Of a stretch of 64,000 nucleotides of DNA, positions 1 to 64,000 are shown in pieces (position 1 is the stretch's first letter; the number at the start of each line of letters is the position of its first letter). The DNA lies in contig QPGO01000036.1 of assembly GCA_008632985.1 (NCBI GenBank), positions 458,182 to 522,181 of the forward strand, written 5' to 3'. The DNA comes from Psammoneis japonica. Its lineage: Eukaryota. The notes beneath the pieces were generated by a model. It searched no databases, was not told the DNA's origin, and worked only from the letters and a program-made list of their open reading frames with translations. Position numbers and translations under genes: made by a program.

Positions 1-284
1 AAATAGGAGAACTTCAGTGATCTTTCCGGATCGCTCGTTGCGATATCCAACCAATCTTTTCTGTTTGCACTTTGTTCATTCATCATTACAGAGGAAGGCT
101 TCCGCGGGCGTTCTGCTAGTATTATGATCTTGCCTTGCGCTTGCGTGGCGGTTCCAAGGATGAGTTGTTTGCTCGTACCGGTAGGCGAAAGAGCAGGTGA
201 CGCACTGAGGAATGCGTTGCTTTGCTTGGCATTGAATAACCAAAATAAGCCGAGAAAGAAAAGAGGTGTTGTAGAACAGGGCAT
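1..284 (-). CDS. 5' part of a plastid-targeted protein of unknown function (runs off the window edge)
   Basis: Manual translation from ATG at 284 gives MPCSTTPLFFLGLFWLFNAKQSNAF-LSASPALSPTGTSKQ..., open to position 1. Hydrophobic signal peptide, SNAF (ASAF-like) cleavage motif, S/T-rich transit peptide. Confidence 0.65.
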   Translation of the reverse strand, partial: MPCSTTPLFFLGLFWLFNAKQSNAFLSASPALSPTGTSKQLILGTATQAQGKIIILAERPRKPSSVMMNEQSANRKDWLDIATSDPERSLKFSY

Positions 285-457
285 GCTTATTGAATCAATC
301 AAGCTGCTAGGGTTGGTTTCTCAATCGTCAAACGCAGATCAACGCAACGATCAACGACGCCATGGGTTTTAATACGTAGTTATCTCTTCGGTCTCGCGTC
401 CGTTTGTCCGTGGGTTTTGGTCACCGCAAAAAGAAAGTATACACCGGTAGACATCCG

Positions 458-474
458 CTCTCTCTCTCTCTCTC
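458..474. repeat. (CT)n microsatellite
   Basis: ctctctctctctctctc read directly. Confidence 0.8.
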
Positions 475-991
475 AAGCTAGAGAGCTACAGTTAGTAGAT
501 GTAGCTCTACAGTACCGCCATACCTACTCTCTAGAGAGGGCCCTAGTTGACATTGAATGCAACTTTATGAGCAAGAACAATGCCATGGTTGTAGAATCAT
601 TGTTATTTTAGGATTGCTTACTTTTGACTTACTCTACTAGCTTATAGGTACTGGAACCTTGCCGTTGGCTGGTAATGCCGCCCCTTGCTCCTGCTGAGGT
701 TCTCTTAGAAGTCAAGTACCACTCAATGGAAGACTCGAAACTCGGCATATATACATGGTGACTCTGGCACAGCGAGACTTGCTGATAGGAATAGTGCAAC
801 GGTCGACTGATATGATAAGATCTGGGTACTGAAAGGCTATTTTAAGTTATCTACTGCACGGTAACTGCGTCCGAACATGGGATGAACTCTTTTATGGCGA
901 ATAGTAGTACGCCTTGTTTCGCCATCAATCTAAAACGAGGTACTTTAGCAAACTATTGATTTGTTCACCGTCACCTCTTACCGGCCGCTCG

Positions 992-2082
992 TTACATTTC
1001 CGCAATCAAATCCTCAAATTCGCCCTTCTTGAGATAAGTCAGAAACCCAACTCCCGTAGAGGCGTCGGGGCCCTTAACGTCAATGTCAATGCAGTGACAT
1101 TTGTCGAGATACTTGCGGATAACATCATCCTTCTTGTGCTTTTTCTTGGGCTCTTTCAAATTACCGTGGGTTAGGAGCGCCGCGATCAATCCCGCTACGT
1201 GAGGTGCGGCCATGCTTGTGCCGCTCATGGTCTGATATTCGCCTCCGGGCTTGAGCGAAACAACGTCCACTCCAATGCCGGCGTAATCAACATGAGGGTT
1301 ACTGTTAGAGAAGTAGGCGACAGGAGTATTGTCCTCCTTGCTGACGGCAGCAACGCTAATGGCTTCTTCCCAGAGAGCGGGGTAGCTGAAACAGAGGGGG
1401 GAAATTGGTCGAGAAAAGGAATTACGGTACAGTAGCAAAAATAATGAGACGAGCAAAAGAAGAGAGTGACAACCAAATGAAAGTCACAATTACTGAGAAT
1501 AGTATAAGAGAAACTAGGATGCACGTACCTGCGCTCGTTTGTAAGCGGGTTGTTATCGCCTTCGTTGCCGGCTGCACATACGACTATTACTCCCTGCTTT
1601 TCAGCGTACTGCACGGCAGTGCGGATGGCAACACTGGGCCATCGCCCACCCAAACTCATGTTGATTACATCGCATCCATCAAAGCAAGCCTCGAATATGG
1701 AGATAGAAATGGCTTCCTCGACACCGAAAGGCCCTTCTTCACCAAAGACGCGATAGTCATAAATCTCCGCATCAGGAGCCATCATGTGGATAGTTCCCGC
1801 GACATGCGTCCCGTGATCATCCACTGTCAATGGCGTGCCCCAACGAAACCACAGTTGCTTCTTTATCTGGCCGTGGAACCCCGGATGGGTCTCGTCCACA
1901 CCCGAGTCGATCACGGCTACGCGAACCCCCTTGCCTGTGAGACCGTCATCGCGGAGTTTCTGGCCTCCTGTAAGACGGATCCCGAGCGGAAGCTCTTCTT
2001 CACTTACGTCGCCACAGGCACTGCGGGAGACAGCAGGGCGAACGATGTCTTTGTCGGTAACGCGAATGGGTCCATCGGACAT
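992..2082 (-). CDS. Subtilisin-family (S8) serine protease, intracellular-type; 2 exons (2082-1529, 1385-992), intron 1386-1528
   Basis: Catalytic motifs VAVIDSG, HGTHVAGT, AAGN, GTSMAAPHV. Removing the GTACGT...TTTCAG intron joins NER-S-YPALW in frame. No signal peptide or prodomain. Confidence 0.92.
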
Positions 2083-5000
2083 GGTTGAAGGATTTTTTGT
2101 GTTCGTCTCGCGCTGCGATCTTGTGAGCGAATTTTTCTGCGATTAATCGTTAAATAAGAATTTATATAAAAAATATGCTCTGAAGAATAAATAATGTGGT
2201 TCTCATCTTTTTCCAAATCTACAGAGATAAAAAGTAAAATCAAATAATGACAATGAGACATGGCCACACAATTGAGTTCTTCACACCCGCCAAATTTGAA
2301 CTTCATGCGACACCAGACCGCGTGGATTGGAATTGAGGTGGGCCTCTCTCTAGAACCCAATCTCTCAGCTTTTGGCCAGCTGGAGGCCCTCTCCAGCCAG
2401 TGGCAGCAAGTGGGTGGCATGCACTGCACATGGCAGTGACAGGCCAGGCCAAAAGCACCAAACATGCGCAGAACTCATCGCGCAAACAGACTGCCGCTGC
2501 TGCTGCGGCTGCTCCTCTCCTTGTGGGGCATGTGTGGCAACACCCAATTGCTTGGGTGGCAAAGAGCAAAGGGAAAAGCAGATTGATGAGTTGTTGAGCT
2601 TTGAGATGAAATCCACTCCCCCAACATGGGGGGTCTGTGTGTGTGAACTGTGCTCAGAAACTTGCAATGAGAGCGAGACTCTGGTGCTGCTTGGCATCTC
2701 TTGAGGTGGCCATGCTCGTCAACACTCACATTTGCAATCACCACATCAAACTGAAACAGTTTTAGAGACAACACAAATGATGCATCTGGGTGCCTTTTGA
2801 CAGAGAAATTGAAGATGACTGGGTGGAAGAAAACAGCAACTCCTTGCTGCCATCTAAACAGCAGATGAGTCTCCATGCAGAGACCATTGCAGGAGCCAAA
2901 AGACTGGTGTCATGATGTTGGCACTGCTGTTGTTGTTCTTGTGAGCCAAGTGGCTCAAAAGCAAGCTGCATTGCATGATGCACATGGAGCTGAGAGCACA
3001 CACAATTGTTTGTGACAAACTGAAATCTTGCTCAAATCCTGTCACCTTTCATGAGGCAACTCTGCTGCTTGGCATGGCTGCTGCTTCTGGTTGCTGAAAT
3101 GAATGTGTGCCCTCCCTGGCAGAGGCAAGCTGGCTGTGTGCCAACCAGATCTCTCTGCAGCTTGAGATTTCTTTTGACATGATCTTCATTTCTGAGGTTT
3201 GTGCATGTTTCTTGCACACCTTGTTTCTTCTTGCAACTCAGTGGGTTGATGGGGTCCTTGGCTTTCTGATTCATTCTTGTCTGCTTCTGAGTTGACCTGT
3301 TGATGTTGTTGCTGCTGTCCCTGTTGCTGATGGTGCTTTTTGGGCTTTGTGGTGAACATTCCTGACAAACACCTGTTCTTCTGCAGCAACCTTGTTCCTC
3401 TTGTTTGTCGCTCCTTGCTGGCAGCTTGGTTGTGGTGCAACTTTGATGTGTTTTGAAACAATGCTGCACTGTGCACAAGGAAAAGCCAAAGCCACCCTCT
3501 GACAGATCTCACCAAGCAAGGCCATCAGACAAGTGGCAAAAGCCACACTCTGAAGCATGTGGATTTGTCAACACGAGAATGAGCGCAACTCTGGCAAGAG
3601 CTGCTCACCTCTGTCTGATGGGCTTGAGAGTCCCCTCATCCCAGATCAGCTCCAGGCATGATCCCCAGTGGGGAGATGGCACTGGTGGTCTGCTCCCCTG
3701 TGCAGGCACTGGAGCACTTGCAGAATGACAATGTGATCCACATGTTGAGATGACATGTCATCACCCCAGCTCAAGATCACATCCAAATGCCATCTCCAAA
3801 AGACTTCCAACACTGCCAACTTCTTTCAAATTCTGCACACAATGATCAGAAAATTAAGAGTGCAAGTCCCAAATTTCCATGTTCTTGCAACTGCATTGAC
3901 TGTGTGAACAGTGAGCCCCGCTTTTCCTTTGTTGTTTCAGTGACAAGATTCTGTTGATCTGAGCCCTGAGATGGCTGCTTGTGTGACTGTGCAGTGTGTT
4001 GGTTGGCATTCATTTTGCACCTCCTTTTCACAATGACATGAAGCCATTCTCTTTTGAGATGCTTGTCACAAAGTTCATTCTTCAAAAACCTCAGTTGTTT
4101 GAAAAAAATTCATCCAAGCATGTGTTTTGAAACAAGAGCACCACATCATGAAGCTGGCAGAAAGTTCATTTAGAAACACACATGCAGTGTGCCATTGACA
4201 GAAGTGTTGAACAGATGAAAACAAACACATGGGCATGCTGTGCTTCAAGCCTGCAAACACGTGCAATGTTTCAAACACAAGATTGGATGGTGCTGCAGCA
4301 TGAGTTGTCAATGAAGGGACTGCAAGAAAAGAAGCACAAAAGACATGTGCCCCACACACCTCAAAATGCAAGAAGAAAACAGATGGGGAAAACAAAAAGC
4401 ATGAATTTGAGGGTTGTGAGGTGCAACGTTTAACTGTGCCTGTGGCTTTCGTCCCTTCCTGTGCTTGTTCAAGACTCAAGTGGTTCTCATTGCATGATGC
4501 TTGTTGCAGGAACAAAAAGGACATCACCATGGCCAGCTGGCAGAGTGCCTTCCTTTGCACATGGGCAGCAGGTGGCCATCAGCTGTGCTGCCAGGAGAAC
4601 CCACAGCATCATTCCTGAGTTTTCCTGCCCTGATTCTGGTGAACAGAGACTTTGCTTCACCACTTGCAGCAACTCCAGCCAGCGCGCACAACCTGTGCAA
4701 GTTGTTGTCAGATTCAACATGAGCCCCGCTGGTGCACCACATGTTCCCCACTGGATTTTTCACCTTTTTGGAGCGGGGCAACTTTTTGTGCATGTCTTTT
4801 TGAAGCTCCCTGTGTGTGTGGAGGGAGCAGCACGTGCACCCCGCCAGCCATCTGATGGACAGCTGCACACTTTCCCACAATGTTGATGTTCTTGCTCCAT
4901 CCAGATGGAGCAACTTCAAACAATGTGTGTTGTTGTTCCTCCTCACATCAAGTTGCCCTGAGGCAAATGTTGACACAGCCCTTGTGTGCTGCATCTTTGG

Positions 5001-5884
5001 CTTTGTGCACTTTTTTGCACTCACATGGTCATGGCTGCACTCACAATGCCATTTGTGTCTCCATGTGGTGCTCATGTCAACAGAAGAGATCTCTGGAAAA
5101 ATCATGAGAATGTTGTTCACTGAGCTGTGCAACAGGAAGAGCAAACGCAATGCTGTTGCAGCTCAAGGGCAAAGCAAGCAGCCATGACCCACACCCAAAC
5201 TTGCTGGCTCAAGCAGTGACATCTCAAGCAGTGCAGCACCTCCCAACTGCTGGCCAATGGTCAGCTGCTCTCTGGAGAGGCAACGGGTGGCATTGCATCT
5301 TCCTGGGACTGGAGTTTGTTCTTCTGCTTGCATGGCACCACACCACAGCCAGAGAGAGAGAGGAGGTGGGATCCTTGCTCACAACCAACAAAGCTCTCTC
5401 CCACTCTGCTGTGTTTTGTGGGGATGGCATTGCAAAATGTCCATTGTCAAATGGTTTCTGTCCATGCATGGCACATTGTTTGCTGTGGGGCTTTTTAGTT
5501 TTGTCATGACAACACCGGGTCTTAAAGGGAACAGCATGGCCCCTTGGTGGGAATGACTCTTTGTGACCAAAACTTGGCACATCACAAAAGTGAACAACAA
5601 CTGGAGCTCCAAAACTGTGTGAACCCACTTGCTGGCTTGAACCCAAGCATGACTTCAAAACAAGGGCACAAGGCTCATTGCAGACATTGCTCACTCAACA
5701 CATTTCCCGCAAAGCTGAAAGAAAATCTTTGGTGTGTTGGTGCACCATGTGCATCACTGCTCTCCTGCATTCCGTCATTGTCTGCTTCATCTTCATTGCA
5801 TTCACAGCAACGGGTGATGCACACCTTCTCCATCATGACAATGCTGAGGAGAACCAACAAATCATCGTGAAGCTCATGTGGGAA

Positions 5885-6037
5885 AAGAACAGTGCCGACC
5901 CTCTTCCCAGGTGCAGCAGATTGTGCCTGTCAGACAAAGACTGCCAAGGAGCCCTTGTCTGTTTCAAGTGCAAGCATTTCAGCAAAGTTCCTGGATGCCA
6001 AGGAAAAGGAAAGATGAGTGTTGGATGCTGCATTTGA
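5885..6037 (+). pseudogene. Decayed frustulin-type acidic cysteine-rich (acr-like) domain
   Basis: PLPRCSRLCLSDKDCQGALVCFKCKHFSKVPGCQGKGKMSVGCC follows the diatom pattern LgxCxGDCDxDxDCxxxLxCFqRxxxxxVPGCxGxGxxxxDYC. Confidence 0.6.
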
Positions 6038-8519
6038 CAAGGAGATGCTGTCACAAAGTCACTCAAGTGCATTTGAAAGAATCAATTCAGAGATCAAAGA
6101 TGAGGATTGTTGTGCACTCAAATGTCAGACAGGAGCAACGTTTGGTGATGCAGATGTGAAGAGGATGAGCAAATTGCTGCAAGTCTGAAAGATTTGCTGA
6201 AGTGCTGACAGAGGTGTCTGTCTGCCTTTCTTCTGATGGCTCTCTGTTCCACTGGGTTTCATGCTGTGCTGCCAGGGTGAAAACGTGTTTCCCAAGGAAG
6301 CGCACCTTTGATCATGGTTGATGGGTGATTTGTTTGCCCAACATGTGACAGGCATCTTCACCACAGAGAAGACAGAAGCTCCAGACTGAATGTCAAAATG
6401 TGACATGTCAGTCACCAAAAGTGTCTTCTCATCATGCACTGCTTCATCCCATCTGGTCAACCAACTCAGCTCCAGTTTGAATGCTTTGTCAGTGTTGTCA
6501 GTGTTCCCACTCTGCAGTTCATGTGAAAACAGAGTCAGCATCACATGAGTGACATGAGTGCAACCCTCCACCTGGGGGTGGCAGTCACTGTGCAGACTGC
6601 AGCACAATGACTGCCTCTGGCACTGAACTTGTCTCCCCATGTGTGACTCTTGTCAGTGGAGAACTTGGGCTGACATGTGACAACCACAAACTTGGCAATG
6701 AAGACCAAGTGATTCCATCCCATCCTGCACAGAAGAGACAAACTGTGGTGGTTGATCTGCAGTCGAAGTCTCATCCAGCTTCGTGCAAAATGACTGGCTG
6801 AGAGCACTCTAATGCTGACATGTGCTTGGGGTGCTTGGCCAGGCAGATGCAGCCCATTGACCCATGTCAATGCCGTCATGTGGTTGACGAGTGACTGACC
6901 CAAAAATCTTTTGTTCTTCAACTGCTGTGGCCCCTTGAGCTGAAGCATTCCCATGATCCAATGTGGTGGTGATGAGCATGAAAAGGTGCTTCCACCATGG
7001 GCACCATGTGGACAATGCATTCCGCTGGACAGGGACGGTGCATGTTTTGGGGAAATGTCTGGCAGGCTGATGAGTTGTGTGGCCTGAAAACATTCATCAT
7101 TGCCTTGCCCCACTGGTTCTCAAAGCTGTTCTTGCCCACATGTTGAAAGTGTTGCAAGGTTGTCAGGTTTTTGGTGGCATCCTTGAAAAGTGATGCAAGG
7201 TTGCAAAAAAGATGATTTTTGTCCAGGTTGCCAAAAGACTCAATCTCCAAATTGCAGATTGTGGTTGTGACCCATGGTTTGTGTGGCTTGACAATGATGT
7301 CATTGCCCGCCATTGTCGTCCATCATTGGCTGAGACATCATTTGGCAGCAGCATTGGAGAGAACGGGTGGCAACTGTGCTTTTCATTGCAACTGCCCTGA
7401 CCCCATGCACTGTGCCAGCACAATGAGCATCACCATGTTGAGTGCAACAACAAGCACCTCATTGGATCTTCTCTCAAGAACAAGCACATTGCATTGCTGT
7501 GTGTGTCAAAAGATGAAGTGGTCCAAAGGTTGAGCACTCCAGCAGTGCTCACAGCACAAAATTGTGCAATGCTGTTCATGATGTTGTTGAACAAAGCATC
7601 TCAGTGCACACACAAGCAAGATTGCAAGTTGATTGCACAGCTTTGCAAGCAAAAAGAGGAAGGGAATGCACAAAAGAAGTGCACACTGTTGGCACAAGCA
7701 GCCTTCATGACAGCACCTGGAAGAGTGGAAGCAACCACCAGTGCACAGAGTCATGGGCATCAAGCCTTGACTCACAAGCAAGAACAAGAGGTGCACATCA
7801 TGCTGGCTTCATTGTGTGCGTGTGTCTCCCCCCTGACCTGCCTCCATGACCAGCCAGAGACAGATGGGTGGTGAGACAAAGTTGGGATTTGGGGCTGATC
7901 ACTTTCAAAACAACTGAATTTGCAAGTGGTCTTTGCACACAAAATGGCATCCAATGACTTTCAAAGGCTTCAGGGTTGACATTTGAGGGAGGTGGTGGTT
8001 GTCCCCACTTCTTTCACTTGCACTTTGCTCCAAAAAGCTTGCAACTGCCATTGTGCAGCATTTCAGATTGGCACCTCAGGCATCATCCATGCCAAGCTTG
8101 CCACAAGCACACACACCAGGCCCACGTGTCTCTTGTTGTCAACTGGGGGCTTCACTGTGTTCCACATTGGCCAATGTAAAAATTCCTGTCATCAGCATGC
8201 TGGCACCAATGAAGAAGGTCTGGCCTTGAAACAAGTCTCTGGGAGAACAAGGCTGTGTGGCACTGGCAACCTGCGCACACCAATCTTGTCTTGCGTGCCT
8301 CTTCTCTCTCTCATGGAGCTGGCCAGTGACCTTTGTTGTGCAACAAGCTGTTGTTGTCAGGCAAGGTTGGCACTGGCTGCTGTTCTCTGATTTCTTTTTG
8401 CACCAAATTCTTTTGAGTCCTTGCAAATCCACTTTTCTCAACAATCTGTCCTTGCTTGCAAGCCTTTGATTCAAATTGCGAGTCTTGTCACTGCTCAAGA
8501 AACCCACAACAGAACAGCA

Positions 8520-9740
8520 TCATTGTCACATGGAGTGAAGCAATGATCAAGAGATTGGGAATTTGGGCACCATCGCCAAGGGTTTCATTGCTGTGATTGC
8601 AACAGAGCTTGAAGAAGACATTCTTGTTGATGTCAAAACAGAACTTCAAAGCACCTTTGGAGCCCTTGCCAAAACTCGATTGCATTCTTTCCTTTGCATG
8701 CTGCGCTGCCGATGTCAACTCACCAGGCCCCAGTTGCTCCCCATTGACCAAACACACTCAAATCAAGAATGGCAGGCATCTGCTGCAAGAGCTCATGGCA
8801 GAAGCGGATGGTGGATTCATTCAGATTGATGCAAGCATGGACACAGATCACAGTCATGTCAACATCACAGCCAGATCCAACTTCAGTGGCAAGAGTTGCT
8901 GCACACTCATCAGGTTGGAATGCTTGTGCACACAGCACATGTTGGATGCTGTCTTCCCTGTGATGCTGCTGGGATTTTCATGATGGATCAAATTTTAACC
9001 TGTGTCAGTGCTGAAACTCGCTCTGTGCCCCAGAGCAGCTTTCAGCTTGATCTGATGCAGGCAGCTTCCATTGTTTGTGGGAGCCCCCCATCGTCACTTG
9101 TGCTCATTGAGGAATTTGGAAAACGAGCACACGGACTCTCTGGAGTGCTGCTGGCTGTTCAACACTCATTCATCTTGTTTTGCTGGCATGCTTGCACCAC
9201 TGAAGGCACCAGCCCGTCATTTGGTGTTGCTGTTTTGTCAGCGGAAAGCAAAGAAGCTTTCTCGCATGAAATGCAAAGTCATTTGCATGACCCATTTCCT
9301 GGAAGTCTTCAGCTTGGGATTGCTTTCGGATGGTGCAGATGGAGGTTGTGCACGCCAATGATGGTGCACATTCCAGAGTCAAAGAGCAAGGATGAAGAAG
9401 AAAACTTTGGTGCAGCGCCCTTGTTCAAACCAGAGCAGGGTGTTGCCAAGTCGTTGGCAGGGCTTGTGTGTGCCAAGAGAGCTGGCGCGCAAACAAGAAA
9501 GTCCCAAATGGAGGAAAGGGAATCCTTGTTGCTGCCAAAGAAGATGGGTGCACCATGCAACTGCTCAAAGAAAGCATGAGTCTCCCAGAGCTAAAGCCAG
9601 AGGTGAAGGACGTCTTGTGCATGTTTCTGGGAGTCAACTCATTGGCAAATGCCACAGATGAACAGCTCAAGGTGCTGGGGTGTAAACTGGCTGCTGTTTC
9701 CATCCTGCAGCAGGGGCGCTGCAGTTGGGGGCAGCTTGCA
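8520..9740 (+). pseudogene. MSH5: MutS homolog 5 (MSH5) pseudogene, ATPase half, multiple frameshifts
   Basis: Across frames: LDCILSFACCAAD, IKNGRHLLQEL, Walker A remnant NFSGKSCC, QVGMLVHTAHVGCCLPCDAA, SVPQSSFQLDL, SLVLIEEFGK..GTSP, CMTHFLEVF, PLFKPEQGVAKS.AGLVCAKRAG. Confidence 0.85.
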
Positions 9741-12700
9741 CAGACAACAAAGAGACAAGACATGTGGGGTGATCAATCCAAGCATTTCTGCTTTTTCTTT
9801 TTTTTGGCACTTCTTGTGTTTCTTGCCTTCAGTCCTTCATTTCTTGGGCAGGAGTTTTGATGCAAGGGAAAGTGTGTTTTGCAGCAAAGGGACCAGGCAA
9901 AGCTGGCAGATGAAAATGATGTGGCCTGGCATTGCAATTGCAGAGGCATCTCTGTCCTTCCAAGGTGATCCTTTTGCACACAGCATCAAGCACAAAATGG
10001 TCTTGGAACTCTCTCAATGGCACACCAAGTGATGATGCAGACTTGCACTGCAAATTGAAAAGTGGCTGATGCTTCCACCAATGATGACATTCTGTTGCTT
10101 TGGTTCAGTGCCTGGAGCAGACAACAGATGATGCACAGCTTGTGGATTGATCGCTGCAACACACAACACACAAAAGTGCCATGTGCAAGGAGCACAAGCT
10201 TCAACACCACAGAGGGCAAGAAAAGCTGGCACTCCAACAAATGTTGGGAAAGGAAGTGGGTGCTGTTGCAGCCGCGCATGCTGGAGAATGCTGGAGAATG
10301 AAAGAAAGAAGAAAACTGGGGTGCAAGCCAATGGAACCACACCTTGGCAATTGTGTGTCTGTGACAAGATGATTGGATTTCATGAACACATGCATTCGTG
10401 CACAACTTTGGCCCATGCATTGCCGCCGCAGTGACACTCTCCAGTGCATCTTTCTGCAGCACCATGCAAGAGCCAATGTGGTGACACCATGAGCCCATGA
10501 CACCACAAGCCCAATGGCAAACACAGAATTCCCCACAAGCAGAGCTGCAAAGTGCATGCAGGTGGCGACAAGCATTTGACTTGAGTGGCAGTCTTGTCTC
10601 CTGCGTGAACGTTGTCTTGATGTGGATGGCGGGTGCAAAACGACAGCTGCTTGCTTGCCTCCTCTTTGCTCTTGTTTTCATTTTTGATGTTTTTTCAGGA
10701 TTTCCACACACACACCAATGCTTCCTTTTTCGAATTTTTGCAAGATCTCATTGTCCCTTTTGTCTCAAGTGAGGACCATGACAAAAGACATCAGATTGCT
10801 TGGCCACTCTGCCAGATTCTTTTGCAAGCTGCTTGCTTTTTCCATGAGGCATGTCCACCCATTTGTTTTTGTTGTGGATTTGCCACGCAGAGAGTTCATT
10901 GGCTGTAAGAGCCAATCACAGAAACAACTGCTCCTCCATTAATGCACCTCCGCATGAGCAGAAGGACTGCACTGCCAGCATGTGGGTGCACAGCTTGAAG
11001 CTGTCCAGCACCCAAAGACGTGCCTGATGTGCACAGGATTGGAGTGTGCAAAATTTTTGGTCATGATTTGGCGGGACTTGTGGGCATGAATCGAGTCCGC
11101 CAACTTGTGTGATGCCCGCGAGCCCCGCCCACTCAGCCGACTTGTGACACAAATGGTGTGCAGGCTGTGGGCAAGATTTTTTGTTTCAAAATGCATTGTG
11201 CATTGTTTGTGCAGTGGAGGAGTGTTGCAATCACCCTCAAGACATTGAGCGGGCTCTCAGTGCCAATGGCAAGATAAAGACAGTGCAAAAATGGCCTGTC
11301 ACAACCCTGGATGACAATCTGCCCTTGTTGCCACCCGGTGAAGAAGGGTTCTGGACATGCAATCCAGCGTGCTTTCCTTGTCCCTTTTCACTTTCATTTC
11401 ATGTCATGCCTCCAGACAATGCCCATGAAATGTGGCCACAATCAAACATCCAAGACTTCTCAACAGCAAGATCTGTTTCTTGCAAGCCAAACCAATGCAC
11501 TGGCAAGATTTGCCAATGCTTTCTGAACAAGGGTTTTCACATTTCAGTGCTGACCTGCACCTCTCTTGCATTGTCAGCTTGATGGTCAACTTGCACCCAG
11601 CAAACAGCTGCTGGCTTCATGCATGTCTTTGCTTTTGTGACAAAGTGTCGTGTGTCAACATCACAGAGTGAAGCCAAGAGAAGCTCAATGGCATGCTGTG
11701 AGAATCAACAATGGCTGCACGCTCTTGCTGCAGTCATGCAAGGACTCGATGCAGCAACTGACTGATTGCAGCTCTGAGCAGATGATGAAGGATGCCAATC
11801 TCAGCCTTTGATTTGATTTGTTCACAAACCACAGAAATGTGAACTGTCCTGCTGCTTTGCAGAGGTTTCATGTGAATTGGCAAATCTCATTGTCATCAAA
11901 CTTGAACTGATCCAGAATGGCAGATTCAAAATTGCGCTCTTCGAGAGTCTGCTGACGTTGCAACTTTCAATGCACTCAATCCTCTGGTCGAGGAGTGAGC
12001 AGGGTGTCTTCATTGAATGCCCATGTTGGAGTTGTTTTGGCAGCTGCCAATTGACTCATGAGGGCTTGTGTTCTGCATCAAGCTTGCACAGACATGCCTG
12101 TGAAATCTCCTGATGTGTTCAATGCCGTTGTCTGCACAATTGTTGTCAGCCATCCCTTGGCTTGAGTGTCAACTTTAAAGACATGTTGCATGCTTTTTCA
12201 AAAGAACAACAAGATTCAATGAGATGTCTTCTGCCCTGGAACGTGCCCTCAAAATCACCAAAGCTTGAGCATGTCAGGAACAATCAACTTGCTTGATCAG
12301 CTGTGTCAGCATCCATCCAATTTGAAGCGGCTGAGTCAGGCTCTGTGTTCAAAAGATCATCCTTTGCCACAGCTTGGGCAGTTGGCCAACCAATGCTTCA
12401 GATTGCAAAGGGGAAAACGCAGCTTGCAGATTCAATCTTGGACAAAAGAAGTCACTCAACAAATCATCAGGCAGAAGGAGTGTTGCACAAACATGGTGCA
12501 CTGGAAGCAGATGCCTGCCACTGAAGGAGGAACTTCCCATGTGGAAAAACTTTCTTTGCTTCACAACAAGTGCACACACTGCCTCAAGAATCTGTTGCGC
12601 TTCCTTTTCCTCTTCTATAAAGACTTCCTGACCTTCACATCCTGTGGCAACTGCAGGATGTTTGTCGGCAGTTGGTGGATGTTGCTTGCACCTGACTCAA

Positions 12701-13129
12701 AGCAGTCTGGGATGGCAGTGCTTGCTGGTTGCTCCAAGCAGCTGTGGCGTGCATTGGCGCTGAATCTCAGATGACCTGTTGTTGCTCATTTTCTTTTCCT
12801 TTTTCTTTTGCTTCTGCTGCTCTTGTCCAAATGACACTGCGTTGAGTTTGCACCACACAGCATTGTTGCCTCATTCACCACCAGCATGTTGAAGAACAGA
12901 GATGGCAACTGAGGTGCAAGCCTGCAGTGGTGGACTTGAATTCATTGGCCATTGCAACATCATGCAATGGTCAACATGCAGACAAAAAAGACTCACACCC
13001 AGATGTGGTGTGAGCAGCAAAACAGCTGGGGGGTGCTTTTGGGCTTGTCAGGAGCTGTGCGGAAAGAGAGTCTGCCAACACAGAAGCAGACAGACATTTC
13101 AAAATGCAGCAATTGTGCTGTGGGAAGTT

Positions 13130-13560
13130 GAAACTCAGAATTCTGCTGTGCATGGAGTGCCTTGGGAGGGTTCTTGCTTTGCACAGGTTGCGCGCATCAT
13201 CGATCAGTGATGGCACTGTCATGGAGTGCATGTGAACAAGTGGACACTGTCTTGTCACAGGAGGTGGAGACGGCAAGGTTCATGCTTTTTTGCTGACAGA
13301 TCTTGTCGACTTCTTGGAAACTCCAGATGGGACGACGATTGCCCCACTTCGCACCTGGTTGCATCACCACTTGTGGCAACTGCGCTCAAGGTGTTGCCCG
13401 GGGACAGAATGGCAACAGCCTCAGATGACTGCAAGGTTTCAATCATTGAACTCTTTTCAGATGCAGCAGCTTTGACTGTTCAAATGACACACTCATTGCG
13501 TTTGTTAGAACACCCGGCTGGTCGCCAGTTTGCCAGTGCGGGTCAAGGAAGCATGTGCAC
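13130..13560 (+). pseudogene. Decayed WD40-repeat gene fragment
   Basis: VATALKVLPGDRMATASDDCKVSII resembles a WD40 blade; only one convincing repeat. Confidence 0.4.
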
Positions 13561-14614
13561 AATTATCTTGAGGTTTGCGCAGTGCATCAATCATCACAGA
13601 TGGGCATCATTGTGAAACAACCAAGTGTTGACAAAACAAACGAGGACCAGGTTTTCAGGAATGACAACAACTCACGTGTCAACAGCGCAAATCAGAGCTG
13701 CACGGACATGGCAGATTGACAACACCAATCAAGAGGTGTTGCGTTTGGCTGCAGGCGGAACTTGACGAAGCCAATCAGGGTGGAAAAAAGTCAACAACAA
13801 GCTTGTGCCAAAGTTGAACAAAGAGTCTTCTTGTGGCAACAATGCACCACAAAAATGAAAATTGTTCAATTGTGATCAGAGTGCAGACTGCTTCTGCAGA
13901 CCCTTCGAGACATCTTGCGGAGGTTTGATCCCTTGTTTTGCAAACCATTGCACACTTTTTTGGACATGATCAAGTTGCAACTCCACTTGAAATTGAGGAT
14001 GCAATGGCAAAAAGGTTCAACTTGGTTCCCACTTTGCACGAGAGTGCTTTCCACATGTTGACAAATTCAGCCAGCAGTCAGGGACACAACAACATGCATC
14101 AAATGTGGAGATCCAGGTCAGTTAGAAAAAGACTGACATCAGCTTGATCCTGATTGGAAGAAGAGAGGCAAAGCAATTGTCCATGGAGGAAAACCCTGTT
14201 TGTTGAAGACTCACCGTGAAATCAAGAACCCTCTGTTGATCTCCACACTCATGCACGTCCTCATCAGCCATTGACACTCAGGTCTCAAGTGTGGCATGGT
14301 CAAGCAAAGTAAAGTGGCAGCACAATGTTGAACACTTGTTGTTGGACTTCGAACCGCAGATGGCATCACCAATCCAGCAAAGGCAAATGACAAAGCAGGG
14401 TGCAGTGACAAAAGAAGAATTGCCACCACCACTCTCTGGTCCAAGCATCTTTGATTGTTTTGCTTTTTGAATGCAACAGGATGTCCCAGTCCCAGTTCAT
14501 CATGTCAAGGACCACTGCAGGCACCAAACTAATTAGATTGAAACAGTCGTGCAAGTCTCTGTGAAAGTCAGTGCCCTGATTGGGAACGCCGGGAAGCACT
14601 GGAATGCACGCAAA

Positions 14615-15150
14615 GCAGCCTGGGTGGAACGCTACAAGGAACTCTGCAAATGTCGAGATAACCACGGTAATTGGTGAGTGAGTGACACTTGGGCAGATTT
14701 GCACTTTGATTCAGCTGTTGGTGTCCGCATTTCAGATCCGAGCCGAGCTGGTCGTTTGCATGCGTCTCAGTTCTGTTCCAAAAGCACACAATTCCAATCA
14801 TGAACTTGGACGCTGGGCAGCAACCAGCGAGTTTCCTGTGGGCTTCTCAAAACAAATGGATTTGGTGGAGAAAGCGAAACAGCCTCGTTGTCAGAAGAAC
14901 GTATGGAGTTATTCAACAAGATTGATTTCATTTTGAATGCCCATGATGCCGCTTGGATTCCGAAACATCTAAGATTGTCTGAATGTGTAGGAACAAATGG
15001 TCCGGTGAGTGGCAGAACTGTTCCCAAACACCCATCGCTTGCGAATTGGATCCGAAAACAAACGGCAGCTGTATAGAAAGTGAATCAAAGGAGAAAAGGT
15101 GAGCTTGACGCAAGAACGCATTGAAAAACTGGAGAACTTGGGTTATTCTA
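14615..15150 (+). pseudogene. Helicase-associated (HA) domain repeat gene, disrupted
   Basis: AWVERYKELCKCRDNHG..VPK..NHELGRW; MSEERMELFNKIDF..AHDAAW..HPSLANWIRKQ..LTQERIEKLENLG. Frameshifted; lies in the transition zone at the block edge. Confidence 0.72.
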
Positions 15151-16133
15151 GGAAATGCTAGATCTCTAGAGAAGCTCTTGTCCGTGTCTTGCATTGAGTC
15201 TGGCATTGTGTCTTGGCCCGTTTCTGAAGGGTATGACCGAGTCAGTTGGAGTACGAGTTGCATCACGGTGTTGCGATGATCGATGGCACGTGTTGTTCTT
15301 GCTTCGTCAGTCGCTGACTTTGGCACTGGTTATATTACTCAGCATCCAGCAAGGTGGAAAGAAGAAAGCTTGTGGACCGTTTGAGGAGACATGTCATCAG
15401 AACCAGTCGCTGCATTCTAGAGTTACTACGTTTGTACCAGAAAAGAGATTTCTACCCGACTCATAGCATAAAGCGCGTGTGCGGTAATAACCTTCCGAGA
15501 AATGAAGCGAGACATGGAGCTTTACGTGCCGAGTCCTGCCATGTGTGATGACCAAAAAGAGAAAAACAAAGATTTGCGCTTGTTTCTGATGAAAGAGTTT
15601 GCGATCCAAACGCAAGCTCAAGTACCCTGCATTCAAGAGAGACTAGTGTGAAAAAAAAAGAGTCGGGAAGTTTGCAATTGCCAAGGATACAAGGTTACCG
15701 GCATAGTTGAAGGTTTGTTCCAAGTCAAGACGTTCCTCTGTAACAATGCTGCACCCTTGCAACAGTAGGCGGCATCAATAATTTCTCTGGAGTTTAGCAC
15801 AATGCTACATGTTTCTAAATTAGACAAAGTAATTCATCTGTCTGTTGTGGCAAAACTGGTTCCTACTTTAATACGCTCATGGTCGCGTTTCTTCTGTACA
15901 TTCGCGATGAAACCGCAATCTCCCGAAATCATACAATCTTGATCAACGATTGTCATGGATGGATGCGGTTCTCTCAAGTGCGTATATATTATGGTTGCGT
16001 CGTGTGCGTGGGGTTATTGTGACTGTGTGCTCTCGATATTCTATGTGCTGCGTGGGAATACTTGTTGTTGTGTCGTCTTGAAGATTGCAAACGAACCTCA
16101 AGTTGATTATTCTGGCGAAAAAGTCCAAGAATC

Positions 16134-16823
16134 TCACATGGTCTGCTCGTAAGCGCGATCGACAGCCATGCAGTCATGGATCAACCAGCAGTTCTGGCGA
16201 GGAGGTCTCCGTTCTCGTTGAAGCGTCCATAGAAAGGTCCGTTCCTTTCCTTTTAGCGGAATAACGTGAACCAAGCAGGTTTGCATAGCTCCGCGGGTAC
16301 GAGTCCCAGGAATGAGCTTTCCCATTTTCTTAATCTTCCAGTAGTGACAATCCACCATGCCACCAAAGACGGGGCCGGTGGCTTTCTTGATAAAGGTCTC
16401 AAGGTCCGATCCTAAACCGGCGCGGCAGAGGTCCGTAGCAAAGTTATAGCAAACCTCGATTCCGGCATTGTTGAATATCTCGTTGTTCCGTTGCAGACCA
16501 TTCATACACATGGTCACGACCTCTTTGGCCTCGTACTCGGAGTGTGGGCTTGGAATGTACTCTTCGTCGATACCCAGGGTTGTTGTTATGGGAATCTGAC
16601 TTACAGATAGAGACGTTGAGGACTTTGTACTAGTTCCAATGCCGTTGGAGTGAGAAATCGGAGGAGCAGTCGTGATTGGGAGAGACCCAAAAGTACGGGT
16701 CGTCACAAAGGCACTCGACGACGACACTGCAAGCGTCAGTAGAAGGAGAGACCGCAAGAGGGGCGGCAGAAGGACATGGTAATAAAAAAGAAGTAATCTT
16801 GATGGGCAGATGGCAACAGCCAA
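16134..16823 (-). CDS. Conserved plastid-targeted protein of unknown function (possibly DUF4864-like)
   Basis: Signal peptide ending SSSSAF, S/T-rich transit peptide, globular domain (EVVTMCMNGLQRN..NAGIEVCYNF..RTFLWTLQRERRPPRQNCWLIH). Normal dinucleotide content. The true ATG start is not evident. Confidence 0.75.
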   Translation of the reverse strand: MAVAICPSRLLLFYYHVLLPPLLRSLLLLTLAVSSSSAFVTTRTFGSLPITTAPPISHSNGIGTSTKSSTSLSVSQIPITTTLGIDEEYIPSPHSEYEAKEVVTMCMNGLQRNNEIFNNAGIEVCYNFATDLCRAGLGSDLETFIKKATGPVFGGMVDCHYWKIKKMGKLIPGTRTRGAMQTCLVHVIPLKGKERTFLWTLQRERRPPRQNCWLIHDCMAVDRAYEQTM

Positions 16824-17109
16824 TGACTCAAAAAGTGCTCGTTGCTCGTGATGTTTTGCGTGATGGGTGATGGAATGAGAATTTTGTGTCTCGGCGGCAT
16901 TGGTTTGCGCGCAGATGTCAAAATTCCAAAATCTGTCGTTGACGTCAGCAATACTGAGACGGACTATGTAGAATCTACGTGAGCAAATTCGGTTGGCCAG
17001 ATGCGGTCGCGAATTTGTCTAAATGTTGGAATCAGTAGAAATCTACAGGAAGTTATGTACGATGACGTCATCTATTTTTGATCGCGATTTTCATGCTGCA
17101 AAACAACCG

Positions 17110-17240
17110 TGGCTATTCGCCACCAACGCTGCTGGGGGGTGCGTCCCACTATAGTTAGGAGGCGGTGATTGGTGGTGTCAGCGCTTTACTGGGGTTTCTT
17201 GCCCTCTTTAGGCTCACCAGCAACCAAGACCGCCTCCGAT
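17110..17240 (-). repeat. Split direct repeat B2 (outer copy, TpA retained)
   Basis: 131 bp, matches 17402-17532 with 5 differences. Confidence 0.95.
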
Positions 17241-17264
17241 GAGGCGGCTGGGCGGGAGAGGAGG

Positions 17265-17397
17265 GTCAAAAAGTTTGCAACTGCTGCTGCGGCCTCGGCA
17301 GGCGGCGACGAGTTGCAAAGAATGCCGTTGGCATTCAGGTCGTTCAAGGCTGCGTGCGTTGGGGGGTGGATGCGTCTGTCCTTCCCCCTGCGCTGCT
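17265..17397 (-). repeat. Split direct repeat A2 (inner copy, TpA lost)
   Basis: 133 bp, matches 23346-23478 with 6 differences. Confidence 0.95.
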
Positions 17398-17401
17398 GGG
17401 A

Positions 17402-17532
17402 TGGCTGTTCGCCACCAACGCTGCTGGGGGGTGCGTCCCACTGTAGTTGGGAGGCGGTGATTGGTGGTGTCAGCGCTTTGCTGGGGTTTCTTGCCCTCTT
17501 TGGGCTCACCAGCAACCAAGACCGCCTCCGAT
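17402..17532 (-). repeat. Split direct repeat B1 (inner copy, TpA mostly lost)
   Basis: Matches 17110-17240. Confidence 0.95.
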
Positions 17533-17611
17533 CCGCCACTCTTGGAGGGCCGAGAAGGAAAAAGGGGATGGGTCAGAAGCAGAGCTGAGGGTGGGTGAAG
17601 GCGTGGATGCG

Positions 17612-18800
17612 TCAGTTGGCGGGTGCGTCGGCTTGATTGATGATGTTTTGCGCAATGGGAGGGACATGGGACCCTGGGAGTAGCGTGAAATTGCCGCAGT
17701 TCAGGATTTTCGTAGACAGTCCTGCCATTGATGGTGATGCTTGGGCGTGAAGACATCGAAACACAGCATCGGATTTCCAGCGGCCGACGAGACGGATGAT
17801 GTCGGTGTCTGCTTTTGCGCACAGCAGGGCCATGGTGCCACCGGTGCGGAGGCTGCGGGCTGTGACATCTTTCGGCAGGAATCCCACATGTGGCAAGGCG
17901 GCAGCTGACACTTGGAGCATTTTGGTGATGGCACGGCTCGTGACATGACCCCACCGCGCACCGAGGCGTGCAGCACACAGGGGGGTGTTAGCGTTGGCGC
18001 CGTTGGAACGTGGGTGATGTACACGGCGGGCGATGGCGAGGACCGGGCATGCCTTGGAGTGCGAGCTTCTAGCATGACCTGCCGTTTCGCCGCATTCTTG
18101 ATTCTTTTGAGTGTCAAACGCAATGCCACTGTGTGTCGCGAGGAACAGCTGTTGCAGGGGGCAGGTCAAGTGGTCTAGTGCGCGTTGTCCGACGAGCAGT
18201 TTGATGTCTTTTAAGACCAAAGGGTCATTGTCTTTGCTCTTGCAATGCTCCCCCGGTCGCAGAAGGTAGAAAAGGCCGATCCAGGACATGTCGATGACAG
18301 CGTTGTCGAGGGCGGAAGATTCATCGACAAGGGCTTGTGCGTGGTGTACGATTTGGATCGGAAGAGGCTTGACGCGGTTCGGCGGCGGATCGTCTTTGGA
18401 GCACGCACTGTAAAGGCGAGCAAGGCGGGGATCCACAGTGCCGTGTGGCGTTAGCCGCGGGTCCGGGGCCCCCAGCTCGGTGAACGTCTTCGCGACGTGA
18501 AGGACTTCGTCACGAACGTGCGGAGCTGAGATTGGGTTGCCGCTGCGGCTGAGGCGTCCATCCCCAAGGCGACAGGCAAAGACTCGGAGCATCGGGATTT
18601 TGTCTTGGACACCGGTGAGGAGAGGGTCTTCGACTCCGATGTCGGATGGGAAAGGCAACCAACACTTGGCCCAGACGGTGTCCGTGGCACGGGCGCGCTC
18701 GCCAGTGACAGCTTCGCGGGCTTTTGCCGTCGCAAGGCGGAGATCAGTGAAGAAACGATGTCTGGCGGCGGGTGCAGCATTTGCCAAGGTTTCGTCTGTG
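17612..18800 (-). pseudogene. Tyrosine recombinase of the Ngaro element; catalytic Tyr replaced by Cys
   Basis: FYLLRPGEHC, ARSLRTGG, IIRLVGRWKSDAVFRCLH (expected RYLH); overlaps the RT ORF in another frame; start approximate. Confidence 0.88.
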
Positions 18801-20769
18801 GGGCAAGGCGAGCAAGCGTGGCAAGAAGGTGAGACGGCGTGGAAAATTTTCGGGAGCACGTGTCTGCGAGGAGATTGGCTGGGCCAGGAATGTAATGGAA
18901 GCGGGAGACGTGTCGGAGCTGCCATTGTTGTAGGCTCCCCGTCCGCAGCACATCGGCGCCGGGGCCGTCGGTTGTGACAGAGCCTTTTCCGCGCCGGGAA
19001 ATGGCAGGCGTGTTGTCGCAGCACGTGTGGACGGTGCGTTCCCTGACGTCGACGGCGATGCCGATGACGGCCTCTTGCAGCACTGTGCCGGCTAGCTCGA
19101 GGTCGGAGTTTGTTGTGGTTCCTGTGGGGTTGTCGTCCGAAACGACAGCGGCTTGCAGGTCTAGAGGCAGCGGAACTTGCCAGGCGGCAGGAGGGAAGTC
19201 GTCTTGAGGGCCAGGCAATGGGACGCCGCCAAACCCAGGTTTTGCTGCATCGCACGCCCCGTGGAAGTGCCCATCGGCAGCAGGGAAAAGTTCAGCCAGC
19301 CGAGTAGGACGTGAGGCAATGTCCACGGCCAAGGTGTGCAAATCTTGGAGCTGGCGGCGTGCATGGCGGCCAATGCGAGTGTGGGAATTGCCAGAGGTGG
19401 CAAGAGAGTGCTGGAGGTTTGAGAGAAGGCCCGCACCACCGGATGCCGCTAACAACATGCTGCGGACTTCGCCGAGAAGTTTGCAGCATTGTTTGTTGGA
19501 CATGCGGCGGCGAGGGATGGTGTCGGCCAGAATGTCAAGGAGGCGTTGTCGACGATGCGGCGGCAACTCGATGGTCCCGGCAAGTGTGTCTGTGAGCCAC
19601 CCCAAAATGACCTTCACTGTCGACCACGACGCGTCTCCTTTGAGAAGTTTCTTTGGGGAGATGGTTTCACGCCGCCAGTGCTCGTCAGACGGTGTGTTAG
19701 GACGGAAGACTTGATCGTTGATGTGCAAGAGGCGTCGACGTAGCTTGTTGAGACGAGCCTTCGTTCCTTGTGCGGCGCACATTTCATCATCGACGTAGAC
19801 ATCGAAGTGTTCCAGTGGCTGAGAGCCCCGTCGGGGTCTGCGACGGAGAGCGGCGGGAGGAGGAAGGCGTGATGTGCGGCTGGTCGGAGCTGCACTGGAA
19901 GGCGGCGGCACGTCGATGCGCAAGGTGTTGTCGTGAGGCGCTGGAGTGGCCGCTGCCTGTTCCAGGGGATGAACCGGAGGGTCCCAAGCTGTGGGCGAGC
20001 AGCTGTTCGCTAAGTCAATCACCATCTCGGTGCCCACACAAAAGAATGGCGGACTCTCGGTCCAGCCCATGGGCAGGACGAGAGGCAGCGCTGTCAGCGG
20101 TTCCTCCCCTGGGCCTGCTGGGAAGGCCACCCCGAGCTTGGGTGTGTCCTGGGGTCGCAGCCCAACGCGACAGAACCCATTGGAAAGGTCAAGCTTGAGC
20201 ATGTGTGCCGGGCCGTGCTTCGGGTCCGCACGGAAGATGTTGTACAAGAACCGGTCGAGAGCTCGACCGAATTGCATGGCTTCTGGAGGGGCGTGCTTAA
20301 CAGTCTCGTCGTTGAGACCGCAATGGCTGTAATCAACGATGGTGCACGGGCGGCGGTCGCGTTGCGGCACCACGCCCATCGGTGAGACACGCAGGTGGGG
20401 GAGCTTGCAGGCTTCGCGGTGCGGCAGGACTGTCCAGTGTCGTTTCTGGATCATGTCCGCCACATCCGATTCGAGGAAGCCCAGACACTCGTGAGTGGAT
20501 GGATGGCTCCCGCGGTCGGTCGCCATCCGGACCCGGTGAGGGGACCAGTCTTCCGTTGAAAACTGGACCGGTGCTCCGTCGTCACGGAGTTTAGAAAGTA
20601 ACTCGGCAGCTGGGTGGGGCAGCTGCCGAACATTCTCGGCCAGACACGGCTCCCTGCGCAGGTGTGCAACGAACTGGCTCCAGCCTAAAGTTTGTAAGAG
20701 TTTGACATGGTCCTCTGCTAACTTGCCTAGTTCGTTGCTGCGTGGACACTGCTGGTGCGGATCTGGCAA
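18451..20769 (-). CDS. Reverse transcriptase / RNase H of the Ngaro element (open but heavily substituted)
   Basis: LRVSPMGVVPQRDRRPCTIVDYS, KLDLSNGFCRV, LPMGWTESPPFFC, VYVDD, CDAAKPGFGG, NSDLELAG, CDNTPA, YIPGPANLLADTCSR. Confidence 0.9.
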   Translation of the reverse strand: MPDPHQQCPRSNELGKLAEDHVKLLQTLGWSQFVAHLRREPCLAENVRQLPHPAAELLSKLRDDGAPVQFSTEDWSPHRVRMATDRGSHPSTHECLGFLESDVADMIQKRHWTVLPHREACKLPHLRVSPMGVVPQRDRRPCTIVDYSHCGLNDETVKHAPPEAMQFGRALDRFLYNIFRADPKHGPAHMLKLDLSNGFCRVGLRPQDTPKLGVAFPAGPGEEPLTALPLVLPMGWTESPPFFCVGTEMVIDLANSCSPTAWDPPVHPLEQAAATPAPHDNTLRIDVPPPSSAAPTSRTSRLPPPAALRRRPRRGSQPLEHFDVYVDDEMCAAQGTKARLNKLRRRLLHINDQVFRPNTPSDEHWRRETISPKKLLKGDASWSTVKVILGWLTDTLAGTIELPPHRRQRLLDILADTIPRRRMSNKQCCKLLGEVRSMLLAASGGAGLLSNLQHSLATSGNSHTRIGRHARRQLQDLHTLAVDIASRPTRLAELFPAADGHFHGACDAAKPGFGGVPLPGPQDDFPPAAWQVPLPLDLQAAVVSDDNPTGTTTNSDLELAGTVLQEAVIGIAVDVRERTVHTCCDNTPAISRRGKGSVTTDGPGADVLRTGSLQQWQLRHVSRFHYIPGPANLLADTCSRKFSTPSHLLATLARLAPQTKPWQMLHPPPDIVSSLISALRRQKPAKLSLASAPVPRTPSGPSVGCLSHPTSESKTLSSPVSKTKSRCSESLPVALGMDASAAAATQSQLRTFVTKSFTSRRRSPSWGPRTRG

Positions 20770-20820
20770 GTGGGCAGAGGAGGGCTGCAGGCCAGCTTTA
20801 GGGCTGACCGGCCCCCGTCC

Positions 20821-23312
20821 TCAGGTGGAGGCCGCCGGTGCCGGCGCGGGTGCCGGAGCTGGGGCGCCACCTTCTTGGGGATTGGACACGTGGTCCCGGA
20901 TGAACGCGCTCATGGCCGTCCTCTCTCGTGGTGAGAGGTTCCGGTGCATGTTGCTGCGCTCACAGTTGGCAAAGCACGCTCCTTTCAGGTGATGGGAAAG
21001 GCACACTTCACACGCGGTGCCACTTGAATCCGTGGTTCGGGGTGCGAAACGTCGGACTGTAGCCAGGCGGATCCCGGCTTGTGCAAAGGCCGTCAGCCAG
21101 GACCGCACCGGGTTGGGATTCGTGACGGCCGCGCCCGGGTCGCGACGTCCCCGCAGTGGCGGCTGCCGCGGAAGGGGTGCCACTGTTGCTGGCGCTGGTC
21201 GAGCTCGCCTGGGAATTGGTTGTCTGCTCTGGTTGGCCAAGCAAATGGCGTGGCAACTGTGCCAGCAAGGAGAATTGTCCGTGCAGCACCTTGCATGCCA
21301 CAGCAGTGTAGTCGGGCACCCGGGGCACACCACCTTGCGTGAGCCTGCGCAGGTAGACTCCCATGAGCATCTGCACCTTGCGACAGATGCGGGGAAGTAC
21401 GTTCCCCTCAGCCAGGAGTGCTCCCGATTGTTCGAGCAGGTCGACCATGTCTCGCCAATCTTCCAAGCAGAACTGCCGGAACGCCACAGCATGGGGGTGA
21501 TTCGATCCTTGGATGACGTCCAATGCCAGACTGGTGGCTTGAAGCATGCTTCCGCAATGGCAAGTGGACGTGGGAAGAGGTGTGTCCTTGGTGCGGAACT
21601 CCTCCTGTTCCGCAACGGCAGGCATCAAGTTGCCGGCCAACGCGAGGTCGCAGCGTTCGGCCCGGACTTGCACAGTGGAGCCTTGTCCAGCCAAAAAGAA
21701 GCCGCACGTGAATGGGGAGACGCCGGCGGTCAAATCGTTCACTTGGTGCACGTGAGGTGCTGCCTTCCCTTGCAACACCATCTCGCACAACTCCTTGGAG
21801 ACTGTGGGCACTGTGCGGGACGCCGCGTCAGGCTCTTGAGCGCGCGCTTCCAAGGCGCGAGCAAAACACAGGCGCCGCTCGGCTTTGGCACTGTTGGCCC
21901 AGGCGTGGTACAGCGCGGGCAAAGCCGCATCGTCCGGTGCGCTCGAAAGCAACAGCCACACGGGCGCAGTCTGCGGGAAGGCTTCCGTCGGAGTTTTGGG
22001 GGCGGCGGCTGCGGCCGCGGCTGCGGAACGTGTTGCTTCTGTGCGTGCTGCATCGGCGCGGACTGTGTTGGCAAAAGCCAGGACCCGGTCGGTGTTGTCT
22101 GCGGCCGTTGCATCCAGGGCGGGAAGGTCCTGTAACAACGTGCGCCAGCGATGCTCCTGTGGACGGGCGTCCACCGCGAGTGGTGGCAAGGCAGTGGCAC
22201 GATCACCCATGCACTGAACCGGATCTGGATTCGCCGCTGTGTTGGTGGTGAGTGCCGCACGCAACCAATCGATGAGGGGACTCAAGTCCCCCGCGCGTCC
22301 GTCGTTTTTGGATTGCTCCCGCGAGTTCCCGCCAGGCCTGCAGAGGAGTGAGATCCCGGCTCAGCACGAGATGCAGACAGGCATGGGGCACCTGCATGAG
22401 TCGGCGGACGTAGATCGTGTCGGTGTCCGGGGCGCCATCGGTCTGCGGAGGTGTTAAATCCTCTTCATCAACCAGAGTGCCTTCTAGGGCGGCCATGTTG
22501 GCCACCGCAGGTGCCACTTGTGGACCCACGGTTTCAAACGGAGTGTTGGGCAACTTGAGGATGGACGCGTTCCAGCCCTGGGTGGGACTCCGTGTGACAT
22601 TGGGCCCGTAGAATTCCACGTGCGAGCTCCGTAGTACGAGAATTTAATCAATGGATACATTCATCTTCAACATCAAATAAACGGCCAAGTTTGTGGTGCA
22701 ATTATGCCTCTCACCACTCGACGTTTTTGCAATTGCACCTGCCCTGCGCGATTCTTAAGACAGTGTAGAATCGTGCTGTAACAAAAAATGTCAAAAGTTT
22801 TTGGACGGATCGCTCAACAAGTGCACCGTAAAATGACACAAAATGTCAAAAAATCACGTAGAATTCTACGTGCGCGACATACGACGAGATTCAAAAAACT
22901 GTCGATGTCACAGTTCAGCAGTGCGAGGTCCCACCTAGACCTGGAACACGTCGATGGTAATGAAGTTATCCGGTGGCACGTCTCCTTGAAAACAGAACAC
23001 ACGACCGTCCCACGGCGAGGTCTCCACCGGGTCTCTTATGTGCACCGAGGGCCGGTGGACGCAGGTGGTCCGGCACCCCGTGCCTTGGCGCACTGGCACC
23101 AAAAAGGCCTTGGGTGCCACGTCGCTCGAGTCGATGGTGTGCTCGAGTAGCGTAGCAGCCGGCTCGGGAGCAGCGACGGTGGTGTCGTATCGACGGAATA
23201 AATTCGCGTGCTCCCCTCCCAAGTGATCGCCTTGGGTCATCCACTTGTCGTGGTGTGTTTTTGGGGGTGCCGGGGGCGCTCCACCGGCGGCCACAGGAGG
23301 GATGGCAGCCAT
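20821..23312 (-). pseudogene. Gag-like ORF of the Ngaro element, frameshifted and interrupted by a MITE
   Basis: MAAIPPVAAGG... start; pieces in several frames; C-terminal CLSHHLKGACFANCERSNMH zinc finger; removing the MITE restores FITI-LKLP in frame. Confidence 0.78.
22564..22952. mobile_element. 389-bp MITE, copy 1, nested in Ngaro gag; 4-bp TSD GATG
   Basis: Imperfect TIRs GACG(C/T)GTTCCAG..GGTGGGAC; GATG at 22560-22563 and 22953-22956; homologous to 52001-52389. Confidence 0.9.
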
Positions 23313-23345
23313 CAAGAGATAAGGTTGGCGTATGTCGCTCCCTTT

Positions 23346-23478
23346 GTCAAAAAGTTTACAACTACTACTACGGCCTCGGTAGGCGGCGACGAGTTGCAAA
23401 GAATGCCATTGGCATTCAGGTCGTTCAAGGCTGCGTGCGTTGGGGGGTGGATGCGTCTGTCCTTCCCCCTGCGCTGCT
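23346..23478 (-). repeat. Split direct repeat A1 (outer copy, TpA retained)
   Basis: Matches 17265-17397. Confidence 0.95.
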
Positions 23479-23675
23479 AAAATTACAGTATTGGTCCGTC
23501 GTCCATCCGACCATCCGTCGCGAGTCTTGGAACTTCAACTTGCCGCCAACCGCACATCACACGCGTCACATTATCATCACACCATGATGGTATGAGAACG
23601 CGAAGGCAAGCAAGCACCCTGCCATCGATTGTCAACCCTGAAATCCTTCTCAGCAGCAACAACAATAGCATCATC

Positions 23676-24403
23676 ATGATTATGCGCAGAGCGTGCTACC
23701 TACTGTTATTGCTTAGTCCAACCACAGCGTTTGTGAATGGCCGCTCTTCCACGACGACACGCGCAACGTCCGCAACGTTCTTATCATCTACAAGCACAGA
23801 AACAACCGACGAATTGTTGAAACCAAAGTACGAAATTGACCACTGGCAACACGAATTGGTCATGGCTTTGATATTCATCGAATGGCGCCTCTCGAAGAAG
23901 CTGGACAGCCCGTTGTGATTGGTGGTGTCGTGATTGATCACAAGAACCAGAAATGGACGGATGTAAAAGGAAAGTACGTGGAAAAGGGGGGTATTTACGA
24001 GACACAATTGGGTGTTGTCGCTCATTCGGATGGAGATGTTATTTACCATTCGGTCGTTGATGCAATTTTTGGAGCACTCACGTTACCGGATATTGGACAA
24101 GTCTTTCAAGACTCGGATCCGCGATGGAAGGGGTGTGATTCTTCCAAATTCATGACTCATGCCTACGATACCATGACGTCCTATGGATATCAAATTGGCA
24201 ATATCGATGTCACGCTCATTCTGGAGCGCCCAAAGGTGGCAGGATTCAAACCAGCCATGAAGGAGAATATCATTAACTTGTTGCACACCACACCGGGACG
24301 AGTCAACATCAAGGCACGCACGCATGAACAAATGGACAGCGTGGGAGAGTTGCGATCTCTCAGTTGTCACGTCGTATTGACACTAGAACGAATCAAGGAC
24401 TAA
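23676..24403 (+). CDS. ispF: 2-C-methyl-D-erythritol 2,4-cyclodiphosphate synthase, plastid-targeted; apparent 1-nt frameshift at about 23840
   Basis: Signal peptide ...LSPTTAF; RIGHGFDIH, AHSDGDVIYHSVVDAIFGALTLPDIG, GNIDVTLILERPK, VNIKARTHE. Confidence 0.93.
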
Positions 24404-24600
24404 GGCACGTGTGGTAGAGATTTGTTGTTGTACGTTTCATGTGTGAGTGTGGTAATAAGTGTTGTAGCTGCTACGAGGAACTTCTAGGTCGTGGACGCGT
24501 AAGGTTACTCGTGTGTAGAGAGAATTGTTACTGTACATCTTGGATAATCGTAGCTCATGTCTGACTTTGGTATTGAATTTGTAGCTGAGCGAGGATTTTT

Positions 24601-25794
24601 CTAGGTCGTGGACGCGTCCTCGTTGAGGGAAGATGCCGCCATGGCGGTAATAGCTGCAGTTTCCGCTCTCAGAATCAATGGACCGAGCGAAACTCCTTGA
24701 ATATTTGAGCAACAAGATGTAATCTCGTCAAACAGACGCTCTTCTTGCGGACTCCATCCACCCTCTGGACCAATAAGAAAGGCAACCTCGCTACTAGACG
24801 TTTGTTTCAGCGCGGTAAGGATTGGAAGCGCTGCATCCACATTGTCGCTACGTTCTCGACAGATAAACAATGTTCTATTCGAGTCGCCAAGTGATGGATT
24901 GCACATCTGCCATTGCTCTAGAAACGTGGGTATAGACGCTAGTTCCTGTGCGTTGTCTTTGTTGGGTGGAAGATTGTTTTCGGGAAGCATACACGAAAGC
25001 TGTGGCACTGTCAAGCGCTCACACTGCTCAGATGCTTCCACTAGTTGGACATGCAGTTTATCAATCTGCTGTAGACATGCTCGTGTTGCCTTCTTGTCGG
25101 TAAATTCCGTCTCTGCCATAAGGAAACGCCCAGCCCCTAGTTCCGTGCACTTTTCCAGCAAGAACTTGAAACGTTTCATCTTGATGGGAGCACAAATGAG
25201 CCATGGTTGGCTCTTGTGTTCTGGTTGTGGCCTTAGTTGCATTGTACAGCGCGCGACAATGGAGACGTCCCTTGAATTTCGTCGTTTTTTATCGGGACTC
25301 GCTTGCTCTTTTTGTTCAAGTGTTGCCAACCATTCACCGTTTCGCCCATCAAACAATCGCACATGATTCTGGCTTTTCTTCTTTGTGTTTCCCCCCATTC
25401 TCATGACCTTGGTGACATAGTGAGCCTGTTCTCTCGTTAATTCAACTACGCCATTGGTACTTAAAGGCGATGATACATGTAGTCTTGGAATAGAAGTGTA
25501 GCTATTCTCGTCGACGGTAGTTGAAACTTCTTGTCTCCCTTGTTGTTGTTGTGGAATCGGCGTTTCGTGCATTTCATTCTGCTCATCTCTTTGTGTAGCG
25601 AAAACCAAACCTACTTCATGTTGTAGTCTAGCTCTGAAGCGTCCAAGCGATCGGGTCCTTAATATTATATCCGTTCTTTCGATACCCATTAATGCAAAGC
25701 AGGCAATGCTTCTGGAGAATTGTGACTGGTTCAGCGTAAACAGCATGCAAAAACGAAAACACCAAATAATGATGCTTGTATTTTTGACAGCCAT
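24601..25794 (-). CDS. rsmE: 16S rRNA m3U1498 methyltransferase (RsmE), organellar
   Basis: HYVTKVMRM, RLFDGRNGEW, LLEKCTELG, EASEQCERLTVP, LIGPEGGWS, LGPLILRAETAA; N-terminal presequence. Confidence 0.92.
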   Translation of the reverse strand: MAVKNTSIIIWCFRFCMLFTLNQSQFSRSIACFALMGIERTDIILRTRSLGRFRARLQHEVGLVFATQRDEQNEMHETPIPQQQQGRQEVSTTVDENSYTSIPRLHVSSPLSTNGVVELTREQAHYVTKVMRMGGNTKKKSQNHVRLFDGRNGEWLATLEQKEQASPDKKRRNSRDVSIVARCTMQLRPQPEHKSQPWLICAPIKMKRFKFLLEKCTELGAGRFLMAETEFTDKKATRACLQQIDKLHVQLVEASEQCERLTVPQLSCMLPENNLPPNKDNAQELASIPTFLEQWQMCNPSLGDSNRTLFICRERSDNVDAALPILTALKQTSSSEVAFLIGPEGGWSPQEERLFDEITSCCSNIQGVSLGPLILRAETAAITAMAASSLNEDASTT

Positions 25795-26599
25795 TCTTCA
25801 TATTCTTCTTGTACCAAAATACAAATAGGGACCAGTGTAAGTCGAACTAATTCACATTACGGTTTGATGGAACGGGCTGTAGCGTCATCGTCCATCATTG
25901 TCGCCGCCGCCCGAAGAAAGGGAGAAGAAAACGACTAGGGCCCTACTCTACTCTAGTCTCTAGGGCCCTACTGAGCGAGCTTTTATCACTTTTGAATTTT
26001 GGCGATGCTGCAGGCCGCTTTCCGTCCCAGCTTCGTGGTGCCACGTGTAATAATTAACCCCCCGTTTTTAACCAAATACCCACCTCGATCGACTAACAGT
26101 ATGCAGATACGGAGTTCAGCACAATTTTGGGGGCCTAGAATGGGGGTGAACGTTAGTTACTAACCAATTGACTCTCGCACTTGCCCGTGTAATAAAGGTG
26201 CTCCACGAAAAGTTAGTTCCATTTTCAAATACCCGACACCATGAACAATACATACTTATTACATTCTCGCAAGACATCGATTTAAAGAGTATGACACCGA
26301 TAATGCTCATATCTTGTGTATTTTGTGGCTCTAGCGGGGGTCAAAGTCTAGCTGATTCTTCCAAAAACTTCGAGTCGAGCGGGTCATACGGGATTCAAGA
26401 CACGTGACTCACTGTACAATTCTTGAGCCTTTCTCCTTTCTGGACACCGAGATTAGATGATGACATCAACACAAGACCTATTTCATGGCTATGTTCTATT
26501 GTCTAATCCATGGCTAGCCTCCTGACAACTATATTTGACCTCTTTCATGCTATAAATTGGCAAAGCAATCCGTGAATGCTCACCTCAAGTCGCACTTTT

Positions 26600-27560
26600 C
26601 CATTTTGAGATTTGACGTTTTTGCAACTTTGCGATGAATCTAGAGTGGATGCGAACCAGGGAGGAGCTCCATTCACCACTCTTTATCATTCTATAGAATG
26701 GCAGCATCAGAACAACATTGTCAACATTGTTTGACTGTTTTTTTCTTGCGCCGTGCGCCAACTTCATTCTGCATTTTCGCTGCCATCCGCCTGGCTCTCC
26801 CCCCACTCAAGAACACTTGGCTGAATGCATTGCAGTTGCTTTGTGAAAGTCTTGTAAATGTTCGTCTGTTCAATGCCATTGATCAAATGGGACAGATGAC
26901 ATGACGAAGACGTTGGATTTGTTCATGTGCTCATGCTGGGAAAGACAACAAGAGTTGGCTGCGGCGGCAAGAAAGTTGAGTGAGACAACAAGTGGTGAGC
27001 CTTGGACATGTTGACAGCACAATTTTGATTTTAAATTTACTTGCCTTTTTAAAAACTCGGAATTTAACTCAGTGGGTGCTGAATGTCCGGCAAATGGTGA
27101 GTTGATGCGTCGTCTGCATGCAACACGGCATCAAGACAAAGCGAGACGGTGTGCTTTAATGTGTTTCTCGCCAAAATGAACATCTCAGAATGGACAATTG
27201 CAACTGTGTGTCAACAAGGGTCTGACAGAGCTTCTGTTGTGATGGTCCAAAAAACAACGAATGTTTAGACACCTCATCTGCCGTGTCAATGTCATCGTCG
27301 GCTCCGGCTCCGGCGGGTTTTTGACAAGTTCTCCGTGTTGCAGCAGTTGGCCACACATCAGTTGGGGTGTCTGTGGGGTTGGCAGTTGTTGTGGTGGGGA
27401 AACAGGTGGTGGAGGAGGCGCGCGTAGTGCGCTGGGAGAGGGAGAGAAAAAGGGTTGGCCAAGGGTGCGGACAGACGGTCGTGAGGAGGAGTTGGTGATG
27501 GTGGGATGGCGGAGGAGGAAAGCTTGACATGTAGAGAGATGGTTGGAGAGAGCAAAGCCT
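26600..27560. other. Small TpA-depleted island, unclassified repeat relic
   Basis: TpA sparse relative to flanks; low-complexity T/P-rich reading on the minus strand. Confidence 0.55.
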
Positions 27561-27663
27561 TGTCACCACGGGGATGGTCTGTACGCTCATCCGGAGCGCG
27601 CCTGCCGTGCCAGTTTGGTTACAGTACCGTACGTACAGTAGAGTATGGCAGGCCATACCCAAC

Positions 27664-27746
27664 AAGGAACCCGGATCCAAGGCATTGCCTTGCATCCGGG
27701 TTATTAAAACCCGGATCCAAGGCATTGCCTTGGATCCGGGTTCCTT
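27664..27746. repeat. 83-bp compound palindrome: two 35-bp hairpins in tandem, itself near self-complementary
   Basis: AACCCGGATCCAAGGCA-T-TGCCTTG(C/G)ATCCGGGTT at 27668-27702 and 27708-27742, flanked by AAGG/CCTT. Confidence 0.92.
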
Positions 27747-28312
27747 TTCGGCACAATAGAGCGCGCGAGGCCCTTTTTCTTTGAGTCTGTCCGCCATCAA
27801 AACTTCCCGTGCTTTTAGTAGTGCGAGAAAAAACAGAAAACAGCAACCAACCATGGAGAATACATCGTTTGCGAAGGCGTATGCATTCAAGTCTGAGTTG
27901 GTATCATAGCAGTAATCTCTCTTATGGCACTGTGTAAAGGCTATGGTAAGTTGGTATCAACGGAGACTTGCAACGACAAGGCTATTTTTTGAAACTTCAA
28001 CTGACAGCACGTTTTCCCTCGTTGTTGTTGCTTCCATACCGTCGGACATTGTTTGCAGTGGCCAAAATTGATGGCATCGTGCAGTGTGACAATACTTCAT
28101 CAATCTCTCAAGCGCAACTCGCCCATCATGCCTGCAGCACGGAATTGACGACGTATCTGTGTTATAAGGAAATGAGCGATGGCGAAAGATAGAGAGCGAC
28201 GATAGCAATGCGGAGCGCTAACATAAACGGCGTTCCGAGTTACAGCAATCCCTCTATACTAAATCAGTTTTACAATATTGCATCAAAGATTTTCTCTCAC
28301 TCCGTCTTCGCT

Positions 28313-31300
28313 TCAGACGAGACCGTCCTTGGCATCAAACGTTGGTAGTTCAATTTTCTCATAGTGTTCCCCTAATCCACTACTTCCAGTTGAGCTGTGA
28401 TTCATTACTCCATTTGCATTCCTTGTAAACGAGTTCCCTTTTACTCGCTCAACTAAAGCGACTCGAGGAGCATGTTCTAGACCTGATCTGTCGGTATCCA
28501 GAACGCCCAATTCGTTGGTGACTAGTGACGTCGTCTCGGACTCTGCCTTCTGAAGTCGTTGCTTCCGATAGCGCTTGAAAACAAACACACCTAGTGCTAC
28601 CGCCACGAGACTTCCAATCACTGCGCCAGCTACAACTCCTGCAGAGGCGCCGCCACCGCCACTGCTAGAACCGCTACCCATGCCAGCCGATCCATCACAC
28701 GCGCTGCCGCTGTCCGATGTCGTACCGACAAGAGTGCAATCGACGCCCATACCACTGTAGGCTTGCGCTAGTGCATCAAACACTGCGGCGGCATTACGAC
28801 TGTCTCTGTCAGTCGTCAAGTCCATCGCCTTCTCAAGGACAGCCGCTGCATCGCGATTCGCGTCCTCAACAAGTGGCAGAATAGATCGCGAAAATATGTA
28901 ACCTTCCGCGACGTCTCCGTCTCTGCTGAACAGATTGAAATTTTCATTGGCCATTGCATAACGCAGAGTGGACTGGATCAATGGAACAAGCAAGAGTGAT
29001 TCAATATTTTCAATGCCTTTCTCGAGATTCTCACAACTCTTTGCAGAGAGCTCTGCCCGTCCCGCGTACAGGAGTTCAACCAGACGTTCATTGACTTCCG
29101 CGGTACGAGGTTCCCGTTGGCATGTACCAAACTGAGTGCATCTCTTCTTTGCGAGTCCATAATGCAACTGTCCCTGTTCGGAGCCACCATCGAGAGTCCC
29201 TTCCATTGACCCAATCAAAATGGCCGCTGCTTTGTCCCAAGCATTGACTGCTAGGCTGTTCGTTTCAACGTTGCTTGAAAGACAATGGGAGAGAGATTCG
29301 TAAAATGCCGACAAGGCAGACATGTAAACCACCATATATTGACATGACTTTACAACCACCTCCGTTCGTTGTTCGGGAGACATGGTAGAGTCGGTTTCAA
29401 ACCCCTTCTGAACCATAGCGTCCGCGTATTTATCGTCATTGAAGTACCGTTCAAAGGATTTGAAACTTGGCACTTGCAACCGATCTGCAGATATCGATAG
29501 GTCAAACAAGGATACGGTTGCTTCTCCGTTGCTTTCCTCAACCACCACATGCTTGCCATAGTTGTACAGATCCTCGGCGGCATCGTATGCTTCCATTTGC
29601 ATTAGAATGTCAAGCTCACGGATATCTTGGTCAATTTTTGCGTACTAACAACAGTGACAGAAGAAGTTAGCCAAGACCCAGCAAACACAAGCACAACGTC
29701 AAAAGCGAACTTACCTGCAGCACATTTGTTTCGGGTCGGTAACCAGCAAGAGGAGCTAAATCGCCTGGATCTTGGCAAGGGTACGAGTCGTCGGAAACAT
29801 ATATTCCAATATCAGCGCATTTGAGATTGAATCCAGGCAACGTCGTATAAATAGCGTCCATCAGTGCTTCCAGATCCACCGCGTTGAAAGGCTGCAAGAT
29901 CAGCCTGTCGGATAAAAATTCGTAGGTTTCGGGGTTTGTTGCCGAAACTAATGGGAGAAACGATTGCGCATATAGCTTGACTCTGTCATGGTCATTGAGT
30001 TTCAGGTTGTACACGAGCCCTTGGATCAAGGGTACAATCATCTGGGGAATGATCTTGTTGACGATTTGAACCAGTCGGGGGAACGTCTTGGGATCGTCAG
30101 AGCACGAGTTCGGAGCGGTCAGCTCCAACTTAGCTTGATTCAAGTACTTCAAAATGTTTGTGTTTGCAGCTGCCTGACCATCCACCTCGACGTCAAACAG
30201 TTCGCCGTATTTCTCTGTTAGAGCGTACATGAGATGCCCGGCTTGCGACTTGCCCGTCTGCTGCCCGTCTCCAATCCAATATGCCGCAACCTCGTCGATG
30301 GAATGAATTCCATCAGCGTCAGCAATGTTCTTTCGTCTGCATTGATCCAACGTCTGATAAAGCTCATGCACAATGTACATCCATAGATTCAGAATGACTA
30401 CAGCTTCGCTCGCCAACGTCTTTCCTGCCGCCTGAACGTCGCTGAAGGCTTCGAGAACAATCGAGTCGGCATATACACCTACATCCTTCCCAAGGTAAAG
30501 GCCCTTGGAATCTTGCAGCGCAAACTTAAAGATGTTGAAGAGCGGTTCGTGCTTCATTTCTGTTGGCGCAGAAGTGCTAAATGCACTTAAACTTCGTTGG
30601 CCGGTGCTGCATACGACAAAAGAAAATCGAACCGGCATTAAGAAACGATCTAAAATGTAAACCGTAAGCCCTTCGCAAGAAACTATACTTACACGACTCC
30701 ATTTTCGTTGAAAATCTGAGAGTTAGACCCAGTAGAATAGATGAATTTCGCAACATTAATGTTCCCGGTCAGAAGATGCTTCTCGATGTCCGCAACATCC
30801 TGTGCGATATTGGCCCTGAAATGCGAGATCAAAGTTTGAGTACGGTGAAGGGACTTTACACAGAACACGGAAGGAACGGCGCGAAAGTTACCTGTCTTGG
30901 ACATTCGTCGTGGTCGTGTACAAACCCTCCGAGAGATTGGTTGGTGTTGAAGGCGGTTTCGGCTTCGGCGGAATGCCACCACCACCACAAGCAGAAAGCT
31001 CCGGATGCATTTTCGACAATCCGATATCCGCGCAATCGATTCCCATTCCTGACAAAGCGTTCGAAAATGCAGTATATATGGCGGCGACTCCATCTTCTAC
31101 AGGCTTTTCAGTCAACTGGAATTCCATATTTCTCCCTATAGTCCGAGCACTATCGTCGTTCGCTTTATCCACAAGCGGCAGAATCGAGAAAGCCAGAACG
31201 TGTCCAGCTGCCAAAGCAGCGCTTGGCGATCCTGTCTCTAGGCCTTCATTGAGACCTGCGTAGTCTAATGTGCCTTGGATCATTGGAATGGGCATAACTG

Positions 31301-34300
31301 GCAATATTTTCTCAGTGATCAAAGCCAGCATGTTTGCGCAGTCGCCTTGATCCAACATATTTTTCCCGTCCGTGAACGAGTCAATCAGTCTTTCGTTGAC
31401 TGCAGCACTGCCAGAGCTTTCACAGGTGGAAAAAGCATCGCACATCTCTGCTCCTAATGCAAACATAAGTTGGCCACCTCCATTCGCGGAACCTCCTTTA
31501 TCTTCACCTTCAATTGACCCAACAAACAGTGCCACAGCAGCATCCCAGGCTACTTCGCCCGAATCAGCAACCCCTCCTTCGCACTGGTCAACCGCAACAA
31601 ACAATCGCTGCAAGACAGCCATGTATGAAACTATTGTTTGAATCGTTCCAACCACAAGCTCGGTAGCCTGTACTCTTGAAGCTCCTTCGAATGCCCCAAC
31701 TGAGGTGTCAAATCCATCCATTATCATTTGGTCTGCGTAGTCGTCAGAGTCTCCAAAGAAATGCGAGAACAACGGATACTCTGTCTTGACTGCAGCCCTA
31801 CCTGGATCATTAGCCAGACTCTGGATGCTAAGGAGGGTCCCACCTGGCTTGCTGTTGTACCCGTTCATATAGTAGTCCACTGCAGCATCGTAGGCTAGAG
31901 TGTCCATGAATATATTTATTTGGAGCAAGTCTAGATCAATTCGGGAGTACTGGGGTAGAAAGAGACCAAATGCGTTAGTCCTGAAACGTTAAAAGCAGGA
32001 TTTCGTACTTAGGTACTACTCACCTCAGACACATCGACATTTGGGGTATATCCGGCGATCTTCTTTGGAGTTTCAGTGTCTTCGCAAAGAAAATTAAATG
32101 GGGTGGCATAAGAGCCGTCGCTTTCCTTTGGAAGCTGTACGTCATCACACGATAGTCGAAGGCATCCCAAAAGCGGCTTCAGATTGCGAAAGACGTCATC
32201 AATCTTGTCAGAATCAAAGCTAGCATAATCCTTGTCAATCAGCGCATCCTTCAGAAAAGAAAACGCAGCTGGATCGCAAGCCGCCATTTGAGGAACAAGG
32301 GCAACAGAGTAGAGCTTCACAAGGTTGCCATTTGTCCCTCCGGCTTTTAGTTGATACAGAAGCTCCTCCAAAAACGGAATCGTCATCTTTGGAAGAATTT
32401 CAGCGACGAGCAACCGAAGCTCCAAGAAAGTATCGGAGGTTTCGGAACACGTCTTCATCAGAGCATTGGCTTTGTTGAACATGTCAATCAAATCGTTGTT
32501 CACTGGTACTTCAGAGTTAAATGTTCCAAAGCGTCTTGCCGACTTTTCCGCGAACGAGTACATCAGCCATCCAGCATCGGTTCCTTCCTCTTGATTCTCA
32601 CCAATCCATAGGGCGACGGCATTGTCAATGCGTAACTCGTCCTGGATTCCCTTTTTGCAATCCCTAACACTTTGGTAAAGACTGTTCGCAATCATCATCC
32701 AAACATTCAACACTACAGCAGCCTTTGCAGCAATATCAACAAGTTCCTCATCCAGTGCTGCCCTCACAGTGATGTCAGCATACGTCGAATCTTGGATTAA
32801 AGATCTTTGTCCCTCTGAGAATTCCTCTTGATCCTTGAGGGCAAACTTGAAGATATTAAACATCGGGTCGTCAAACATGATATCATCTGCCCCTACGCTG
32901 AAATCCTCGAGCGTCAAGATACCAGGCCTATTGAAAGGAGACAAAGAAAGAACAATGTGACTGTGAGAAAGGGAGAGTGAAAAGTGTAGGTCGAACAGAA
33001 GGCTTGTGTGTATCACGTACTCTCCGTCAGCGTCAACCACGGCATTTTTCCCCTGAGACGCAATCCGAAAAGAAGAAGAGGTTAGACTGAACGCATAAAC
33101 AAACAATGATTAAATAGTAACAGAACATCTCACTTCAGAGTAGATCTTTAAAGCATCCTCGGGGCTAGTTGCAATCATGTCACGAATGTCAAGGGCTATC
33201 TTGGCTCTGCAATGATAGGGGAACGGAACATGCGAAGAAGAAGTTAGAGACACGCACTTTCACTAACCGCAAAAGTTGGTCGTTACGAGACTAGACTGCT
33301 CTTACAGTGCAATCTCCGGCGAACTGAAAGAGTATCTCCCAAAACCCAGTATTGTGTCCCCAGATGGAGACGGTGACGGACTGCCACCGTTTGGGGTGCT
33401 ATGGTCGCAAACGTTGCTATTTGCATAGTCTGTATATATTCCAAGAACGTCGCAGTCGACATTTAGCCCTCCCCCAATAGCCGTACGAAAGCCATCCAAA
33501 ATCTCGGAGATCTTCGCCTCGGGAACATCGTAGAGAACGTTCGTGTTGGCATCAATAAGTGTGGCGCTTCTTTCATCAATGTCGTTGACCAGGGGGATGA
33601 TGGATTGTGCGAAAATGTGCCCGATACCCAAGGTCTCATCGCGTAAGTCGCCTGTAAGTTCGTCGTTCGCGTTCAATACGGCAAAGTGGATTGTACCTTG
33701 GATCAAGGGAACAAGAAGGTCTTGTTCTATGAAAGCCAAGGTGACGTCGAGATCTTCGCACTCGCCGTCAAGAATAGTTTCTTGTCCGTCTTCTAATGAC
33801 TGGAGGATATCAATATTCATCTTGGAATTGATGCCATTGTTAACACATGTATCGAAAACTTCACAAAAGAACTTTCCCGCATCGTAGAGTAGCATTCCGT
33901 AACCATCTTTGCTACCACCGACATCTTCTCCCTCCAACGACCCAACAAACATCGCGACAGCTTGGTCCCACTCCTTCACTGCCTCATCTTCCTTGTCATT
34001 AGTACATTTGTCATATGCCATATACATCTTTTGTAGCACCGCCATATACATGGCCATGTATTGAACGGCACCGACAGCAATTTCGGTGAGGATGGAAGGG
34101 GACAAGGCGCCATAAGGGCCCTGTCGATTCAATACGTTTTCGATCATTTTGTCAGCATACATGAAACCATTCTCTCCTTCTGCATCGAAATATCTATTGA
34201 AAGTATCCATCTGAGGAACTAAGTCACGACCCAAAAAAGTCGCAACTTCTCGCAAAGGAAGGATGCGGCCCTCGGGACGACAGCTGTAGCCGTAGTCGTA

Positions 34301-35943
34301 CAAATCCCCAGCAGTCTCGTAAGCCTGTTCTTCCATGAACACACGGAAAAGAGTCACATCTCGATCAATGTACGAATACTGTCGCCAGAAAGAGCCATCG
34401 AGAATAGAATGCGTAAGCCACGGTAAACAGTGATCACGCAGAAGTAATGTAATGTTTTTGAAGAAGCTTACCTGTGACGCATCACTCGCCGGTTGGTATC
34501 CTGCGTATTTTAGAGGTGTTTTTGGCGGCGTGTCAGAGCACTGTGGAACTTCTCCGTCAAGATAGGAGCCAATCATATCACAAGTGATGTGCATGCAACC
34601 GAAGGCGCTCTGGACCAATTCGACAGCTCGGTTTTTGTCGTTGAGTTCCGTGGTACCAGTTATGAACGTGTCTACCATCTCGTCGCGAACAGCGGGCTTG
34701 CAAAACGTAACTTGAGGCATGATAGTCAACGCGTACAATTCAATAAAGTCCTTAGGACTCGACAAGTTCTCAGAAGGTTGCGCTTGGATGTGATGGATCA
34801 ACATCTGTACAAGAGGAACTGTCATTTGGGCGTACATGGCCAGGACGATCTTGCGGACCTCCAAATAGCCACTTTCACCGTCTTGACAAGTATTTTGGCT
34901 CACATGAGTTTGAAGCTTCCGGAGGGAACCAATGATTACCTCGTTTGCTTCGACCTCGTCGACAGAAGAGTCTTCTCCTTTGTTGAAAAGGTCTCCAGCC
35001 TTTTGCGCAAGATTGTAAAGCATATTTCCACGTTCAGAGTCACCGCGGATTTGTCCTTCTCCAATCCACATGGCAGCAGCACGGTCTAAGGAGAGCGACA
35101 TATCAGAAGCCGTGTCTGCGTCGTTGCGTCCACAGGCAATCACAACTTCCCACAACTGATGCGCCACCGCCATCCATACATTGAGCACAAGAGCTGCATC
35201 AGTTTCAATGCCCGGGATGTCAAGTTTGAACAAGTCGTTGACAATCGTATTGGCGTATTCTTCAACAGGCCTGTCGTCGAAATTGCCGGCTGTTTCGTTC
35301 TCAACATCGACACCCAAATCGAAGAAAGAACGACGGTAAATGTTGTACATAAAGTCTGCTGCCATTACTTCGTTTGCAGTGAGACTGAGGCTTTGAATTG
35401 ACCGAAGAACCCTAACAAGATGAGGCAAGTGATTAAAGGTGAGGACCATGTCCAAGGATATAAAGACTCAAAGTGTAAAAAGACACTCACTCCTTCCCAT
35501 CTTTATCTCGAATTCTGGAGTTCTCTCCCTTCCAGTGAAACACGAGGGAGCAAAAGGGTTGAGAACCAGATGCATTCCCAAGGCCGACACTTATCATCTA
35601 TTTACCCTTACCTTTGTATAAATATCACGTTGCCTGTCTTCGTCAGCTCCTCCAGTTCCATCTTCAACTTCGCGCATCGCTCTGATATCCAAAGTAAGAT
35701 TCAATCTGCAAACAAAAATGGACCAAATCGAGCAGCAAACGTGAGCCACACATCCTATCAATCACCAATACAAATGACGACAACCTTCTACACCATCACT
35801 CACTCGCTTCGCACATCAAATGTCGTCGTATACTGTCCACCAAGAAGATCGATGGATGTTGTTTGACTCGAAACACGATCAACTCCCCAGAGAAGGTGTC
35901 CCAGAAGCAGCGACGAGCGGAGAGCTCTACCGACAGCCCTCAT
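28313..35943 (-). CDS. Large type-I membrane protein with six Fea1/ISIP2 (phytotransferrin-like, low-iron-inducible) lobes; about 12 exons
   Basis: Signal peptide MRAVGRALRSSLLLGHLLWGV; six repeats of (W)DxAxAxxxG..G..Y..A.K....F..VP(L/M)IQ; GT-AG introns join in frame; TM helix AGVVAGAVIGSLVAVALGVFVF followed by KRYRK. Confidence 0.82.
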
Positions 35944-37241
35944 TTTATTTATCTCAAGATAGGCGACAAGCCAAGCCTCTGAATGAAGACAAGACTGCTA
36001 ATTGGGTGCTTTATTGTTTGGCTCACCCAAGAGGAGTGCAATACAATAGATAGCAATCTCTTTCGATTTTGTTTTTGAGTCGTTCCAGCGCTTTGTGTCT
36101 CGTTGCGTAGAAGTCCGTACACAAGCCGCGTAATAACATTATGGGAGCAAAATGACCGTCATAATGACTGTTCCGGTCTCTGATAATTGCTCACGCATGA
36201 CTCCGCCTAAGTAAGTATCTTTATTGTGTCCAATCACAAATACTAGAACGTCCAATAGATTTAATCACATACGAATAAAATAATTAATTATTTTTATGCA
36301 ATGATTAATACATCCATATATTGGGGCATAAACATACGGTCATTTGTAGGTGGATGAATTTGAAATTTTGGGGTCATAGCAGAGTCCGCACCGCGTTGCA
36401 AGGCCAAAACCAAACCTGTTACAGTACTAAGCATCTTTGCGATTTGCATTCTGCAAGAGTTTCTTCAATCTCAATTACCGGTACGGGATGTGAGTCCTTG
36501 GCGGATCAATTACATCCTTTACCTGACGTTATGGTGGGCTTCATTGGTCCTTATTGGGCAGACATCAAGCCATCGAAATCACTGCGTGTGGAGCGCGGGA
36601 AAATGGATTGTGATGATTGATGACCAAGTTAGAAACAAAAGAGCATGTTCGTTTTGAGACAGGGGAAAAGACTCCCGAATAGCAAAACAAGTCGTTCCAA
36701 CTCCAGTCTTTCCCGAGCTCCTTGTTTTCGGCCCTTGCAATGAAAAGACCAGCCACTGCGGTTGACTACGTCGATGAGCTTAAGAGCTCAGGCGTTTGAT
36801 GCCATGAGTGATCCTCATTCATGACATTGCGAACTGCTTTCCTTCGCTGTAATCCAATACTTGCTCACTATATGTATGAAGGTGAATGCCAATTTTTTGG
36901 AAGCGAGGAACCGCAGATCGCAGCTCATCTGTTACATGACTATTGACTGTGTAGTCACCGTGTGAAGTATCTACGGTACTACAGCCAGGACTTGCTGTCA
37001 AAGAAATACAGTAATGAAGCTTTAAAAGAACAAGAAGTATAGGGAGCGCAACTAAAGACTAGAAGTAGGTACCGGACTAAGATCCGAGAAACTGAATGAC
37101 AGCAATCGTACTAAGTAGAGTTTCACTATACTTTGAGGCTTAGCATCTAGCTAGCGAAAGGTTATTTAAATAACACGTGTCGAAGGGTATGCACTGAGCT
37201 GATGTACAATACTGCAATAACACACAAAGCGTGTCATTCGT

Positions 37242-37930
37242 TTAATCCCATCCGGCCTCAGAGGTGGCAATCACGTACGCGGCAACATCGGCAATGTCCT
37301 CGTCAGAAAGACGTCCACCAAATGCAGGCATGGCATTCTTTCCGTTGGTGACCTGGGTGACAACAGAAGATTCCTTACGTCCACCAGCCAAGTACTGGTC
37401 GAGGGCCTCCTTCTCGAGAGTCTTTTCCGGCATGATCACGTTCTGTCCACCGGCGTGGCAAGCAGCGCAGTTTCCCTCAAACACGGTCTCACCATTGCCA
37501 ACATCTCCAGCAAGAGCGGGTCCGGCAACACCGAATGCAACGGCTCCAGCAATGGCGGCGGCACCAGCAGCCTAGTTTCATTGCAAAGAGACAAGACCAT
37601 CATCGTGAGTTAGGTTCGCCGAAGAAAGATACCACGTGGTGTCAACGACTTCAACAGGATTTTTCGTTAATTATTGCTGATGTCACGCGCTGTCACAAAA
37701 CATAAAATCATATGGAACTGAATACTTTTATTTCTCCGATCAAATGAACTTGACACGGAGGATATCCACAAGGCCAGTGCCTTGCGAGGCAAACTTCGTC
37801 GCTACCACCATGATTCTGGCCCTACAAAAAACCGTCTTACCTTTCCAAGGTCAACCTTGTTGTTGCTGTTGGGCACAAAAGAGAAGGCAGAAGCCGAAAC
37901 GGCAAGGGTGGCAAAGAGAGCGAGCTTCAT
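37242..37930 (-). CDS. petJ: Cytochrome c6, tripartite targeting; 2 exons (37930-37841, 37571-37242)
   Basis: [25 protein letters not shown] intron; lumen signal ending PALA; CAACH heme motif; [13 protein letters not shown]. Confidence 0.96.
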
Positions 37931-38343
37931 CTTGATCGGCTTGTTGATGCACGTGCTGAAAGTGTGGGGGCGCACTTCGGACAGCAGCTCGACGCACGTC
38001 GTAGGTTCTCTACGCGCTCTACATACGTAGTGGAATGTACCACGATTGTCGTAGGACGATCGCAGAAAGACTGACTCACTGATGGTTCTTCGTAGCTTCT
38101 ACGTGGGAACTGGTACAAGATAAAAGATTTGTCCTCAACAATCCACCCGATCTTTTATTTTTCGTGCGTTGGACGTGACGCCACGATGACATCGATGTGC
38201 GAAGGCCGTTATGTACGTGCCAATAGGCAGAGTCTGGCGCGCGTGCTCGCGCGCATCAGGAACACCAAAGCACAAGCCATCAACTCAACTCAACACTGAA
38301 CACTCTATGACGATGTTGTGTTGTTGTTGACGAGAGATCAATC

Positions 38344-39543
38344 ATGTCGTCCCAGTCTTCTCATGACATATCGCCTTCTTCAACGGATGTAAAGGTTCTG
38401 AAATACTCGGGTGATGCAGAGCCATGTGTTTCGACCGGAATTGAACATGAAGAACACAGAGATCAGAACTCACGTGGTGGTATCAGCAATGCTGAAAAAT
38501 CCTTCTCCTGCAACAAGCAAAACGAGACGCAAGAGGACAAGGAAAACCATATTTTGATTCCAACAAACGCCGATTCTACTGTTGCAACCAATTCGAGTGA
38601 TAATGCATCCTCACGACTACGAGCAGCACCCGCTCGACACCTCGACACAAAAGTACCAAACGAAAGCGTACGTATAAATACTTTTACAACAGTTCGCATG
38701 GTAATTCCCAGTCACGTACAGCAATCGGTCTCGAGCAACTGGGTTCTAAATGCGGCGACACGTGCCGTTTGTCACTACGTGCTGTATGCAAGAGGAATGA
38801 TTCCGACCCCTATTCACGATATTTGCAGTATTGTACGAGAAGAATGCAGTGAGTCCTTACCTGCTAGTAGCAAAATGGTTTTGCCGCAAGAGCGACACTC
38901 GCTGAAAAAGATGAAGAACTTTGCATCCTCTCTCGAAGCCCTATGGAATGATGTCGACTTGTTACTGTCGAGTCAACATCATCAGTCAAAGAATGATGCA
39001 GGTGTATTCGAGCCACTACAACTGTTGGTCACGTTGGGTGCTGCCTGGTCACGCCCAAAGGAGCATTATCTAATTTCATGGACTGCAAATCATGTAACGC
39101 CGGAATCTGAGACAATGGAAACGGACGTTGACGATGACAAAACGGCGCAGTGGCGACACGCACTTTCTCGGCGTTTGGTTCGTGAAATGGTTCATCTGGA
39201 CGATCAGCATCAAACCTCGCCAAGCATGAGCGGAACGGCTTCAGCGTCCAATAACGTGTTTCTTTCTGTAAAAGTGCCGTCAGGTATTGCACAGTCTCTC
39301 CTGGAGAAGAGTCGACAAGACGAGAACAACAGCAATGTGCTCCACTTGTTATCGAATCGTTTGGTGGTGCGACATGGGTTTTCGATTCCTACTGCTAGTG
39401 CTAGTAAAGCGACAAAAAAGAAACAGACGCCTCTGTATTCCATACTGCTTGATTCTACCGGTACAAAGGGGGATACCGTGAATGAAGATGACGATGGGGT
39501 ATGGTTATCGTTTCGCGCCAAAGTCAAGGGGTTTCGACTTTAG
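38344..39543 (+). CDS. Probable p31comet (MAD2L1BP)-like HORMA-domain protein
   Basis: 399-aa ORF; HYVLYARGMIPTP, LVTLGAAWSRPKEHY and terminal WLSFRAKVKGF parallel p31comet motifs (HIMYQRQQLPLP, LLGGxxxSPKEFY, WFQAPVTFKGF) recalled from memory. Confidence 0.58.
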   Translation: MSSQSSHDISPSSTDVKVLKYSGDAEPCVSTGIEHEEHRDQNSRGGISNAEKSFSCNKQNETQEDKENHILIPTNADSTVATNSSDNASSRLRAAPARHLDTKVPNESVRINTFTTVRMVIPSHVQQSVSSNWVLNAATRAVCHYVLYARGMIPTPIHDICSIVREECSESLPASSKMVLPQERHSLKKMKNFASSLEALWNDVDLLLSSQHHQSKNDAGVFEPLQLLVTLGAAWSRPKEHYLISWTANHVTPESETMETDVDDDKTAQWRHALSRRLVREMVHLDDQHQTSPSMSGTASASNNVFLSVKVPSGIAQSLLEKSRQDENNSNVLHLLSNRLVVRHGFSIPTASASKATKKKQTPLYSILLDSTGTKGDTVNEDDDGVWLSFRAKVKGFRL

Positions 39544-39933
39544 GTTTTTGCCTTGTAAAGTGTAAGAACTGTTTGCTTATTCTGTGTGATGCCTTATAGT
39601 TTGTTTCATTCGCCAACGAACCTACTATCTCTCTAAGCTACTGCATTGGTAACACTTATTCTTGTCTGTCTGTTGATGCACTGTTGTTTTAACGTAAAAC
39701 GCTACGCGCTTCTTGTACTACAGTTCGACATGACAAAGGGTGACATCGTCCGATGCTGTTCACTGTGCAGCGAAGAAAAAGTGGCGAGGGCGGGTGAAGC
39801 TGTTGCGTCCAATGCATTTTATGTAATAGTTGAGAAGATTGCTACATAATACTTGTATAGCAAGATCACTCAAGTAGCCACCATTTCAAAGGTTGTCGCT
39901 GTTGAAAACACCACCGATACATACGCAGTAAGC

Positions 39934-40995
39934 ATGACTTCGTCGGACGAACAACATACAGATGAACCGAGCAAGCATCACACAAAGTGCTACACATTGT
40001 TCTTCATTCGTCATGGCGAAGCCCTTCACAACGTGCTGGAAAAGCAAGCGAAACAAGAAGCGTTAGAGGAGGCAATCGCGCAGGGTTTAGATGCACAGGA
40101 CGAGATTGTCAAGCTACGTCAGGAGAAGGCGCGTATGGCAGTCCTCAACAACGATTCTCTTCAGGATTGTCCACTGACACCTCTTGGGGTGGAAGAAGCG
40201 CTCGGTGCCAAGGAAAAAATTCATCAGTTAACTTCACCGTCGGAGGAAAACGGCGTGAGTAAGCGACCCATGCTTCCATATCCAACACAGGTGTTGGTGT
40301 CGCCCTTGCAACGTGCTCTGCAGACAGCAGACACTATTTTCCCACAACACCAGTCGATTCATGTTCGTGAGGAACTGCGAGAACGACAAACTTTAAAAGC
40401 CTGTGATACACGACAGGACTCTCGTATACTCAGCAAACGACCGGAATTTGCAAGATTTTCCATGAACCAATTACGACTGGCGTCCCTGTCAAAGTTTTCG
40501 TTTCCAGACGCCTCCTACTTTGACGACCTTCTCGAGAGCGACGAGGAAAAAGGCAACAACGACAGAAAAGGGCGCTCCACTGAAGGCAGTGGCCTCCATG
40601 CGTCCATGGCATCCATGGTTGGTGACCTACACATTAGTGACCAATCCGACGATGAAAAGGAGAAAACTATTCAAGAAGAAATTGACGACGATCAAGTCGA
40701 ACTTGAACTTCAGGACCTTGCACATGATGAAGTAGAAGAAAAGCACGTGCTCAGACAAAGAACCAAGAAGCTCTTTGGATTGATTGGTGAATCGCAGCAC
40801 CGATTTATTGCTGTTGTGGCGCATAAAGGATACTTGCGCGAACTGGAACGAGGACCTTTGGGACAACCAGATGCCAAGGAGTTCAAAAATTGCGAAGTCC
40901 GGGTTTACAAAGTATCCCTCTTGCCGGCGCCGACAAGATCCTCGGTATCCCAAGAATGCGGATACAAGGTGAAAAGTGTGGAACGATTGGTGTAA
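39934..40995 (+). CDS. Histidine phosphatase (phosphoglycerate mutase-like) family protein
   Basis: FFIRHGEALHN, DCPLTPLG, VSPLQRALQTA, LRER, VVAHKGYL, FKNCEVR. Confidence 0.9.
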   Translation: MTSSDEQHTDEPSKHHTKCYTLFFIRHGEALHNVLEKQAKQEALEEAIAQGLDAQDEIVKLRQEKARMAVLNNDSLQDCPLTPLGVEEALGAKEKIHQLTSPSEENGVSKRPMLPYPTQVLVSPLQRALQTADTIFPQHQSIHVREELRERQTLKACDTRQDSRILSKRPEFARFSMNQLRLASLSKFSFPDASYFDDLLESDEEKGNNDRKGRSTEGSGLHASMASMVGDLHISDQSDDEKEKTIQEEIDDDQVELELQDLAHDEVEEKHVLRQRTKKLFGLIGESQHRFIAVVAHKGYLRELERGPLGQPDAKEFKNCEVRVYKVSLLPAPTRSSVSQECGYKVKSVERLV

Positions 40996-41369
40996 AACGT
41001 GACTTTGGTGTTGTGGACATCTGTGCGATATTTACAGCTGAGAATTTCATTATTAAGCTTATCGACATTGTGTTTTGAATGACTCTTAATGCACACAAGA
41101 CTGCAGTCGAGTTGTTTGTAATAGGGCCTAGATCCAGGGTAATGTGACACGTATATATACCCTGTAAGTTAGCATCAATTTGATGCATCCCTCGTAGCGT
41201 ATGAAGGTGGCGCCAAGATTCTTGTACTTCCGGGAATCTACCTGGTGCTGGTAGTGCAAAAAGAGACAACTAGACCTCAGAAACATGTTCCGGACGCACT
41301 CTGAGAAACGAAAAAGCTTTTCGTCTAAGTTTGAACTGCGTCATTAGTTCAGCTGTAGCCCCCTTTTGT

Positions 41370-44300
41370 GGGTTGTCGACACCATCTGAATTGGCATATC
41401 CATGCTTCTTTGTGCCATCGGAGTGTGTCGACTGTCGACTGTGTGGATGAGGTCAGGTCTTCTTTCAAGAATAACGCCTCACGACTTGCATCTTTGGACC
41501 ACCCATTCTTGACCGCCCGCTTCCACGATTGCTCCATCTTTGTAGAAAGCAATGAGCTCACCCCCATCATCCAAGCCCCACTCTCACTGATTGTGGCTTG
41601 GGCATGCAGACATGGCACCGTGGCTCGGACTGACAAGACCACCATTGATGCATCGTCTCCCATCCAGATGGCAAAAAGAACAAGGGCTTGCTGCAACAAC
41701 ATGAATGGGCAGCAACCTTTCTGAGGCAATGGTGGCATCAGCATTGCTGCATGCTAGACTGCACATGCTTCCATTTCAACATCAGAAAATGAGTTGTTGC
41801 AGATGTGCTTGTGCTCCCTCTCAGCTGAAACATGGGACAAGAACAAATCATGCTTTCATTGTCTAAAACAACAGGGTGCCTTCATCATTTTTGCAACCTT
41901 CCAAGTGAGCCTCCAGGTGCTCATCAAAGTTTGGGGTGAGTTCAAAAAGACTGTTCTTTAAAAGGTTTTGCATGAGACCTGTCACATCATCATCTTGTTT
42001 GTGCAGTTGGCACTCTTTCTGCTTTGTCCATGAATCACTCCTCCAGCCCAAATGCACTGGGAGGTTTTTCATCAGGAAACTTGCAGATGTGGCGCCACTT
42101 GTGAATGGCATCCAGCACACCCAGGAGGAGCTGATCTTTGACATCCTGAATGTCATTGATGAATGGTGTTCACTTGTCTTTGGCATCAACAATGACCACC
42201 TTCCAATCACATTCGCCTGCGTCAATCACACACAAAATGCCTGGCACCTTCACTTTTCAGCAACAGCCTTGACATTAGATTGCAACTTCTTTGTGCAAAT
42301 GACACAGGTGTGCTTGACTCAATTTGTTGATGTCATCTTTGACTTCTTTGTTGCACACAGCACACAGCACAGAGGAGGGCACCAGCAGGGCATGATGGTT
42401 GTGCAGCAAGAAATGAACCAGATGGTCGCTGCCAGGGCCGGCCGGAAGCCAGTTTGCACACCACCTTTTTGGGAGCAACAACTGCAGCAAAGCTCCATTG
42501 TCTTGAGAGTTTGCAAAAGAAAACACAAGTGACTTCAATCCTGTTCATGGGTGTCTTAGACTTCTCTTGAATGCAAGCAACACTCACACAGTGCATTTCA
42601 ACAACTGGGGGGGGGGGGGGCTGTTGCAAGTGCTTTTGTCATCTCCTGCCAGCAGAAATGATTGTTGCACTTGTTGTGGTGGTCAGTGCAATGGACTCTT
42701 GGGGCAGCACATTCTCTTTCTTGGTTGGTGTGCATTGTTTTGTTTCAGCAACTAGATCACTCAATTGCCGCAAACAGCCAAGACCGGGCACTTCATTCAA
42801 GAAACAGATGCTGATGCAAGTGTTTCTTGGCATGCTGGATTTGGAAGCACCTTTGTTGTGCCTGAGATGCAGCCAGTCTTGTTGTTGAAAGCATTGGCCT
42901 GCGCCACTTTGCCATGTTGCTCTTCAGCAAAGCTGCTGCTTTTGATGCTGCAATGATGACATCCAGCAAGTGTGGATCCCTGCTGAGAGAACTGTCTGTG
43001 CACACTCCAAATTTTTTTAAGCTCTGGTTGGCTGGATCAAACCCAACCATGCTCACAGGCAATTTCAGTGTCACCAGCTGTGTTTGTTGACTTGTGAGAA
43101 GGTGAGTTGGGTGAGAAAGTCTTGGCAGAGGCTTCAAGAACTGGTGCCCAATGTCAATTGCATGCAATGGCAGCACCACAACACACCCACAGAGATGCCA
43201 CAGCCTCCAGCAAACAAAGCAGATGTGCTGTGGCTTTTTGTCAATCCTTTTGAGTTTGCAAGTCATTGCTTCATTCTCCAACAGAGCAGCTGTGCAGTTG
43301 TTTGTTTGTTGCCAAACCACCCACACTAGAGCTTTTGTTCAAGCTCAGTCACCACAACAGAACCACCACAAGTGAATTTTGGCATGTCTTTCAATTTGGT
43401 GCAAAAAAGCCAGCAAAATGCCGGTGACTTTGATCAGCACATTTTGCTGGTTTTCATGGCTCAGTGCATTTCCACCTGACTGTGGTCATTTGCAACAAGA
43501 CAGCCTCCCAGCTCATTGTTGCCATTGTTGCTTTTTCTTCAGCTGTGCGCAGCATCACCACATGCACAAGCAAGCTGCAGAGTTTGGTGCCACCATTGCA
43601 GCAAACCCACAGGTGCTCTGAGAGTGCACCTCACAATTCACAAAGTTGCTGCAAAGTCAAGGGTGCAGCGTGTGTGCCCATGGCAGACAGACTCAGTGGC
43701 CAGCTGATCTTTCTTCTTCATCTTGCTCAAGTGACCTCCTCCTCTCTTTTTGCAAAATGTGACCACTGTGTCATCATCTTGCAGCAGGACTGGCACTTCA
43801 AAAGTTTGTGTCCTTGATGTGGCACATGGCCATTTGCAAGTGAAGGTTTGTCCAGTGCAAAACAAAAAAAAACAACCAAGGAGCTGTGGTGCTGCAATGA
43901 GTGCCAACAACCATGCAATGTTTGGCCAGAAATCAACTCCCAGCAGAAGTTCCGGCCCAGGGGTGTTGTCTGCCTGGGTCAGGAACCAGCATGCTCAAAG
44001 CATAGAGTGGCAGGGGCCCAACAACTTGCACACCAAAAAGAAAGAAAAAAGAAACCACAGTGCCAACCAGTGCCCCACAATGCTTGCATGTCTGTGCACA
44101 TGATGTTGTTGGGAAAAAACCAACACTTGTGATCCATTGTCTTTGCAGCAGGTTTAACAAGGACTTGCCTTTGTCTTGTTTTGCTGTGTGGCCATCACCA
44201 GAGCCGGCCATGGTGCCCAACATGCATTGTCACAGTTTGCAATGCTGGCTGCACTTTGCCATGGGCTTTTGCACTGCTGGATCCTTCTGCAGATTTGTCT

Positions 44301-44760
44301 GAGTGAGAAGGGGCATGTTCAGGCACAAAGCTGCTCAAGAATGGAGCTGCTTCATTTGCAGCACCAATCAGATCAGAGGCAAGGGCAAGTGGAGACAATT
44401 GGCTTTTGGATGACTGGATGCCATGGGTTTCAGAAAAGCTCATGGTTTTGTCTGGTGATTTCCCCCATCCTTGAGGAGCCACTGACATTCCTCCTGCTCA
44501 ACCTCCTGCACCAGCAAACACTTTGTGCAATTTGATGACCAGAACATTGCACCCACACTGCTCATCTTGTCATGATCTTCCTTTGATGAGGCTCAAATCC
44601 CTTCCAAAGCAAGAGCAGAGAGAGCAGACCCAGCACTGAGTCCATCGAGAGTGTTGTTGGAGCGGTGACCTCTGTTGAGCCATTTGTCATCAACGTCCAT
44701 GTCTCTAGAATGCTGGGTGTTCTGTCAAGAAGAAGGCAGGGGGAGAAAACTGCTTGTAGC
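41370..44760. other. TpA/CpG-depleted block of decayed gene copies
   Basis: Near absence of TpA; TG/CA excess; abrupt return to normal at the COG6 3' end. Confidence 0.9.
41863..42260 (-). pseudogene. Soluble inorganic pyrophosphatase (family I) pseudogene, C-terminal half
   Basis: Manual translation: KVKVPGILCVIDAGECDWKVVIVDAKDK*TPFINDIQDV..GVLDAIHKWRHICKFPDEKPPSAFGLEE*FMDK (family pattern VKVLG....IDxGExDWK..YKxPDGKP). Confidence 0.85.
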
Positions 44761-44782
44761 ATGTCTTAAGCATTCTCTTCAT

Positions 44783-44856
44783 TTTCATTATACGTTTGTA
44801 TTTGCTTTATGCTCTTCAATTTCATTATACGTTTGTATTTGCTTTATGCTCTTCAA
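44783..44856. repeat. Perfect 37-bp tandem duplication in the COG6 3' flank
   Basis: tttcattatacgtttgtatttgctttatgctcttcaa x2. Confidence 0.9.
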
Positions 44857-44877
44857 TTGTTTTACTAATGTATATCT

Positions 44878-47106
44878 TTAAACAGAGAATAAGGTCCGAA
44901 CCTGAGTGGGACTGTGTCCAAGGAAATCCAAGTCATCGTACCCACCCTTTTCGCTATGCATGGCGAGGTAAAGTTCCTCGTATACATTCGCCACTCGAGC
45001 AGCAATCTGGGACTGAGCACGTTTCCTCAGAATGGGATCCTTAATGACAGAGTCAAAGGATGGAATGGGAGGCGAATAAAGAGAGGCATAGAATTCGCGA
45101 ATACACGTTTGAACCTCTGGAGGTGAAAGACCCGGCTGCGATGCCAGCGTCATGCCTTCGACATGAACTTGTTGCATACGAGTCCATGCGACTAATAGAG
45201 AGCCCAATCCTACAAGCTCCAATACTTGTTTCGTTTCATCTTCGACCAAGGCATCAATCAATGCTTGTTCCTTGTCGGAAATCAAGCGATTGAATCTGTT
45301 CGTCACCTCTTCCTTGAGCCCAGCCTTCTGGACCACCAACATGGAAGACTTGATAGACACGGCGTCATCCAAAGATTTACAAGACGACAAAGCAGCTTCA
45401 ACGAGTGTCTCACAGAGAAACTCCAGAGATAGGGACACTTCGATGCCAGTTGCTCCCGAAGGACAGGGTAGGTCAGCTGAAAATCCCGGAGATGCCTTTC
45501 GCACCTCTGTGATTTCTGTCATCATATTGTGTGCCAAAGATGCTTCCGATTCTCCAGATATCATGGTTAGTGACTCCAACGTTGCTCCGTGGACACGAAT
45601 GGATGCAGCATACGCCTGGGACCCTTCCTCCAAACACTCAAGGACGGCTGTCACAAGAGGGCTCTCGTGTTGTTCGTCTCTGTCCTCGTCGGTTGAAAGC
45701 TTATCCATAGCCTTGGAAAATGCGGAATGATAGAAAAGCAAGAGACCGCATATTGAGTACAAGGATGATACGCGAGACCGAGACGCCATCTGCTCTAGCT
45801 CGTCTTCAAGAGAATCTGAATGATCGATTTCGTCTTGGTCTCCGTCCTGGTGTTGAGGCCGCTTGGCCAGAGAAGCAATAACCTGAAGGATTCTTGACTT
45901 AAGTGGCCTGGATACACCACTCATGGCATGCGCCAAAATCTGTGCAGCGGACATTGGTTTCTCGCCGCCAAGCATATCGGTATCCTTATCGCTGCTGCTC
46001 GGTGTAGAAACTTCATCTTCATCGTGCGGAGGCTTGTATTCAACGAGACTACGGGCTACATCCGCTTCGACGTTGTAGGAGCAAAAGACATGAGCCAACA
46101 TATCCCCAACATAATTGACAGGATCGTGCGCTTTGACTTCAATGGGGGGCATTCCATTGTAGCCAGAAGTCAACGCCAAGAGGAATCGTCTCGTCTCTTC
46201 TGATCTTCTGGATGTAGCAATCATCTCGATCAAGTGAGAGTAGAAAGCGGGCACGTCCATTTTCAAACAATAAAGAGATCGCTTGACAAAGTCTAGGCAC
46301 AGAGCTTCGTCCAAAGCATCAGCATCCACTGGTTGTTGCGGCTGCTGCGACTGTTCTTGTAGATTCAGATGAATTTGCAGCCACTGATAGAGTCGTTCGT
46401 ATGCTCGTTCCTGTTTTGAGGCCAACGACTCCATCATTCTGATAGCAGAAGTAGCACCGAGACTTTGCTTTACTGAATCAGTGCCTCCTTGTATTTCTAT
46501 ATCCGTTCCAAACGTTTTGCTCAACTCATGCCGAATGGTACGGACACGATCCAACGCCTCGAGAAACTGCATTCCTCTCGTGTCAAGGTCGTCAAAGCCG
46601 TACTGGTCCAGCAAGAGCGACTCGTTTTGTGACAAGTCGAATTTATTAAGGAACTCATCCACCGCTTGAGCCCGCTCTCGTGCTTGATTTCGTTCTTCAA
46701 ATGCCCTTGCCAGTTGAGCCGCTAGTTCTTCTTCACCTCCTACTTCTGGCGACGACTCCTCAGATTTCGCTTCTGACGAGGTAGCTCCAGAAGTACTAGT
46801 ACTGTCCTGCACACTCGCACTCGCTTCACGCGCAATCGATGCTGTTTCTGTAACACTTCGCCTCAAGTCCTGAACCGTGTTGACAAGATTCTGAAGTTCC
46901 TCTTGCATTGAAAGAGCTTGTGCCAGAGCATCCTCTTCAATCGCAACTCGCACCGACCGTGAATCAATCACGGGCAAATGCGCCAGTGCTTCCAACGCTG
47001 CCTTCATTGCTGCCGTATCTGTACGAACCTCCAGCGCACGAGATACCTTGTTGGCAAGGATATCGGCACCCGTAGATGCGTTGGCGTTCTCATCGTTGTC
47101 GGCCAT
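44878..47106 (-). CDS. COG6: Conserved oligomeric Golgi complex subunit 6, intronless
   Basis: KQERAYERLYQW, RRFLLALTSG, PPIEVKAHDPVNYVGDMLA, VSRPLKSRILQV, HSPTQVRTLF; likely start MADNDEN. Confidence 0.9.
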   Translation of the reverse strand: MADNDENANASTGADILANKVSRALEVRTDTAAMKAALEALAHLPVIDSRSVRVAIEEDALAQALSMQEELQNLVNTVQDLRRSVTETASIAREASASVQDSTSTSGATSSEAKSEESSPEVGGEEELAAQLARAFEERNQARERAQAVDEFLNKFDLSQNESLLLDQYGFDDLDTRGMQFLEALDRVRTIRHELSKTFGTDIEIQGGTDSVKQSLGATSAIRMMESLASKQERAYERLYQWLQIHLNLQEQSQQPQQPVDADALDEALCLDFVKRSLYCLKMDVPAFYSHLIEMIATSRRSEETRRFLLALTSGYNGMPPIEVKAHDPVNYVGDMLAHVFCSYNVEADVARSLVEYKPPHDEDEVSTPSSSDKDTDMLGGEKPMSAAQILAHAMSGVSRPLKSRILQVIASLAKRPQHQDGDQDEIDHSDSLEDELEQMASRSRVSSLYSICGLLLFYHSAFSKAMDKLSTDEDRDEQHESPLVTAVLECLEEGSQAYAASIRVHGATLESLTMISGESEASLAHNMMTEITEVRKASPGFSADLPCPSGATGIEVSLSLEFLCETLVEAALSSCKSLDDAVSIKSSMLVVQKAGLKEEVTNRFNRLISDKEQALIDALVEDETKQVLELVGLGSLLVAWTRMQQVHVEGMTLASQPGLSPPEVQTCIREFYASLYSPPIPSFDSVIKDPILRKRAQSQIAARVANVYEELYLAMHSEKGGYDDLDFLGHSPTQVRTLFSV

Positions 47107-47579
47107 GGTCAACAAAATAATAAGCCGGTCATTTCTCAACATCGCGCGCACAACCAGCGAGATCCTCGCGCGCTGCGCCTGCTGCGGAGCCACAGAACGT
47201 GTGCAGCACAGTCAAGTTGTTGTCCAAGAAAAAGGGGCAGCCAGCACGCAGCAGTTGCCTTTGCTCTTTTGACAGCAGCTGGGCTGCGACAAAGTGTGTC
47301 CCCAGCTGCCACTGCTCTTTTCTATGACAAATGAGGGCAAGTGCCAGCAGCCACCAAAGATGCCAACACCCCCCAATGAGGAGCCTGTCCATCTGGGATG
47401 CCAATGATCTGGGTCTGACCGTCTGCCATGTTCTGGGTGTTTCTTGACTTTGATGCCAGATTTTTGTCAACTTGTGAGCCAATTCTCTCCTTAAATACAA
47501 TGTGAGAACCATGTAAGTTTATGAGCTTCTAAAACCTAAATCGCTTCTCACTTTTAAGTGTGGTCATTCCTTTCACATG

Positions 47580-50500
47580 ATGCAGACCCACACCCCAATT
47601 GACATTTGGGGTTTCTCGTTCTTTTGACACAAATGTTGCTGCTTGCAATCCACCCTCCTTTTCTGCCAACTCGTCCTACATTTTATCTCATTGCTGTGCC
47701 ATTTTCAAATCCAAATTCCCAATTGCCACACGTTGTTGCATCTAAACCGCATCACAGAATGTTTTTTTTAATTTTCACTCATCCAGACATTGTTGTTTGT
47801 TTCAAATTAAGTTTGCACACCAGTTTGGTTGGTGGCCATTGCGGCATTTGCTGCCGCTCCATTGCCTGCAGCCACCACCTGCAATGGCAGGTCCTCTCCC
47901 ATTGGCGCCGCCCATCCTTCCTCTCTCTCCTTTCTTTTTCCCTCTCTTTTGCGTTTCTTGTTTTCCTCCTGAGACAAGTTTGTCTTCTCTCGCCTTCTCT
48001 CCTTGAACCATGCACCGAATCCCTGGTTGTTCTCTCTGTCTTTCACCACCCACTGACACAGATCATTGCACTTCTTGATCCCCTCCTTGCTCCATTCTTG
48101 GTTCCTCTTTGCCGATTCCCCTGCCGCCTGCGCTGTGCACTTTGCAGGAGCAGCATCTTTCACAGTCAGCTTTCTTCTCCTTGCAACATTTTCTTCCTTT
48201 TCCAATTTCTCTGCCGTGTCCTTCACCTTGCTGCAGCAGTTCAAGTGCACTGGCAGAGCAAACGCCTCCGACGAAACCAAAAGCCATTCCTGAAGCATGT
48301 TGGTTGTGCTTCTGCCAAACTGCGCTTGTCCCACCACCGTCGGCACCACAGTTTCCAAGAACCATGCACATGTGTCCTTGTCATTTCTTCCCTTTATCAA
48401 GTCTTTGCAAGCCACCAGCAATCCCTCTAAAGCAGCAACTGCACAGACAACAGCAAAGGAAGAGACACTCATCCCGTCAGACAATCGCCTCCAACACAAT
48501 CACCGGCATGCACACATCTGCTTGCCTGTCATTCTCCTCCCAATGTTGTCCTGCACATCATTCCTCTTTCGGTTGAGTTTGGTCCTGAACACCTCTTTGC
48601 ATTCTTCCCAGAACTTCTCCGGTGAAGATGCCATGCTCCTCAACTCCTGCAGAACCAATTTCATGCAATCTCCTCCCACGGCAAGTTCATGATCGAAGAT
48701 CATGAACTTGCGACATGGCCAAACACTCTCATTGACAACCTCAGTCAACATCGATGCTGTCAATTTCTCGCTCACCGCTGGTGCACGATCCAACACAAGA
48801 CATCCCTCTGTGGGAGTCACCACCGAACTTGAATTGCCACCTGCATGCTGGAATCTGTTCAATTCCCCATGTTGTTTCTTTGTGCATGCAACAAGGCCGC
48901 CACCGCAGGACTCATGGTGACTTCATGTGACACCACACAGATCAATCCAACAATTGTGTTAGTTCATCAGCAATTCTTTGTCATGTCCTTTCTCAATCTC
49001 ACTTGCCACTGGAAGTTGCGCTTCCTCCCTCCGTCGCTCCTGTGAGAACCGCATCCTCCATTTTTTTTACCTTCCCAATGGCTTCCTCTTTTTTGGAACT
49101 TCCGTCCTTTCCTGTCGCTTTATGAAAGGTGGGTTGCGAAAAGAATGCACTTTTGCATGTGATTTTCTTGGTTTTGTCGTTGCTCGTGTGTCCTCTCTTG
49201 ATTCAAACAGGTCTTTGTGTCATTTTTGAGTTCTCATTCCCAACCCCATGTTTGTGTTTCTATCAACGTTTCACTGTTTTGAATTGTGCACCTTTTTTGG
49301 CCAATCCAATGCACCAATGAAGATTGCCATGTCATTTGGGTCAATGCCAAACAATGTGTCACATCTCCTCATGTCAATGCATGCATTGCGCTTCCTCATT
49401 GATGCAACATCTGCTTCCTTTGGCACATTGAGTCGCGTCAAACCTCCTGTTTGTTGTCCCTGTCTTAATGGGTCATTCCCTCTGCTTCCCCGACACCATG
49501 TTTGTCCAGCTGCTCTCTCTGTTGCCCAAATTTTCCAATCCACTTGAATGTCCACTGAAGTGTGTCATTGTCACCAAGACATGGTTGTCGTGAGTCGTTC
49601 CCATCACAGGAATGCGTGTTCCCTCTGTTGCAATCACATGCCGCCAATTGATGATCAAATTGGTCATTTTGCTGGTGGTGGTGTGGAATCACACGGTGGT
49701 GCGGCAAGCTTTGCCTTCTCCACCGAGGTTGTTTGTAACCCCGCTCTCTTTGCGGCACAAATTCGAAGCCGTTTTAATTTCCTCAACGTTGGTGGTGGTG
49801 TTGGCGGTTTTGCGATTGCCTGTCGTCTGCTTGTTCCTGCCTGCAATGCCCACAGCATCGAGTTCCACCATCCCCGTCATGATCTTGGCTCTCAGTGGTG
49901 CAATGCCATGTGGCACAACAATGCCTGTCGCTTCCCGACCCTGATCAATCAGGACTTCCTCTCCGAAGACGATGCTGTTCGTCGGTTGTGCCGTCTGAAC
50001 AACTTAAAGATTTTCTTCAACAACTGCAATGGGCAAATTGCTTTTTGACAACAACGTGGCACAGAACCAACTCAAGGAGATGCTGTCCAGCGAGTGTCCT
50101 GAAGGCACTGTTGTCATTTCACTGGACGTGATGTTTTGTGTTTGTGCGCACAAATGGAGGCATGAAGCATTCTTTGTTCCTGCCTGTCCAGACGATCCAT
50201 CGTGGGGAGGCGGTGTCGACAGGCACCTGCTTCACAAGCACACCAAGAAAAGAGACGATGCCGTGGAGACCAGGCATTCCACCAGGAACGACCCAGGGTC
50301 TGACATCAAATGTAAATTCAAGCCTGCCAAAAGTGGGTGACTTTGCAATTTCACTTTGTTTGCAATGCAACTGTCATCTGTGTGAGCAATGCATTGTCAA
50401 TTGGCCCTTTGCACAAACCCACTTTGCACCTGCATCAACTTGCTGCTTCGCCAGTTTTGCATTCCAACACATGCTTGTTCACATGCTTGCTGTGTTCACA

Positions 50501-52455
50501 TGCTTGCCATGTCAAAATCATGGACTGGACACACCATGTTCGTTTTGTCAGGCAAAGCTCGTTGCAACATTCTTGCGTCAAAAACAAATGCAGTGCCTGC
50601 TTCTCCAACCAGCAATTGTTTTTCCAAACCCAACCCAACCAGTTGTCTTTTGCGTTCCTTCTCATTCAATGTCACCTCACAACTGTCCGGCCACATCTCC
50701 ACTTCATGCAAAATTCTCATTGCTTTGTTGACAAAGTCAATTGCAACACCTGACCGACGACACAAATGCAGCAAACGTGCCATGGGTGCGATGCTGGGCA
50801 AGTGGACTGGAGGTGCATTGAAATCCTCATCGGGTGCGACATCGCGTGGCGGGCCAAGAGGGTTGTGTTGATCGAGGGAGGAAACAGGATCTTCCATCGG
50901 ACGGGAAATTGAGGGGGGGCCACAACTGCCATTGCGATGGTCGGCTCCAATGAACTCGGGAACATCCACAGGACTGTCCTCTCCAAGGGCGGACACACCA
51001 TCATCTGCAAACAAAACAAATCGGCGGACATTCAGGGAGGCTGCACCAGCGGCAGCAAAGTTGGCAGCTGAGCGCAATCGACCAGAGCATCTGACGGAGG
51101 GTGGGCGCAGTCCACTTCCGGCAGAGGGAGGACAAGCTGGAGAAGAATTGTCCGTTGGTGTGGGAGGAGATGGAGCTGGATTCCAAAGGACTTTGGGGAG
51201 GGGAGGAGGGGGTTCGTCGTTGGAGAAACCAAACCCAGCAGGATCATCATGGTCGTCCAGTGATTCATCATGGTCGTCGTCTGGAGGGGGAAGTGCGCGG
51301 GCGGCAGTGGAAGATGCGGCATGCAGGCGAAGGGACATTTCCTCTTTTTCGCAGCAGGGTGAGTGCTTCTGCAGATGAAGGGCGATGTTGGAAAAGAGAA
51401 CATGGCAACGGGGACATTTGGGTTTGTTGGTGTTGGATCCAAGGGAGCCGATGGAGGCAGAGTCCAGAGGATGAGAGGAAAGAGATGTTCTGCCGGATGA
51501 AGAAGACAATTGGGTTGCATGGCGCAACTGTGTCAATGGGGGATGGAGACCAGATGCTGCGGTGCAGTGCCAAGACAGGCGACACTGCATGTTGTTTTCA
51601 GAGTCAAATCCACGTTGTCCACAACGAGGACAACTAAAAGACTTGGTGGAAACAGCGGAACGGAGGCAGTTGGTTGCGATGTGCCTGCTGAGGCCACGTT
51701 CGGAAAAGAAACCGGTTCGTTTGCACCATGGACAAACAAGACCATCAGACAACATGGCCGATGTACACAGACGAAGGAGTTGAGAAGAGAATTGAAAGCA
51801 AACAGTGGGTGTGGCAACAATCACTTGGGGACATGGTGAGGGCAGAAACACAGAGATGCAACGTGCGGATGGACGGGGAGGAAGGATGGAATGGGCAGGG
51901 AGAGAAAATTGAGAAAACAATTAGAATCTAGATTGACGGACACAGGCGGTGATTTTGATCCAGAAAGTTGATTAACACACAATCCAGAAAATAAAACAGA
52001 GACGCGTTCCAGGTCTGGGTGGGACCTCGCACTGCTGAACTGTGACATCGACAGTTTTTTGAATCGCGTCGTATGTCGCGCACGTAGATTTCTACGTGAT
52101 TTTGGCAAAATTTTGCATCATTTTACAGTGCAAATGTCAGGCGATCCATTCAACAACTTTTGACATTTTTTTCTTCTGCGCCATTCTCGAGTGTCTTAAG
52201 AATGGTGCAGGGCAGGCGTGTTGTCCAAAACTTCGAGTGCGAACAGAGACACATGTGCTGCAAACTTGGCCGTTCATTTCATGTCGAAGATGAGTGCATC
52301 CATTGACCAGAGTACGAGCTGCAGAGCTCGCACGTAGAATTCTGCGGGGCAAATGTCACAAAAAGTCCCACCTGGGACTGGAACCCATCCAGAATTAAAC
52401 ACACACACAAGGCTTGTCGGATGGGGGGGAAAATGGTCAAATTGAGGAACACAGA
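47580..52455 (-). mobile_element. Decayed, internally deleted DNA transposon (Plavaka/CMC-like, tentative)
   Basis: C2H2-like fingers (CPWCKRTGFFSERGLSRH, CPRCGQRGFDSE, CPRCHVLFSNIALH) at 50.5-51.8 kb. Accessory ORF with KFWEECKEVF..LNRKRN and VSSEAFAL..PAKCT..EWSKEGIKKCNDL..V.KDR at 47.8-48.9 kb, a pattern I associate with diatom DNA transposons. No DDE core recognised; ends uncertain. Confidence 0.5.
52001..52389. mobile_element. 389-bp MITE, copy 2 (inverted relative to copy 1); 4-bp TSD CAGA
   Basis: CAGA at 51997-52000 and 52390-52393; same TIRs and length as 22564-22952. Confidence 0.9.
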
Positions 52456-55400
52456 TGTTTGTTGTTGAACATTTCAGAAAAGCTGGCTTGTCCAATCAGC
52501 ACGATCTTGGATCAAAGGGAGAAAATGTCGGGCTTCATTTCAAGAAATCTTGACGGCCAGTGCGACACCTGGACCATTGGTGTCCCAGATGTCTGTGGCA
52601 GGCGCCAACACCTGCAGTGGGGCTTGTGCCTGCCACTGCTGCCAAAGATGCACCCAGGCTCTGTGCAGCCAATGGAGCTGGCAGTGCAAAACAAATGGCC
52701 ACCACATTGCAGCAAGGCATCTGCTTTGCACACCACAACCCCGTGCCACAAGCTCAATCTTGCAGCCTGCAGCTGTTGCTTTGAAGAAGTTGCCTTGTGC
52801 GGCTGCCATGCATGGTCAGCAGAGGACAGCTTTGTTTTCTGCACCACGAAAAGGGTGGCACTTGCCCTGCCACCCACAATGATTGCTTGCTCCACAGGCC
52901 AGAAACTTGCTGGAAGAGCTCATTTGCTGGGGTTCATTGTGGCACATTGATGCATGAAGGAGCATGCCGCCATTGCCCTGACTTGCCAAGGCTGCTGTGA
53001 CCTGCCCTGAGCAATGGCAAAGGAGTTCAGAGCTCATTTTGCTGGAAGTCAACTGAAGCGCCATTTCAGCTGAAGTGCCACCATTGTTTTCTTGCCACAT
53101 TTTTCCATTTTTTTTAAGGGCAAACACGGCATGCCTGGTGCCTGGCATCAAAAATGAGTTCTGAGGAGTCACTTTGCTCATTGTTGCACAAAGCACACAC
53201 AAACGCTGCAGCTTGACTTTTCAAAGAAGCGGGCCAACACCTTGTCTGCCACAGCTGTGCCAGCACTCTGCCAAAGGTGGCAAGTTGATCTTCTTGATTT
53301 TGCGCCATCATCTGCTTGCGCAAAATCACCGCGGAGATCTCTCAACTCTGAAGGCTTGTGTCCTTGGCAGCTTTCCTCTGTGCACTTGCTTGTGCACATC
53401 TTTGGAAGTTGGTTTGAGGCAAAATAAAAGCAGCCCCAGTTTGTGGCTCTGATGGGAACATGCCATGACAGAGCCAGCAAACTCTTGCAAATGTTGAACG
53501 TGCCAAATGCCCGCTGATGTCCTGGACAAAGATGGCACAAATGGTGCTGGAGGGCCTTTTGTTCATGAAGGTTGCAAGGCATTTCAGCAGACCACTTGTT
53601 GTGATTTGTGATGCTTGTTGAGCATCTCGCATCTGAGCCCCCACAGGCCCAACAAGCCTGTGGGTTGCTGGCCCTTTTGAGCCAGCTGTCTTCTCCACTC
53701 CACATTTTGCCATGTTTGAAATCTTTTTTTCATTTGATTGTTTGGCCAAGTTGTGCTTTTAATCTCAGACTCCATTTTCAGATGTCAAAAATCCATTTCT
53801 TGACAGACTCATGTTGCAGTCAAAACTTCAAGCACAACAATGACAAGCTGCAGAGCCATGTTGGCTGCAGTGGCATGAGCTGTGGAGATGTTGTTGTTGT
53901 GACTGCATCAATGTTGTCATGTCAACTCCACTCCAAGAAGCTGCAGCAGAGTGTGAGCTCAAAACTTGCTCAAAAAATGAGCATGTGTCATTCAAGAAGT
54001 TGTTGTCTGACTGGAGAATCATGGGCAGTGTTGCTGCAGAGATTTGTTCTGTGTGCCAACTGCCCAGATTGCACAACATGGCACATTGCAAAACACAAGA
54101 TGTGGAAACTTTTGCTGCTTTGAAGTTGCACTCTGACTGTCTTTCACAAGTTCTGGCCCCAGCTGACAAAAGCTATCCTCACTCTCACTTGGATCTCAAG
54201 TCACTCAAGCTCCAAACCCACCCTTGTCATTTGATGACACATCAAGAATGCCACAGGATCCAAGGAGCAGCTGGCAGCACCTGGCTCTGCTTGCCTCACA
54301 GGGCACTCGCAATTGCTCTTGACCCTGTTGTGTTCATCGTTCATGAGCAACAAAAAGATCTCACCATGCCAGAAGAGTTGGAGAATTTCTTTGGTCTGGC
54401 CTTCAAGCTCCGGCAAAATGCCCTGGCAGATTGGCTTGTGCCTGTCACAGATTAAGCCAAAAATGGGAATCCGCGACTAGAACAACACGCACCGTTTTGC
54501 CAGTTCTGCATCCTGGTTTTGCACGATCAGGGCTAGCTAGGGTTTGTGGGTTAGGGGCCGAGGCGTGGAAACTTTTAGCAACCCACTGAGCGAGATTCCG
54601 TCAAAAAAGTTAATCTGTGACATGACCGTGAGCCGACTACTTGAAGAAGCATTGACCTCTCCTACTCTAGCTTACGCCCCAACACGCCGTCCCGAACGTT
54701 TATCGTTCAAGATGCTCCATTGCGATGACGACTCCCTTCGCATAAAAAGCCTCGAGATCCTTCGATGCCAGAAGAGTTGGACGGCTTCCTTCATGTGCCT
54801 TCCAAACCTACTGCGAAGTGACAATCCTCTCCAAGCTTGCGTCACGACGGCCACCAAGTGCGTTTCATTCTTCAAGTCTCTTCCTTGAGAATATGAGTTC
54901 ACCAAGACGAAAACTCCAAGATAGAGGAGTCCGTCCTCCAAACATTTAGGCTGAACCTCGTTAATCTTCCTCGTCCATCGTGTCGTCACTCAATATTGCT
55001 GCGGCGCTCAAGAAGAAGCTTCGACAGCTGCTCACCACCTTTGGAATCTTCGACCGTCAGAGTAAAATCATGCAAAGCCCGCAACTATATATGCTAAGGT
55101 TCTTGGAAGGAGCTGGTGTCGACGGTGAATCTACTTCTCAACTTGATCGAGTCCAACAAGACGATTCGCATCGAAACAAGCGGAAACTCCACTAGCTTTT
55201 AAACACGTTCGTCTTTTCTTTCTTCCTTGAAAAATCGATCAAGTCAAAACTGATATCGTTACATGAAGCATCAGTTGTTTCTTAAGATGAAGATACCACA
55301 GGAAGCCACCGAACAACGTAAAGCGTTACTCGTCGTACCTCCAAGGATTGTAACAACTCGTATCCCATACGGCAGATAGGTCCAGAAAGTAATAGTCCCT

Positions 55401-55890
55401 TTTTCTAGCGAAGATACCATCTAAACGTGGACAGCAAGATTCTCCAGCCCACTTCACTTTGATATCAACATCTCTCTGCCTTCACAATAATGGTACAGTA
55501 GTAGACAAGGTCATTCTTTGAAAATTGAGTCTTCGAGCTTAGCGGATCCAGTGTCTCATTACAAAGACATCATCGATGCAGAGCGAGGCCGTAGATTTCC
55601 CGCCCGAAGACAAATAATGTGGCGGAAGTCTCATAGTCCGGTACCGCATTTGTTTATATCATACGGTATTGATACAAGGAATGGCTAAGGTCCCAAATTT
55701 TAAGGAGACAGTCGAGATTCTGTCGGATTACGGGAGCCATTCCAACCTTGAGTTGCACCACTGACGTTCACCAGAAGCTTTTATCTGACATTTCTGCTCA
55801 TCTGCTTTGCCTTATTTTTCAAAAAGAACAACGACGAAATCATCAGCGTAATGAAGCTTGCTCCAAAATGTACGTCGTTTCTAGCCGTCG

Positions 55891-57028
55891 CTAGCCCGTA
55901 GAATGGCTGTCTGACTGTAAGAGGCAGCTGTTGTTTTGCATAATTTCATAGGCATGGGCCGCTCGTTTTTCAAACTCGGCCAGAGTTATCGATTCGCCCG
56001 GACCAAGCTCACGAGAAATCTTCTTGGCCAAGGCAATGACCACATCGTCGACATGATGATTCGTCTTTTCGTTCTCTCTGAGTAGTTCTCGTAGACCCAT
56101 CTCGATTTCGAGGGATGTCAAGGACTTGTCGCCATTCAAGAGCGTCAAAAAAGGCTCTCGTCAGCAACCCCCCGGACTGCAGTGCCTTTTTCACAGCATT
56201 ATGATTTTCCGCCGATAGAAGCCATCGTGCGTGAGATCCACCAGCCAAAGATTCAAGTTTGGCCGACACAGGTCTCCGTGTTTGGTGATCAAATCTGTAA
56301 AGAATCGGCACAGAATTGGGGACATGGAGCTTCGGCACAAGGTCCTCGGGTACGTGATCCAATGCTGCAATCAAGGATCGAATCGTATTGGAGTGCGCAA
56401 CAACAAGGACAGAACGTTGATCAGCAGGCGTTGGCAGATCTTGTTCTTCAAATAGTGAATAGGAAATTCTTTCATGAAAACATTCCATAGCGCGAATCTG
56501 ACAATCTCTCAAGCTCTCCGTAAGAGGTGCTGGTGGAGACGGTGACCAGTACTCGTTGTTTTTGTCAATGGGAGGTGGGCTGGCCTGCATGGACCGACGC
56601 CACTGTCTGATAACGTGTGATCCATATTTGGCAAGTAATTCCGGATCGTCCTTTCTCAATCCTTGCACAGCCCCGTAGTGTCGCTCGTTGAGACGCCAAT
56701 CCCGCCGAATCATGTTGGTGCTGCTCGCCTCTTGATTGCCGCCCTCCGACATGCTAGCTAGAGCCAATTCACACGTCTCATGAGCGCGCTGTAGATTGCT
56801 TGTAAAGGCTGCATCAACCTTGGCAAAGCCCTTAGATGGCAACAATTGACCCGCACCCACGGCTTGGACACGGCCCTTGACCGTCAGGGGGACGTCGACC
56901 CAGCCAGTAAATCGTTTGTCAATCCCGTTCCATTGAGATTGACTGTGGCGAAGTAAAATCAACGTGGAATACCGTGAAAAACTATTGTCGCTGACTTGTC
57001 GTCGACGCTTCAGGAGGGACGGCAACAT
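55891..57028 (-). CDS. 2,3-BPG-dependent phosphoglycerate mutase-like protein with C-terminal EF-hand-like region; frameshift at about 56137 (possible pseudogene)
   Basis: LLRHSQSQWN..RFTGWVDVPLT, WRLNERHYGAVQG, TESLRD, VVAHSNTIR; ..FDAL/NGDKSLTSLEI split across frames. Confidence 0.8.
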
Positions 57029-57209
57029 TGTTAATCTACTCCCCCCTCAAGGAGACATACGAGAAAGAGTGTCGACTGGTAGCCCATTCATCGCAAATTA
57101 CAGGAAGCTCCTTCGTCACTCTTCACACAGTTGGCACAAGTTGACGACGCGAGAGATAGATCTACCTAGGGCCCTACTGCTTGCCTCACACATCGCACGT
57201 GCTACGTAA

Positions 57210-60200
57210 CTGCCAGCGCTCATGCGCGCTTTGACCTGATGCTGGTGGCGCGGAAGAGGGGTGGAACTGTGACAAAAAGGGAGGGCAGGGTGGGTTTGGG
57301 GAAGGGGTGGCGAGTTGGGACTGCAATTTGGTGGAACAGCGGGTGAGCTGGTCGGCCAGGGATTTAAACGCAAAGCCAAGGCTTTGAAGGTCCCAGTGTG
57401 TGACGGTGCAGCCGCAGTGTGGTGAGCAGGGCCAAAGCAAGCGGCTGTGAGACACCCCGCTGTGCAGCAGCCGAAGCAGCAAGAGGGAACATTTCAGAGG
57501 GCAAGAGCCAGGTGCAGGCACAGGTGGCACAAGCAGCTGGGTGTCGGGAGGAGGGTTCGGTTGCCCAAAAGGAGGAGCAGGAAGGGCAGGGGCAGGGTGC
57601 TCCTCTTGAAAATGGGCAGCATGGCACATGGAGCAGGGAGAGATTGTGGAGTGAGAAGGGTTTGACAAGGGCAGCAAGGGAGGGTGGGGTGGGGTCAAGT
57701 GCTGGAAGGGCGACAGTGCTGCGATGCATGAAGACTTGGCAGAGGCACAGGGGGTGGCAGGATGTGGCCCATGTGTGGAGCAAGCAGGCACAGAAAAGGG
57801 GTCGCCAGCACTGGTGGTGGGGATGTGGGGTGTGGGTGGCATGTCCGAAGGAGCGGGCAAGTTGGGAGATGAGGGAGGGGGTGGCTGAGATGAAAATGGA
57901 GTGGCAACCTGTGCCTGGGTGGGAGGGGTTTGACTGGGCTGCAAGGTGTCATGGCAGCATTGGACATCTTCTTGGAAGGGCAACAAGGTCCAGGAGGCAA
58001 GAGGCAGTTGGCCGTCTGGGTCAAAAGTCAAAGTTGATGCATGCATCTGGCACAAGGAGGTGCAGGATGGAGGAGAGGCAGCACAGGTGCAGAAGAAAGA
58101 GCTCTTTTGGCTTCAGTGCTGCACAGGTGGGAGGAAAGACAGTTGTGTTTGGTGCAGAGTGTGTGTGCTTTTGGGTTGAGGTGGCAAAGTTGGTGCTGCC
58201 GGCGGCAGGTTGGCCTGAGAAGTGGAAACCAGCAGCAACTTCTGGGGGCAGGGGGCGGGGTTGGCTGTCAGAAGGGCCAAGGAAGGGTGTCGCTTGGTGG
58301 AGGGCAGCATCACTTGCTGCTGGGAGCAGGTCAGGCAAAGGACCAGAGCACCAGCAATGGAAGTGAGGGATGCAAGTCTTTGAGCCATCAGCTTCTTTTT
58401 GCCAATGTGCTCCAGCCCCAGGTGATGCACAAAACAACAATCCAGTTTGAGCCCAAATTGTGTGCTTCTCATGTGTGGAGCATCTTCACAAAAAAGCTCA
58501 TGTGGATGGGCTTTTGTGGGTGTCCAAAGCATGTGCAGCAGCTGGATTTTGCTTTTGTGCTGTTCAAGCTCTCATCATTGGACATGTGCCACAAACTCCT
58601 CAGCGGGCTTGGCACCAATGATCAATTGCACGACAGCACATTTGGGGGGGTGATGAAGCTCTTGCAGGCGGAAGCAATGCCTGCTCTAGAGAAAACATGG
58701 CAAGCAAGCCACCCACATTGACTTGCAAACATTTGGCACACACAAATCTTCAACATTTTCGCCAAATGTCATCTGCACTGTGCTGCGACTCATTTGTCAA
58801 AATGAAAAACATTGGTGGTTCAAAACACACCAACGACTTGCTGCACTGGTGTTTCAAAACATTGACACCCAGACAAATCTGTGCTTTTGGCAGTGAAAGC
58901 TCGGCCACAAGTCAGAGACCATGCTGAAACCATGCAGCACAATGGCCTGTGTGTGGCATGGCAACAAACTTCTCTTCCAAAGCTTGAAAAACAAGATGAA
59001 CAATCTGTCATTTTTTAAAGTTGCTCACCTTGAAGAAAAGTTGGCAGTTTTCTGGGTCATTTTGAGCTGCTTCAGCATTTTCGCAAAAAAACAATGAACC
59101 ACGAAAGCAATCTGCGTGTCAGCAATGTGCCTGAATCACAGTCGGGCGGGCAACAGGAATCATTCGAAAATGTCGCAAGAGTCACAACTGGCATTTTGCA
59201 TGAGGAAAAACACCAAATCGTGCAGAAATGGGCACAATGTCATCCGGCAGGGTGATTGGAGCCAGTGACTTTTTGGGAACTCAATTGAAATGTTGTCTGA
59301 CCAGAGGCACTTTGATTTGCATGGTGAAGAGCAACACCTTTGGTCAGACAACATTTCAATCAATTTCCCGAGAAGTTGACATTCGCACGTCAGAGGAACA
59401 AACAGGTGTCAGATGAAGCATGGACAGACCGCAAAGCATGGGAACTTTCACGCAGATTCTGCAAGACAAACGGGTGACAGACAGACAAATGCGACAGAAG
59501 AGTCGATTTCTGTCGTCCCCATGCTTTTTGTGTGGCATTCGATGCTGACAATGGTGTGCCACCGGTGATGCCATTGATCAATTTGCATGTGACGAATGCA
59601 CCACACATTTCGTTTGATGAGTGACAAGCACAGATGTGTGCCCACATCGACCGTGGATGCAGGTTGCAGCTGAATTCAGGGCGTCATTGTCACCAGCTGT
59701 TTCTACAATTTTCTGCATGAATTGCGTGCAGCAACTGCATGGAACATTGATGACAATGGCGTCATCTTGAATGGTTGATTGGAGCACTCAGACAGGCACG
59801 AGTGAGCCAAATGGTGCATCATTGAAATTGAGCACATTCACATTGTTGTGTGTGCATGCCTTAAATTAGTGTGGATGTTGTTTTCATCCCCATGTGGATG
59901 CCATTGTTGCTTCTCGTGTTGCACCGCACTTTTGTGAGTGTCTGTTGCATTTTTCGATTCAACCTCATCTTTTTTTTTGAAATTGTGCGAAATTTCTGTG
60001 TGAGTCAGCCGGGGTGGGGCCAGTTGGTCATGCACGTTTGGGTTTGATGTGATGCACAACTGGCCATGCCCTGCAGGAAAAGCTGTTGGTGGCAGGCAAG
60101 CAGAAGCAACAAAGCAAACAAAAAACATGGTGTGGGTCAAAACGTTGTGAAATGACGCGACAACAAACAGTGAGCAGAAACCCAACTTGGCCCATGAATG

Positions 60201-63200
60201 CAGTGCATGAATGTTGTCCAACCACTTCAGCAGCATCTCGTGTTCCCAGCTTGTAGATCAGTGAACGCCGCTCGCGTTTGCTTGCCATGGTGTTGTTTCA
60301 TGTTGGTCGTTGTCGTGTTGTTTGCGCGCGAAGAACACCGGATCTATTCATCTGACAGTGACTCTTTTTTGGTCACAGTGGATGTTCCACTGCTTGCAAT
60401 CTGAAGACATTTTGAGAAGCGCTTTGCGAAAACCCTGTTCGGACCGTCAAACAGAAATTTTTTGTGCAGATTCCAGAGTTCTTTCAGGGTGTTCTGCGAG
60501 ACTTTTGAATTGGGGCACACACATCATAAAGACCATAGAAAACTTGCACCGGCAGAAAATCCACCGCATGTCAACTCACACAGTGGCAATCCCACGTGTG
60601 TTCTACTTGCACCTCACACACGCACACACACCTGCACAGTCTAACAACCGCGCACACGTGCGCGAGACAATTGTGTCAGCAGAAAAATGCCAGCTGGAGA
60701 GCAGGCCCTGGCCAGTGAGAAAGTGGATGTCATGTGGTCAATGCAGTCATGCGAGTGAGGGGTGGTTGTCGCGCGCAGTTTTCGCGGGCTGTGCGCGTGA
60801 GATCCGAATCGATTCTGGCACCATTGTCAGTGTGTTGCCAGGTTTTTGTTGTCATTTTGGTGTGGCATCGATGGTCTCTGTGTGTGGCATGTCAGCAATC
60901 ATTCCGCATGAGTGGTCTGGCGCAAGTGGGGTCACTGGTGTTTGTAAAGGGACAGACCAGCTCCATCCTCCCATTGAGGACGTCTTGAGCTGATGATCTG
61001 GGACGAAGGGACACGTGATCCCCTGAGGCAACGGTGAGTCGCCCGCGCCAAAGTGATGCTCATTCTCACATTGACGTAGCCGCACACCTCTGAACATGGC
61101 TTTTGCCATTTCTCAGCTGGTTTTGCAGAGATTCTGCGCAGCACTGCTTTGGCTTCCTTGCCAAACAGTCCGTCGCATGATGCGACGAAGGGAGTGAAGT
61201 GACGTCATTGCTCAAGGCAGGGCTTGAGGCACTTGCGCTTTTTCTCTTGTTCGTGTTGTTCCAGAACTTCTTCCGGTGTCTTGGATGGGTGTGACTTTGC
61301 GTCCGTGTCCAGAGTGCGAACATCCATGACAGTGTCTGTCCTTTTGTCCCAAAATCCTTTGGACAAAAGATCTCCGCAGTCGCCATCCTTGGACATGTTG
61401 GAGTTTGTGTTGCCTTGGGAGTTGTTGGAGGAGCCTGGGCTTCCTGAGATGTGACCAATGGGGTTAATGAGGGGTTCGTCGTGTACGCAGGAGGGCTTGA
61501 AGGCCGTTCCAATTAGGTCACCGAGGTCATCACGCACATCGTCGTGTCATGAGATGACCAGGCCGCCCTTTTTGCACTGCAGGGCATGGGCAATGGAGAA
61601 TTTTCAGGCGCATCCATTGCAGTGCTCCGGGAGGTTGGGGGGAGTGCAGCCATGTCATAGATGGAGCGTGTCACAGAATTCTAGACAAGAGAGTTCCGTG
61701 CCGTTTATGATCGATGGGTGCACCGACAGCCATGCTCCAGTGCTGGTGCTGCGCTTGACAGCTCTGGCTTTTAGGTTGGTTGGAGTCCAGAGGATTGTCT
61801 TGAGTTTCTCCTCGTGCGTCTTGGCTTTCCTGTTGGCCACTTCTTCCTTCACTTCGCGCATGGTGTCCTTGTGGACTGCTGAAGAGAAATCTGAGTGGCC
61901 GCTGAGTGAGTCTGTCACGTGAGAGCACGTGAGAGCACTTGCTTCACAGTTTTGGGATGCAGACTCCTTTGGACGAGGGATGGACAGTCCTGCAAATTTG
62001 ATTGGGAGGGCAGATGGGGCCAGTCTCGGATCATCGTCTGCCAAGGTCTTGCCAATTGGTGCTGGAAGGAATTGGCGCTGGATCGCGCTCTCCACTTCTG
62101 CAAAGGATTCGCCGCAGTCCTTTGCCACCCATTGGATGCATTGCCACTGGTGTTGTGGGGACTTTTGAAGACCGGCACAGGCGGTCTGCGGGTGATGAAT
62201 CACTGCATTTGCAAGTCCTTGGACGACCGAGGTCCACGACTTGGCTTTCTCTGCTGGCCATCGGTCGCGTGCGTCCGTCTCTCCGACGAAGCCTCCGAGG
62301 TGGCGGCCACCTGAGCAGACAGTGAAGCCGAGGTCTCCAAAGCACGCCCTGGTGCTTTCCAGGTTGCGTTCTGGGACTGCCAGGATGTTCTTTTCGTCAG
62401 CGGCAGGGTGGCAACCATGCTTGAGTCCTTCGACTTGAAGAGCCAAGAAAAATTCCCAAAGGATGTTGAATTTCCCAGCTGCAGCAGAGTCGTCGGCGCA
62501 CCATGGCGTGAAAGCATCTTGACAGATGTCATTCAACTTGTGGACCAGCGGGAGAATGCCCAGTCCACAGGCCACCATGCCAAGTGGGTCACCCTGCGTG
62601 ACACCTTCCTTGCTGAACAGTGCGAAGGCGGTGCCAAAGTGTCCGTGGAGAATTGGGATGCTCCAATGCTTGCAGCTGTTGAAAGTGAACCTGGCGCCGG
62701 ATGGCCAGAGGTGTCCAACGTTGCACAACATTGGCACTCTGTTCTCTTCGTTGAATCCATTGGAGGCATCGACGAAGAGGAAGCTGCAGTCATCCTCAAA
62801 CTCATGCTGTTCCCAGAGGAGATTCATCGCATGAATCGCACCTTCAATGCCTGCTTCTAGACCTGCACATGGCTGATCCATTCCACAGGCCTCTTTGGCC
62901 TCTGCTCCAGCAACTGGGAGAACGGCTTTGGCCATGGCTCATTGCCATGCCTCTCCCATGCCAGCCGGGCGTGCTCCCGGGTTTTTGTCTAGCGCGATGA
63001 GTCGCTTTGCCATGATTGCACGGCAGGCGGCCCATGGGGGCGATTCGTTGGCCAGCCAGTTTGTGAATGTGCATGACGCCTCACGCAGCAATCCACTGGC
63101 TTCTCCGCAGCGGAGTGGCCACTGCGACACTGCATTGGCATCGGATCCACCAAGGCCTGCGCTCCCGGATGGTCGTCGCGCGACGGTCTCGACAGCACTG

Positions 63201-64000
63201 TCAGTGATCATGATGTCCTGGAGTTCAGGTGGTTCGTCGAATTTGTGAAACAGGTCTTCTTCCGGAATTCTCGGGTCCGGATGTTTCGATTCTGGTGCCT
63301 CAAACACGGTGTCCTTGGTCTTTTTGTCGATGTCATCGGGTGCGAGTGCTCCACCTTTTTCACGTTCCGAAATGCACCTGACTGCTCCTCTCAGGTTTCC
63401 TCGCAGCACCATTCTGTTGAATGTCTTGGCACGCTGCTCTGGCGTCTCCTCCTTCTGAACGGTCTTCAGATTGCTCTCAAGCAGCAGTTCGGTTGCTTGG
63501 ACCAACATCTTGTGCTTGTCTGTGTCCCAGTCATCCACGCGCCTGGTGAGCAGGGTTCCAATGTCCTTGGCTCGTTTTGCGTTGCGGCCCCACTGCAAAA
63601 TTGCTGCCTGGAACACCACGAACCTCTCCGAGTTCCACTTTTGCATCTTGACTCCATGTGGCAACTCTGCTGATGTTCTGATGAACCGTTTTCCTGCGGA
63701 ACCGTTCGGAACATCGCATCGTTGTGATGGACAGGGCATCAGCCGGTGCCAATGCTCTTGCCAAATTTTGTCATCCGATGTTCCACCATCCAGATGGGAG
63801 CCATCATTGAGGTGACAGGTCTCGCCGTGTGCCTCATGTGTGATTCGTTCCGCATCCAAATTGAAGTCGTTGGGTGCATTGTCGGGGTCGTCATGTGACG
63901 GAATTTTTGCTCCCTCCAAGCTCTCCTTGTCTTCCGGCTGCTCTCTTCCCCTTGAGGCAGTGTCAACCTCCTCACCATCGCTGCCCTCATCAGCATCCTT
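57210..64000. other. TpA-depleted block (unclassified relics plus CRE-like element)
   Basis: TpA nearly absent to the window end. Confidence 0.9.
60843..64000 (-). mobile_element. CRE-like non-LTR retrotransposon (RT + CCHC + restriction-like endonuclease), inactivated; 5' part beyond window
   Basis: RLIALDKNPGARPAGMGE, CAGLEAGIEGAIH, VDASNGFNEENR, GVTQGDPL, WCADD, CNGCA..HALQCKKGG..HDDVRD, GDLLSKGFW..TVMDVR..DTDAKS..EKKRK. Confidence 0.9.

Follow-up and report, generated by a model that had tools for sequence, protein, structure and literature searches.

The window analyzed here is a 64,000-nt stretch of the genome of the diatom Psammoneis japonica (GCA_008632985.1 QPGO01000036.1:458182-522181), and observed/expected ratios (obs/exp) of TpA and CpG were computed within these 64 kb, in 1-kb windows and per block. 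An intact COG6 gene and a histidine-phosphatase gene stand in two unmutated islands set among five sharply bounded blocks (A to E, Table 1), in which TpA obs/exp is 0.03-0.06 compared with ~0.6 in the adjoining genes; in 1-kb windows the values are 0.00-0.07 within the blocks and 0.5-0.9 in the flanking genic DNA. The trimmed block cores (27.5 kb) hold 69 TpA, or 2.5/kb, as opposed to 42.8/kb in the 25.7 kb of normal sequence with which they were compared for TpA survival, and stretches of up to 1,367 bp in the blocks have no TpA at all. The original prediction, made from the sequence by eye, had described six bounded blocks, about 20 TpA in the first 12 kb and normal TpA in neighboring genes. 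Our 1-kb ratios bear out the bounded depletion, as do the 23 TpA counted in the 12,285 bp of block A and the ratios of the gene islands (0.49-0.59) and flanks, while the number of blocks was roughly right, there being five sharp blocks and two partly depleted zones (the core of a retroelement and a small patch).

Table 1. Features of the 64-kb window, with TpA and CpG obs/exp where computed.
Feature	Position	Strand	TpA obs/exp	CpG obs/exp	Remarks
Block A	2246-14530	.	0.03	0.20	23 TpA in 12,285 bp
MSH5-like (MutS family) pseudogene	8545-9692	+			in block A; ~33% identity to diatom MSH5
GC-rich retroelement with split terminal repeats	17110-23478	-			repeats 17110-17240 = 17402-17532; 17265-17397 = 23346-23478
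Partly depleted zone, retroelement core	17265-22411	-	0.20	0.94
Second copy of the 52001-52391 MITE	22562-22952		0.54		TpA kept
Small partly depleted patch	26695-27425	.	0.14	0.71
Block B	41544-44705	.	0.05	0.11	10 TpA
Unmutated island between B and C	44706-47808	-	0.49	0.85
COG6 gene, intact	44878-47193	-			ORF, in B-C island
Block C	47809-51921	-	0.05	0.55	13 TpA; multi-copy element
MITE-like insert between C and D	52001-52391	-	0.27	1.01	only partly depleted
Block D	52397-54452	.	0.03	0.19	4 TpA
Unmutated island between D and E	54453-57207	-	0.59	1.03
Histidine-phosphatase gene	56009-57028	-			in D-E island
Block E	57208-64000	-	0.06	0.57	23 TpA; continues past window end
Retrotransposon reverse-transcriptase ORF	61658-62938	-			in block E; 0% Tyr
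ORF upstream of the reverse-transcriptase ORF	62942-64000	-			in block E; 0% Tyr

The borders of the blocks could be resolved to about 100 bp. To the left of block A a TpA occurs each ~10 bp through position 2245, the next ones being at 2351, 2763, and 2855, and at the right border of block B there is no TpA as far as 44706 and dense TpA from 44757, the block ending ~170 bp from the stop codon of COG6. Borders of this kind bear on the idea that a TpA to TpG/CpA bias acts on the whole genome, with only old neutral DNA having reached equilibrium and selection preserving the genes. The background TpA obs/exp is already just ~0.6 and the blocks are non-functional DNA, as this idea would have it; however, the borders are abrupt, and non-coding spacers beside the blocks have normal TpA (obs/exp 0.67 at 35500-38300, and a TpA each ~10 bp at 44757-44878). 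In addition, multi-copy families whose copies are at least 85% alike, and which are thus young, are already at 0.05, and one terminal-repeat copy has kept five TpA that its partner lost. We consider a genome-wide bias highly unlikely.

The affected DNA comprises two retroelement families, an element with a zinc-finger ORF, a host-type MSH5 pseudogene, and ~17 kb of unrecognizable DNA, and no viral hallmark gene was found among the targets in the window. As most of the block DNA has no recognizable homology, an origin as mobile or foreign DNA holds for only part of the blocks. In block A, where TpA loss is saturated and CpG loss deep, the DNA is mostly unrecognizable, and its stop-free ORFs gave nothing in Pfam beyond a MutS_V match. 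Block C encodes a Tyr-free ORF of 474 aa with zinc-finger-like motifs (zf-C2H2_4, E = 0.012). The GC-rich retroelement has a weak RVT_1 match (E = 0.1) and a YVDD motif that can be read in translation; with its intermediate TpA level it looks like an element in which hypermutation is under way.

Copy number was judged from k-mer contigs of a single DNA run (one sample, one study), in which the summed contig depth at single-copy level is about 59. Blocks B, D, and the start of E have depths of 59-116, at or near single-copy, while block C reaches 2,600-5,200 and the 390-bp MITE ~80,800. Thus the multi-copy blocks C and E are affected and so are the near-single-copy blocks B and D, whereas the abundant MITE is largely spared, as are the old tandem gene paralogs at 28.3-35.5 kb. 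A paralog of 41560-41726 is also unmutated, although the shared length is only ~166 bp. The claim that the process is confined to repeated and duplicated DNA therefore has to be narrowed: the changes do keep to bounded blocks in which the DNA is mobile or degenerate, but restricting them to duplicated DNA is too strong.

The blocks have lost CpG too (obs/exp 0.11-0.20 in A, B, and D; 0.55-0.57 in C and E), with borders that coincide with those of TpA depletion to ~100-250 bp, and TG+CA obs/exp rises to 1.6-1.9, CpA being doubled. Taken over blocks A, B, D, and E1, TG+CA rose by 8.75% of dinucleotides, which balances the 8.66% by which TA+CG fell; the change of CpG to TpG/CpA removed 4.6% of dinucleotides from the blocks. 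TpA had been proposed as the source of the TG/CA excess, which is correct for part of it; half comes from CpG, which the prediction missed. Base composition is unaltered, with a GC content of 0.48 both inside and outside the blocks. The oldest blocks are also enriched in GpC (obs/exp 1.3-1.5), and simulation of both conversions fails to produce this excess, which reflects either a third process or a different ancestral composition. ApA/TpT is not depleted (AA/TT obs/exp 1.20-1.29 in the blocks, ~1.1 outside), and for this reason the suggested pol-eta-like WA to WG repair, which would target ApA as well as TpA, does not fit and was rejected.

Several comparisons show that the TpA-poor state is derived and not ancestral. 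In the terminal-repeat pairs of the 17110-23478 element, whose members were identical when it inserted, 10 of 11 differing sites are TA in one copy and TG or CA in the other (5/5 and 5/6 by pair), the TG/CA state always being in the copy within the depleted zone; one copy keeps all of its TpA and its partner, 25-290 bp away, is without them. In reads from other genomic copies, among the 40 differences listed (there were 736 further ones), 16 places are TG or CA in the window but TA or CG in the other copies, and the opposite direction was seen inside blocks at three. The normal-composition paralog of 41560-41726 departs from the window at 11 letters, and at 7 of these it has TA or CG opposite TG or CA. 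A further 79 related metagenome loci have TpA obs/exp of 0.28-0.92, none being lower. That the blocks lacked TpA and CpG by ancestry, for example because foreign DNA brought its own dinucleotide bias, is supported by the composition itself and nothing else; it is refuted by these relatives, by copies elsewhere in the genome in which such sites are TA or CG, and by conserved Tyr codons that read TGY or CAY, and we give it next to no probability.

The coding remnants record the same change. In the reverse-transcriptase (RT) ORF of block E none of seven conserved Tyr columns is kept, all seven reading Cys or His, as opposed to 116 of 153 other conserved columns that are kept (Fisher p = 8e-5). 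Five times a conserved Leu has been replaced by Pro with the codon CCA (CTA to CCA), and the catalytic motif is CADD where the homolog consensus is YADD. The MSH5-like pseudogene covers ~340 residues of the C-terminal part, is interrupted by an in-frame TGA, and has some unalignable stretches; both of its conserved Tyr are His (CAC), and only one of seven conserved Arg is kept, the others being Cys (TGT) twice, His (CAT), Gln (CAA), and Gly twice. Five long block ORFs (308-474 aa) have 0% Tyr. The reading of Tyr as Cys or His had been predicted and is found wherever homology is readable.

Both strands were changed within one ORF, sense Tyr to Cys beside antisense Leu to Pro and Tyr to His, and TG and CA outcomes are randomly interspersed along the blocks (runs-test z -1.5 to +1.8). 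A single transition per site, on either strand, is supported as the explanation of both products, as had been proposed; because the site is palindromic, a lesion on its A and one on its T leave the same sequence. Repeat pairs, other copies, and conserved Tyr thus agree on the predicted derived, strand-symmetric change of TpA to TpG/CpA. ADAR-like A-to-I hyperediting of retrotransposon transcripts, fixed through reverse transcription, is a process that might be expected where two blocks contain retroelements, and ADARs favor a 5' U. Their 3' neighbor preference, however, is G, whereas the preference here is for a pyrimidine (see below), and such editing does not account for changes on both strands of one ORF or for the affected host-gene pseudogene and near-single-copy unrecognizable DNA. 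Moreover, a single inserted copy has terminal repeats that are no longer identical, which places the change after integration. We regard RNA editing as almost certainly not the cause.

In the consensus of nanopore assemblies modified A is miscalled as G and modified C as T, and a base-calling or assembly artifact would be conceivable if dense CpG and TpA modification were misread and the consensus chose TG or CA randomly. CA/TG double differences between the window and the read contigs at 42229-30, 41640-1, and 48951-2 are as expected of strand-dependent miscalls, and the reads are not an independent chemistry, since the same run may underlie the assembly and its library type is unrecorded. 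Against this, the run assembled into long contigs (pieces of 16.4 kb and 5.3 kb) at an even ~59x depth, which points to accurate reads. The contigs match block B (3.2 kb) but for two letters, one CA>TG pair, and block D with the start of E but for one, CG>TG; these three, the only letters by which the window and the single-copy contigs differ, all lie in blocks and at CA/TG or CG/TG sites, a hint of a raised mutation rate there from too few sites to count. The same site also differs in state between genomic copies, repeat partners 25-290 bp apart differ in having all or none of their TpA, and other public assemblies (P0204, P0312, and P0316) contain Tyr-free relatives of the block E RT. Finally, Illumina-sequenced lines of Bigelowiella natans acquired this signature de novo (Mettrop et al., 2026, bioRxiv preprint, 10.64898/2026.01.13.699255). 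Taken together, these observations make an artifact very unlikely.

The surviving TpA are not a random sample. Survival relative to normal density is 0.003 for RTAY, 0.048 for RTAR, 0.041 for YTAY, and 0.20 for YTAR, with 41 of the 69 survivors in YTAR where 17% would be expected (p = 7e-15). Products are consistent with this flank rule (RCAR > RTGR, YTGY > YCAY), as are 11 of 13 polarized asymmetric sites (one-sided binomial p = 0.011), the other two violating it. Judged from the surviving sites and the products, the preferred site would be 5'-TAY-3' on the strand where the change shows as A to G. CpG survival, on the other hand, is flat over flanks (0.34-0.39).

This difference, and the uncoupling of the two losses, bear on whether they have one cause. 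The retroelement core is at 0.20 for TpA with CpG at 0.94, and blocks C and E have TpA of 0.05 with CpG of ~0.55; no zone in the window has lost CpG and kept TpA, and CpG loss trails TpA loss across the zones. A single bifunctional domain-targeted deaminase, whose substrates would be an A preceded by T and a C or 5mC followed by G and which would always leave 5'-TG-3' on the edited strand, would make both losses one defense. Such an enzyme would account for the shared borders and for losses that both end as TG/CA and are equal in size, and ADAT2 enzymes are reported to deaminate A and C (cited in Mettrop et al., 2026). It is nevertheless improbable given that 80% of TpA was lost from the retroelement core with no CpG lost, that flank dependence is strong for TpA and absent for CpG, that the hypermutable regions of B. 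natans are described as essentially without GC to AT gains (Mettrop et al., 2026), and that decay of 5mCpG is a sufficient and familiar cause of CpG loss. Such decay would be expected here since diatom transposable elements are CpG-methylated through DNMT5a (PMC9998398). The CpG half of the signature, with its flat flank profile, is like 5mCpG decay, a process that cannot remove TpA.

Programmed hypermutation of invading DNA is established in fungal RIP (C to T) and in the vertebrate APOBECs. RIP acts mainly at CpA, creates TpA and AT-rich tracts, and needs duplication and a homolog of the RID methyltransferase. The diatom blocks resemble its products in that the change is at the DNA level, transition-only and dinucleotide-specific, wrecks mobile DNA in bounded tracts, and leads to extreme dinucleotide indices. 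They differ in that TpA is destroyed, CpA is doubled, and GC is unchanged; the choice of targets differs as well, blocks close to single copy being affected and the MITE, for all its abundance, being spared. Fungal RIP was therefore rejected, in keeping with the prediction that neither RIP nor 5mC decay alone would explain the blocks.

The prediction also knew of no described mechanism of this kind, a statement that is out of date: a TpA-directed, GC-neutral counterpart was reported once previously, in the 2026 preprint on B. natans (Mettrop et al., 2026). There, integrated NCLDV and virophage DNA undergoes de novo TpA to TpG/CpA hypermutation, with 230 of 231 regional mutations in mutation-accumulation lines (Illumina) being A to G or T to C, all at TpA, at a rate about 1000-fold over background; clusters of TpA-poor, CpA+TpG-rich windows in the genome are enriched in RT and DDE domains (Mettrop et al., 2026). 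Our literature search returned no report of TpA hypermutation in diatoms. The two systems share the TpA to TpG/CpA change, its strand symmetry, and its restriction to bounded regions with the rest normal, in the diatom as seen within the 64 kb; the regions affected are non-host or mobile DNA in B. natans, and in the diatom this holds for part of them. Unlike the chlorarachniophyte (rhizarian) host of that study, the host here is a diatom (stramenopile), the change is saturated (the NCLDV region described has a Rho of 0.45), and the targets recognized are retrotransposons and a host-gene pseudogene. The B. natans rate was measured de novo, whereas the diatom blocks are known from an accumulated sequence state. 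CpG is co-depleted in the diatom, by a separable and slower change that sets the blocks apart from a B. natans spectrum almost without GC to AT; the term CpG occurs 0 times in the preprint text. That text, supplementary tables apart, is also without the words flank, context, and trinucleotide, and a 3'-pyrimidine flank rule is seen here.

We believe it likely that the blocks were produced by region-targeted, DNA-level TpA hypermutation together with CpG decay, and that the former is the same kind of process as in B. natans; the interpretation originally offered is thus partly supported. Retrotransposons, the dead MSH5 copy, and other degenerate DNA probably make up chromatin-like domains, their borders sharp to ~100 bp, inside which TpA has become TpG or CpA by one transition per site on either strand. 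A second, slower change, presumably the decay of methylated CpG, has converted CpG to TpG/CpA within the same borders and with no flank preference. In the coding remnants Tyr has become Cys or His, CTA-Leu has become CCA-Pro, and Arg has become Cys, His, or Gln, which ruins the coding capacity of the targets and leaves base composition constant.

The natural target of TadA/ADAT enzymes, A34, follows U33, and the target loop of bacterial TadA reads U-A-C. These enzymes, like the adenine base editors developed from them, are adenine deaminases, and the loop matches the 5'-TAY preference, which we take as a lead only. The enzyme could be a TadA/ADAT-type adenine deaminase that is targeted to the domains and forms deoxyinosine at TpA, a candidate that we put forward tentatively and at somewhat less than even chances. 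ADAT2 was proposed as the B. natans enzyme by the authors of the preprint, which cites sparse reports of natural DNA activity in the TadA/ADAT family (Mettrop et al., 2026). More speculatively, stramenopiles and rhizarians may share an old chromatin-guided "adenine RIP," in which a TadA/ADAT-type DNA deaminase would be recruited to silenced, CpG-methylated domains and edit 5'-TAY-3' on both strands, removing all Tyr codons and TAA/TAG stops of the invader with GC unchanged. The process observed in action in B. natans would then have run to completion in the diatom blocks. We think this rather unlikely.

The saturated end state in a diatom suggests that the process is probably not confined to one species, and TpA hypermutation may be common across the SAR supergroup, the dominant group in marine primary production. 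The blocks make the long-term outcome visible, with Tyr codons and TAA/TAG stops wholly lost from the targets and genes ~170 bp away spared, and they place constraints on a search for the enzyme: a 5'-TAY preference, action on either strand, no strand processivity, and borders common with CpG decay. They also have a consequence for annotation. Because only TGA stops remain, such blocks give long spurious ORFs, and they evade homology-based masking of transposable elements, as evidenced by a significant Pfam domain in only 1 of the 221 stop-free block ORFs scanned.

Depletion of TpA was first scanned in sliding 1-kb windows, and block borders were set from the TpA positions themselves. Observed/expected (obs/exp) values of 0.00-0.07 in the 1-kb windows of five blocks, as against 0.5-0.9 in the intervening genic DNA, bear out the TpA-depleted blocks amid normal genes of the original prediction. 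Block borders are abrupt. At the left border of block A, there is a TpA about every 10 bp up to position 2245 and then only those at 2351, 2763, and 2855. At the right border of block B, TpA is absent up to 44706 and dense from 44757; the COG6 gene next to it is intact, and its stop codon lies ~170 bp from this restart. The COG6 product has 48-54% identity to proteins attributed to Cylindrotheca, Pseudo-nitzschia, and Bacillariaceae, and the host was placed among the raphid pennate diatoms. A genome-wide TpA bias resisted by selection alone is argued against by the normal composition of non-coding spacers outside the blocks (e.g., TpA obs/exp 0.67 at 35500-38300).

Coordinates of TpA-poor blocks, part-depleted zones, and repeat elements in the window.
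Feature	Position	Strand	TpA (n)	TpA obs/exp	Remarks
Block A	2246-14530		23	0.03	
Block B	41544-44705		10	0.05	
Block C	47809-51921		13	0.05	
Block D	52397-54452		4	0.03	
Block E	57208-64000		23	0.06	Continues past window end
Part-depleted zone	17265-22411			0.20	
Part-depleted zone	26695-27425			0.14	
MITE-like element	22562-22952	+			~390 bp, terminal inverted repeats read by eye
MITE-like element	52001-52391	-			~390 bp, terminal inverted repeats read by eye
Retroelement	17110-23478	-			GC 0.62, split direct repeats in order R1-R2-R1 ... R2

The blocks are also depleted in CpG, which the original prediction overlooked: obs/exp is 0.55-0.57 in C and E and drops to 0.11-0.20 in A, B, and D. 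The frequency of TG+CA is almost twice that expected (obs/exp 1.6-1.9), and GC is 0.48 both inside and outside the blocks. In blocks A, B, D, and E1 (part of block E), TA+CG loss amounts to 8.66% of dinucleotides and TG+CA gain to 8.75%, so that the composition is as expected from two transitions, TA->TG/CA and CG->TG/CA. When both conversions were simulated on the normal DNA of the window, the shift of all 16 dinucleotides was reproduced with r = 0.95 and the direction of change of the 12 by-products with r = 0.76; the simulated GpC rise was smaller than that seen in the blocks. The GpC rise (obs/exp 1.30-1.48) is confined to those blocks in which CpG loss is deepest (A, B, D, and E1), where the drop in TpC/GpA also exceeds the prediction of the two conversions; both could reflect a third context-dependent process or a differing ancestral composition.

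As TAA and TAG are gone from the blocks, leaving TGA as the only stop, many long spurious ORFs arise by which gene callers would be misled: 125 stop-free ORFs of at least 100 aa overlap the block regions, on both strands. A Pfam scan of these 125, together with 96 ORFs of 55-99 aa from block A only, gave MutS_V as the sole significant match, and most block DNA is unrecognisable. When the retroelement ORFs were considered at E <= 5, only a weak match to RVT_1 (E = 0.1) and one to zf-C2H2_4 (E = 0.012) were added. A DNA self-comparison of the window gave no block-to-block matches, the sole matches being those among repeats of the retroelement and between the two MITEs. When every ORF of the window was searched against the blocks by tblastn, no pseudogene copies of neighbouring genes were identified.

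The TG/CA state of the blocks is derived rather than ancestral. In the retroelement, the terminal repeats 17110-17240 and 17402-17532 differ at five sites, all five TA vs. TG, and the repeats 17265-17397 and 23346-23478 at six, five of them TA vs. TG/CA and one CG vs. CA. In both pairs the TG/CA state is found in whichever copy sits within the TpA-poor zone, and hence 10 of the 11 changes since insertion of the retroelement fall at TpA. Divergence between the two MITEs is too great for polarisation, with 83 differences that include 39 transversions and TA-type differences of only 7 vs. 2.

Contigs of the one DNA run identified, from a single sample that is possibly the assembly's own source, were compared with window positions 40001-60000. 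Block B was recovered in a single 16.4-kb read contig with two letters different, and block D with the start of E in a single 5.3-kb read contig with one letter different. This agreement, perhaps within the same sample and not from an independent chemistry, excludes a one-off assembly glitch. Among the 40 differences listed between the window and other genomic copies (there were 736 more), TA or CG stands in the other copy where the window has TG/CA at 16 places, and the reverse state, TA/CG in the window, at three places inside blocks; there are also three adjacent CA>TG double differences, which independent mutation of one ancestral TA/CG in two copies would give. Over all differing places there are 134-157 transitions per type vs. 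17-27 transversions per type. A base-calling artefact induced by DNA modification would imitate several of these features, CA<->TG flips included; we consider it very improbable, as the read contigs are long, near-identical to the window, and even in depth, states differ between copies, neighbouring repeat copies are unlike each other, and the same process arose de novo in Illumina data of Bigelowiella natans (bioRxiv 10.64898/2026.01.13.699255). Differences between the window and the single-copy read contigs are limited to 42229-42230 (CA>TG) and 57711 (CG>TG), all in blocks; these could be haplotype or strain variants from the same processes, hinting that they are recent or ongoing. Run X2 covered genic parts alone of 40001-60000 and left the blocks uncovered, an outcome to which we gave no weight with regard to expression.

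Two coding remnants record the outcome at the protein level. The ORF at 61658-62938 (minus strand) in block E is a member of a large reverse-transcriptase (RT) family of 4,517 representatives (E <= 1e-3), and RVT_1 is matched by three of five tested relatives. Against 150 representatives, none of its seven conserved Tyr is kept and all seven read as Cys or His, the substitution originally predicted for the blocks, whereas the other conserved columns are retained in 116 of 153 cases (Fisher p = 8e-5). Its catalytic motif is CADD, vs. YADD in the family consensus, and five conserved Leu are now Pro encoded by CCA, i.e., CTA->CCA. The second remnant, an MSH5-like pseudogene in block A (8545-9692), comprises the C-terminal ~340 residues; there, both conserved Tyr are His, and one of seven conserved Arg is kept, the rest being Cys (two), His, Gln, and Gly (two). 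Tyr is wholly absent from five long block ORFs, vs. 2.2-4.0% in three normal ORFs.

Of the 145 other RT-family representatives analysed, one (P0204, from an ENA metagenome contig) shares the complete Tyr->Cys/His loss (6/6), and Tyr is at 0% in two shorter RT relatives (P0312 and P0316), from which we infer that the signature is present in other public assemblies. A search of metagenome contigs for the P0204 locus gave 73 pattern matches, none of them confirmed. At 79 metagenome loci of the same RT family, obtained by a search that favours intact copies, TpA obs/exp was 0.28-0.92, with none near 0.05.

The TpA conversion is a post-integration event at the DNA level that affects both strands. 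Tyr->Cys (sense) is present together with Leu->Pro and Tyr->His (antisense) within one ORF, a pseudogene that is not a retroelement is affected as well, and the repeats within a single inserted element are unlike. The TG and CA outcomes are interspersed at random (runs-test z of -1.5 to +1.8 in six block segments), and this lack of clustering shows that there is no long single-strand processivity. A pol-eta-like WA->WG process, originally offered as an alternative, is excluded, since AA/TT shows no depletion in the blocks (obs/exp 1.20-1.29). Neither 5mC decay alone nor ADAR-type RNA editing explains the signature.

Survival of TpA in the blocks, expressed relative to normal density and by flanking context for the 69 survivors, depends strongly on the flanks. 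It is 0.003 in RTAY (one site remaining), 0.048 in RTAR, 0.041 in YTAY, and 0.20 in YTAR, which holds 41 of the 69 survivors vs. 17% expected (p = 7e-15). The best-surviving contexts are TTAA and TTAG, and no ATAT, GTAT, or ATAC remains in the blocks. An additive two-strand model, in which the rate per strand is set by the base 3' of the A (TAY ~2.9, TAR ~0.8), fits these values, with a predicted survival of the mixed classes of 0.025 vs. the observed 0.04-0.05. Block products match the model at asymmetric sites (RCAR > RTGR and YTGY > YCAY), as do 11 of 13 polarised asymmetric sites read from the alignments (one-sided binomial p = 0.011, hand-worked). Since TpA is palindromic, A->G after T and before Y is indistinguishable from T->C before A and after R on the other strand, and the lesion could be on either the A or the T.

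CpG loss behaves differently. CpG survival is flat across flanks, at 0.34-0.39 in all four classes, and the loss trails that of TpA. In the retroelement core (17265-22411), 80% of the TpA but none of the CpG is gone, and in C and E, both multi-copy, TpA is at 0.05 yet CpG at ~0.55. Both dinucleotides are lost in A, B, and D only, and the window has no zone with CpG lost but TpA kept. The borders of TpA and CpG depletion agree to ~100-250 bp. We read this pattern as two processes that would be bound to one chromatin domain, TpA removal being fast and CpG loss slow. The slow process is most simply a putative decay of methylated CpG in these blocks; diatom transposable elements are CpG-methylated via DNMT5a (PMC9998398).

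The original prediction knew of no described precedent, which is out of date, as the B. natans preprint reports the same signature (bioRxiv 10.64898/2026.01.13.699255). In 15 Illumina-sequenced mutation-accumulation lines, integrated NCLDV and virophage DNA took 231 of 302 nuclear mutations, of which 230 were A->G or T->C, every one at TpA; mutation rates in integrated viral DNA were ~1000-fold over background, the genome has 124 clusters of TpA-poor, CpA+TpG-rich windows, and the authors propose an ADAT2-type deaminase (bioRxiv 10.64898/2026.01.13.699255). That preprint alone matched in our literature search, which found no report of a TpA->TpG/CpA signature in diatoms; PMC9258296, a further match, proved unrelated. 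The core of the original prediction is supported, namely a targeted, strand-symmetric hypermutation of TpA to TpG/CpA by which mobile DNA is disabled, and the observation is confirmed and extended as a second described case of TpA-targeted hypermutation. Beyond B. natans, it adds another lineage, a saturated end state, a flank rule (5'-TAY), and borders common with CpG decay; the words "CpG," "diatom," "flank," "context," and "trinucleotide" do not occur in the text of the preprint (bioRxiv 10.64898/2026.01.13.699255).

The blocks were correctly held not to be a product of fungal-type RIP. Fungal RIP creates TpA, and the diatom-block signature is the opposite, with TpA removed.

The predicted restriction to repeated DNA did not hold, and targeting is not simply of repeats. 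Taking summed contig depth of the DNA run as a rough guide to copy number, with single-copy DNA at ~59, block C (2,600-5,200) and block E at 58-60 kb (550-2,200) are multi-copy, and depths equal or close to those of single-copy DNA were obtained for B (59-76), D (105-117), and the start of E (84). The MITE, with a summed depth of ~80,800 by far the most abundant sequence in the 40001-60000 stretch, keeps TpA in its plus-strand copy (0.54) and is part-depleted (0.27) in the copy between C and D. The TpA-poor domain at about 17210-22411 is shorter than the retroelement, and the MITE lies within the unmutated tail. The repeat layout of the retroelement resembles that of DIRS/PAT-like elements. 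A tandem array at 28313-35455 (minus strand) contains five ORFs of two alternating paralogue types with 27-35% protein identity, one of them with a weak Pfam match to Fea1 (low-iron-inducible periplasmic protein); as these paralogues are normal in composition, old diverged duplicates are not hypermutated. Two His_Phos_1 genes in opposite orientation, 39853-40995 (plus strand) and 56009-57028 (minus strand), flank the region from block B to D and are of normal composition.

Follow-up and report, generated by a model that had tools for sequence, protein, structure and literature searches.

The chlorarachniophyte Bigelowiella natans (Rhizaria) has been shown experimentally to undergo de novo A:T>G:C hypermutation at TpA alone in integrated viruses and transposons, which comes in bursts at rates of 1e-7 to 1e-6 per site and generation, and an ADAT2-like adenine deaminase has been proposed as the agent (Mettrop et al., bioRxiv 10.64898/2026.01.13.699255). 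The long-term footprint described in the main text of the same preprint consists of TpA-poor, CpA- and TpG-rich clusters that are enriched in RT (reverse transcriptase) and DDE (transposase) genes and mostly lack annotation. TpA-only hypermutation of foreign DNA is thus far on record from this one organism and one preprint, with the enzyme as a proposal.

We describe here such a footprint, taken to completion, in a second and distant lineage, a diatom-like stramenopile; the window is the whole 64,000-nucleotide stretch of DNA that was analysed. As in the main text of the B. natans preprint, only TpA is altered, to TpG or CpA on either strand, and the depletion is deeper here, with TpA observed/expected (o/e) values of 0.00–0.04 (CpA/TpG ~1.9) compared to 0.45 for the B. 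natans NCLDV region. In B. natans the change is confined to foreign-DNA blocks; the blocks of the window contain a recognisable RT element, a fragment of one and a MutS pseudogene, the flanking genes are normal, and most block DNA belongs to no detectable family. De novo events were measured in B. natans, whereas the window presents end states alone. The COG6 protein encoded in the window is 46–49% identical to those of named diatoms, and the window genes are intron-poor.

Two further systems invite comparison. Like RIP of ascomycete fungi, the process seen here resembles a genome defence and is block-confined, dinucleotide-specific, restricted to transitions, active on both strands and lethal to transposons; RIP, however, turns CpA into TpA and leaves AT-rich DNA, whereas in the window TpA gives way to CpA/TpG and GC content is unchanged near 48% (47–50%). 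This opposite direction and the unchanged GC led us to reject RIP, which changes C to T at CpA (or at other CpN) and leaves an excess of TpA. APOBEC3 (C>U) and ADAR (A>I) in animals are likewise deaminase-type agents of context-dependent transition hypermutation in selfish elements, but they act on single-stranded cDNA or dsRNA and mark one strand, whereas both strands are marked in the window and a 3' pyrimidine is favoured.

TA-poor blocks and their contents

The blocks and the features inside block 3 are given below in window positions, with strand where one applies; surviving TpA sites are classed by their flanks as YTAR, RTAY or mixed.

2300..14560: TA-poor block 1; TpA o/e 0.00–0.04 per kb, CpG o/e 0.07–0.44, CpA/TpG o/e ~1.6–2.1
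41545..44700: TA-poor block 2; 10 surviving TpA (9 YTAR, 1 mixed, 0 RTAY)
47125..54450: TA-poor block 3; CpG only half depleted
50496–51920, minus strand: TA-free 474-aa ORF inside block 3
52001..52391: MITE-like insertion of ~390 bp with terminal inverted repeats, inside block 3; normal TpA and CpG
57210..64000: TA-poor block 4, running past the window end

Block edges are generally sharp to ~100 bp; for block 1, the last dense TpA lies at 2245 and the density is back after ~14540–14630. The genes flanking the blocks are normal. No Pfam family was found among the 97 ORFs of blocks 2–4 and a GC-rich element (below), those of block 2 included; a search for relatives of the 474-aa ORF of block 3 detected none, and a deaminase domain was absent among the 20 large ORFs scanned in the window.

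RIP is triggered by duplication above a length threshold. Block DNA here has many 80–99% relatives in the read set, yet the GC-rich, multi-copy 6-kb element at 17.1–23.5 kb, with roughly 8–15x depth, is only partly TA-poor (TpA o/e 0.15–0.37), and the 390-bp MITE, a second copy of which lies at 22562–22952 (80% identical), is untouched. Because these repeats lie in or beside blocks and are not TA-free, repeat status alone is no trigger. Either the MITE in block 3 arrived after the mutation episode, or it was not among the targets.

Where block DNA can be identified from its sequence, it appears to be dead and of foreign or repeat origin, comprising a retroelement, a second piece from that family and a pseudogene; much else carries no annotation.

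3447..3725, plus strand: RT element fragment, C-terminal part, same family as in block 4; tblastn of relatives matches 3516–3686/3701, with DNA alignment
8597–8983: Walker-A part of the MutS/MSH-like pseudogene, in another frame
8830..9579, plus strand: MutS/MSH-like pseudogene piece (domain V); Pfam MutS_V E 3.7e-9 by six-frame read-through, PDB MutS/MSH2 E 3e-8
60938..63919, minus strand: hypermutated RT ORF of block 4, 994 codons with 5 in-frame stops; single-frame tblastn match, homologs at 48–50% identity

The RT ORF of block 4 keeps 0 of its 11 conserved Tyr, eight of which have become Cys (TGY) and three His (CAY) by the codon table; the earlier note had remarked that TAY is exactly the pair of Tyr codons, and this loss bears it out. 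The catalytic motif YADD reads CADD, six Leu have become Pro (CCA), and at four of the five stops a TGA replaces a conserved Arg, the product to be expected of a CGA codon. RT relatives, by comparison, keep 6–10 of their 8–10 conserved Tyr columns. It agrees with the family consensus at 71% of conserved columns, compared to 80–88% for its nearest relatives, so little else has decayed. Several of its homologs carry PF00078, and a Pfam search of the mutated ORF itself found nothing. One ancestral Tyr is His in the block 1 fragment and Cys in the block 4 copy, and the two copies show four TG<>CA double differences; to judge by these sequences, they were mutated independently. In the MutS piece, Tyr>His and Arg>His/Cys changes can be seen.

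That the blocks are real sequence follows from contigs of a run at ~60x word depth (X1, possibly of the same sample and so not fully independent), which reproduce block 1 with 2–9 differing letters per 1.3–3.9 kb piece; 1506 X1 contigs match positions 1–20000. Some long-read data carry systematic A>G and C>T miscalls at modified bases, and base-calling or assembly error at such bases could in principle mimic the pattern, as could selection against TA in functional sequence. Given the agreement of the contigs, the destruction of conserved catalytic residues, which speaks against selection, and the normal neighbouring genes, we regard such an artefactual or selective origin as very improbable. 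A single hint of de novo change is that at 2366–2367 the window reads CA and X1 reads TG.

Flanking bases of the surviving TpA sites

A full listing of 2400–14560, the census span within block 1 (the region of the finding), yielded 24 surviving TpA: 16 YTAR (TTAG x6, TTAA x5, CTAA x5), 8 mixed (GTAA x4, ATAA x2, CTAT x1, TTAT x1) and 0 RTAY. The earlier note, counting by eye, had put the survivors at ~21 with ~13 YTAR and had seen no RTAY; its counts were low, but the YTAR majority and the absence of RTAY stand, and the ten survivors that it located are all real TpA, two of them displaced by one base (actual 4171 and 4431). The 26,503 nt of ordinary DNA in the window contain 1121 TpA, divided into 202 YTAR, 568 mixed and 351 RTAY (18/51/31%; chi-square p = 5e-9 for block 1 against it), and 32 unmutated metagenomic relatives of the window's transposon contain 4405 TpA divided 21.5/49.9/28.5%. 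The dinucleotide composition of block 1 itself predicts 32/49/19% (p = 6e-4; P = 0.006 for 0 RTAY among 24). The census covers the window. Against all three baselines, the skew in block 1 is far beyond chance.

Four other TA-poor blocks, serving as an independent replicate, hold 62 TpA (35 YTAR, 24 mixed, 3 RTAY; p = 2e-13), and the survivors of all blocks number 86 (51 YTAR, 32 mixed, 3 RTAY). Survival per kb over all blocks is 0.37 for TTAA, 0.25 for CTAA/TTAG and 0.11 for CTAG, 0.03–0.07 for the mixed tetramers and, within the RTAY class, 0.02 for GTAC, 0.006 for ATAC/GTAT and 0 of 91 expected-scale sites for ATAT. The RTAY share follows the dose, being 31% in ordinary DNA, 13% (10/76) in the GC-rich multi-copy element and 3% in the blocks. 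Were the survivors TA sites arisen de novo from block CA/TG, ~25% RTAY would be expected, compared to the 3/86 seen.

We fitted the 16 tetramers with a model in which, on each strand, the base 3' of TA determines how fast that TA is lost, and this model improved on a uniform rate by an LRT of 97.7 on 3 df. The loss exponents were 0.48 for TAA, 0.99 for TAG, 2.34 for TAC and 2.23 for TAT, and the same pattern was obtained with the other baseline (3' A 0.48, C 2.19, G 1.07, T 2.12). The position at +2 also counts, A there being protective: a +2 term adds an LRT of 47–68 on 3 df, and the best survivors become TAAA (0.27) and TAGA (0.22). The proposal that TAY is struck and TAR resists thus agrees with all 16 tetramers, and T-A-pyrimidine as the sole rule is right in its 3' pyrimidine and incomplete in leaving out +2. 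If the survivors stem from a single burst, the A of 5'-TAY-3' (equally, the T of 5'-RTA-3' opposite) would be altered ~2–5x more readily than that of 5'-TAR-3'; if they reflect an equilibrium of creation and destruction, the TAY:TAR ratio may reach ~20-fold. A palindromic RTAY site would be a target on either strand and so disappear, a mixed site would be one on a single strand, and YTAR, above all TYTARA, would be the residue left by the process.

The natural site of TadA is U-A-C-G, with the target A after U/T; in most eukaryotic tRNAs on which ADAT2/3 acts, A34 is followed by a purine, as is the A targeted in fungal TAD2/TAD3-dependent A-to-I mRNA editing. The target A in the window also follows T, as with TadA and ADAT2/3. 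Unlike with TadA, TAT and TAC are struck equally hard and a +2 G has no further effect (survival of TACG 0.012, TACC 0.007 and TACT 0.011), and unlike in ADAT2/3 and fungal mRNA editing a pyrimidine after A is favoured. An analogy to the UACG loop of TadA, drawn earlier, therefore fits in part, agreeing in its 5' T and 3' C but not at TAT and TACG.

Direction of change and the likely agent

Per kb, each flank class of TA and CG that is lost is balanced by a gain in the matching TG/CA class. As to which pair of the step changes, YTAY contexts at conserved Tyr gave 5 TGY:1 CAY and RTAY contexts 3:2. A composition-based estimate gave a gain of 27.4 YTGY vs 13.3 RTGR per kb over all blocks and, inconsistently, 9.8 vs 11.9 in the CpG-intact RT element, so that the TAY-versus-RTA assignment rests on six Tyr codons. 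The sense strand of the RT ORF carries A>G as well as T>C changes, so both strands were struck. This bears on RNA-level A-to-I editing (ADAR-/ADAT-like) of retroelement transcripts, fixed by reverse transcription, a reading suggested by the retroelement in one block and by the general preference of editing enzymes for a 5' U, which the Discussion of the B. natans preprint also mentions. Such editing sits poorly with a sense strand that carries both changes (Tyr>His x3, Leu>Pro x6), and with a MutS pseudogene and unannotatable DNA struck in either orientation across one continuous 12-kb block. ADAR favours a 3' G, yet 3' G is among the protected neighbours here (0.99 vs 2.2–2.3 for C/T). We consider RNA editing the least probable of all the readings weighed. 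An ADAR-type footprint as such (transcribed-strand A>G, 5' U/A, 3' G) was rejected, both strands being changed and 3' G protective.

Within 62000–64000, RTAY and YTAY are both 0, compared to 22.0 and 19.3 per kb in unmutated relatives, and YTAR is 2.0 compared to 16.6, whereas RCGY/YCGR/YCGY stand at 23.0/31.0/29.0 against 22.8/32.0/29.8, all CpG classes being equal to baseline. Because CpG is untouched where TA is gone, TA loss is a separate, fast process. CpG loss would be another and slower one, probably the decay of methyl-C, and depends little on the flanks (p = 0.012, 0.04, 0.17 and 0.82 in the four blocks).

No dedicated editor would be required if mutation or repair in heterochromatin were regionally biased (e.g. 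G:T mismatches always resolved to G:C) and removed TA slowly, beside CpG decay; older-looking blocks have lost TA and CpG alike, and biased short-patch repair depletes CTAG in E. coli. Against such a bias, TA is gone where CpG is intact and the ORF otherwise about as conserved as its relatives, the TA flank rule is extreme where that of CpG is slight, the block edges are sharp to ~100 bp, and the B. natans process comes in bursts, at 1e-7 to 1e-6 per site and generation. We judge this origin to be quite improbable.

The changed base may alternatively be T. A thymine modifier (e.g. TET/JBP-type, producing 5-hydroxymethyl- or 5-formyl-uracil) could mark the T of 5'-RTA-3' in silenced chromatin, where mispairing with G would give T>C. 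A>G in TAY and T>C in RTA concern the same base pair and are inseparable by sequence, both strands are struck, and the palindromic best site RTAY would suit a duplex-reading enzyme. We know of no mutagenic T-modification pathway that erases a dinucleotide to 2% of expectation, and the sole experimental precedent of the signature is read as adenine deamination in the main text of its preprint; a T modification is thus unlikely.

We consider it probable that the blocks consist of silenced DNA, foreign or repetitive, in which a flank-reading host process, likely a DNA adenine deaminase, turned the A:T pairs of TpA to G:C. Such a process would act on both DNA strands (TA>TG or TA>CA), and its agent would most likely convert dA to dI, which is read as G in copying; the same has been proposed for the B. 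natans signature. These TA changes create no new stops, yet all Tyr codons are lost through them, together with many for Leu, Ile and Val, so that ORFs remain open while their proteins die. The sequence shows the TA loss, its dependence on flanks, its direction, its occurrence on both strands, its independence from CpG and the sharp block edges; we infer the enzyme, its aiming and its action on DNA instead of an intermediate from end states.

Meaning for SAR algae

The window adds a second lineage with hypermutation of the type reported in B. natans, and a flank rule that is absent from the main text of the preprint. This rule (TAY >> TAG > TAA, with A at +2 protective) provides a quantitative fingerprint that can be compared with published de novo mutations and candidate enzymes. 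It also aids annotation: Tyr-free, Cys/His-rich proteins from open TA-free ORFs would be dead elements, not genes. Diatoms are major marine primary producers. Many SAR algae may have the process, and it may account for some of their 'dark' DNA that resists annotation.

More tentatively, and with the balance of our judgement still somewhat against it, diatom-lineage algae may possess a natural DNA adenine editor with duplex-level specificity, best at RTAY and blocked by TYTARA, which would be aimed at newly silenced transposons and foreign DNA, strip every Tyr codon within a short time, and be homologous to the Bigelowiella system. If true, this would be an ancient genome defence common to the SAR supergroup, from which adenine base editors with a natural sequence specificity could be drawn.

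TA-poor blocks and their setting

Dinucleotide counts per kb, together with counts per 200 nt, delimited four blocks in which TA steps had been rewritten to TG or CA:

about 2300–14560: block 1, TpA nearly absent
about 41545–44700: block 2, TpA nearly absent
about 47125–54450: block 3, TpA nearly absent
about 57210 to the window end: block 4, TpA nearly absent

Inside these blocks, the TpA o/e was 0.00–0.05 and CpA plus TpG was approximately doubled (o/e 1.6–2.1), with a G+C content (47–50%) similar to that of adjoining genes and edges sharp to ~100 nt. CpG was also depleted, unevenly (o/e 0.07–0.44 in block 1; 0.64–0.81 at 62000–64000). Contigs of sequencing run X1 (~60× word depth), covering 3530–13453 in four pieces, differed from the window by 2, 5, 3 and 9 letters; the block sequence is thus no assembly quirk, with the agreement indicating accuracy rather than independence, since X1 may derive from the source sample itself. 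Miscalling of modified bases by nanopore was also rejected as the source of the blocks. At 2366–2367, the window reads CA and an X1 contig TG (depth 55 of 55), as expected if one ancestral TA, at a slow TTAG site, was resolved two ways in two haplotypes or strains; if so, this would hint at a recent or ongoing process.

The window is eukaryote nuclear DNA, and carries the following gene:

44878–47193, minus strand: full-length COG6 gene

The nearest named relatives of this COG6 are diatoms (Bacillariaceae, Cylindrotheca, Pseudo-nitzschia, Seminavis; 46–49% identity), unnamed environmental sequences reach 50–54%, and the best cluster in the protein atlas is mainly Bacillariophyta; we accordingly regard the source as a diatom-like stramenopile. 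Other genes encode a subtilase, an RNA methyltransferase and two histidine phosphatases. The window genes are long and almost without introns; a contig of run X2 reveals one 143-nt GT..AG intron by skipping 1386–1528, a segment with CT..AC ends that are GT..AG when read on the minus strand; this suggests that X2 contains transcripts. Four ORFs of 323–429 aa lie in a row on one strand at 28313–33106 (minus), possibly as a tandem family, and one of them weakly matches Fea1 (iron-responsive protein; E 1.7e-4, under the Pfam threshold). Self-comparison also found palindromes with a perfect centre at 27664–27746 (83 nt, 92% self-complementary) and 59268–59376 (111 nt, 74%).

Flanking bases of the surviving TpA

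We classified each TpA by its flanking bases as YTAR, RTAY or mixed. The 24 survivors at 2400–14560 comprised 16 YTAR, 8 mixed and no RTAY, differing both from ordinary DNA of the same window (26,503 nt; 202/568/351 of 1121 TpA, or 18/51/31%; p = 5e-9) and from the expectation of the block's own dinucleotide make-up (32/49/19%; p = 6e-4). This bears out the skew described in an earlier note made from the sequence alone, whose ten example coordinates were all right within one base. The skew was replicated in the remaining blocks, given as four in this count and unused by that note, where the 62 TpA split 35/24/3 (p = 2e-13). At 32 metagenomic loci that code for unmutated relatives of the reverse transcriptase (RT) in the window, 4405 TpA split 21.5/49.9/28.5% (YTAR/mixed/RTAY); by this transposon baseline, the survivor skew does not come from an odd ancestor.

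Survival per kb decreased from TTAA (0.37) through CTAA/TTAG (0.25) and CTAG (0.11) to the mixed (0.03–0.07) and RTAY (0–0.02) classes. We then fitted a per-strand model in which the rate of TA loss is set by the 3′ neighbour and loss on either strand removes the site. The exponents for A, C, G and T were 0.48, 2.34, 0.99 and 2.23 with the window baseline, and 0.48, 2.19, 1.07 and 2.12 with the transposon baseline. A uniform rate was rejected with either (LRT 97.7 and 83.5, respectively; 3 df), so that NTAN survival, checked window-wide, is non-uniform once the baseline is allowed for. Adding a +2 term improved the fit further (LRT 47–68, 3 df). Marginal survival reached 0.27 in TAAA and 0.22 in TAGA, compared with 0.04–0.12 in other TAR-N words. 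The proposed rule that TAY is hit and TAR resists is therefore right yet incomplete, and T-Y-T-A-R-A is the most resistant duplex word.

Were the survivors fresh TAs arising from the abundant CA and TG, class counts predict ~25% RTAY; 3 of 86 were seen. If creation and destruction are at equilibrium, instead of one burst having occurred, the rate ratio would be nearer 20 than 2–5; the data fit both.

Identity of the block DNA and direction of change

Block 4 carries a dead retroelement, and a fragment from that family lies in block 1:

60938–63919, minus strand: RT ORF, single frame, 994 codons, in block 4
3516–3686: RT fragment of the block 4 family, in block 1

The RT ORF is homologous along its whole length to reverse transcriptases (48–50% identity), several of which carry PF00078; Pfam gave no match in the ORF itself or in 57000–60937. 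At 11 conserved-Tyr columns the ORF has Cys (TGY) at 8, His (CAY) at 3 and Tyr at none, its YADD motif reading CADD; its relatives each retain 6–10 of their own 8–10 conserved Tyr columns. Conserved Leu has become Pro (CCA, from CTA) at six sites; there are five in-frame stops, of which four are TGA codons that replace a conserved Arg (CGA). The occurrence of both A>G and T>C on the sense strand of this ORF indicates that both DNA strands were hit. Furthermore, one ancestral Tyr is His in the block 1 fragment and Cys in the block 4 copy; the copies were thus hit separately, after insertion. Among RT relatives in metagenomes (79 loci), the lowest TpA o/e was 0.20 (median 0.57) and none was a TA-free copy, with mutated copies selected against by a search pattern that included WYADD.

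Per kb, the combined TA and CG loss in every flank class is balanced by the TG/CA gain in the corresponding class; the mixed classes, for example, lost 20.3 + 19.0 and gained 27.4 + 13.3. Tyr-codon outcomes were 5 TGY to 1 CAY in YTAY contexts and 3 to 2 in RTAY contexts, a split predicted if the target is the A of TAY (or the T of RTA) and, at this small n, moderate support for it. Composition estimates of the changed pair agree with the Tyr codons over all blocks (27.4 vs 13.3 per kb) and disagree in the CpG-intact element (9.8 vs 11.9); given this conflict, we preferred the Tyr codons for identifying the base pair that changes within the TA step.

At 62000–64000, the three CpG flank classes (23.0, 31.0 and 29.0 per kb) matched those of unmutated relatives (22.8, 32.0 and 29.8), whereas RTAY and YTAY were both 0 and YTAR was 2.0 vs 16.6. 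The RT ORF agrees with the consensus of its family at 71% of the conserved columns (closest relatives, 80–88%), a shortfall comparable in extent to the TA- and CG-type changes. With CpG at baseline, TA gone and the ORF otherwise conserved, TA loss was fast and preceded CpG decay; it is a separate process from that decay, which is slow and later, with at most a weak and inconsistent flank preference.

The other block contents and two further elements were as follows:

50496–51920, minus strand: TA-free ORF, 474 aa, no Tyr, several CxxC...H motifs
52001–52391 and 22562–22952: MITE-like repeat, ~390 bp, terminal inverted repeats, two copies 80% identical
17100–23480: GC-rich (58–63%) element, ~6.4 kb, repeated termini

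The 474-aa ORF, with no homologue at E ≤ 1e-5 among proteins of 260–830 aa and no Pfam family, probably represents a gene that was hypermutated in an unknown mobile element. The MITE-like copy at 52001–52391, inside block 3, has normal TpA and CpG. The GC-rich element (termini 17110–17240 = 17402–17532 and 17265–17397 = 23346–23478, at 95–96% identity; X1 read depth 470–950 vs ~60 flanking, about 8–15×) has a TpA o/e of 0.15–0.37 with normal CpG. Its 76 TpA (23 YTAR, 43 mixed, 10 RTAY) are skewed as in the blocks (p = 9e-4), and it may represent a transposon family that the TA process has partly affected, or one adapted to that process. Pfam searches of 97 ORFs from blocks 2–4 and this element returned nothing beyond two sub-threshold hits. 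Beyond the RT copies, the MutS piece described next and the diverged repeats, the searches yielded no annotation for the block DNA.

In six-frame read-through of block 1, Pfam found MutS_V alone, within a frameshifted MutS/MSH-like pseudogene bearing Tyr>His and Arg>His/Cys changes. This MutS was the sole hint of a giant-virus insert, an origin that we rejected. The first 20 kb is matched by 1506 X1 contigs at 80–99% identity, indicating that much of block 1 consists of diverged repeat families; the differences are mainly balanced transitions (A>G 237, T>C 232, C>T 236, G>A 263), with 31–58 of each transversion type. X2 contigs match 5790–6171, 11761–12222 and 13865–14599 at only ~80–85% identity, one contig being 16 kb and one at depth 304. 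The X2 pieces across the block are 80–85% paralogues; these seemingly expressed paralogues have CG where the block reads CA or TG, and may be the intact parents of the pseudogene pieces.

Mechanism and likeness to known hypermutation

An enzymatic deaminase is the leading candidate mechanism of TA loss; judged from sequence alone, modification of thymine is an unlikely route. The suggested analogy with TadA (U-A-C-G) extends only to −1 and +1. The process is not RIP, since the chemistry in the window runs in reverse, and it looks unlike ADAR editing, with changes on both strands and protection by a 3′ G. Avoidance of piggyBac/Tc1 targets was rejected, as was selection in favour of sequence free of stops or of TA.

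The literature searched contained no account of TA>TG/CA hypermutation in a diatom or any other stramenopile. In mutation-accumulation lines of Bigelowiella natans, 231 of 302 new mutations are reported in an integrated giant virus and virophage, those in viral regions being nearly all A>G or T>C, every such one at TpA (Mettrop et al., bioRxiv 10.64898/2026.01.13.699255). That genome has 124 TpA-poor, CpA- and TpG-rich clusters, and domains of reverse transcriptases and transposases are over-represented among its TpA-poor genes. As the agent, the preprint puts forward a DNA adenine deaminase resembling ADAT2; its main text makes no mention of flanking context, CpG or diatoms. As far as that text describes the B. 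natans process, the window presents a process of that kind in another, distant lineage, here run to completion and seen in its end states, and adds to it the flank rule first noticed in the earlier note.

Follow-up and report, generated by a model that had tools for sequence, protein, structure and literature searches.

A retrotransposon in the genome of the pennate diatom Psammoneis japonica raises the question of why two copies of one sequence, carried by a single element, differ almost exclusively at the dinucleotide TpA. The element, a tyrosine-recombinase retrotransposon of the Ngaro type, lies on the minus strand of a stretch of 64,000 nucleotides (assembly GCA_008632985.1, contig QPGO01000036.1, positions 458,182 to 522,181), referred to here as the window. 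A 6049-nt contig of an independent sequencing run (X1) joins position 17109 to 23483 and skips the 6373 bases between them. This contig is the empty-site allele: the insertion is polymorphic, and its bounds are 17110–23482. Read along the minus strand, the order of parts is A1-[ORFs]-B1-A2-B2, with A1 at 23478–23346, B1 at 17532–17402, A2 at 17397–17265 and B2 at 17240–17110. A1 and B2 are the outer copies of the two repeats, B1 and A2 are the inner ones, and a 24-bp spacer (17241–17264) separates A2 from B2. The same split direct repeats, A1-[ORFs]-B1A2B2, a length of ~6 kb and a GC content higher than that of the host are described for Ngaro elements of Cafeteria burkhardae (PMC8547959) and fungi (PMC3783388).

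The coding content is also that of a Ngaro element, with gag-like, reverse-transcriptase (RT) and tyrosine-recombinase frames and no methyltransferase (PMC8547959, PMC3783388). The first open frame (21011–22360, minus strand) is gag-like from its position alone and has no family match. The RT frame (18454–20820, minus strand, 789 residues, YVDD) has 614 relatives at E ≤ 0.001, which identify it as a reverse transcriptase; RVT_1 is detected in 14 of 41 aligned members, falls below the Pfam threshold in the element's own frame, and a profile of the alignment matches HIV-1 RT weakly (E = 0.003). The third frame (17615–19291, minus strand) is predicted to encode a tyrosine recombinase in place of a DDE integrase. 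Its AlphaFold model, built from 28 sequences (pLDDT 84, pTM 0.67), has Cre, Xer and phage integrases as top Foldseek matches (E = 1.8e-4, probability 1.00, TM just 0.34–0.44). Pfam Phage_integrase matches one of the 28 members, and the recombinase profile run against PDB sequences finds nothing relevant, only chance P450 matches. Pfam assigns no family to the element's own five frames and finds no Dam-type methyltransferase in these five, in the 41 pol-frame or in the 28 recombinase-frame members; a DNA N-6-adenine methyltransferase domain is what separates Ngaro from DIRS1-like elements in the published descriptions (PMC8547959, PMC3783388). In the window frame and in relatives, Pfam reports no RNase H. 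Three features depart from the Ngaro elements described in these sources: the RT frame under the Pfam threshold, a cysteine at a conserved recombinase tyrosine and one copy of a highly abundant ~400-bp repeat nested at 22565–22966. The nested repeat has a summed depth of up to 2 × 10^5, compared with 59 for the single-copy flanks, and is skipped by the other Ngaro copies among the X1 contigs. The window holds no second Ngaro copy, and a blastn search with the element in the remainder of the window found just the nested repeat.

Both repeat pairs are direct and ungapped in the repeat search (B, 17110–17240 and 17402–17532, 131 nt, 96% identity; A, 17265–17397 and 23346–23478, 133 nt, 95%). Compared base by base, they show five differences in B and six in A, all 11 of them transitions, with no indel and no transversion. 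At ten sites, a TpA of the outer copy faces a TpG (nine sites) or a CpA (one site) of the inner copy, just as the sequence-only reading had claimed, and the extra CA/CG difference that it listed is present too. In pair B, an outer A preceded by T stands opposite an inner G at 17115/17407, 17151/17443, 17157/17449, 17188/17480 and 17210/17502. In pair A, inner TG faces outer TA at 17277/23358, 17283/23364, 17286/23367 and 17289/23370, inner CA faces outer TA at 17299/23380, and inner CG faces outer CA at 17327/23408. B2 keeps six TpA and A1 five; B1 retains one of six and A2 none, the five TpA of A1 reading TG (four) or CA (one) there. Taken together, the outer copies have 11 TpA (rho 0.95) and the inner copies one (rho 0.11), and non-TA divergence amounts to one difference in 264 bp. 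The outer copy has A or T at all 11 differing sites (sign test, p = 0.001). For A/T-to-G/C changes scattered randomly over the outer sequence, in which 19.5% of A/T belong to a TpA, the probability of at least 10 of 11 would be 7e-7; for the reverse direction, in which 27.8% of G/C changes create a TpA, it would be 2e-5. Ten repeat pairs of related metagenome elements, many of them possibly assembly overlaps (many terminal repeats there are overlaps of 100–127 nt), contain 83 differences, only eight of the TA type and four in each direction.

The inner repeats belong to a larger TpA-depleted domain, which extends from 17241 to 22665 in the dinucleotide scan. The TpA rho of the element interior is 0.22, compared with 0.57 and 0.59 in the flanks and 0.35–1.02 in 78 related elements, and its CpG rho is still ~0.93. 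The left edge of the domain lies in the A2/B2 spacer; the last TpA kept is at 17209 and the first one lost at 17276–17277. The spared zones of the element are unequal, 131 bp on the left (B2) and ~900 bp on the right, where the zone takes in A1, the 5′ region next to it and the greater part of the nested repeat. The nested repeat has near-normal TpA (rho 0.55) and three TA-to-CA changes at its left end (22649, 22658 and 22662). The host flanks are spared as well.

Depletion is not confined to the element, as 43% of the window is nearly devoid of TpA. Four tracts with a total length of 27.4 kb contain 75 TpA (2.7 per kb); the gene-bearing DNA with which they alternate along the window has 1068 in 27.1 kb (39.4 per kb). 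Their TpA rho is 0.01–0.08 and their CA/TG rho 1.8–1.95. CpG decay accompanies the loss of TpA, both in the dinucleotide scan and in the comparison with other copies of the element. A Pfam search of 88 frames of these tracts finds just MutS_V and one sub-threshold BIRC6 match, and the tract DNA with the MutS fragment bears no retroelement signature. In the window, changes at TpA that give TpG or CpA are confined to bounded regions of mobile or putatively foreign DNA, and host genes are spared.

In the coding body, the loss of TpA is visible as a loss of tyrosine. The Tyr content of the RT frame is 0.51%, as opposed to 1.23–3.28% in 40 relatives. At the 11 RT columns in which at least half of these relatives have Tyr, the element has His (five), Cys (two), Tyr (two), Asp and Phe, and the replacement codons are CAC and TGT. 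Control residues are retained (Phe 7/9, Trp 10/11, His 5/5, Leu 38/42 and Asn 8/8). One of the RT Tyr-to-Cys changes sits at an invariant column, Tyr in 40 of 40 relatives. The recombinase behaves similarly: at four Tyr columns defined by 27 relatives, the element has Cys (two), His and Phe, including Y316C (Tyr in 27/27) and Y152H (Tyr in 26/27). The tyrosine of the RYLH motif, found in 27 of 27 relatives and presumed from its position and conservation to be the catalytic nucleophile, is a cysteine here (codon TGT, 17753–17755), and the copy lacks the intact tyrosine of an autonomous element.

These outgroups bear on direction, which the repeat pair leaves open: a RIP-like conversion of CpA/TpG to TpA in the outer copies would fit it equally well. 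In fungi, RIP converts CpA/TpG to TpA and raises the AT content of the DNA. Cytosine deamination of this kind in the outer copies (CpA to TpA, one CpG to CpA), with the inner copies ancestral, would explain all 11 differences as G:C-to-A:T changes by one process. It would also accommodate the TG-type outer A of two or more further family copies, represented by two contigs that extend from the interior (as far as 23311) into a repeat A matching the inner version. Every polarised comparison within the window contradicts it, however. The outer copies have an ordinary TpA rho and the inner copies an abnormal one; repeat-like DNA of the window is always depleted of TpA and never enriched; the host belongs to the diatoms and not to the fungi; and two opposed dinucleotide-specific processes would be required within one genome. 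We regard this reversal as highly improbable.

The other family copies point the same way. In the contig comparison, 40 of 718 difference rows are listed, all of them away from the 22 repeat positions, and 29 of these lie inside the element; among the 29, the other copies have TpA where the element has TG/CA in seven and the reverse in one, and they have CpG where the element has TpG/CpA in 15. Every X1 contig differs from the window in 26 of the 29 listed rows, and the remaining three concern TpA of the nested repeat, where the figures are 78%, 41% and 90% of depth. X1 contigs were assigned to the best-fitting repeat copy, which conceals inner/outer differences. The metagenome relatives (78 loci) were set aside as an outgroup for the repeat sites, since at ≤54% protein identity their repeats are unable to polarise them. 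Sequence comparison shows an A:T-to-G:C direction in this lineage for the coding body, from the outgroups, and for the seven sites, from the other copies; for the ten repeat sites the same direction is probable, and it comes from this evidence and not from the repeat pair itself. The sequence-only reading had called the direction unambiguous. Destruction of TpA stands, given the outgroups, the other copies and the TpA-free tracts, but "unambiguous" does not, the pair being symmetric. Its statement that the inner copy is always the changed one is right for the ten TpA sites and wrong for the 11th, where CpG has become CpA in the outer copy, a decay like the 15 CpG decays private to this element among the rows listed.

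A more trivial possibility is that a base modification restricted to the bodies of transposons causes TpA to be read as TpG or CpA by the sequencer or polisher while the DNA is unchanged. No sequencing platform is stated for either the assembly or run X1, and the comparison with independent reads covered the element. Contigs of the independent run nevertheless match the element (551 at ≥99% and 1179 at 95–99% identity), TA and TG/CA states both occur among copies at individual sites, residual TpA obey a graded context rule, and TpA loss comes with CpG decay. The chance that the pattern is such an artefact appears very slight.

The context rule is most evident in the tracts, where the surviving TpA comprise 46 YTAR, 27 RTAR or YTAY and two RTAY, against 201, 534 and 333 in host DNA (chi-square p = 3e-18). 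An adenine that precedes a pyrimidine (5′-TAY) is changed about three times more readily, and all eight changes of the RTAR/YTAY class are on the strand where A precedes Y. This preference explains why nine of the ten repeat changes are A-to-G on the plus strand of the window, i.e. on the antisense or first cDNA strand. A pure strand-coordinated single event was set aside as a cause of this 9:1 bias because the TAY context suffices. The same bias could be expected if single-stranded antisense cDNA were deaminated at TpA before integration, much as APOBEC3 treats retroviral cDNA but at adenine, with the ends of the element then restored from unedited template. DIRS-1 does make abundant linear single-stranded cDNA, with ends restored internally (PMC7192593), and sense-strand RTAR is wholly lost from the interior of the element. 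The sense strand is changed as well, at the Tyr-to-Cys positions RT 112 and 217 and recombinase 100 and 316, and by the T-to-C change at 17299. Overall, both strands are affected: the sense CA-TG skew is 0.147, which matches the 0.139 ± 0.078 of the relatives, and the TpA-free tracts have no strand skew, including the MutS-fragment DNA devoid of retroelement features. Ends rebuilt from the edited cDNA itself would, moreover, bear the edits. Strict editing of cDNA only was rejected because of the sense-strand changes and the absence of an overall skew, and editing during retrotransposition in general seems quite unlikely.

The timing of the changes relative to insertion is a separate matter. 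The inner and outer copies might have been unlike already in the parent element and been copied faithfully, the depletion of the body and inner repeats having accumulated through the lineage's many earlier generations rather than in this insertion. The TpA that survive on the sense strand of the interior are skewed to YTAY, including Tyr codons (17 YTAY and no RTAR, compared with 68:32 in relatives, p = 0.003), as under purifying selection; this bias could reflect long-term selection in an active lineage, i.e. inherited depletion, or a strand bias. Interior TA losses absent from all other copies number four among the rows listed, against ten in the 264 bp of inner repeats, which fits change in place only if other copies lost sites in parallel. 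For Ngaro, the identity of split repeats at insertion is itself a premise. Against inheritance, the 264 bp hold a single non-TA difference and no indel or transversion, though family copies differ by 1–15%. The two B copies share an A at 17168/17460, and at 17460 all 14 other contigs have G. The TG-type A in two other copies means that the difference is not fixed in the family. Inactivating Tyr-to-Cys changes at the invariant RT column and at RYLH would be unexpected in an active master. In the model for DIRS elements, furthermore, element ends are restored from the internal region (PMC7192593). An inherited difference is, on balance, unlikely. That the repeats were identical at insertion and the changes arose in place we infer from the low non-TA divergence, the shared A, the polymorphic insertion and the TG-type outer A elsewhere, so that "post-insertion", as the changes had been labelled, is likely.

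The probable explanation is hypermutation of TpA to TpG/CpA after insertion, within a sharply bounded domain (~17241–22665) that spares both ends of the element. The diatom genome would possess a process that turns TpA into TpG or CpA in mobile or foreign DNA; its chemistry would be A:T to G:C, most simply by adenine deamination, and the enzyme is inferred. A Ngaro-type element would have inserted recently, with split repeats alike and rich in TpA, and the process would then have worked on the integrated DNA from ~17241 to ~22665, removing all but one of the 11 TpA in the inner copies A2 and B1 as well as the majority of susceptible TpA in the coding body, the codon of the presumed catalytic tyrosine among them. 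Inner and outer copies being the same sequence, targeting would be positional, by a chromatin, methylation or transcription domain of the element, rather than by local sequence or short-range homology. In this copy, ~90% of susceptible TpA are lost, compared with ~3% of CpG. The broader proposition, that in diatoms, as in Bigelowiella, adenine at 5′-TAY in silenced mobile DNA is deaminated by a genome defence that works at ~30 times the per-site rate of CpG decay and is aimed by a chromatin or transcription domain with an edge defined within 67 bp, may be right or wrong with about equal probability.

If true, the hypermutation reading would extend TpA-destroying defence to diatoms, major phytoplankton with genetic tools, and to a retrotransposon; such a defence has been described once so far, in a 2026 preprint on viral inserts of one rhizarian alga, with no known targeting rule. 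The duplicated ends of the element are a natural experiment in which one sequence meets fates that differ by position, so that neither a local motif nor short homology can be what directs the targeting. The domain edges are measurable and can be compared with methylation, histone marks, small RNAs and transcript ends, and the 5′-TAY preference is a testable trait for candidate deaminases. The process would also account for large TpA-free, stop-codon-poor tracts in algal genomes. Nearly free of TAA and TAG, such tracts contain spuriously long open frames in each of the six reading frames, which can mislead gene callers. If stramenopiles and rhizarians share it, the defence would be an ancient one within the SAR supergroup, resembling RIP but in mirror image.

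As in RIP, hypermutation by transitions at a specific dinucleotide inactivates mobile DNA, with a signature left in sharply bounded tracts. The change itself is the mirror image, TpA to CpA/TpG. Two copies of one sequence, separated by 25 bp to 6 kb, also fare oppositely here, so duplication of a short sequence is not in itself the trigger. APOBEC3 and ADAR act on cDNA or RNA, and their strand-specific changes are fixed at insertion. Here, too, a deaminase-type hypermutation of a retroelement is seen, and the 5′ U that ADAR prefers parallels the T before the edited A, but both strands are changed and DNA outside recognisable retroelements is included. CpG decay of methylated transposons through deamination of 5-methylcytosine yields TpG/CpA. 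It resembles the 15 private changes among the rows listed and the 11th repeat difference; it is incapable of producing the ten TpA differences, and the CpG rho of the element contrasts with its TpA rho.

No literature report of TpA hypermutation in diatoms was found, none of the Ngaro literature found describes a TpA-loss pattern, and the chlorarachniophyte Bigelowiella natans is the only precedent found. In its mutation-accumulation lines, integrated viral DNA undergoes TpA-only A:T-to-G:C hypermutation (Mettrop et al., bioRxiv 10.64898/2026.01.13.699255), and the same preprint describes genome-wide TpA-depleted, CpA+TpG-enriched clusters rich in reverse-transcriptase and DDE domains. Its main text does not deal with a 3′ neighbour effect, retrotransposons or diatoms. 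The hosts differ, a stramenopile here and a rhizarian there, as do the targets, a tyrosine-recombinase retrotransposon and unannotated tracts as opposed to viral inserts. Depletion is far deeper in the diatom tracts and comes with CpG loss, compared with a rho of 0.45 in the NCLDV region of B. natans, where mutation was seen in real time; here the pattern is read from sequence alone. What unites the two systems is the signature itself: almost only A-to-G/T-to-C changes, all at TpA, in bounded foreign DNA (bioRxiv 10.64898/2026.01.13.699255).

The insertion at 17110–23482 reads, on the minus strand, A1–[three open frames]–B1–A2–B2, the order by which Ngaro elements are defined (PMC8547959, PMC3783388). 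Its middle frame carries a YVDD motif and has 614 relatives (top identity 57%); of 41 aligned members of this frame's family, 14 show RVT_1, but the window element's own copy does not. The last frame, modelled from an alignment of 28 sequences (pLDDT 84), has Cre, Xer recombinases and phage integrases as its best structural matches and is identified as a tyrosine recombinase. No methyltransferase domain was found in the frames of the element or in the aligned relatives of its RT and recombinase frames. A 6049-nt contig from X1, a public sequencing run, connects 17109 straight to 23483. Thus, the insertion is missing from that allele and is polymorphic. The family is multi-copy in X1 (summed depth of 166–1745 per bin vs 59 in the flanks). 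In the left 610 bp (16500–17109) the empty-site allele departs from the window by seven letters and 12 gap positions; in the right 618 bp (23483–24100) the departure is just one letter and one gap. X2, another run of that sample, carries a further left-flank variant, distinct again.

The split repeats form two direct, ungapped pairs: B (B2, 17110–17240, with B1, 17402–17532; 131 nt) and A (A2, 17265–17397, with A1, 23346–23478; 133 nt). The sequence-only reading held that 10 of their 11 differences destroy a TpA, always in the inner copy (A2 or B1), and the count is borne out base by base. All 11 differences are transitions, with no indels, and at every site the A or T stands in the outer copy (A1 or B2) and the G or C in the inner one (sign test, p = 0.001). 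An outer TpA faces an inner TpG at nine sites and an inner CpA at one; at the eleventh, which is not of the TpA class and to which "always" does not extend, an inner CpG (17327) faces an outer CpA (23408). Eleven TpA remain in the outer copies (rho 0.95) against one in the inner (rho 0.11). For 10 of 11 differences to fall in the TpA class by chance, the probability is 7e-7 under one assumed direction and 2e-5 under the other. Repeat pairs drawn from 78 metagenome-derived related elements, many of which pairs may be assembly overlaps, show 83 differences; only eight belong to the TpA class, split evenly between the two directions. In one of these elements, L072, the terminal repeats (1–329 and 6078–6406) differ at 24 sites, 17 of which are CpG in the first copy and TpG/CpA in the second, a one-sided CpG decay formally analogous to the TpA contrast seen here. 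Four bases past A1 (23479–23482, AAAA on the plus strand) also belong to the insertion; the equivalent B-to-A junction, the A2–B1 gap at 17398–17401, reads GGGA, where the first base would be a further TA/TG difference and the two remaining A/G differences do not involve a TpA.

The one-sidedness is explained by position. Per 200 bp, B2 and the two flanks each hold about 8 TpA; the figure is about 1.4 from 17241 to ~22560 and close to normal from 22565 to the end of the element. The interior has a rho TA of 0.22, compared with 0.55 in a nested repeat, 0.60 at 22967–23345 and, for the flanks, 0.57 and 0.59; in the 78 related elements it ranges from 0.35 to 1.02, always above the interior value. 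The left edge lies within 67 bp, between a TpA kept at 17209 and one lost at 17276. Three TA-to-CA changes within the nested repeat (22649–22662) suggest that, on its right side, the depleted domain extends ~100 bp into that repeat. A2 and B1 lie inside this domain, A1 and B2 outside. Since inner and outer copies share the same sequence, the process is not aimed by a local motif or short homology.

The direction of change had been called unambiguous, but the repeat pair alone gives none, because conversion of CpA/TpG to TpA in the outer copies, the signature of RIP, would fit it equally well. Four independent lines nevertheless favour TpA loss, and the opposite direction appears very unlikely. 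At the 11 RT-frame columns with Tyr in at least half of 40 relatives, the element has five His (CAC), two Cys (TGT), two Tyr, one Asp and one Phe; one of the Cys columns is Tyr in 40 of 40 relatives. Other conserved residues are kept (Phe 7/9, Trp 10/11, His 5/5, Leu 38/42, Asn 8/8), and the Tyr content of 0.51% is below that of all 40 relatives (1.23–3.28%). The recombinase frame has four such columns, now occupied by Cys, His, Cys and Phe, and the tyrosine of RYLH (27/27 relatives) is TGT (Cys) at 17753–17755. Among the 29 listed differences from X1 contigs inside the element, classified by dinucleotide, 15 are CpG in other copies and TpG/CpA in the window, seven are TpA in other copies and TG/CA in the window, and one runs the opposite way. 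The nested repeat holds three of the seven, with T accounting for 78%, 41% and 90% of depth; at the remaining 26 of 29 all X1 contigs are unlike the window. The fourth line is the depletion of TpA in long tracts across the window, described below. That the contrast is an artefact is extremely improbable.

On balance, the TpA changes probably arose in place, after insertion. The only non-TA difference in 264 bp is of CpG type, at a rate close to that of changes private to this copy; A is shared by both B copies (17168/17460) where 14 of 14 other contigs have G at 17460; the insertion is polymorphic; Tyr has been lost at an invariant RT column and a conserved recombinase site; and the DIRS model has element ends rebuilt from an internal region (PMC7192593). 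Against this, among the listed differences only four interior losses are wanting in all other copies, and X1 contigs settle on whichever repeat copy they resemble. Inheritance of the inner/outer differences from a parent element is unlikely: two contigs of other copies lead out of the interior and enter an A copy matching the TG type, which means that the family is not fixed for the contrast. Slightly less likely still is that the cDNA was edited during the founding retrotransposition.

The nested repeat (~400 bp, 22565–22966) is wanting in other Ngaro copies and reaches a summed depth of 2 × 10^5 in X1 (59 for single-copy DNA). Palindromic GTAGAATTCTAC-like motifs are found in it and again immediately left of the element (16965–17060). 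A second, diverged copy (52001–52391, minus strand, 80% identical) lies inside a TpA-free tract and, compared with the nested copy, has lost TpA 8 to 1. Four such tracts (2351–14123, 41959–44706, 47808–54453 and 57365–64000) make up 27.4 kb, or 43% of the window, counted without this repeat copy. They hold 75 TpA, vs 1068 in 27.1 kb of gene-bearing DNA, with gaps between consecutive TpA of up to 1367 bp, rho TA of 0.01–0.08, CA/TG rho of up to 1.95, and CpG depletion (rho 0.1–0.7). Because TAA and TAG are gone, open frames of at least 110 aa run on both strands; among 88 tract frames, a MutS domain V fragment (8830–9576) is the only match reaching Pfam's own cut-off.

Surviving TpA in the tracts are distributed among YTAR, RTAR+YTAY and RTAY contexts as 46, 27 and 2, vs 201, 534 and 333 in host DNA (p = 3e-18). 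In the repeats, all eight RTAR/YTAY-class changes fall on the strand with a pyrimidine after the A. Arithmetic on these counts gives an approximately three-fold preference for 5'-TAY, which accounts for both this strand choice and the 9 of 10 changes on the plus strand. At larger scale both strands are affected, since the sense CA–TG skew of the element (0.147) is as in its relatives (0.139 ± 0.078) and the tracts are unskewed. The interior (17533–22564) retains 17 sense-strand YTAY and no RTAR, vs 68:32 in the 78 relatives (p = 0.003), which points to Tyr-codon selection in an active lineage or, alternatively, to a loss that favoured adenines on the antisense strand.

Window genes with long unbroken frames encode a subtilase, an RNA methyltransferase, a Fea1-like protein, histidine phosphatases and COG6. 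The named relatives of COG6 are from Bacillariaceae, Cylindrotheca, Pseudo-nitzschia and Seminavis (46–49% identity; best matches overall 54%), so the host is a pennate diatom and not Bigelowiella. Five successive long frames at 28316–35467 (minus strand; 443, 351, 366, 366 and 721 aa), one weakly matching Fea1 (low-iron-inducible periplasmic protein), are possibly a tandem gene family.

In the literature searched, A:T-to-G:C hypermutation confined to TpA was found only in a 2026 preprint on Bigelowiella natans (10.64898/2026.01.13.699255), and nothing comparable was found for diatoms. In that study, 231 of 302 mutations in mutation-accumulation lines fell within two integrated viral regions, the GC-biased mutations there were all at TpA, and the authors mapped 124 TpA-depleted clusters and put forward an ADAT2-like deaminase; diatoms, retrotransposons and neighbour context are unmentioned in its main text. 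Compared with B. natans, the present case involves a new host lineage and a retrotransposon target, and to this very recently described kind of hypermutation it adds a control by position and not sequence, an abrupt boundary and a preference for TAY.

Follow-up and report, generated by a model that had tools for sequence, protein, structure and literature searches.

TpA loss from the interior of a young Ngaro-type retrotransposon in the diatom Psammoneis japonica, and its two spared ends

In a stretch of 64,000 nucleotides from Psammoneis japonica (hereafter the window), a Ngaro-type tyrosine-recombinase retrotransposon at 17110-23482 (minus strand, 6373 bp) has lost TpA dinucleotides from its interior and kept them at both ends. 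The same two repeats stand at the ends and inside the element, and of the 12 TpA sites that they hold, all 12 are kept in the outer copies and only 1 of 12 in the inner copies (Fisher P = 9.6e-6). The sequence-only reading had proposed that the outer repeat copies keep their TpA although they are as repeated as the inner ones, that the loss starts about 150 bp inside the element at both ends, and that its targeting follows a chromatin or methylation domain and not repetitiveness. For this element the spared ends are confirmed and positional targeting is supported, whereas a chromatin limit is a candidate cause only; the interpretation as a whole is thus partly supported. As a whole, the best explanation is mutation in place of an internal domain limited by the edge of silenced chromatin, to which we assign a probability of about 0.4; the margin comes from one copy.

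The element reads, on the minus strand that carries every long frame, A1-[gag, RT, YR]-B1-A2-spacer-B2, i.e., the outer 5' copy of repeat A (A1, 23346-23482), the inner copy of repeat B (B1, 17402-17532), the inner copy of repeat A (A2, 17265-17401), a spacer of 24 bp between A2 and B2 (17241-17264), and the outer 3' copy of repeat B (B2, 17110-17240). Repeat B is 131 bp and repeat A about 137-138 bp long. Such split direct repeats, A1-[ORFs]-B1-A2-B2, are the arrangement expected of a Ngaro: the defining layout is given as "A1-[ORFs]-B1A2B2" for an element of about 6 kb, GC-rich, in the stramenopile Cafeteria (PMC8547959), and PMC4157794 presents A2 and B2 as identical copies of A1 and B1. 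The element shares with the Ngaro of Cafeteria burkhardae (PMC8547959) its size of about 6 kb, its richness in GC, the order A1-[GAG, RT/RH, YR]-B1A2B2 and a stramenopile host; hypermutation was not found in the excerpted text of that paper. The GC content is 0.62 in the element and about 0.47 in its flanks (a stretch of 60-63% at 17-23 kb in a window of about 47%).

Contigs of a public sequencing run of the same organism (X1) were aligned to 16500-24500, and one contig of 6049 nt joins 17109 directly to 23483 and thus represents the empty site. The two sides share only 1 ambiguous base at this joint, so that the element extends exactly from 17110 to 23482, its insertion is polymorphic, and it integrated without target-site duplication, as a Ngaro does. 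The retrotransposon is young: an empty allele exists, and the outer and inner repeats show no substitution beyond the 14 described below. Its family has many copies, because the summed contig depth in X1 is 400-1500 across the element compared to 59 in the flanks. A total of 4176 contigs of X1 fall on the locus (854 of them less than 90% alike), and the copies differ mainly by transitions (218-330 places per transition type, 29-65 per transversion type). No second copy of the family was found within the 64-kb window by blastn, by tblastn with 43 proteins, or by a transition-blind self-comparison in a purine/pyrimidine alphabet.

The coding frames are open and identifiable but clearly damaged. 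The reverse transcriptase (RT) frame (18451-20820, minus strand) has 614 homologues with E ≤ 1e-5, several of them with PF00078, and contains the YVDD motif, so the element encodes the reverse transcriptase expected of a Ngaro; the direct Pfam match of the frame is weak (E = 0.1) because the copy is mutated. The closest RT homologues are 57-58% identical (58% over part of the protein, in short fragments), no near-identical protein fragment that could represent a source copy was found above 58% identity, and the named matches of the RT family include the centric diatom Cyclostephanos. Invariant RT residues are changed (D214N, Y217C, R480H, R548Q and R633W). The recombinase (YR) frame (17612-19291, minus strand) gave no direct Pfam match, and clusters of look-alike eukaryotic proteins (score 0.97-0.98) carry PF00589 in 20-36% of their members, which is a lead and no more. 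The YR frame could be aligned with 60 homologous frames of metagenome loci, by which the element has a tyrosine recombinase instead of a DDE integrase; the catalytic tyrosine is invariant in these frames and a cysteine here (Y513C, at 17754). The middle and C-terminal parts of gag (21008-22565, minus strand) were recovered as two frames (22203-22577 and 21008-22360) by local alignment to related gag sequences, and the partly mutated N-terminus (22967-23312, minus strand) begins with a start codon at 23312, just inside A1. No Pfam domain was detected in any frame of this degraded copy; a methyltransferase would separate DIRS1/PAT from Ngaro.

The direction of change was determined with homologous proteins; those for gag and YR came from related elements of 78 metagenome loci, which are collapsed, mostly intact consensus contigs without flanks and thus permit no test of the margin. 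CA or TG was changed back to TA, and we asked whether the codon then gives the residue of the homologues. In the RT frame, TA-type reversions improved the match at 15 of 209 sites and CpG-type reversions at 17 of 229, compared to 9 of 837 for the controls (eight transition contexts) and 0 of 23 for the reverse change. The corresponding counts for the YR frame were 13/115, 6/121, 13/409 and 0/13, and for gag 5/27, 1/35, 2/127 and 0/7 (N-terminus), 3/33, 2/45, 2/140 and 0/4 (middle) and 6/115, 1/148, 5/445 and 0/10 (C-terminal part). The inferred TA-type losses thus number 15 in RT, 13 in YR and 14 in gag, with those of the gag N-terminus (TA>CA) at 23255, 23210, 23116, 23095 and 23042. Since TA reversions restore conserved residues, and invariant residues are mutated, TA was lost and the copy is dead; conserved tyrosines became histidine or cysteine in the element proteins. 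A change from TA to TG or CA cannot, by the genetic code, create a stop codon, which is why the frames remain open. In 69 of the 78 related loci TA o/e is 0.50-0.74 at a GC content of 0.48-0.63, compared to a TA o/e of 0.23 in the interior here; high GC is native to the family, and the TA deficit is not. Among 225 aligned RT relatives the locus copy ranks first in the share of Tyr>His/Cys changes (5/8), a comparison over only 8 columns that is uninformative on other genomes.

The pair of repeats alone cannot polarize their differences, and one might suppose that the outer copies gained TpA by a RIP-like change of CpA to TpA and that the inner copies are ancestral. The protein reversion tests already contradict such a gain, as changing TA to CA or TG never improved the match (RT 0/23, YR 0/13, gag 0/21), so that loss is confirmed as the direction; furthermore, TA is depleted, not enriched, across the repeat blocks of the window, and the outer copies have the same TA share as unique DNA. 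We give this possibility almost no weight.

Both strands were affected. Among 52 labelled sites, 33 were T>C and 19 A>G on the sense strand, and the two kinds do not cluster along the element (25 runs, 25.1 expected). By region, T>C : A>G was 9:6 in RT, 5:8 in YR, 10:4 in gag and 9:1 in the repeats (the repeat count omits a tenth T>C site, at the junction of A). Gradients and spared ends are known from edited retroviral cDNA, and the changes here resemble APOBEC3G or ADAR editing in being transitions of the deaminase type with a neighbor preference (5' U/T for adenosine deaminases). However, those enzymes mark one strand, whereas both are hit here (33 vs 19), and the logic of the repeats points to a time after integration; the hits on both strands argue against one round of editing of a single-stranded RNA or cDNA before integration (APOBEC/ADAR type), which we reject.

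Of 269 aligned positions, 14 differ between the outer and the inner copies of the repeats. In 11 of the 14, TA in the outer copy faces TG (10) or CA (1) in the inner copy; two are further differences of A (outer) against G (inner), outside TpA, and one is CA (outer) against CG (inner). All 6 TpA sites are kept in B2 and all 6 in A1, compared to none of 6 in A2 and 1 of 6 in B1. The two A/G differences outside TpA lie in the last four bases of repeat A, which read AAAA in the outer copy (23479-23482) and GGGA in the inner one (17398-17401); of these three consecutive A/G differences only the first stands in a TpA, and a strictly TpA-bound process does not explain the others.

The same contrast is seen in the TA share, computed per region as TA/(TA+TG+CA). 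It is 0.22-0.23 in the unique flanks, 0.23 in B2 plus the spacer and 0.25 in A1, and it falls to 0.02 in A2 plus B1 and to 0.046 in the element interior; the region 22966-23345 has an intermediate share of 0.13. The two ends are the most TA-rich stretches of the element. Among interior windows of 155 bp, none of 5526 is as high as B2 (0.23), although 0.33% contain at least 6 TA, and none of 5544 interior windows of 137 bp reaches the A1 values, so that the spared ends are not a chance patch. A single interior patch, at 20566-20800, keeps several TpA (7 in about 210 bp) and may be locally protected. The outer copies are repeated too (summed depth 886-1556 in the left repeats, 977 in A1 and 59 in unique DNA), as had been claimed. 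Within this one copy, therefore, the same repeat sequence met a different fate by its position, and neither repetitiveness nor sequence decides; the claim that targeting is positional and not driven by repeats holds to this extent, through the contrast of outer and inner repeats.

The loss begins at similar distances from the two ends. Going inward from the left (3') end, kept TA sites extend to 17209, 100 bp in, and a lost site is first met at 17277, 168 bp in. From the right (5') end, they extend to 23320 (163 bp in), and loss is first inferred at 23255 (228 bp in), where the change Y20H replaces a tyrosine present in 8 of 8 homologues. The two intervals, 100-168 bp and 163-228 bp, overlap at about 165 bp, and the proposed "about 150 bp at both ends" is thus a fair description. 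A changepoint fit to the dinucleotides alone (log-likelihood +14 units) placed the left limit at 17166-17282 and the right limit anywhere within 22395-23313, the latter being narrowed by the protein evidence. The 3' side is stepwise, with 0 of 6 sites lost in B2 and then 6 of 6 in A2. On the 5' side the change is gradual: no site of the 6 in A1 is lost, and the next 350-380 bp (22966-23345) combine 5 inferred losses with 8 kept TA, which counts against the explanation that we favor.

The position of both limits is also what would be seen if the target of in-place mutation were the transcription unit of the element, by RNA guidance or by coupling to transcription. A1 would lie at or upstream of the start site and B2 beyond the 3' end of the RNA, while nascent RNA would extend over A2 and B1. 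The A2/spacer/B2 border falls within the left limit (17209-17277), and the right limit starts 26-91 nt inward of A1's inner edge, shortly beyond the gag start codon (23312). In the related element DIRS-1, most of the left terminal repeat and nearly all of the right one are missing from the transcript, and the cDNA is single-stranded (PMC7192593), an analogy that would leave the spared parts outside the RNA. For the chlorarachniophyte Bigelowiella natans, the authors of a preprint on a similar hypermutation suggest guidance by an RNA intermediate, although the hypermutated insert is described there as transcriptionally silent (bioRxiv 10.64898/2026.01.13.699255). Where TA loss reaches its left limit, at the spacer/B2 border (17233-17250, minus strand), a hairpin with an 8-bp stem is reminiscent of the 3' hairpin by which reverse transcription of DIRS-1 has been proposed to be primed; it folds no better than shuffled sequences (z = -1.17), which speaks against an RNA-defined border. 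The element's transcript as target fits equally well to the spared ends as a chromatin edge, and we consider it a serious if rather improbable alternative. A further analogy, confined to a target defined by the transcript, is somatic hypermutation by AID. In immunoglobulin genes, the AID-mutated domain starts about a hundred bases inside the start point and includes both strands, but AID targets cytosine, depends on transcription and acts in vertebrate B cells.

CpG-type changes follow the margin less clearly. The only one among the repeats is a CpG>CpA at 23408 in the spared outer A1, and decay of CpG, presumably of methylated sites, is therefore not obviously excluded from the margin (a single site). 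This change and the non-TpA A/G pair count against the best explanation, i.e., an internal domain bounded by chromatin. In the left flank (16500-17109), the empty allele of X1 has CG at two places where the filled allele has TG (16967) and CA (16818), 143 and 292 bp from the insertion; these could represent CpG decay spreading outward from the element, in a comparison of only 6 substitutions in 610 bp with unproven polarity.

That the changes came after insertion is suggested by the logic of the repeats, on a replication model tested in DIRS-1 and not in Ngaro. DIRS-1 restores its ends from an internal region of the same element that has to be present in cis, and its RT acts in trans (PMC7192593). 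If Ngaro elements replicate like DIRS-1, the repeats would have been identical at insertion, and their differences would have arisen afterwards in place. The 22 interior places at which every X1 contig differs from the locus copy support in-place change; contigs, however, show presence and not absence, and can miss rare copies.

Alternatively, the copy may have been dead on arrival: an already hypermutated element would have been mobilized in trans and its ends rebuilt from an unmutated helper template, in which case the ends are clean because they were newly made and not because they were spared. The insertion is indeed polymorphic yet heavily mutated, with RT and YR inactivated, the RT of DIRS-1 can act in trans (PMC7192593), and the AAAA/GGGA and CA/CG differences would be simple polymorphisms between helper and source. 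Against it, the end-rebuilding region of DIRS-1 is needed in cis, and the ends should accordingly copy the element's own inner repeats (PMC7192593); the 22 interior places without a matching X1 contig reveal no source copy, within the limit that contigs show presence only, and the 5' side has a partial zone and not a clean switch point. We regard mobilization of a dead copy as unlikely.

An assembly or polishing artifact is another way in which clean ends could arise, if only the last read-length on each side was anchored in unique DNA and the interior was built from reads of older copies. The margin of about 150 bp is near the length of short reads, and many diverged family copies exist (4176 contigs, 854 of them less than 90% alike). 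The 64-kb window, however, crosses several repeats and a miniature inverted-repeat element (MITE) with a depth of more than 1e5, which implies long reads; the interior contains letters found in no X1 contig and is thus not a family consensus, and the 5' side is graded and not a step. Such an artifact appears quite unlikely.

The MITE mentioned above (22566-22965, no strand assigned, 400 bp, with terminal inverted repeats) is nested in the element, where it interrupts gag; other Ngaro copies lack it, with 22565 joined to 22966. It is not TA-depleted (TA share 0.20), and its summed depth in X1 is 1.0-1.8e5 compared to 59. A second copy lies in reverse orientation at 52001-52391; the two are about 390 bp long with terminal inverted repeats of about 25 bp, and they are 80% alike and near-identical over the last ~130 bp, a part in which each keeps its TA and CG. 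Mutation is far lighter in these two copies than in the DNA around them, and the one at 52001-52391 lies deep in an old depleted block. Position in a domain alone is therefore insufficient, and timing, by episodic activity or by later insertion of the MITEs, is needed in addition. Three TA are kept just left of the MITE junction (22400-22565). A search of 22400-23600 against Rfam returned nothing above chance.

Repeat-induced point mutation (RIP) changes CpA to TpA (a gain of AT), depends on duplication, and covers the whole duplicated tract. The process in the diatom is like RIP of Neurospora and other fungi in being a fast, dinucleotide-specific transition mutagenesis that kills transposons in place. 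It is unlike RIP in that TpA is destroyed (a gain of GC), as the sequence-only reading had held, and in that identical repeat copies are treated differently by position: C-to-T changes at CpA that make TpA are supported at no site in RT (0/23), YR (0/13) or gag (0/21), TA o/e is 0.23, and the outer repeat copies are untouched where a whole duplicated tract would have been covered. A recognition that depends on homology pairing as in RIP, but weakens near the ends of the paired tract, would nevertheless let the 400-bp MITE and the terminal 150 bp escape, in agreement with the MITE being spared in both places and with the three TA that survive left of its junction. RIP, however, not only covers the whole duplication but leaks outward, and the N-terminal piece of gag, in a terminal part of 516 bp isolated by the MITE (22967-23482), is mutated all the same. 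The target of the comparable process in B. natans is moreover single copy (bioRxiv 10.64898/2026.01.13.699255), and we judge pairing-dependent recognition to be very unlikely. Genes of the RID-related DNMT4 type occur in many diatoms, although not in Phaeodactylum, with no function assigned (PMC9998398).

The element lies between two genes. To its right is IspF (MEcPP synthase; 23676-24403, plus strand; Pfam YgbB, E = 2.2e-49), the likely start codon of which is 194 bp from the right end of the element, a distance compatible with the proposed role of nearby active unique DNA, and to its left an open frame with normal TA content to which no family was assigned (16134-17018, minus strand). Farther along the window, an intact COG6 gene (44700-47200, likely start codon near 47106), closest to those of raphid pennate diatoms (46-50% identity to named matches), is hemmed by depleted blocks.

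These blocks (2501-14500, 41501-44500, parts of 47001-54500, and 57501-64000) have a TA o/e of 0-0.1, a CG o/e that is often 0.04-0.5, and TG and CA of about 1.7-2.1 with TG ~ CA, values that look like those of a complete conversion of TA and CG to TG/CA. The nearly complete absence of TpA or CpG from the repeat blocks of the window suggests that the process runs to completion in diatoms. The blocks vary in CpG loss while their TA is already gone, and the locus Ngaro has lost about two thirds of its TA at a CpG o/e of 0.94; since TA is mostly lost and CpG kept in this young element, TA loss is the fast step. The oldest block (2501-14500) has 0-2 TA per 500 bp throughout, without spared islands, and the depleted blocks on either side of COG6 have sharp edges, about 95 bp ahead of its start codon and about 150 bp after its stop; no margin is thus visible in old blocks, where, however, element ends cannot be placed.

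No repeats other than the MITE copy at 52001-52391 were found within the depleted blocks by comparison in the purine/pyrimidine alphabet within the window, and a Pfam search of 41 + 71 of their frames yielded only one MutS_V fragment. This degraded MutS domain V (8830-9576, plus strand, in the 12-kb block; Pfam E = 9.4e-11) has its best solved match in bacterial MutS/Msh2 and shows visible changes of the Tyr>His and Arg>Cys type; its origin may be a pseudogene of the host or an integrated giant virus. The region 26501-27500 shows an intermediate loss (TA o/e 0.22-0.29, CpG 0.59-0.79) and may be another partly mutated insert.

The closest known process is that of B. natans, in which transitions only at TpA, to TpG or CpA, arose de novo in mutation-accumulation lines at a rate of about 6e-7 per site per generation (Mettrop et al., bioRxiv 10.64898/2026.01.13.699255). 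According to that preprint, two inserts are hit, one from a giant virus, which is single copy and transcriptionally silent, and one from a virophage; hypermutation appears in some of the lines only, and an ADAT2-like deaminase is proposed as the enzyme. As in B. natans, TpA is changed to TpG or CpA on either strand (11 of the 14 repeat differences and the reversions in RT, YR and gag), the change is confined to foreign or selfish DNA, TpA is depleted in the long term with a gain of CpA and TpG, and activity is apparently episodic. Unlike B. natans, the host is a diatom and not a chlorarachniophyte, the target is a retrotransposon, and the changes are not almost exclusively at TpA: CpG transitions are equally enriched in RT (17/229, TA-type 15/209), the two A/G differences lie outside TpA, and the old blocks are nearly without TpA and CpG. 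Decay of 5mC, as a process of its own, may account for the CpG part. New mutations were measured in B. natans, whereas the process here is inferred from one sequence, and a spared margin of nucleosome size is not described in the text of the preprint (the stem "boundar" occurs 0 times in it). Provided that the change occurred in place, the process is aimed neither by sequence nor by copy number, in line with the target in B. natans being single copy. No report of TpA-directed hypermutation in a diatom was found in literature searches.

The history that we favor for the locus would be as follows. A Ngaro-type retrotransposon inserted between two genes, with outer and inner repeats that were presumably identical at that time. 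After insertion, a process of the diatom would have turned TpA into TpG or CpA on either strand, alongside decay of CpG to TpG or CpA. It would act on an internal domain and stop ~100-170 bp before the 3' end and 160-230 bp before the 5' end, so that position, and not sequence or copy number, would decide. The limit would most likely be the edge of a patch of silenced chromatin, the last nucleosome-sized stretch on each side behaving like the neighboring promoter DNA. The analysis shows the anatomy of the element, in which direction TA changed, that both strands were involved and that the margins were spared, whereas the timing after insertion and the role of chromatin are inferred; a chromatin edge is in keeping with margins of similar size at two ends of different structure and with the position of the element between two genes.

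TpA-directed hypermutation of foreign DNA was described only in 2026 and in one alga, and the same signature is now seen on a young diatom retrotransposon. The base process is a diatom instance of this recently described kind, and the spared margin is a new, testable detail, from one copy. Each end sequence is present twice in the element and serves as an internal control, by which, if the change arose in place, position and not sequence or copy number decides. Should the margin recur genome-wide, the aiming mechanism would be narrowed to chromatin or nascent RNA, and the simple comparison of outer and inner repeats would be usable on any assembly. It is conceivable, although we hold it doubtful at present, that a fast TpA-destroying defense is common to diatoms and chlorarachniophytes, that chromatin position sets its footprint so that a new insert is mutated from within, and that an active neighbor protects exactly one terminal nucleosome on each side of the insert. 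If this terminal-nucleosome reading is true, the split direct repeats of Ngaro elements would be natural paired reporters for mutagenesis that is aimed at a domain.
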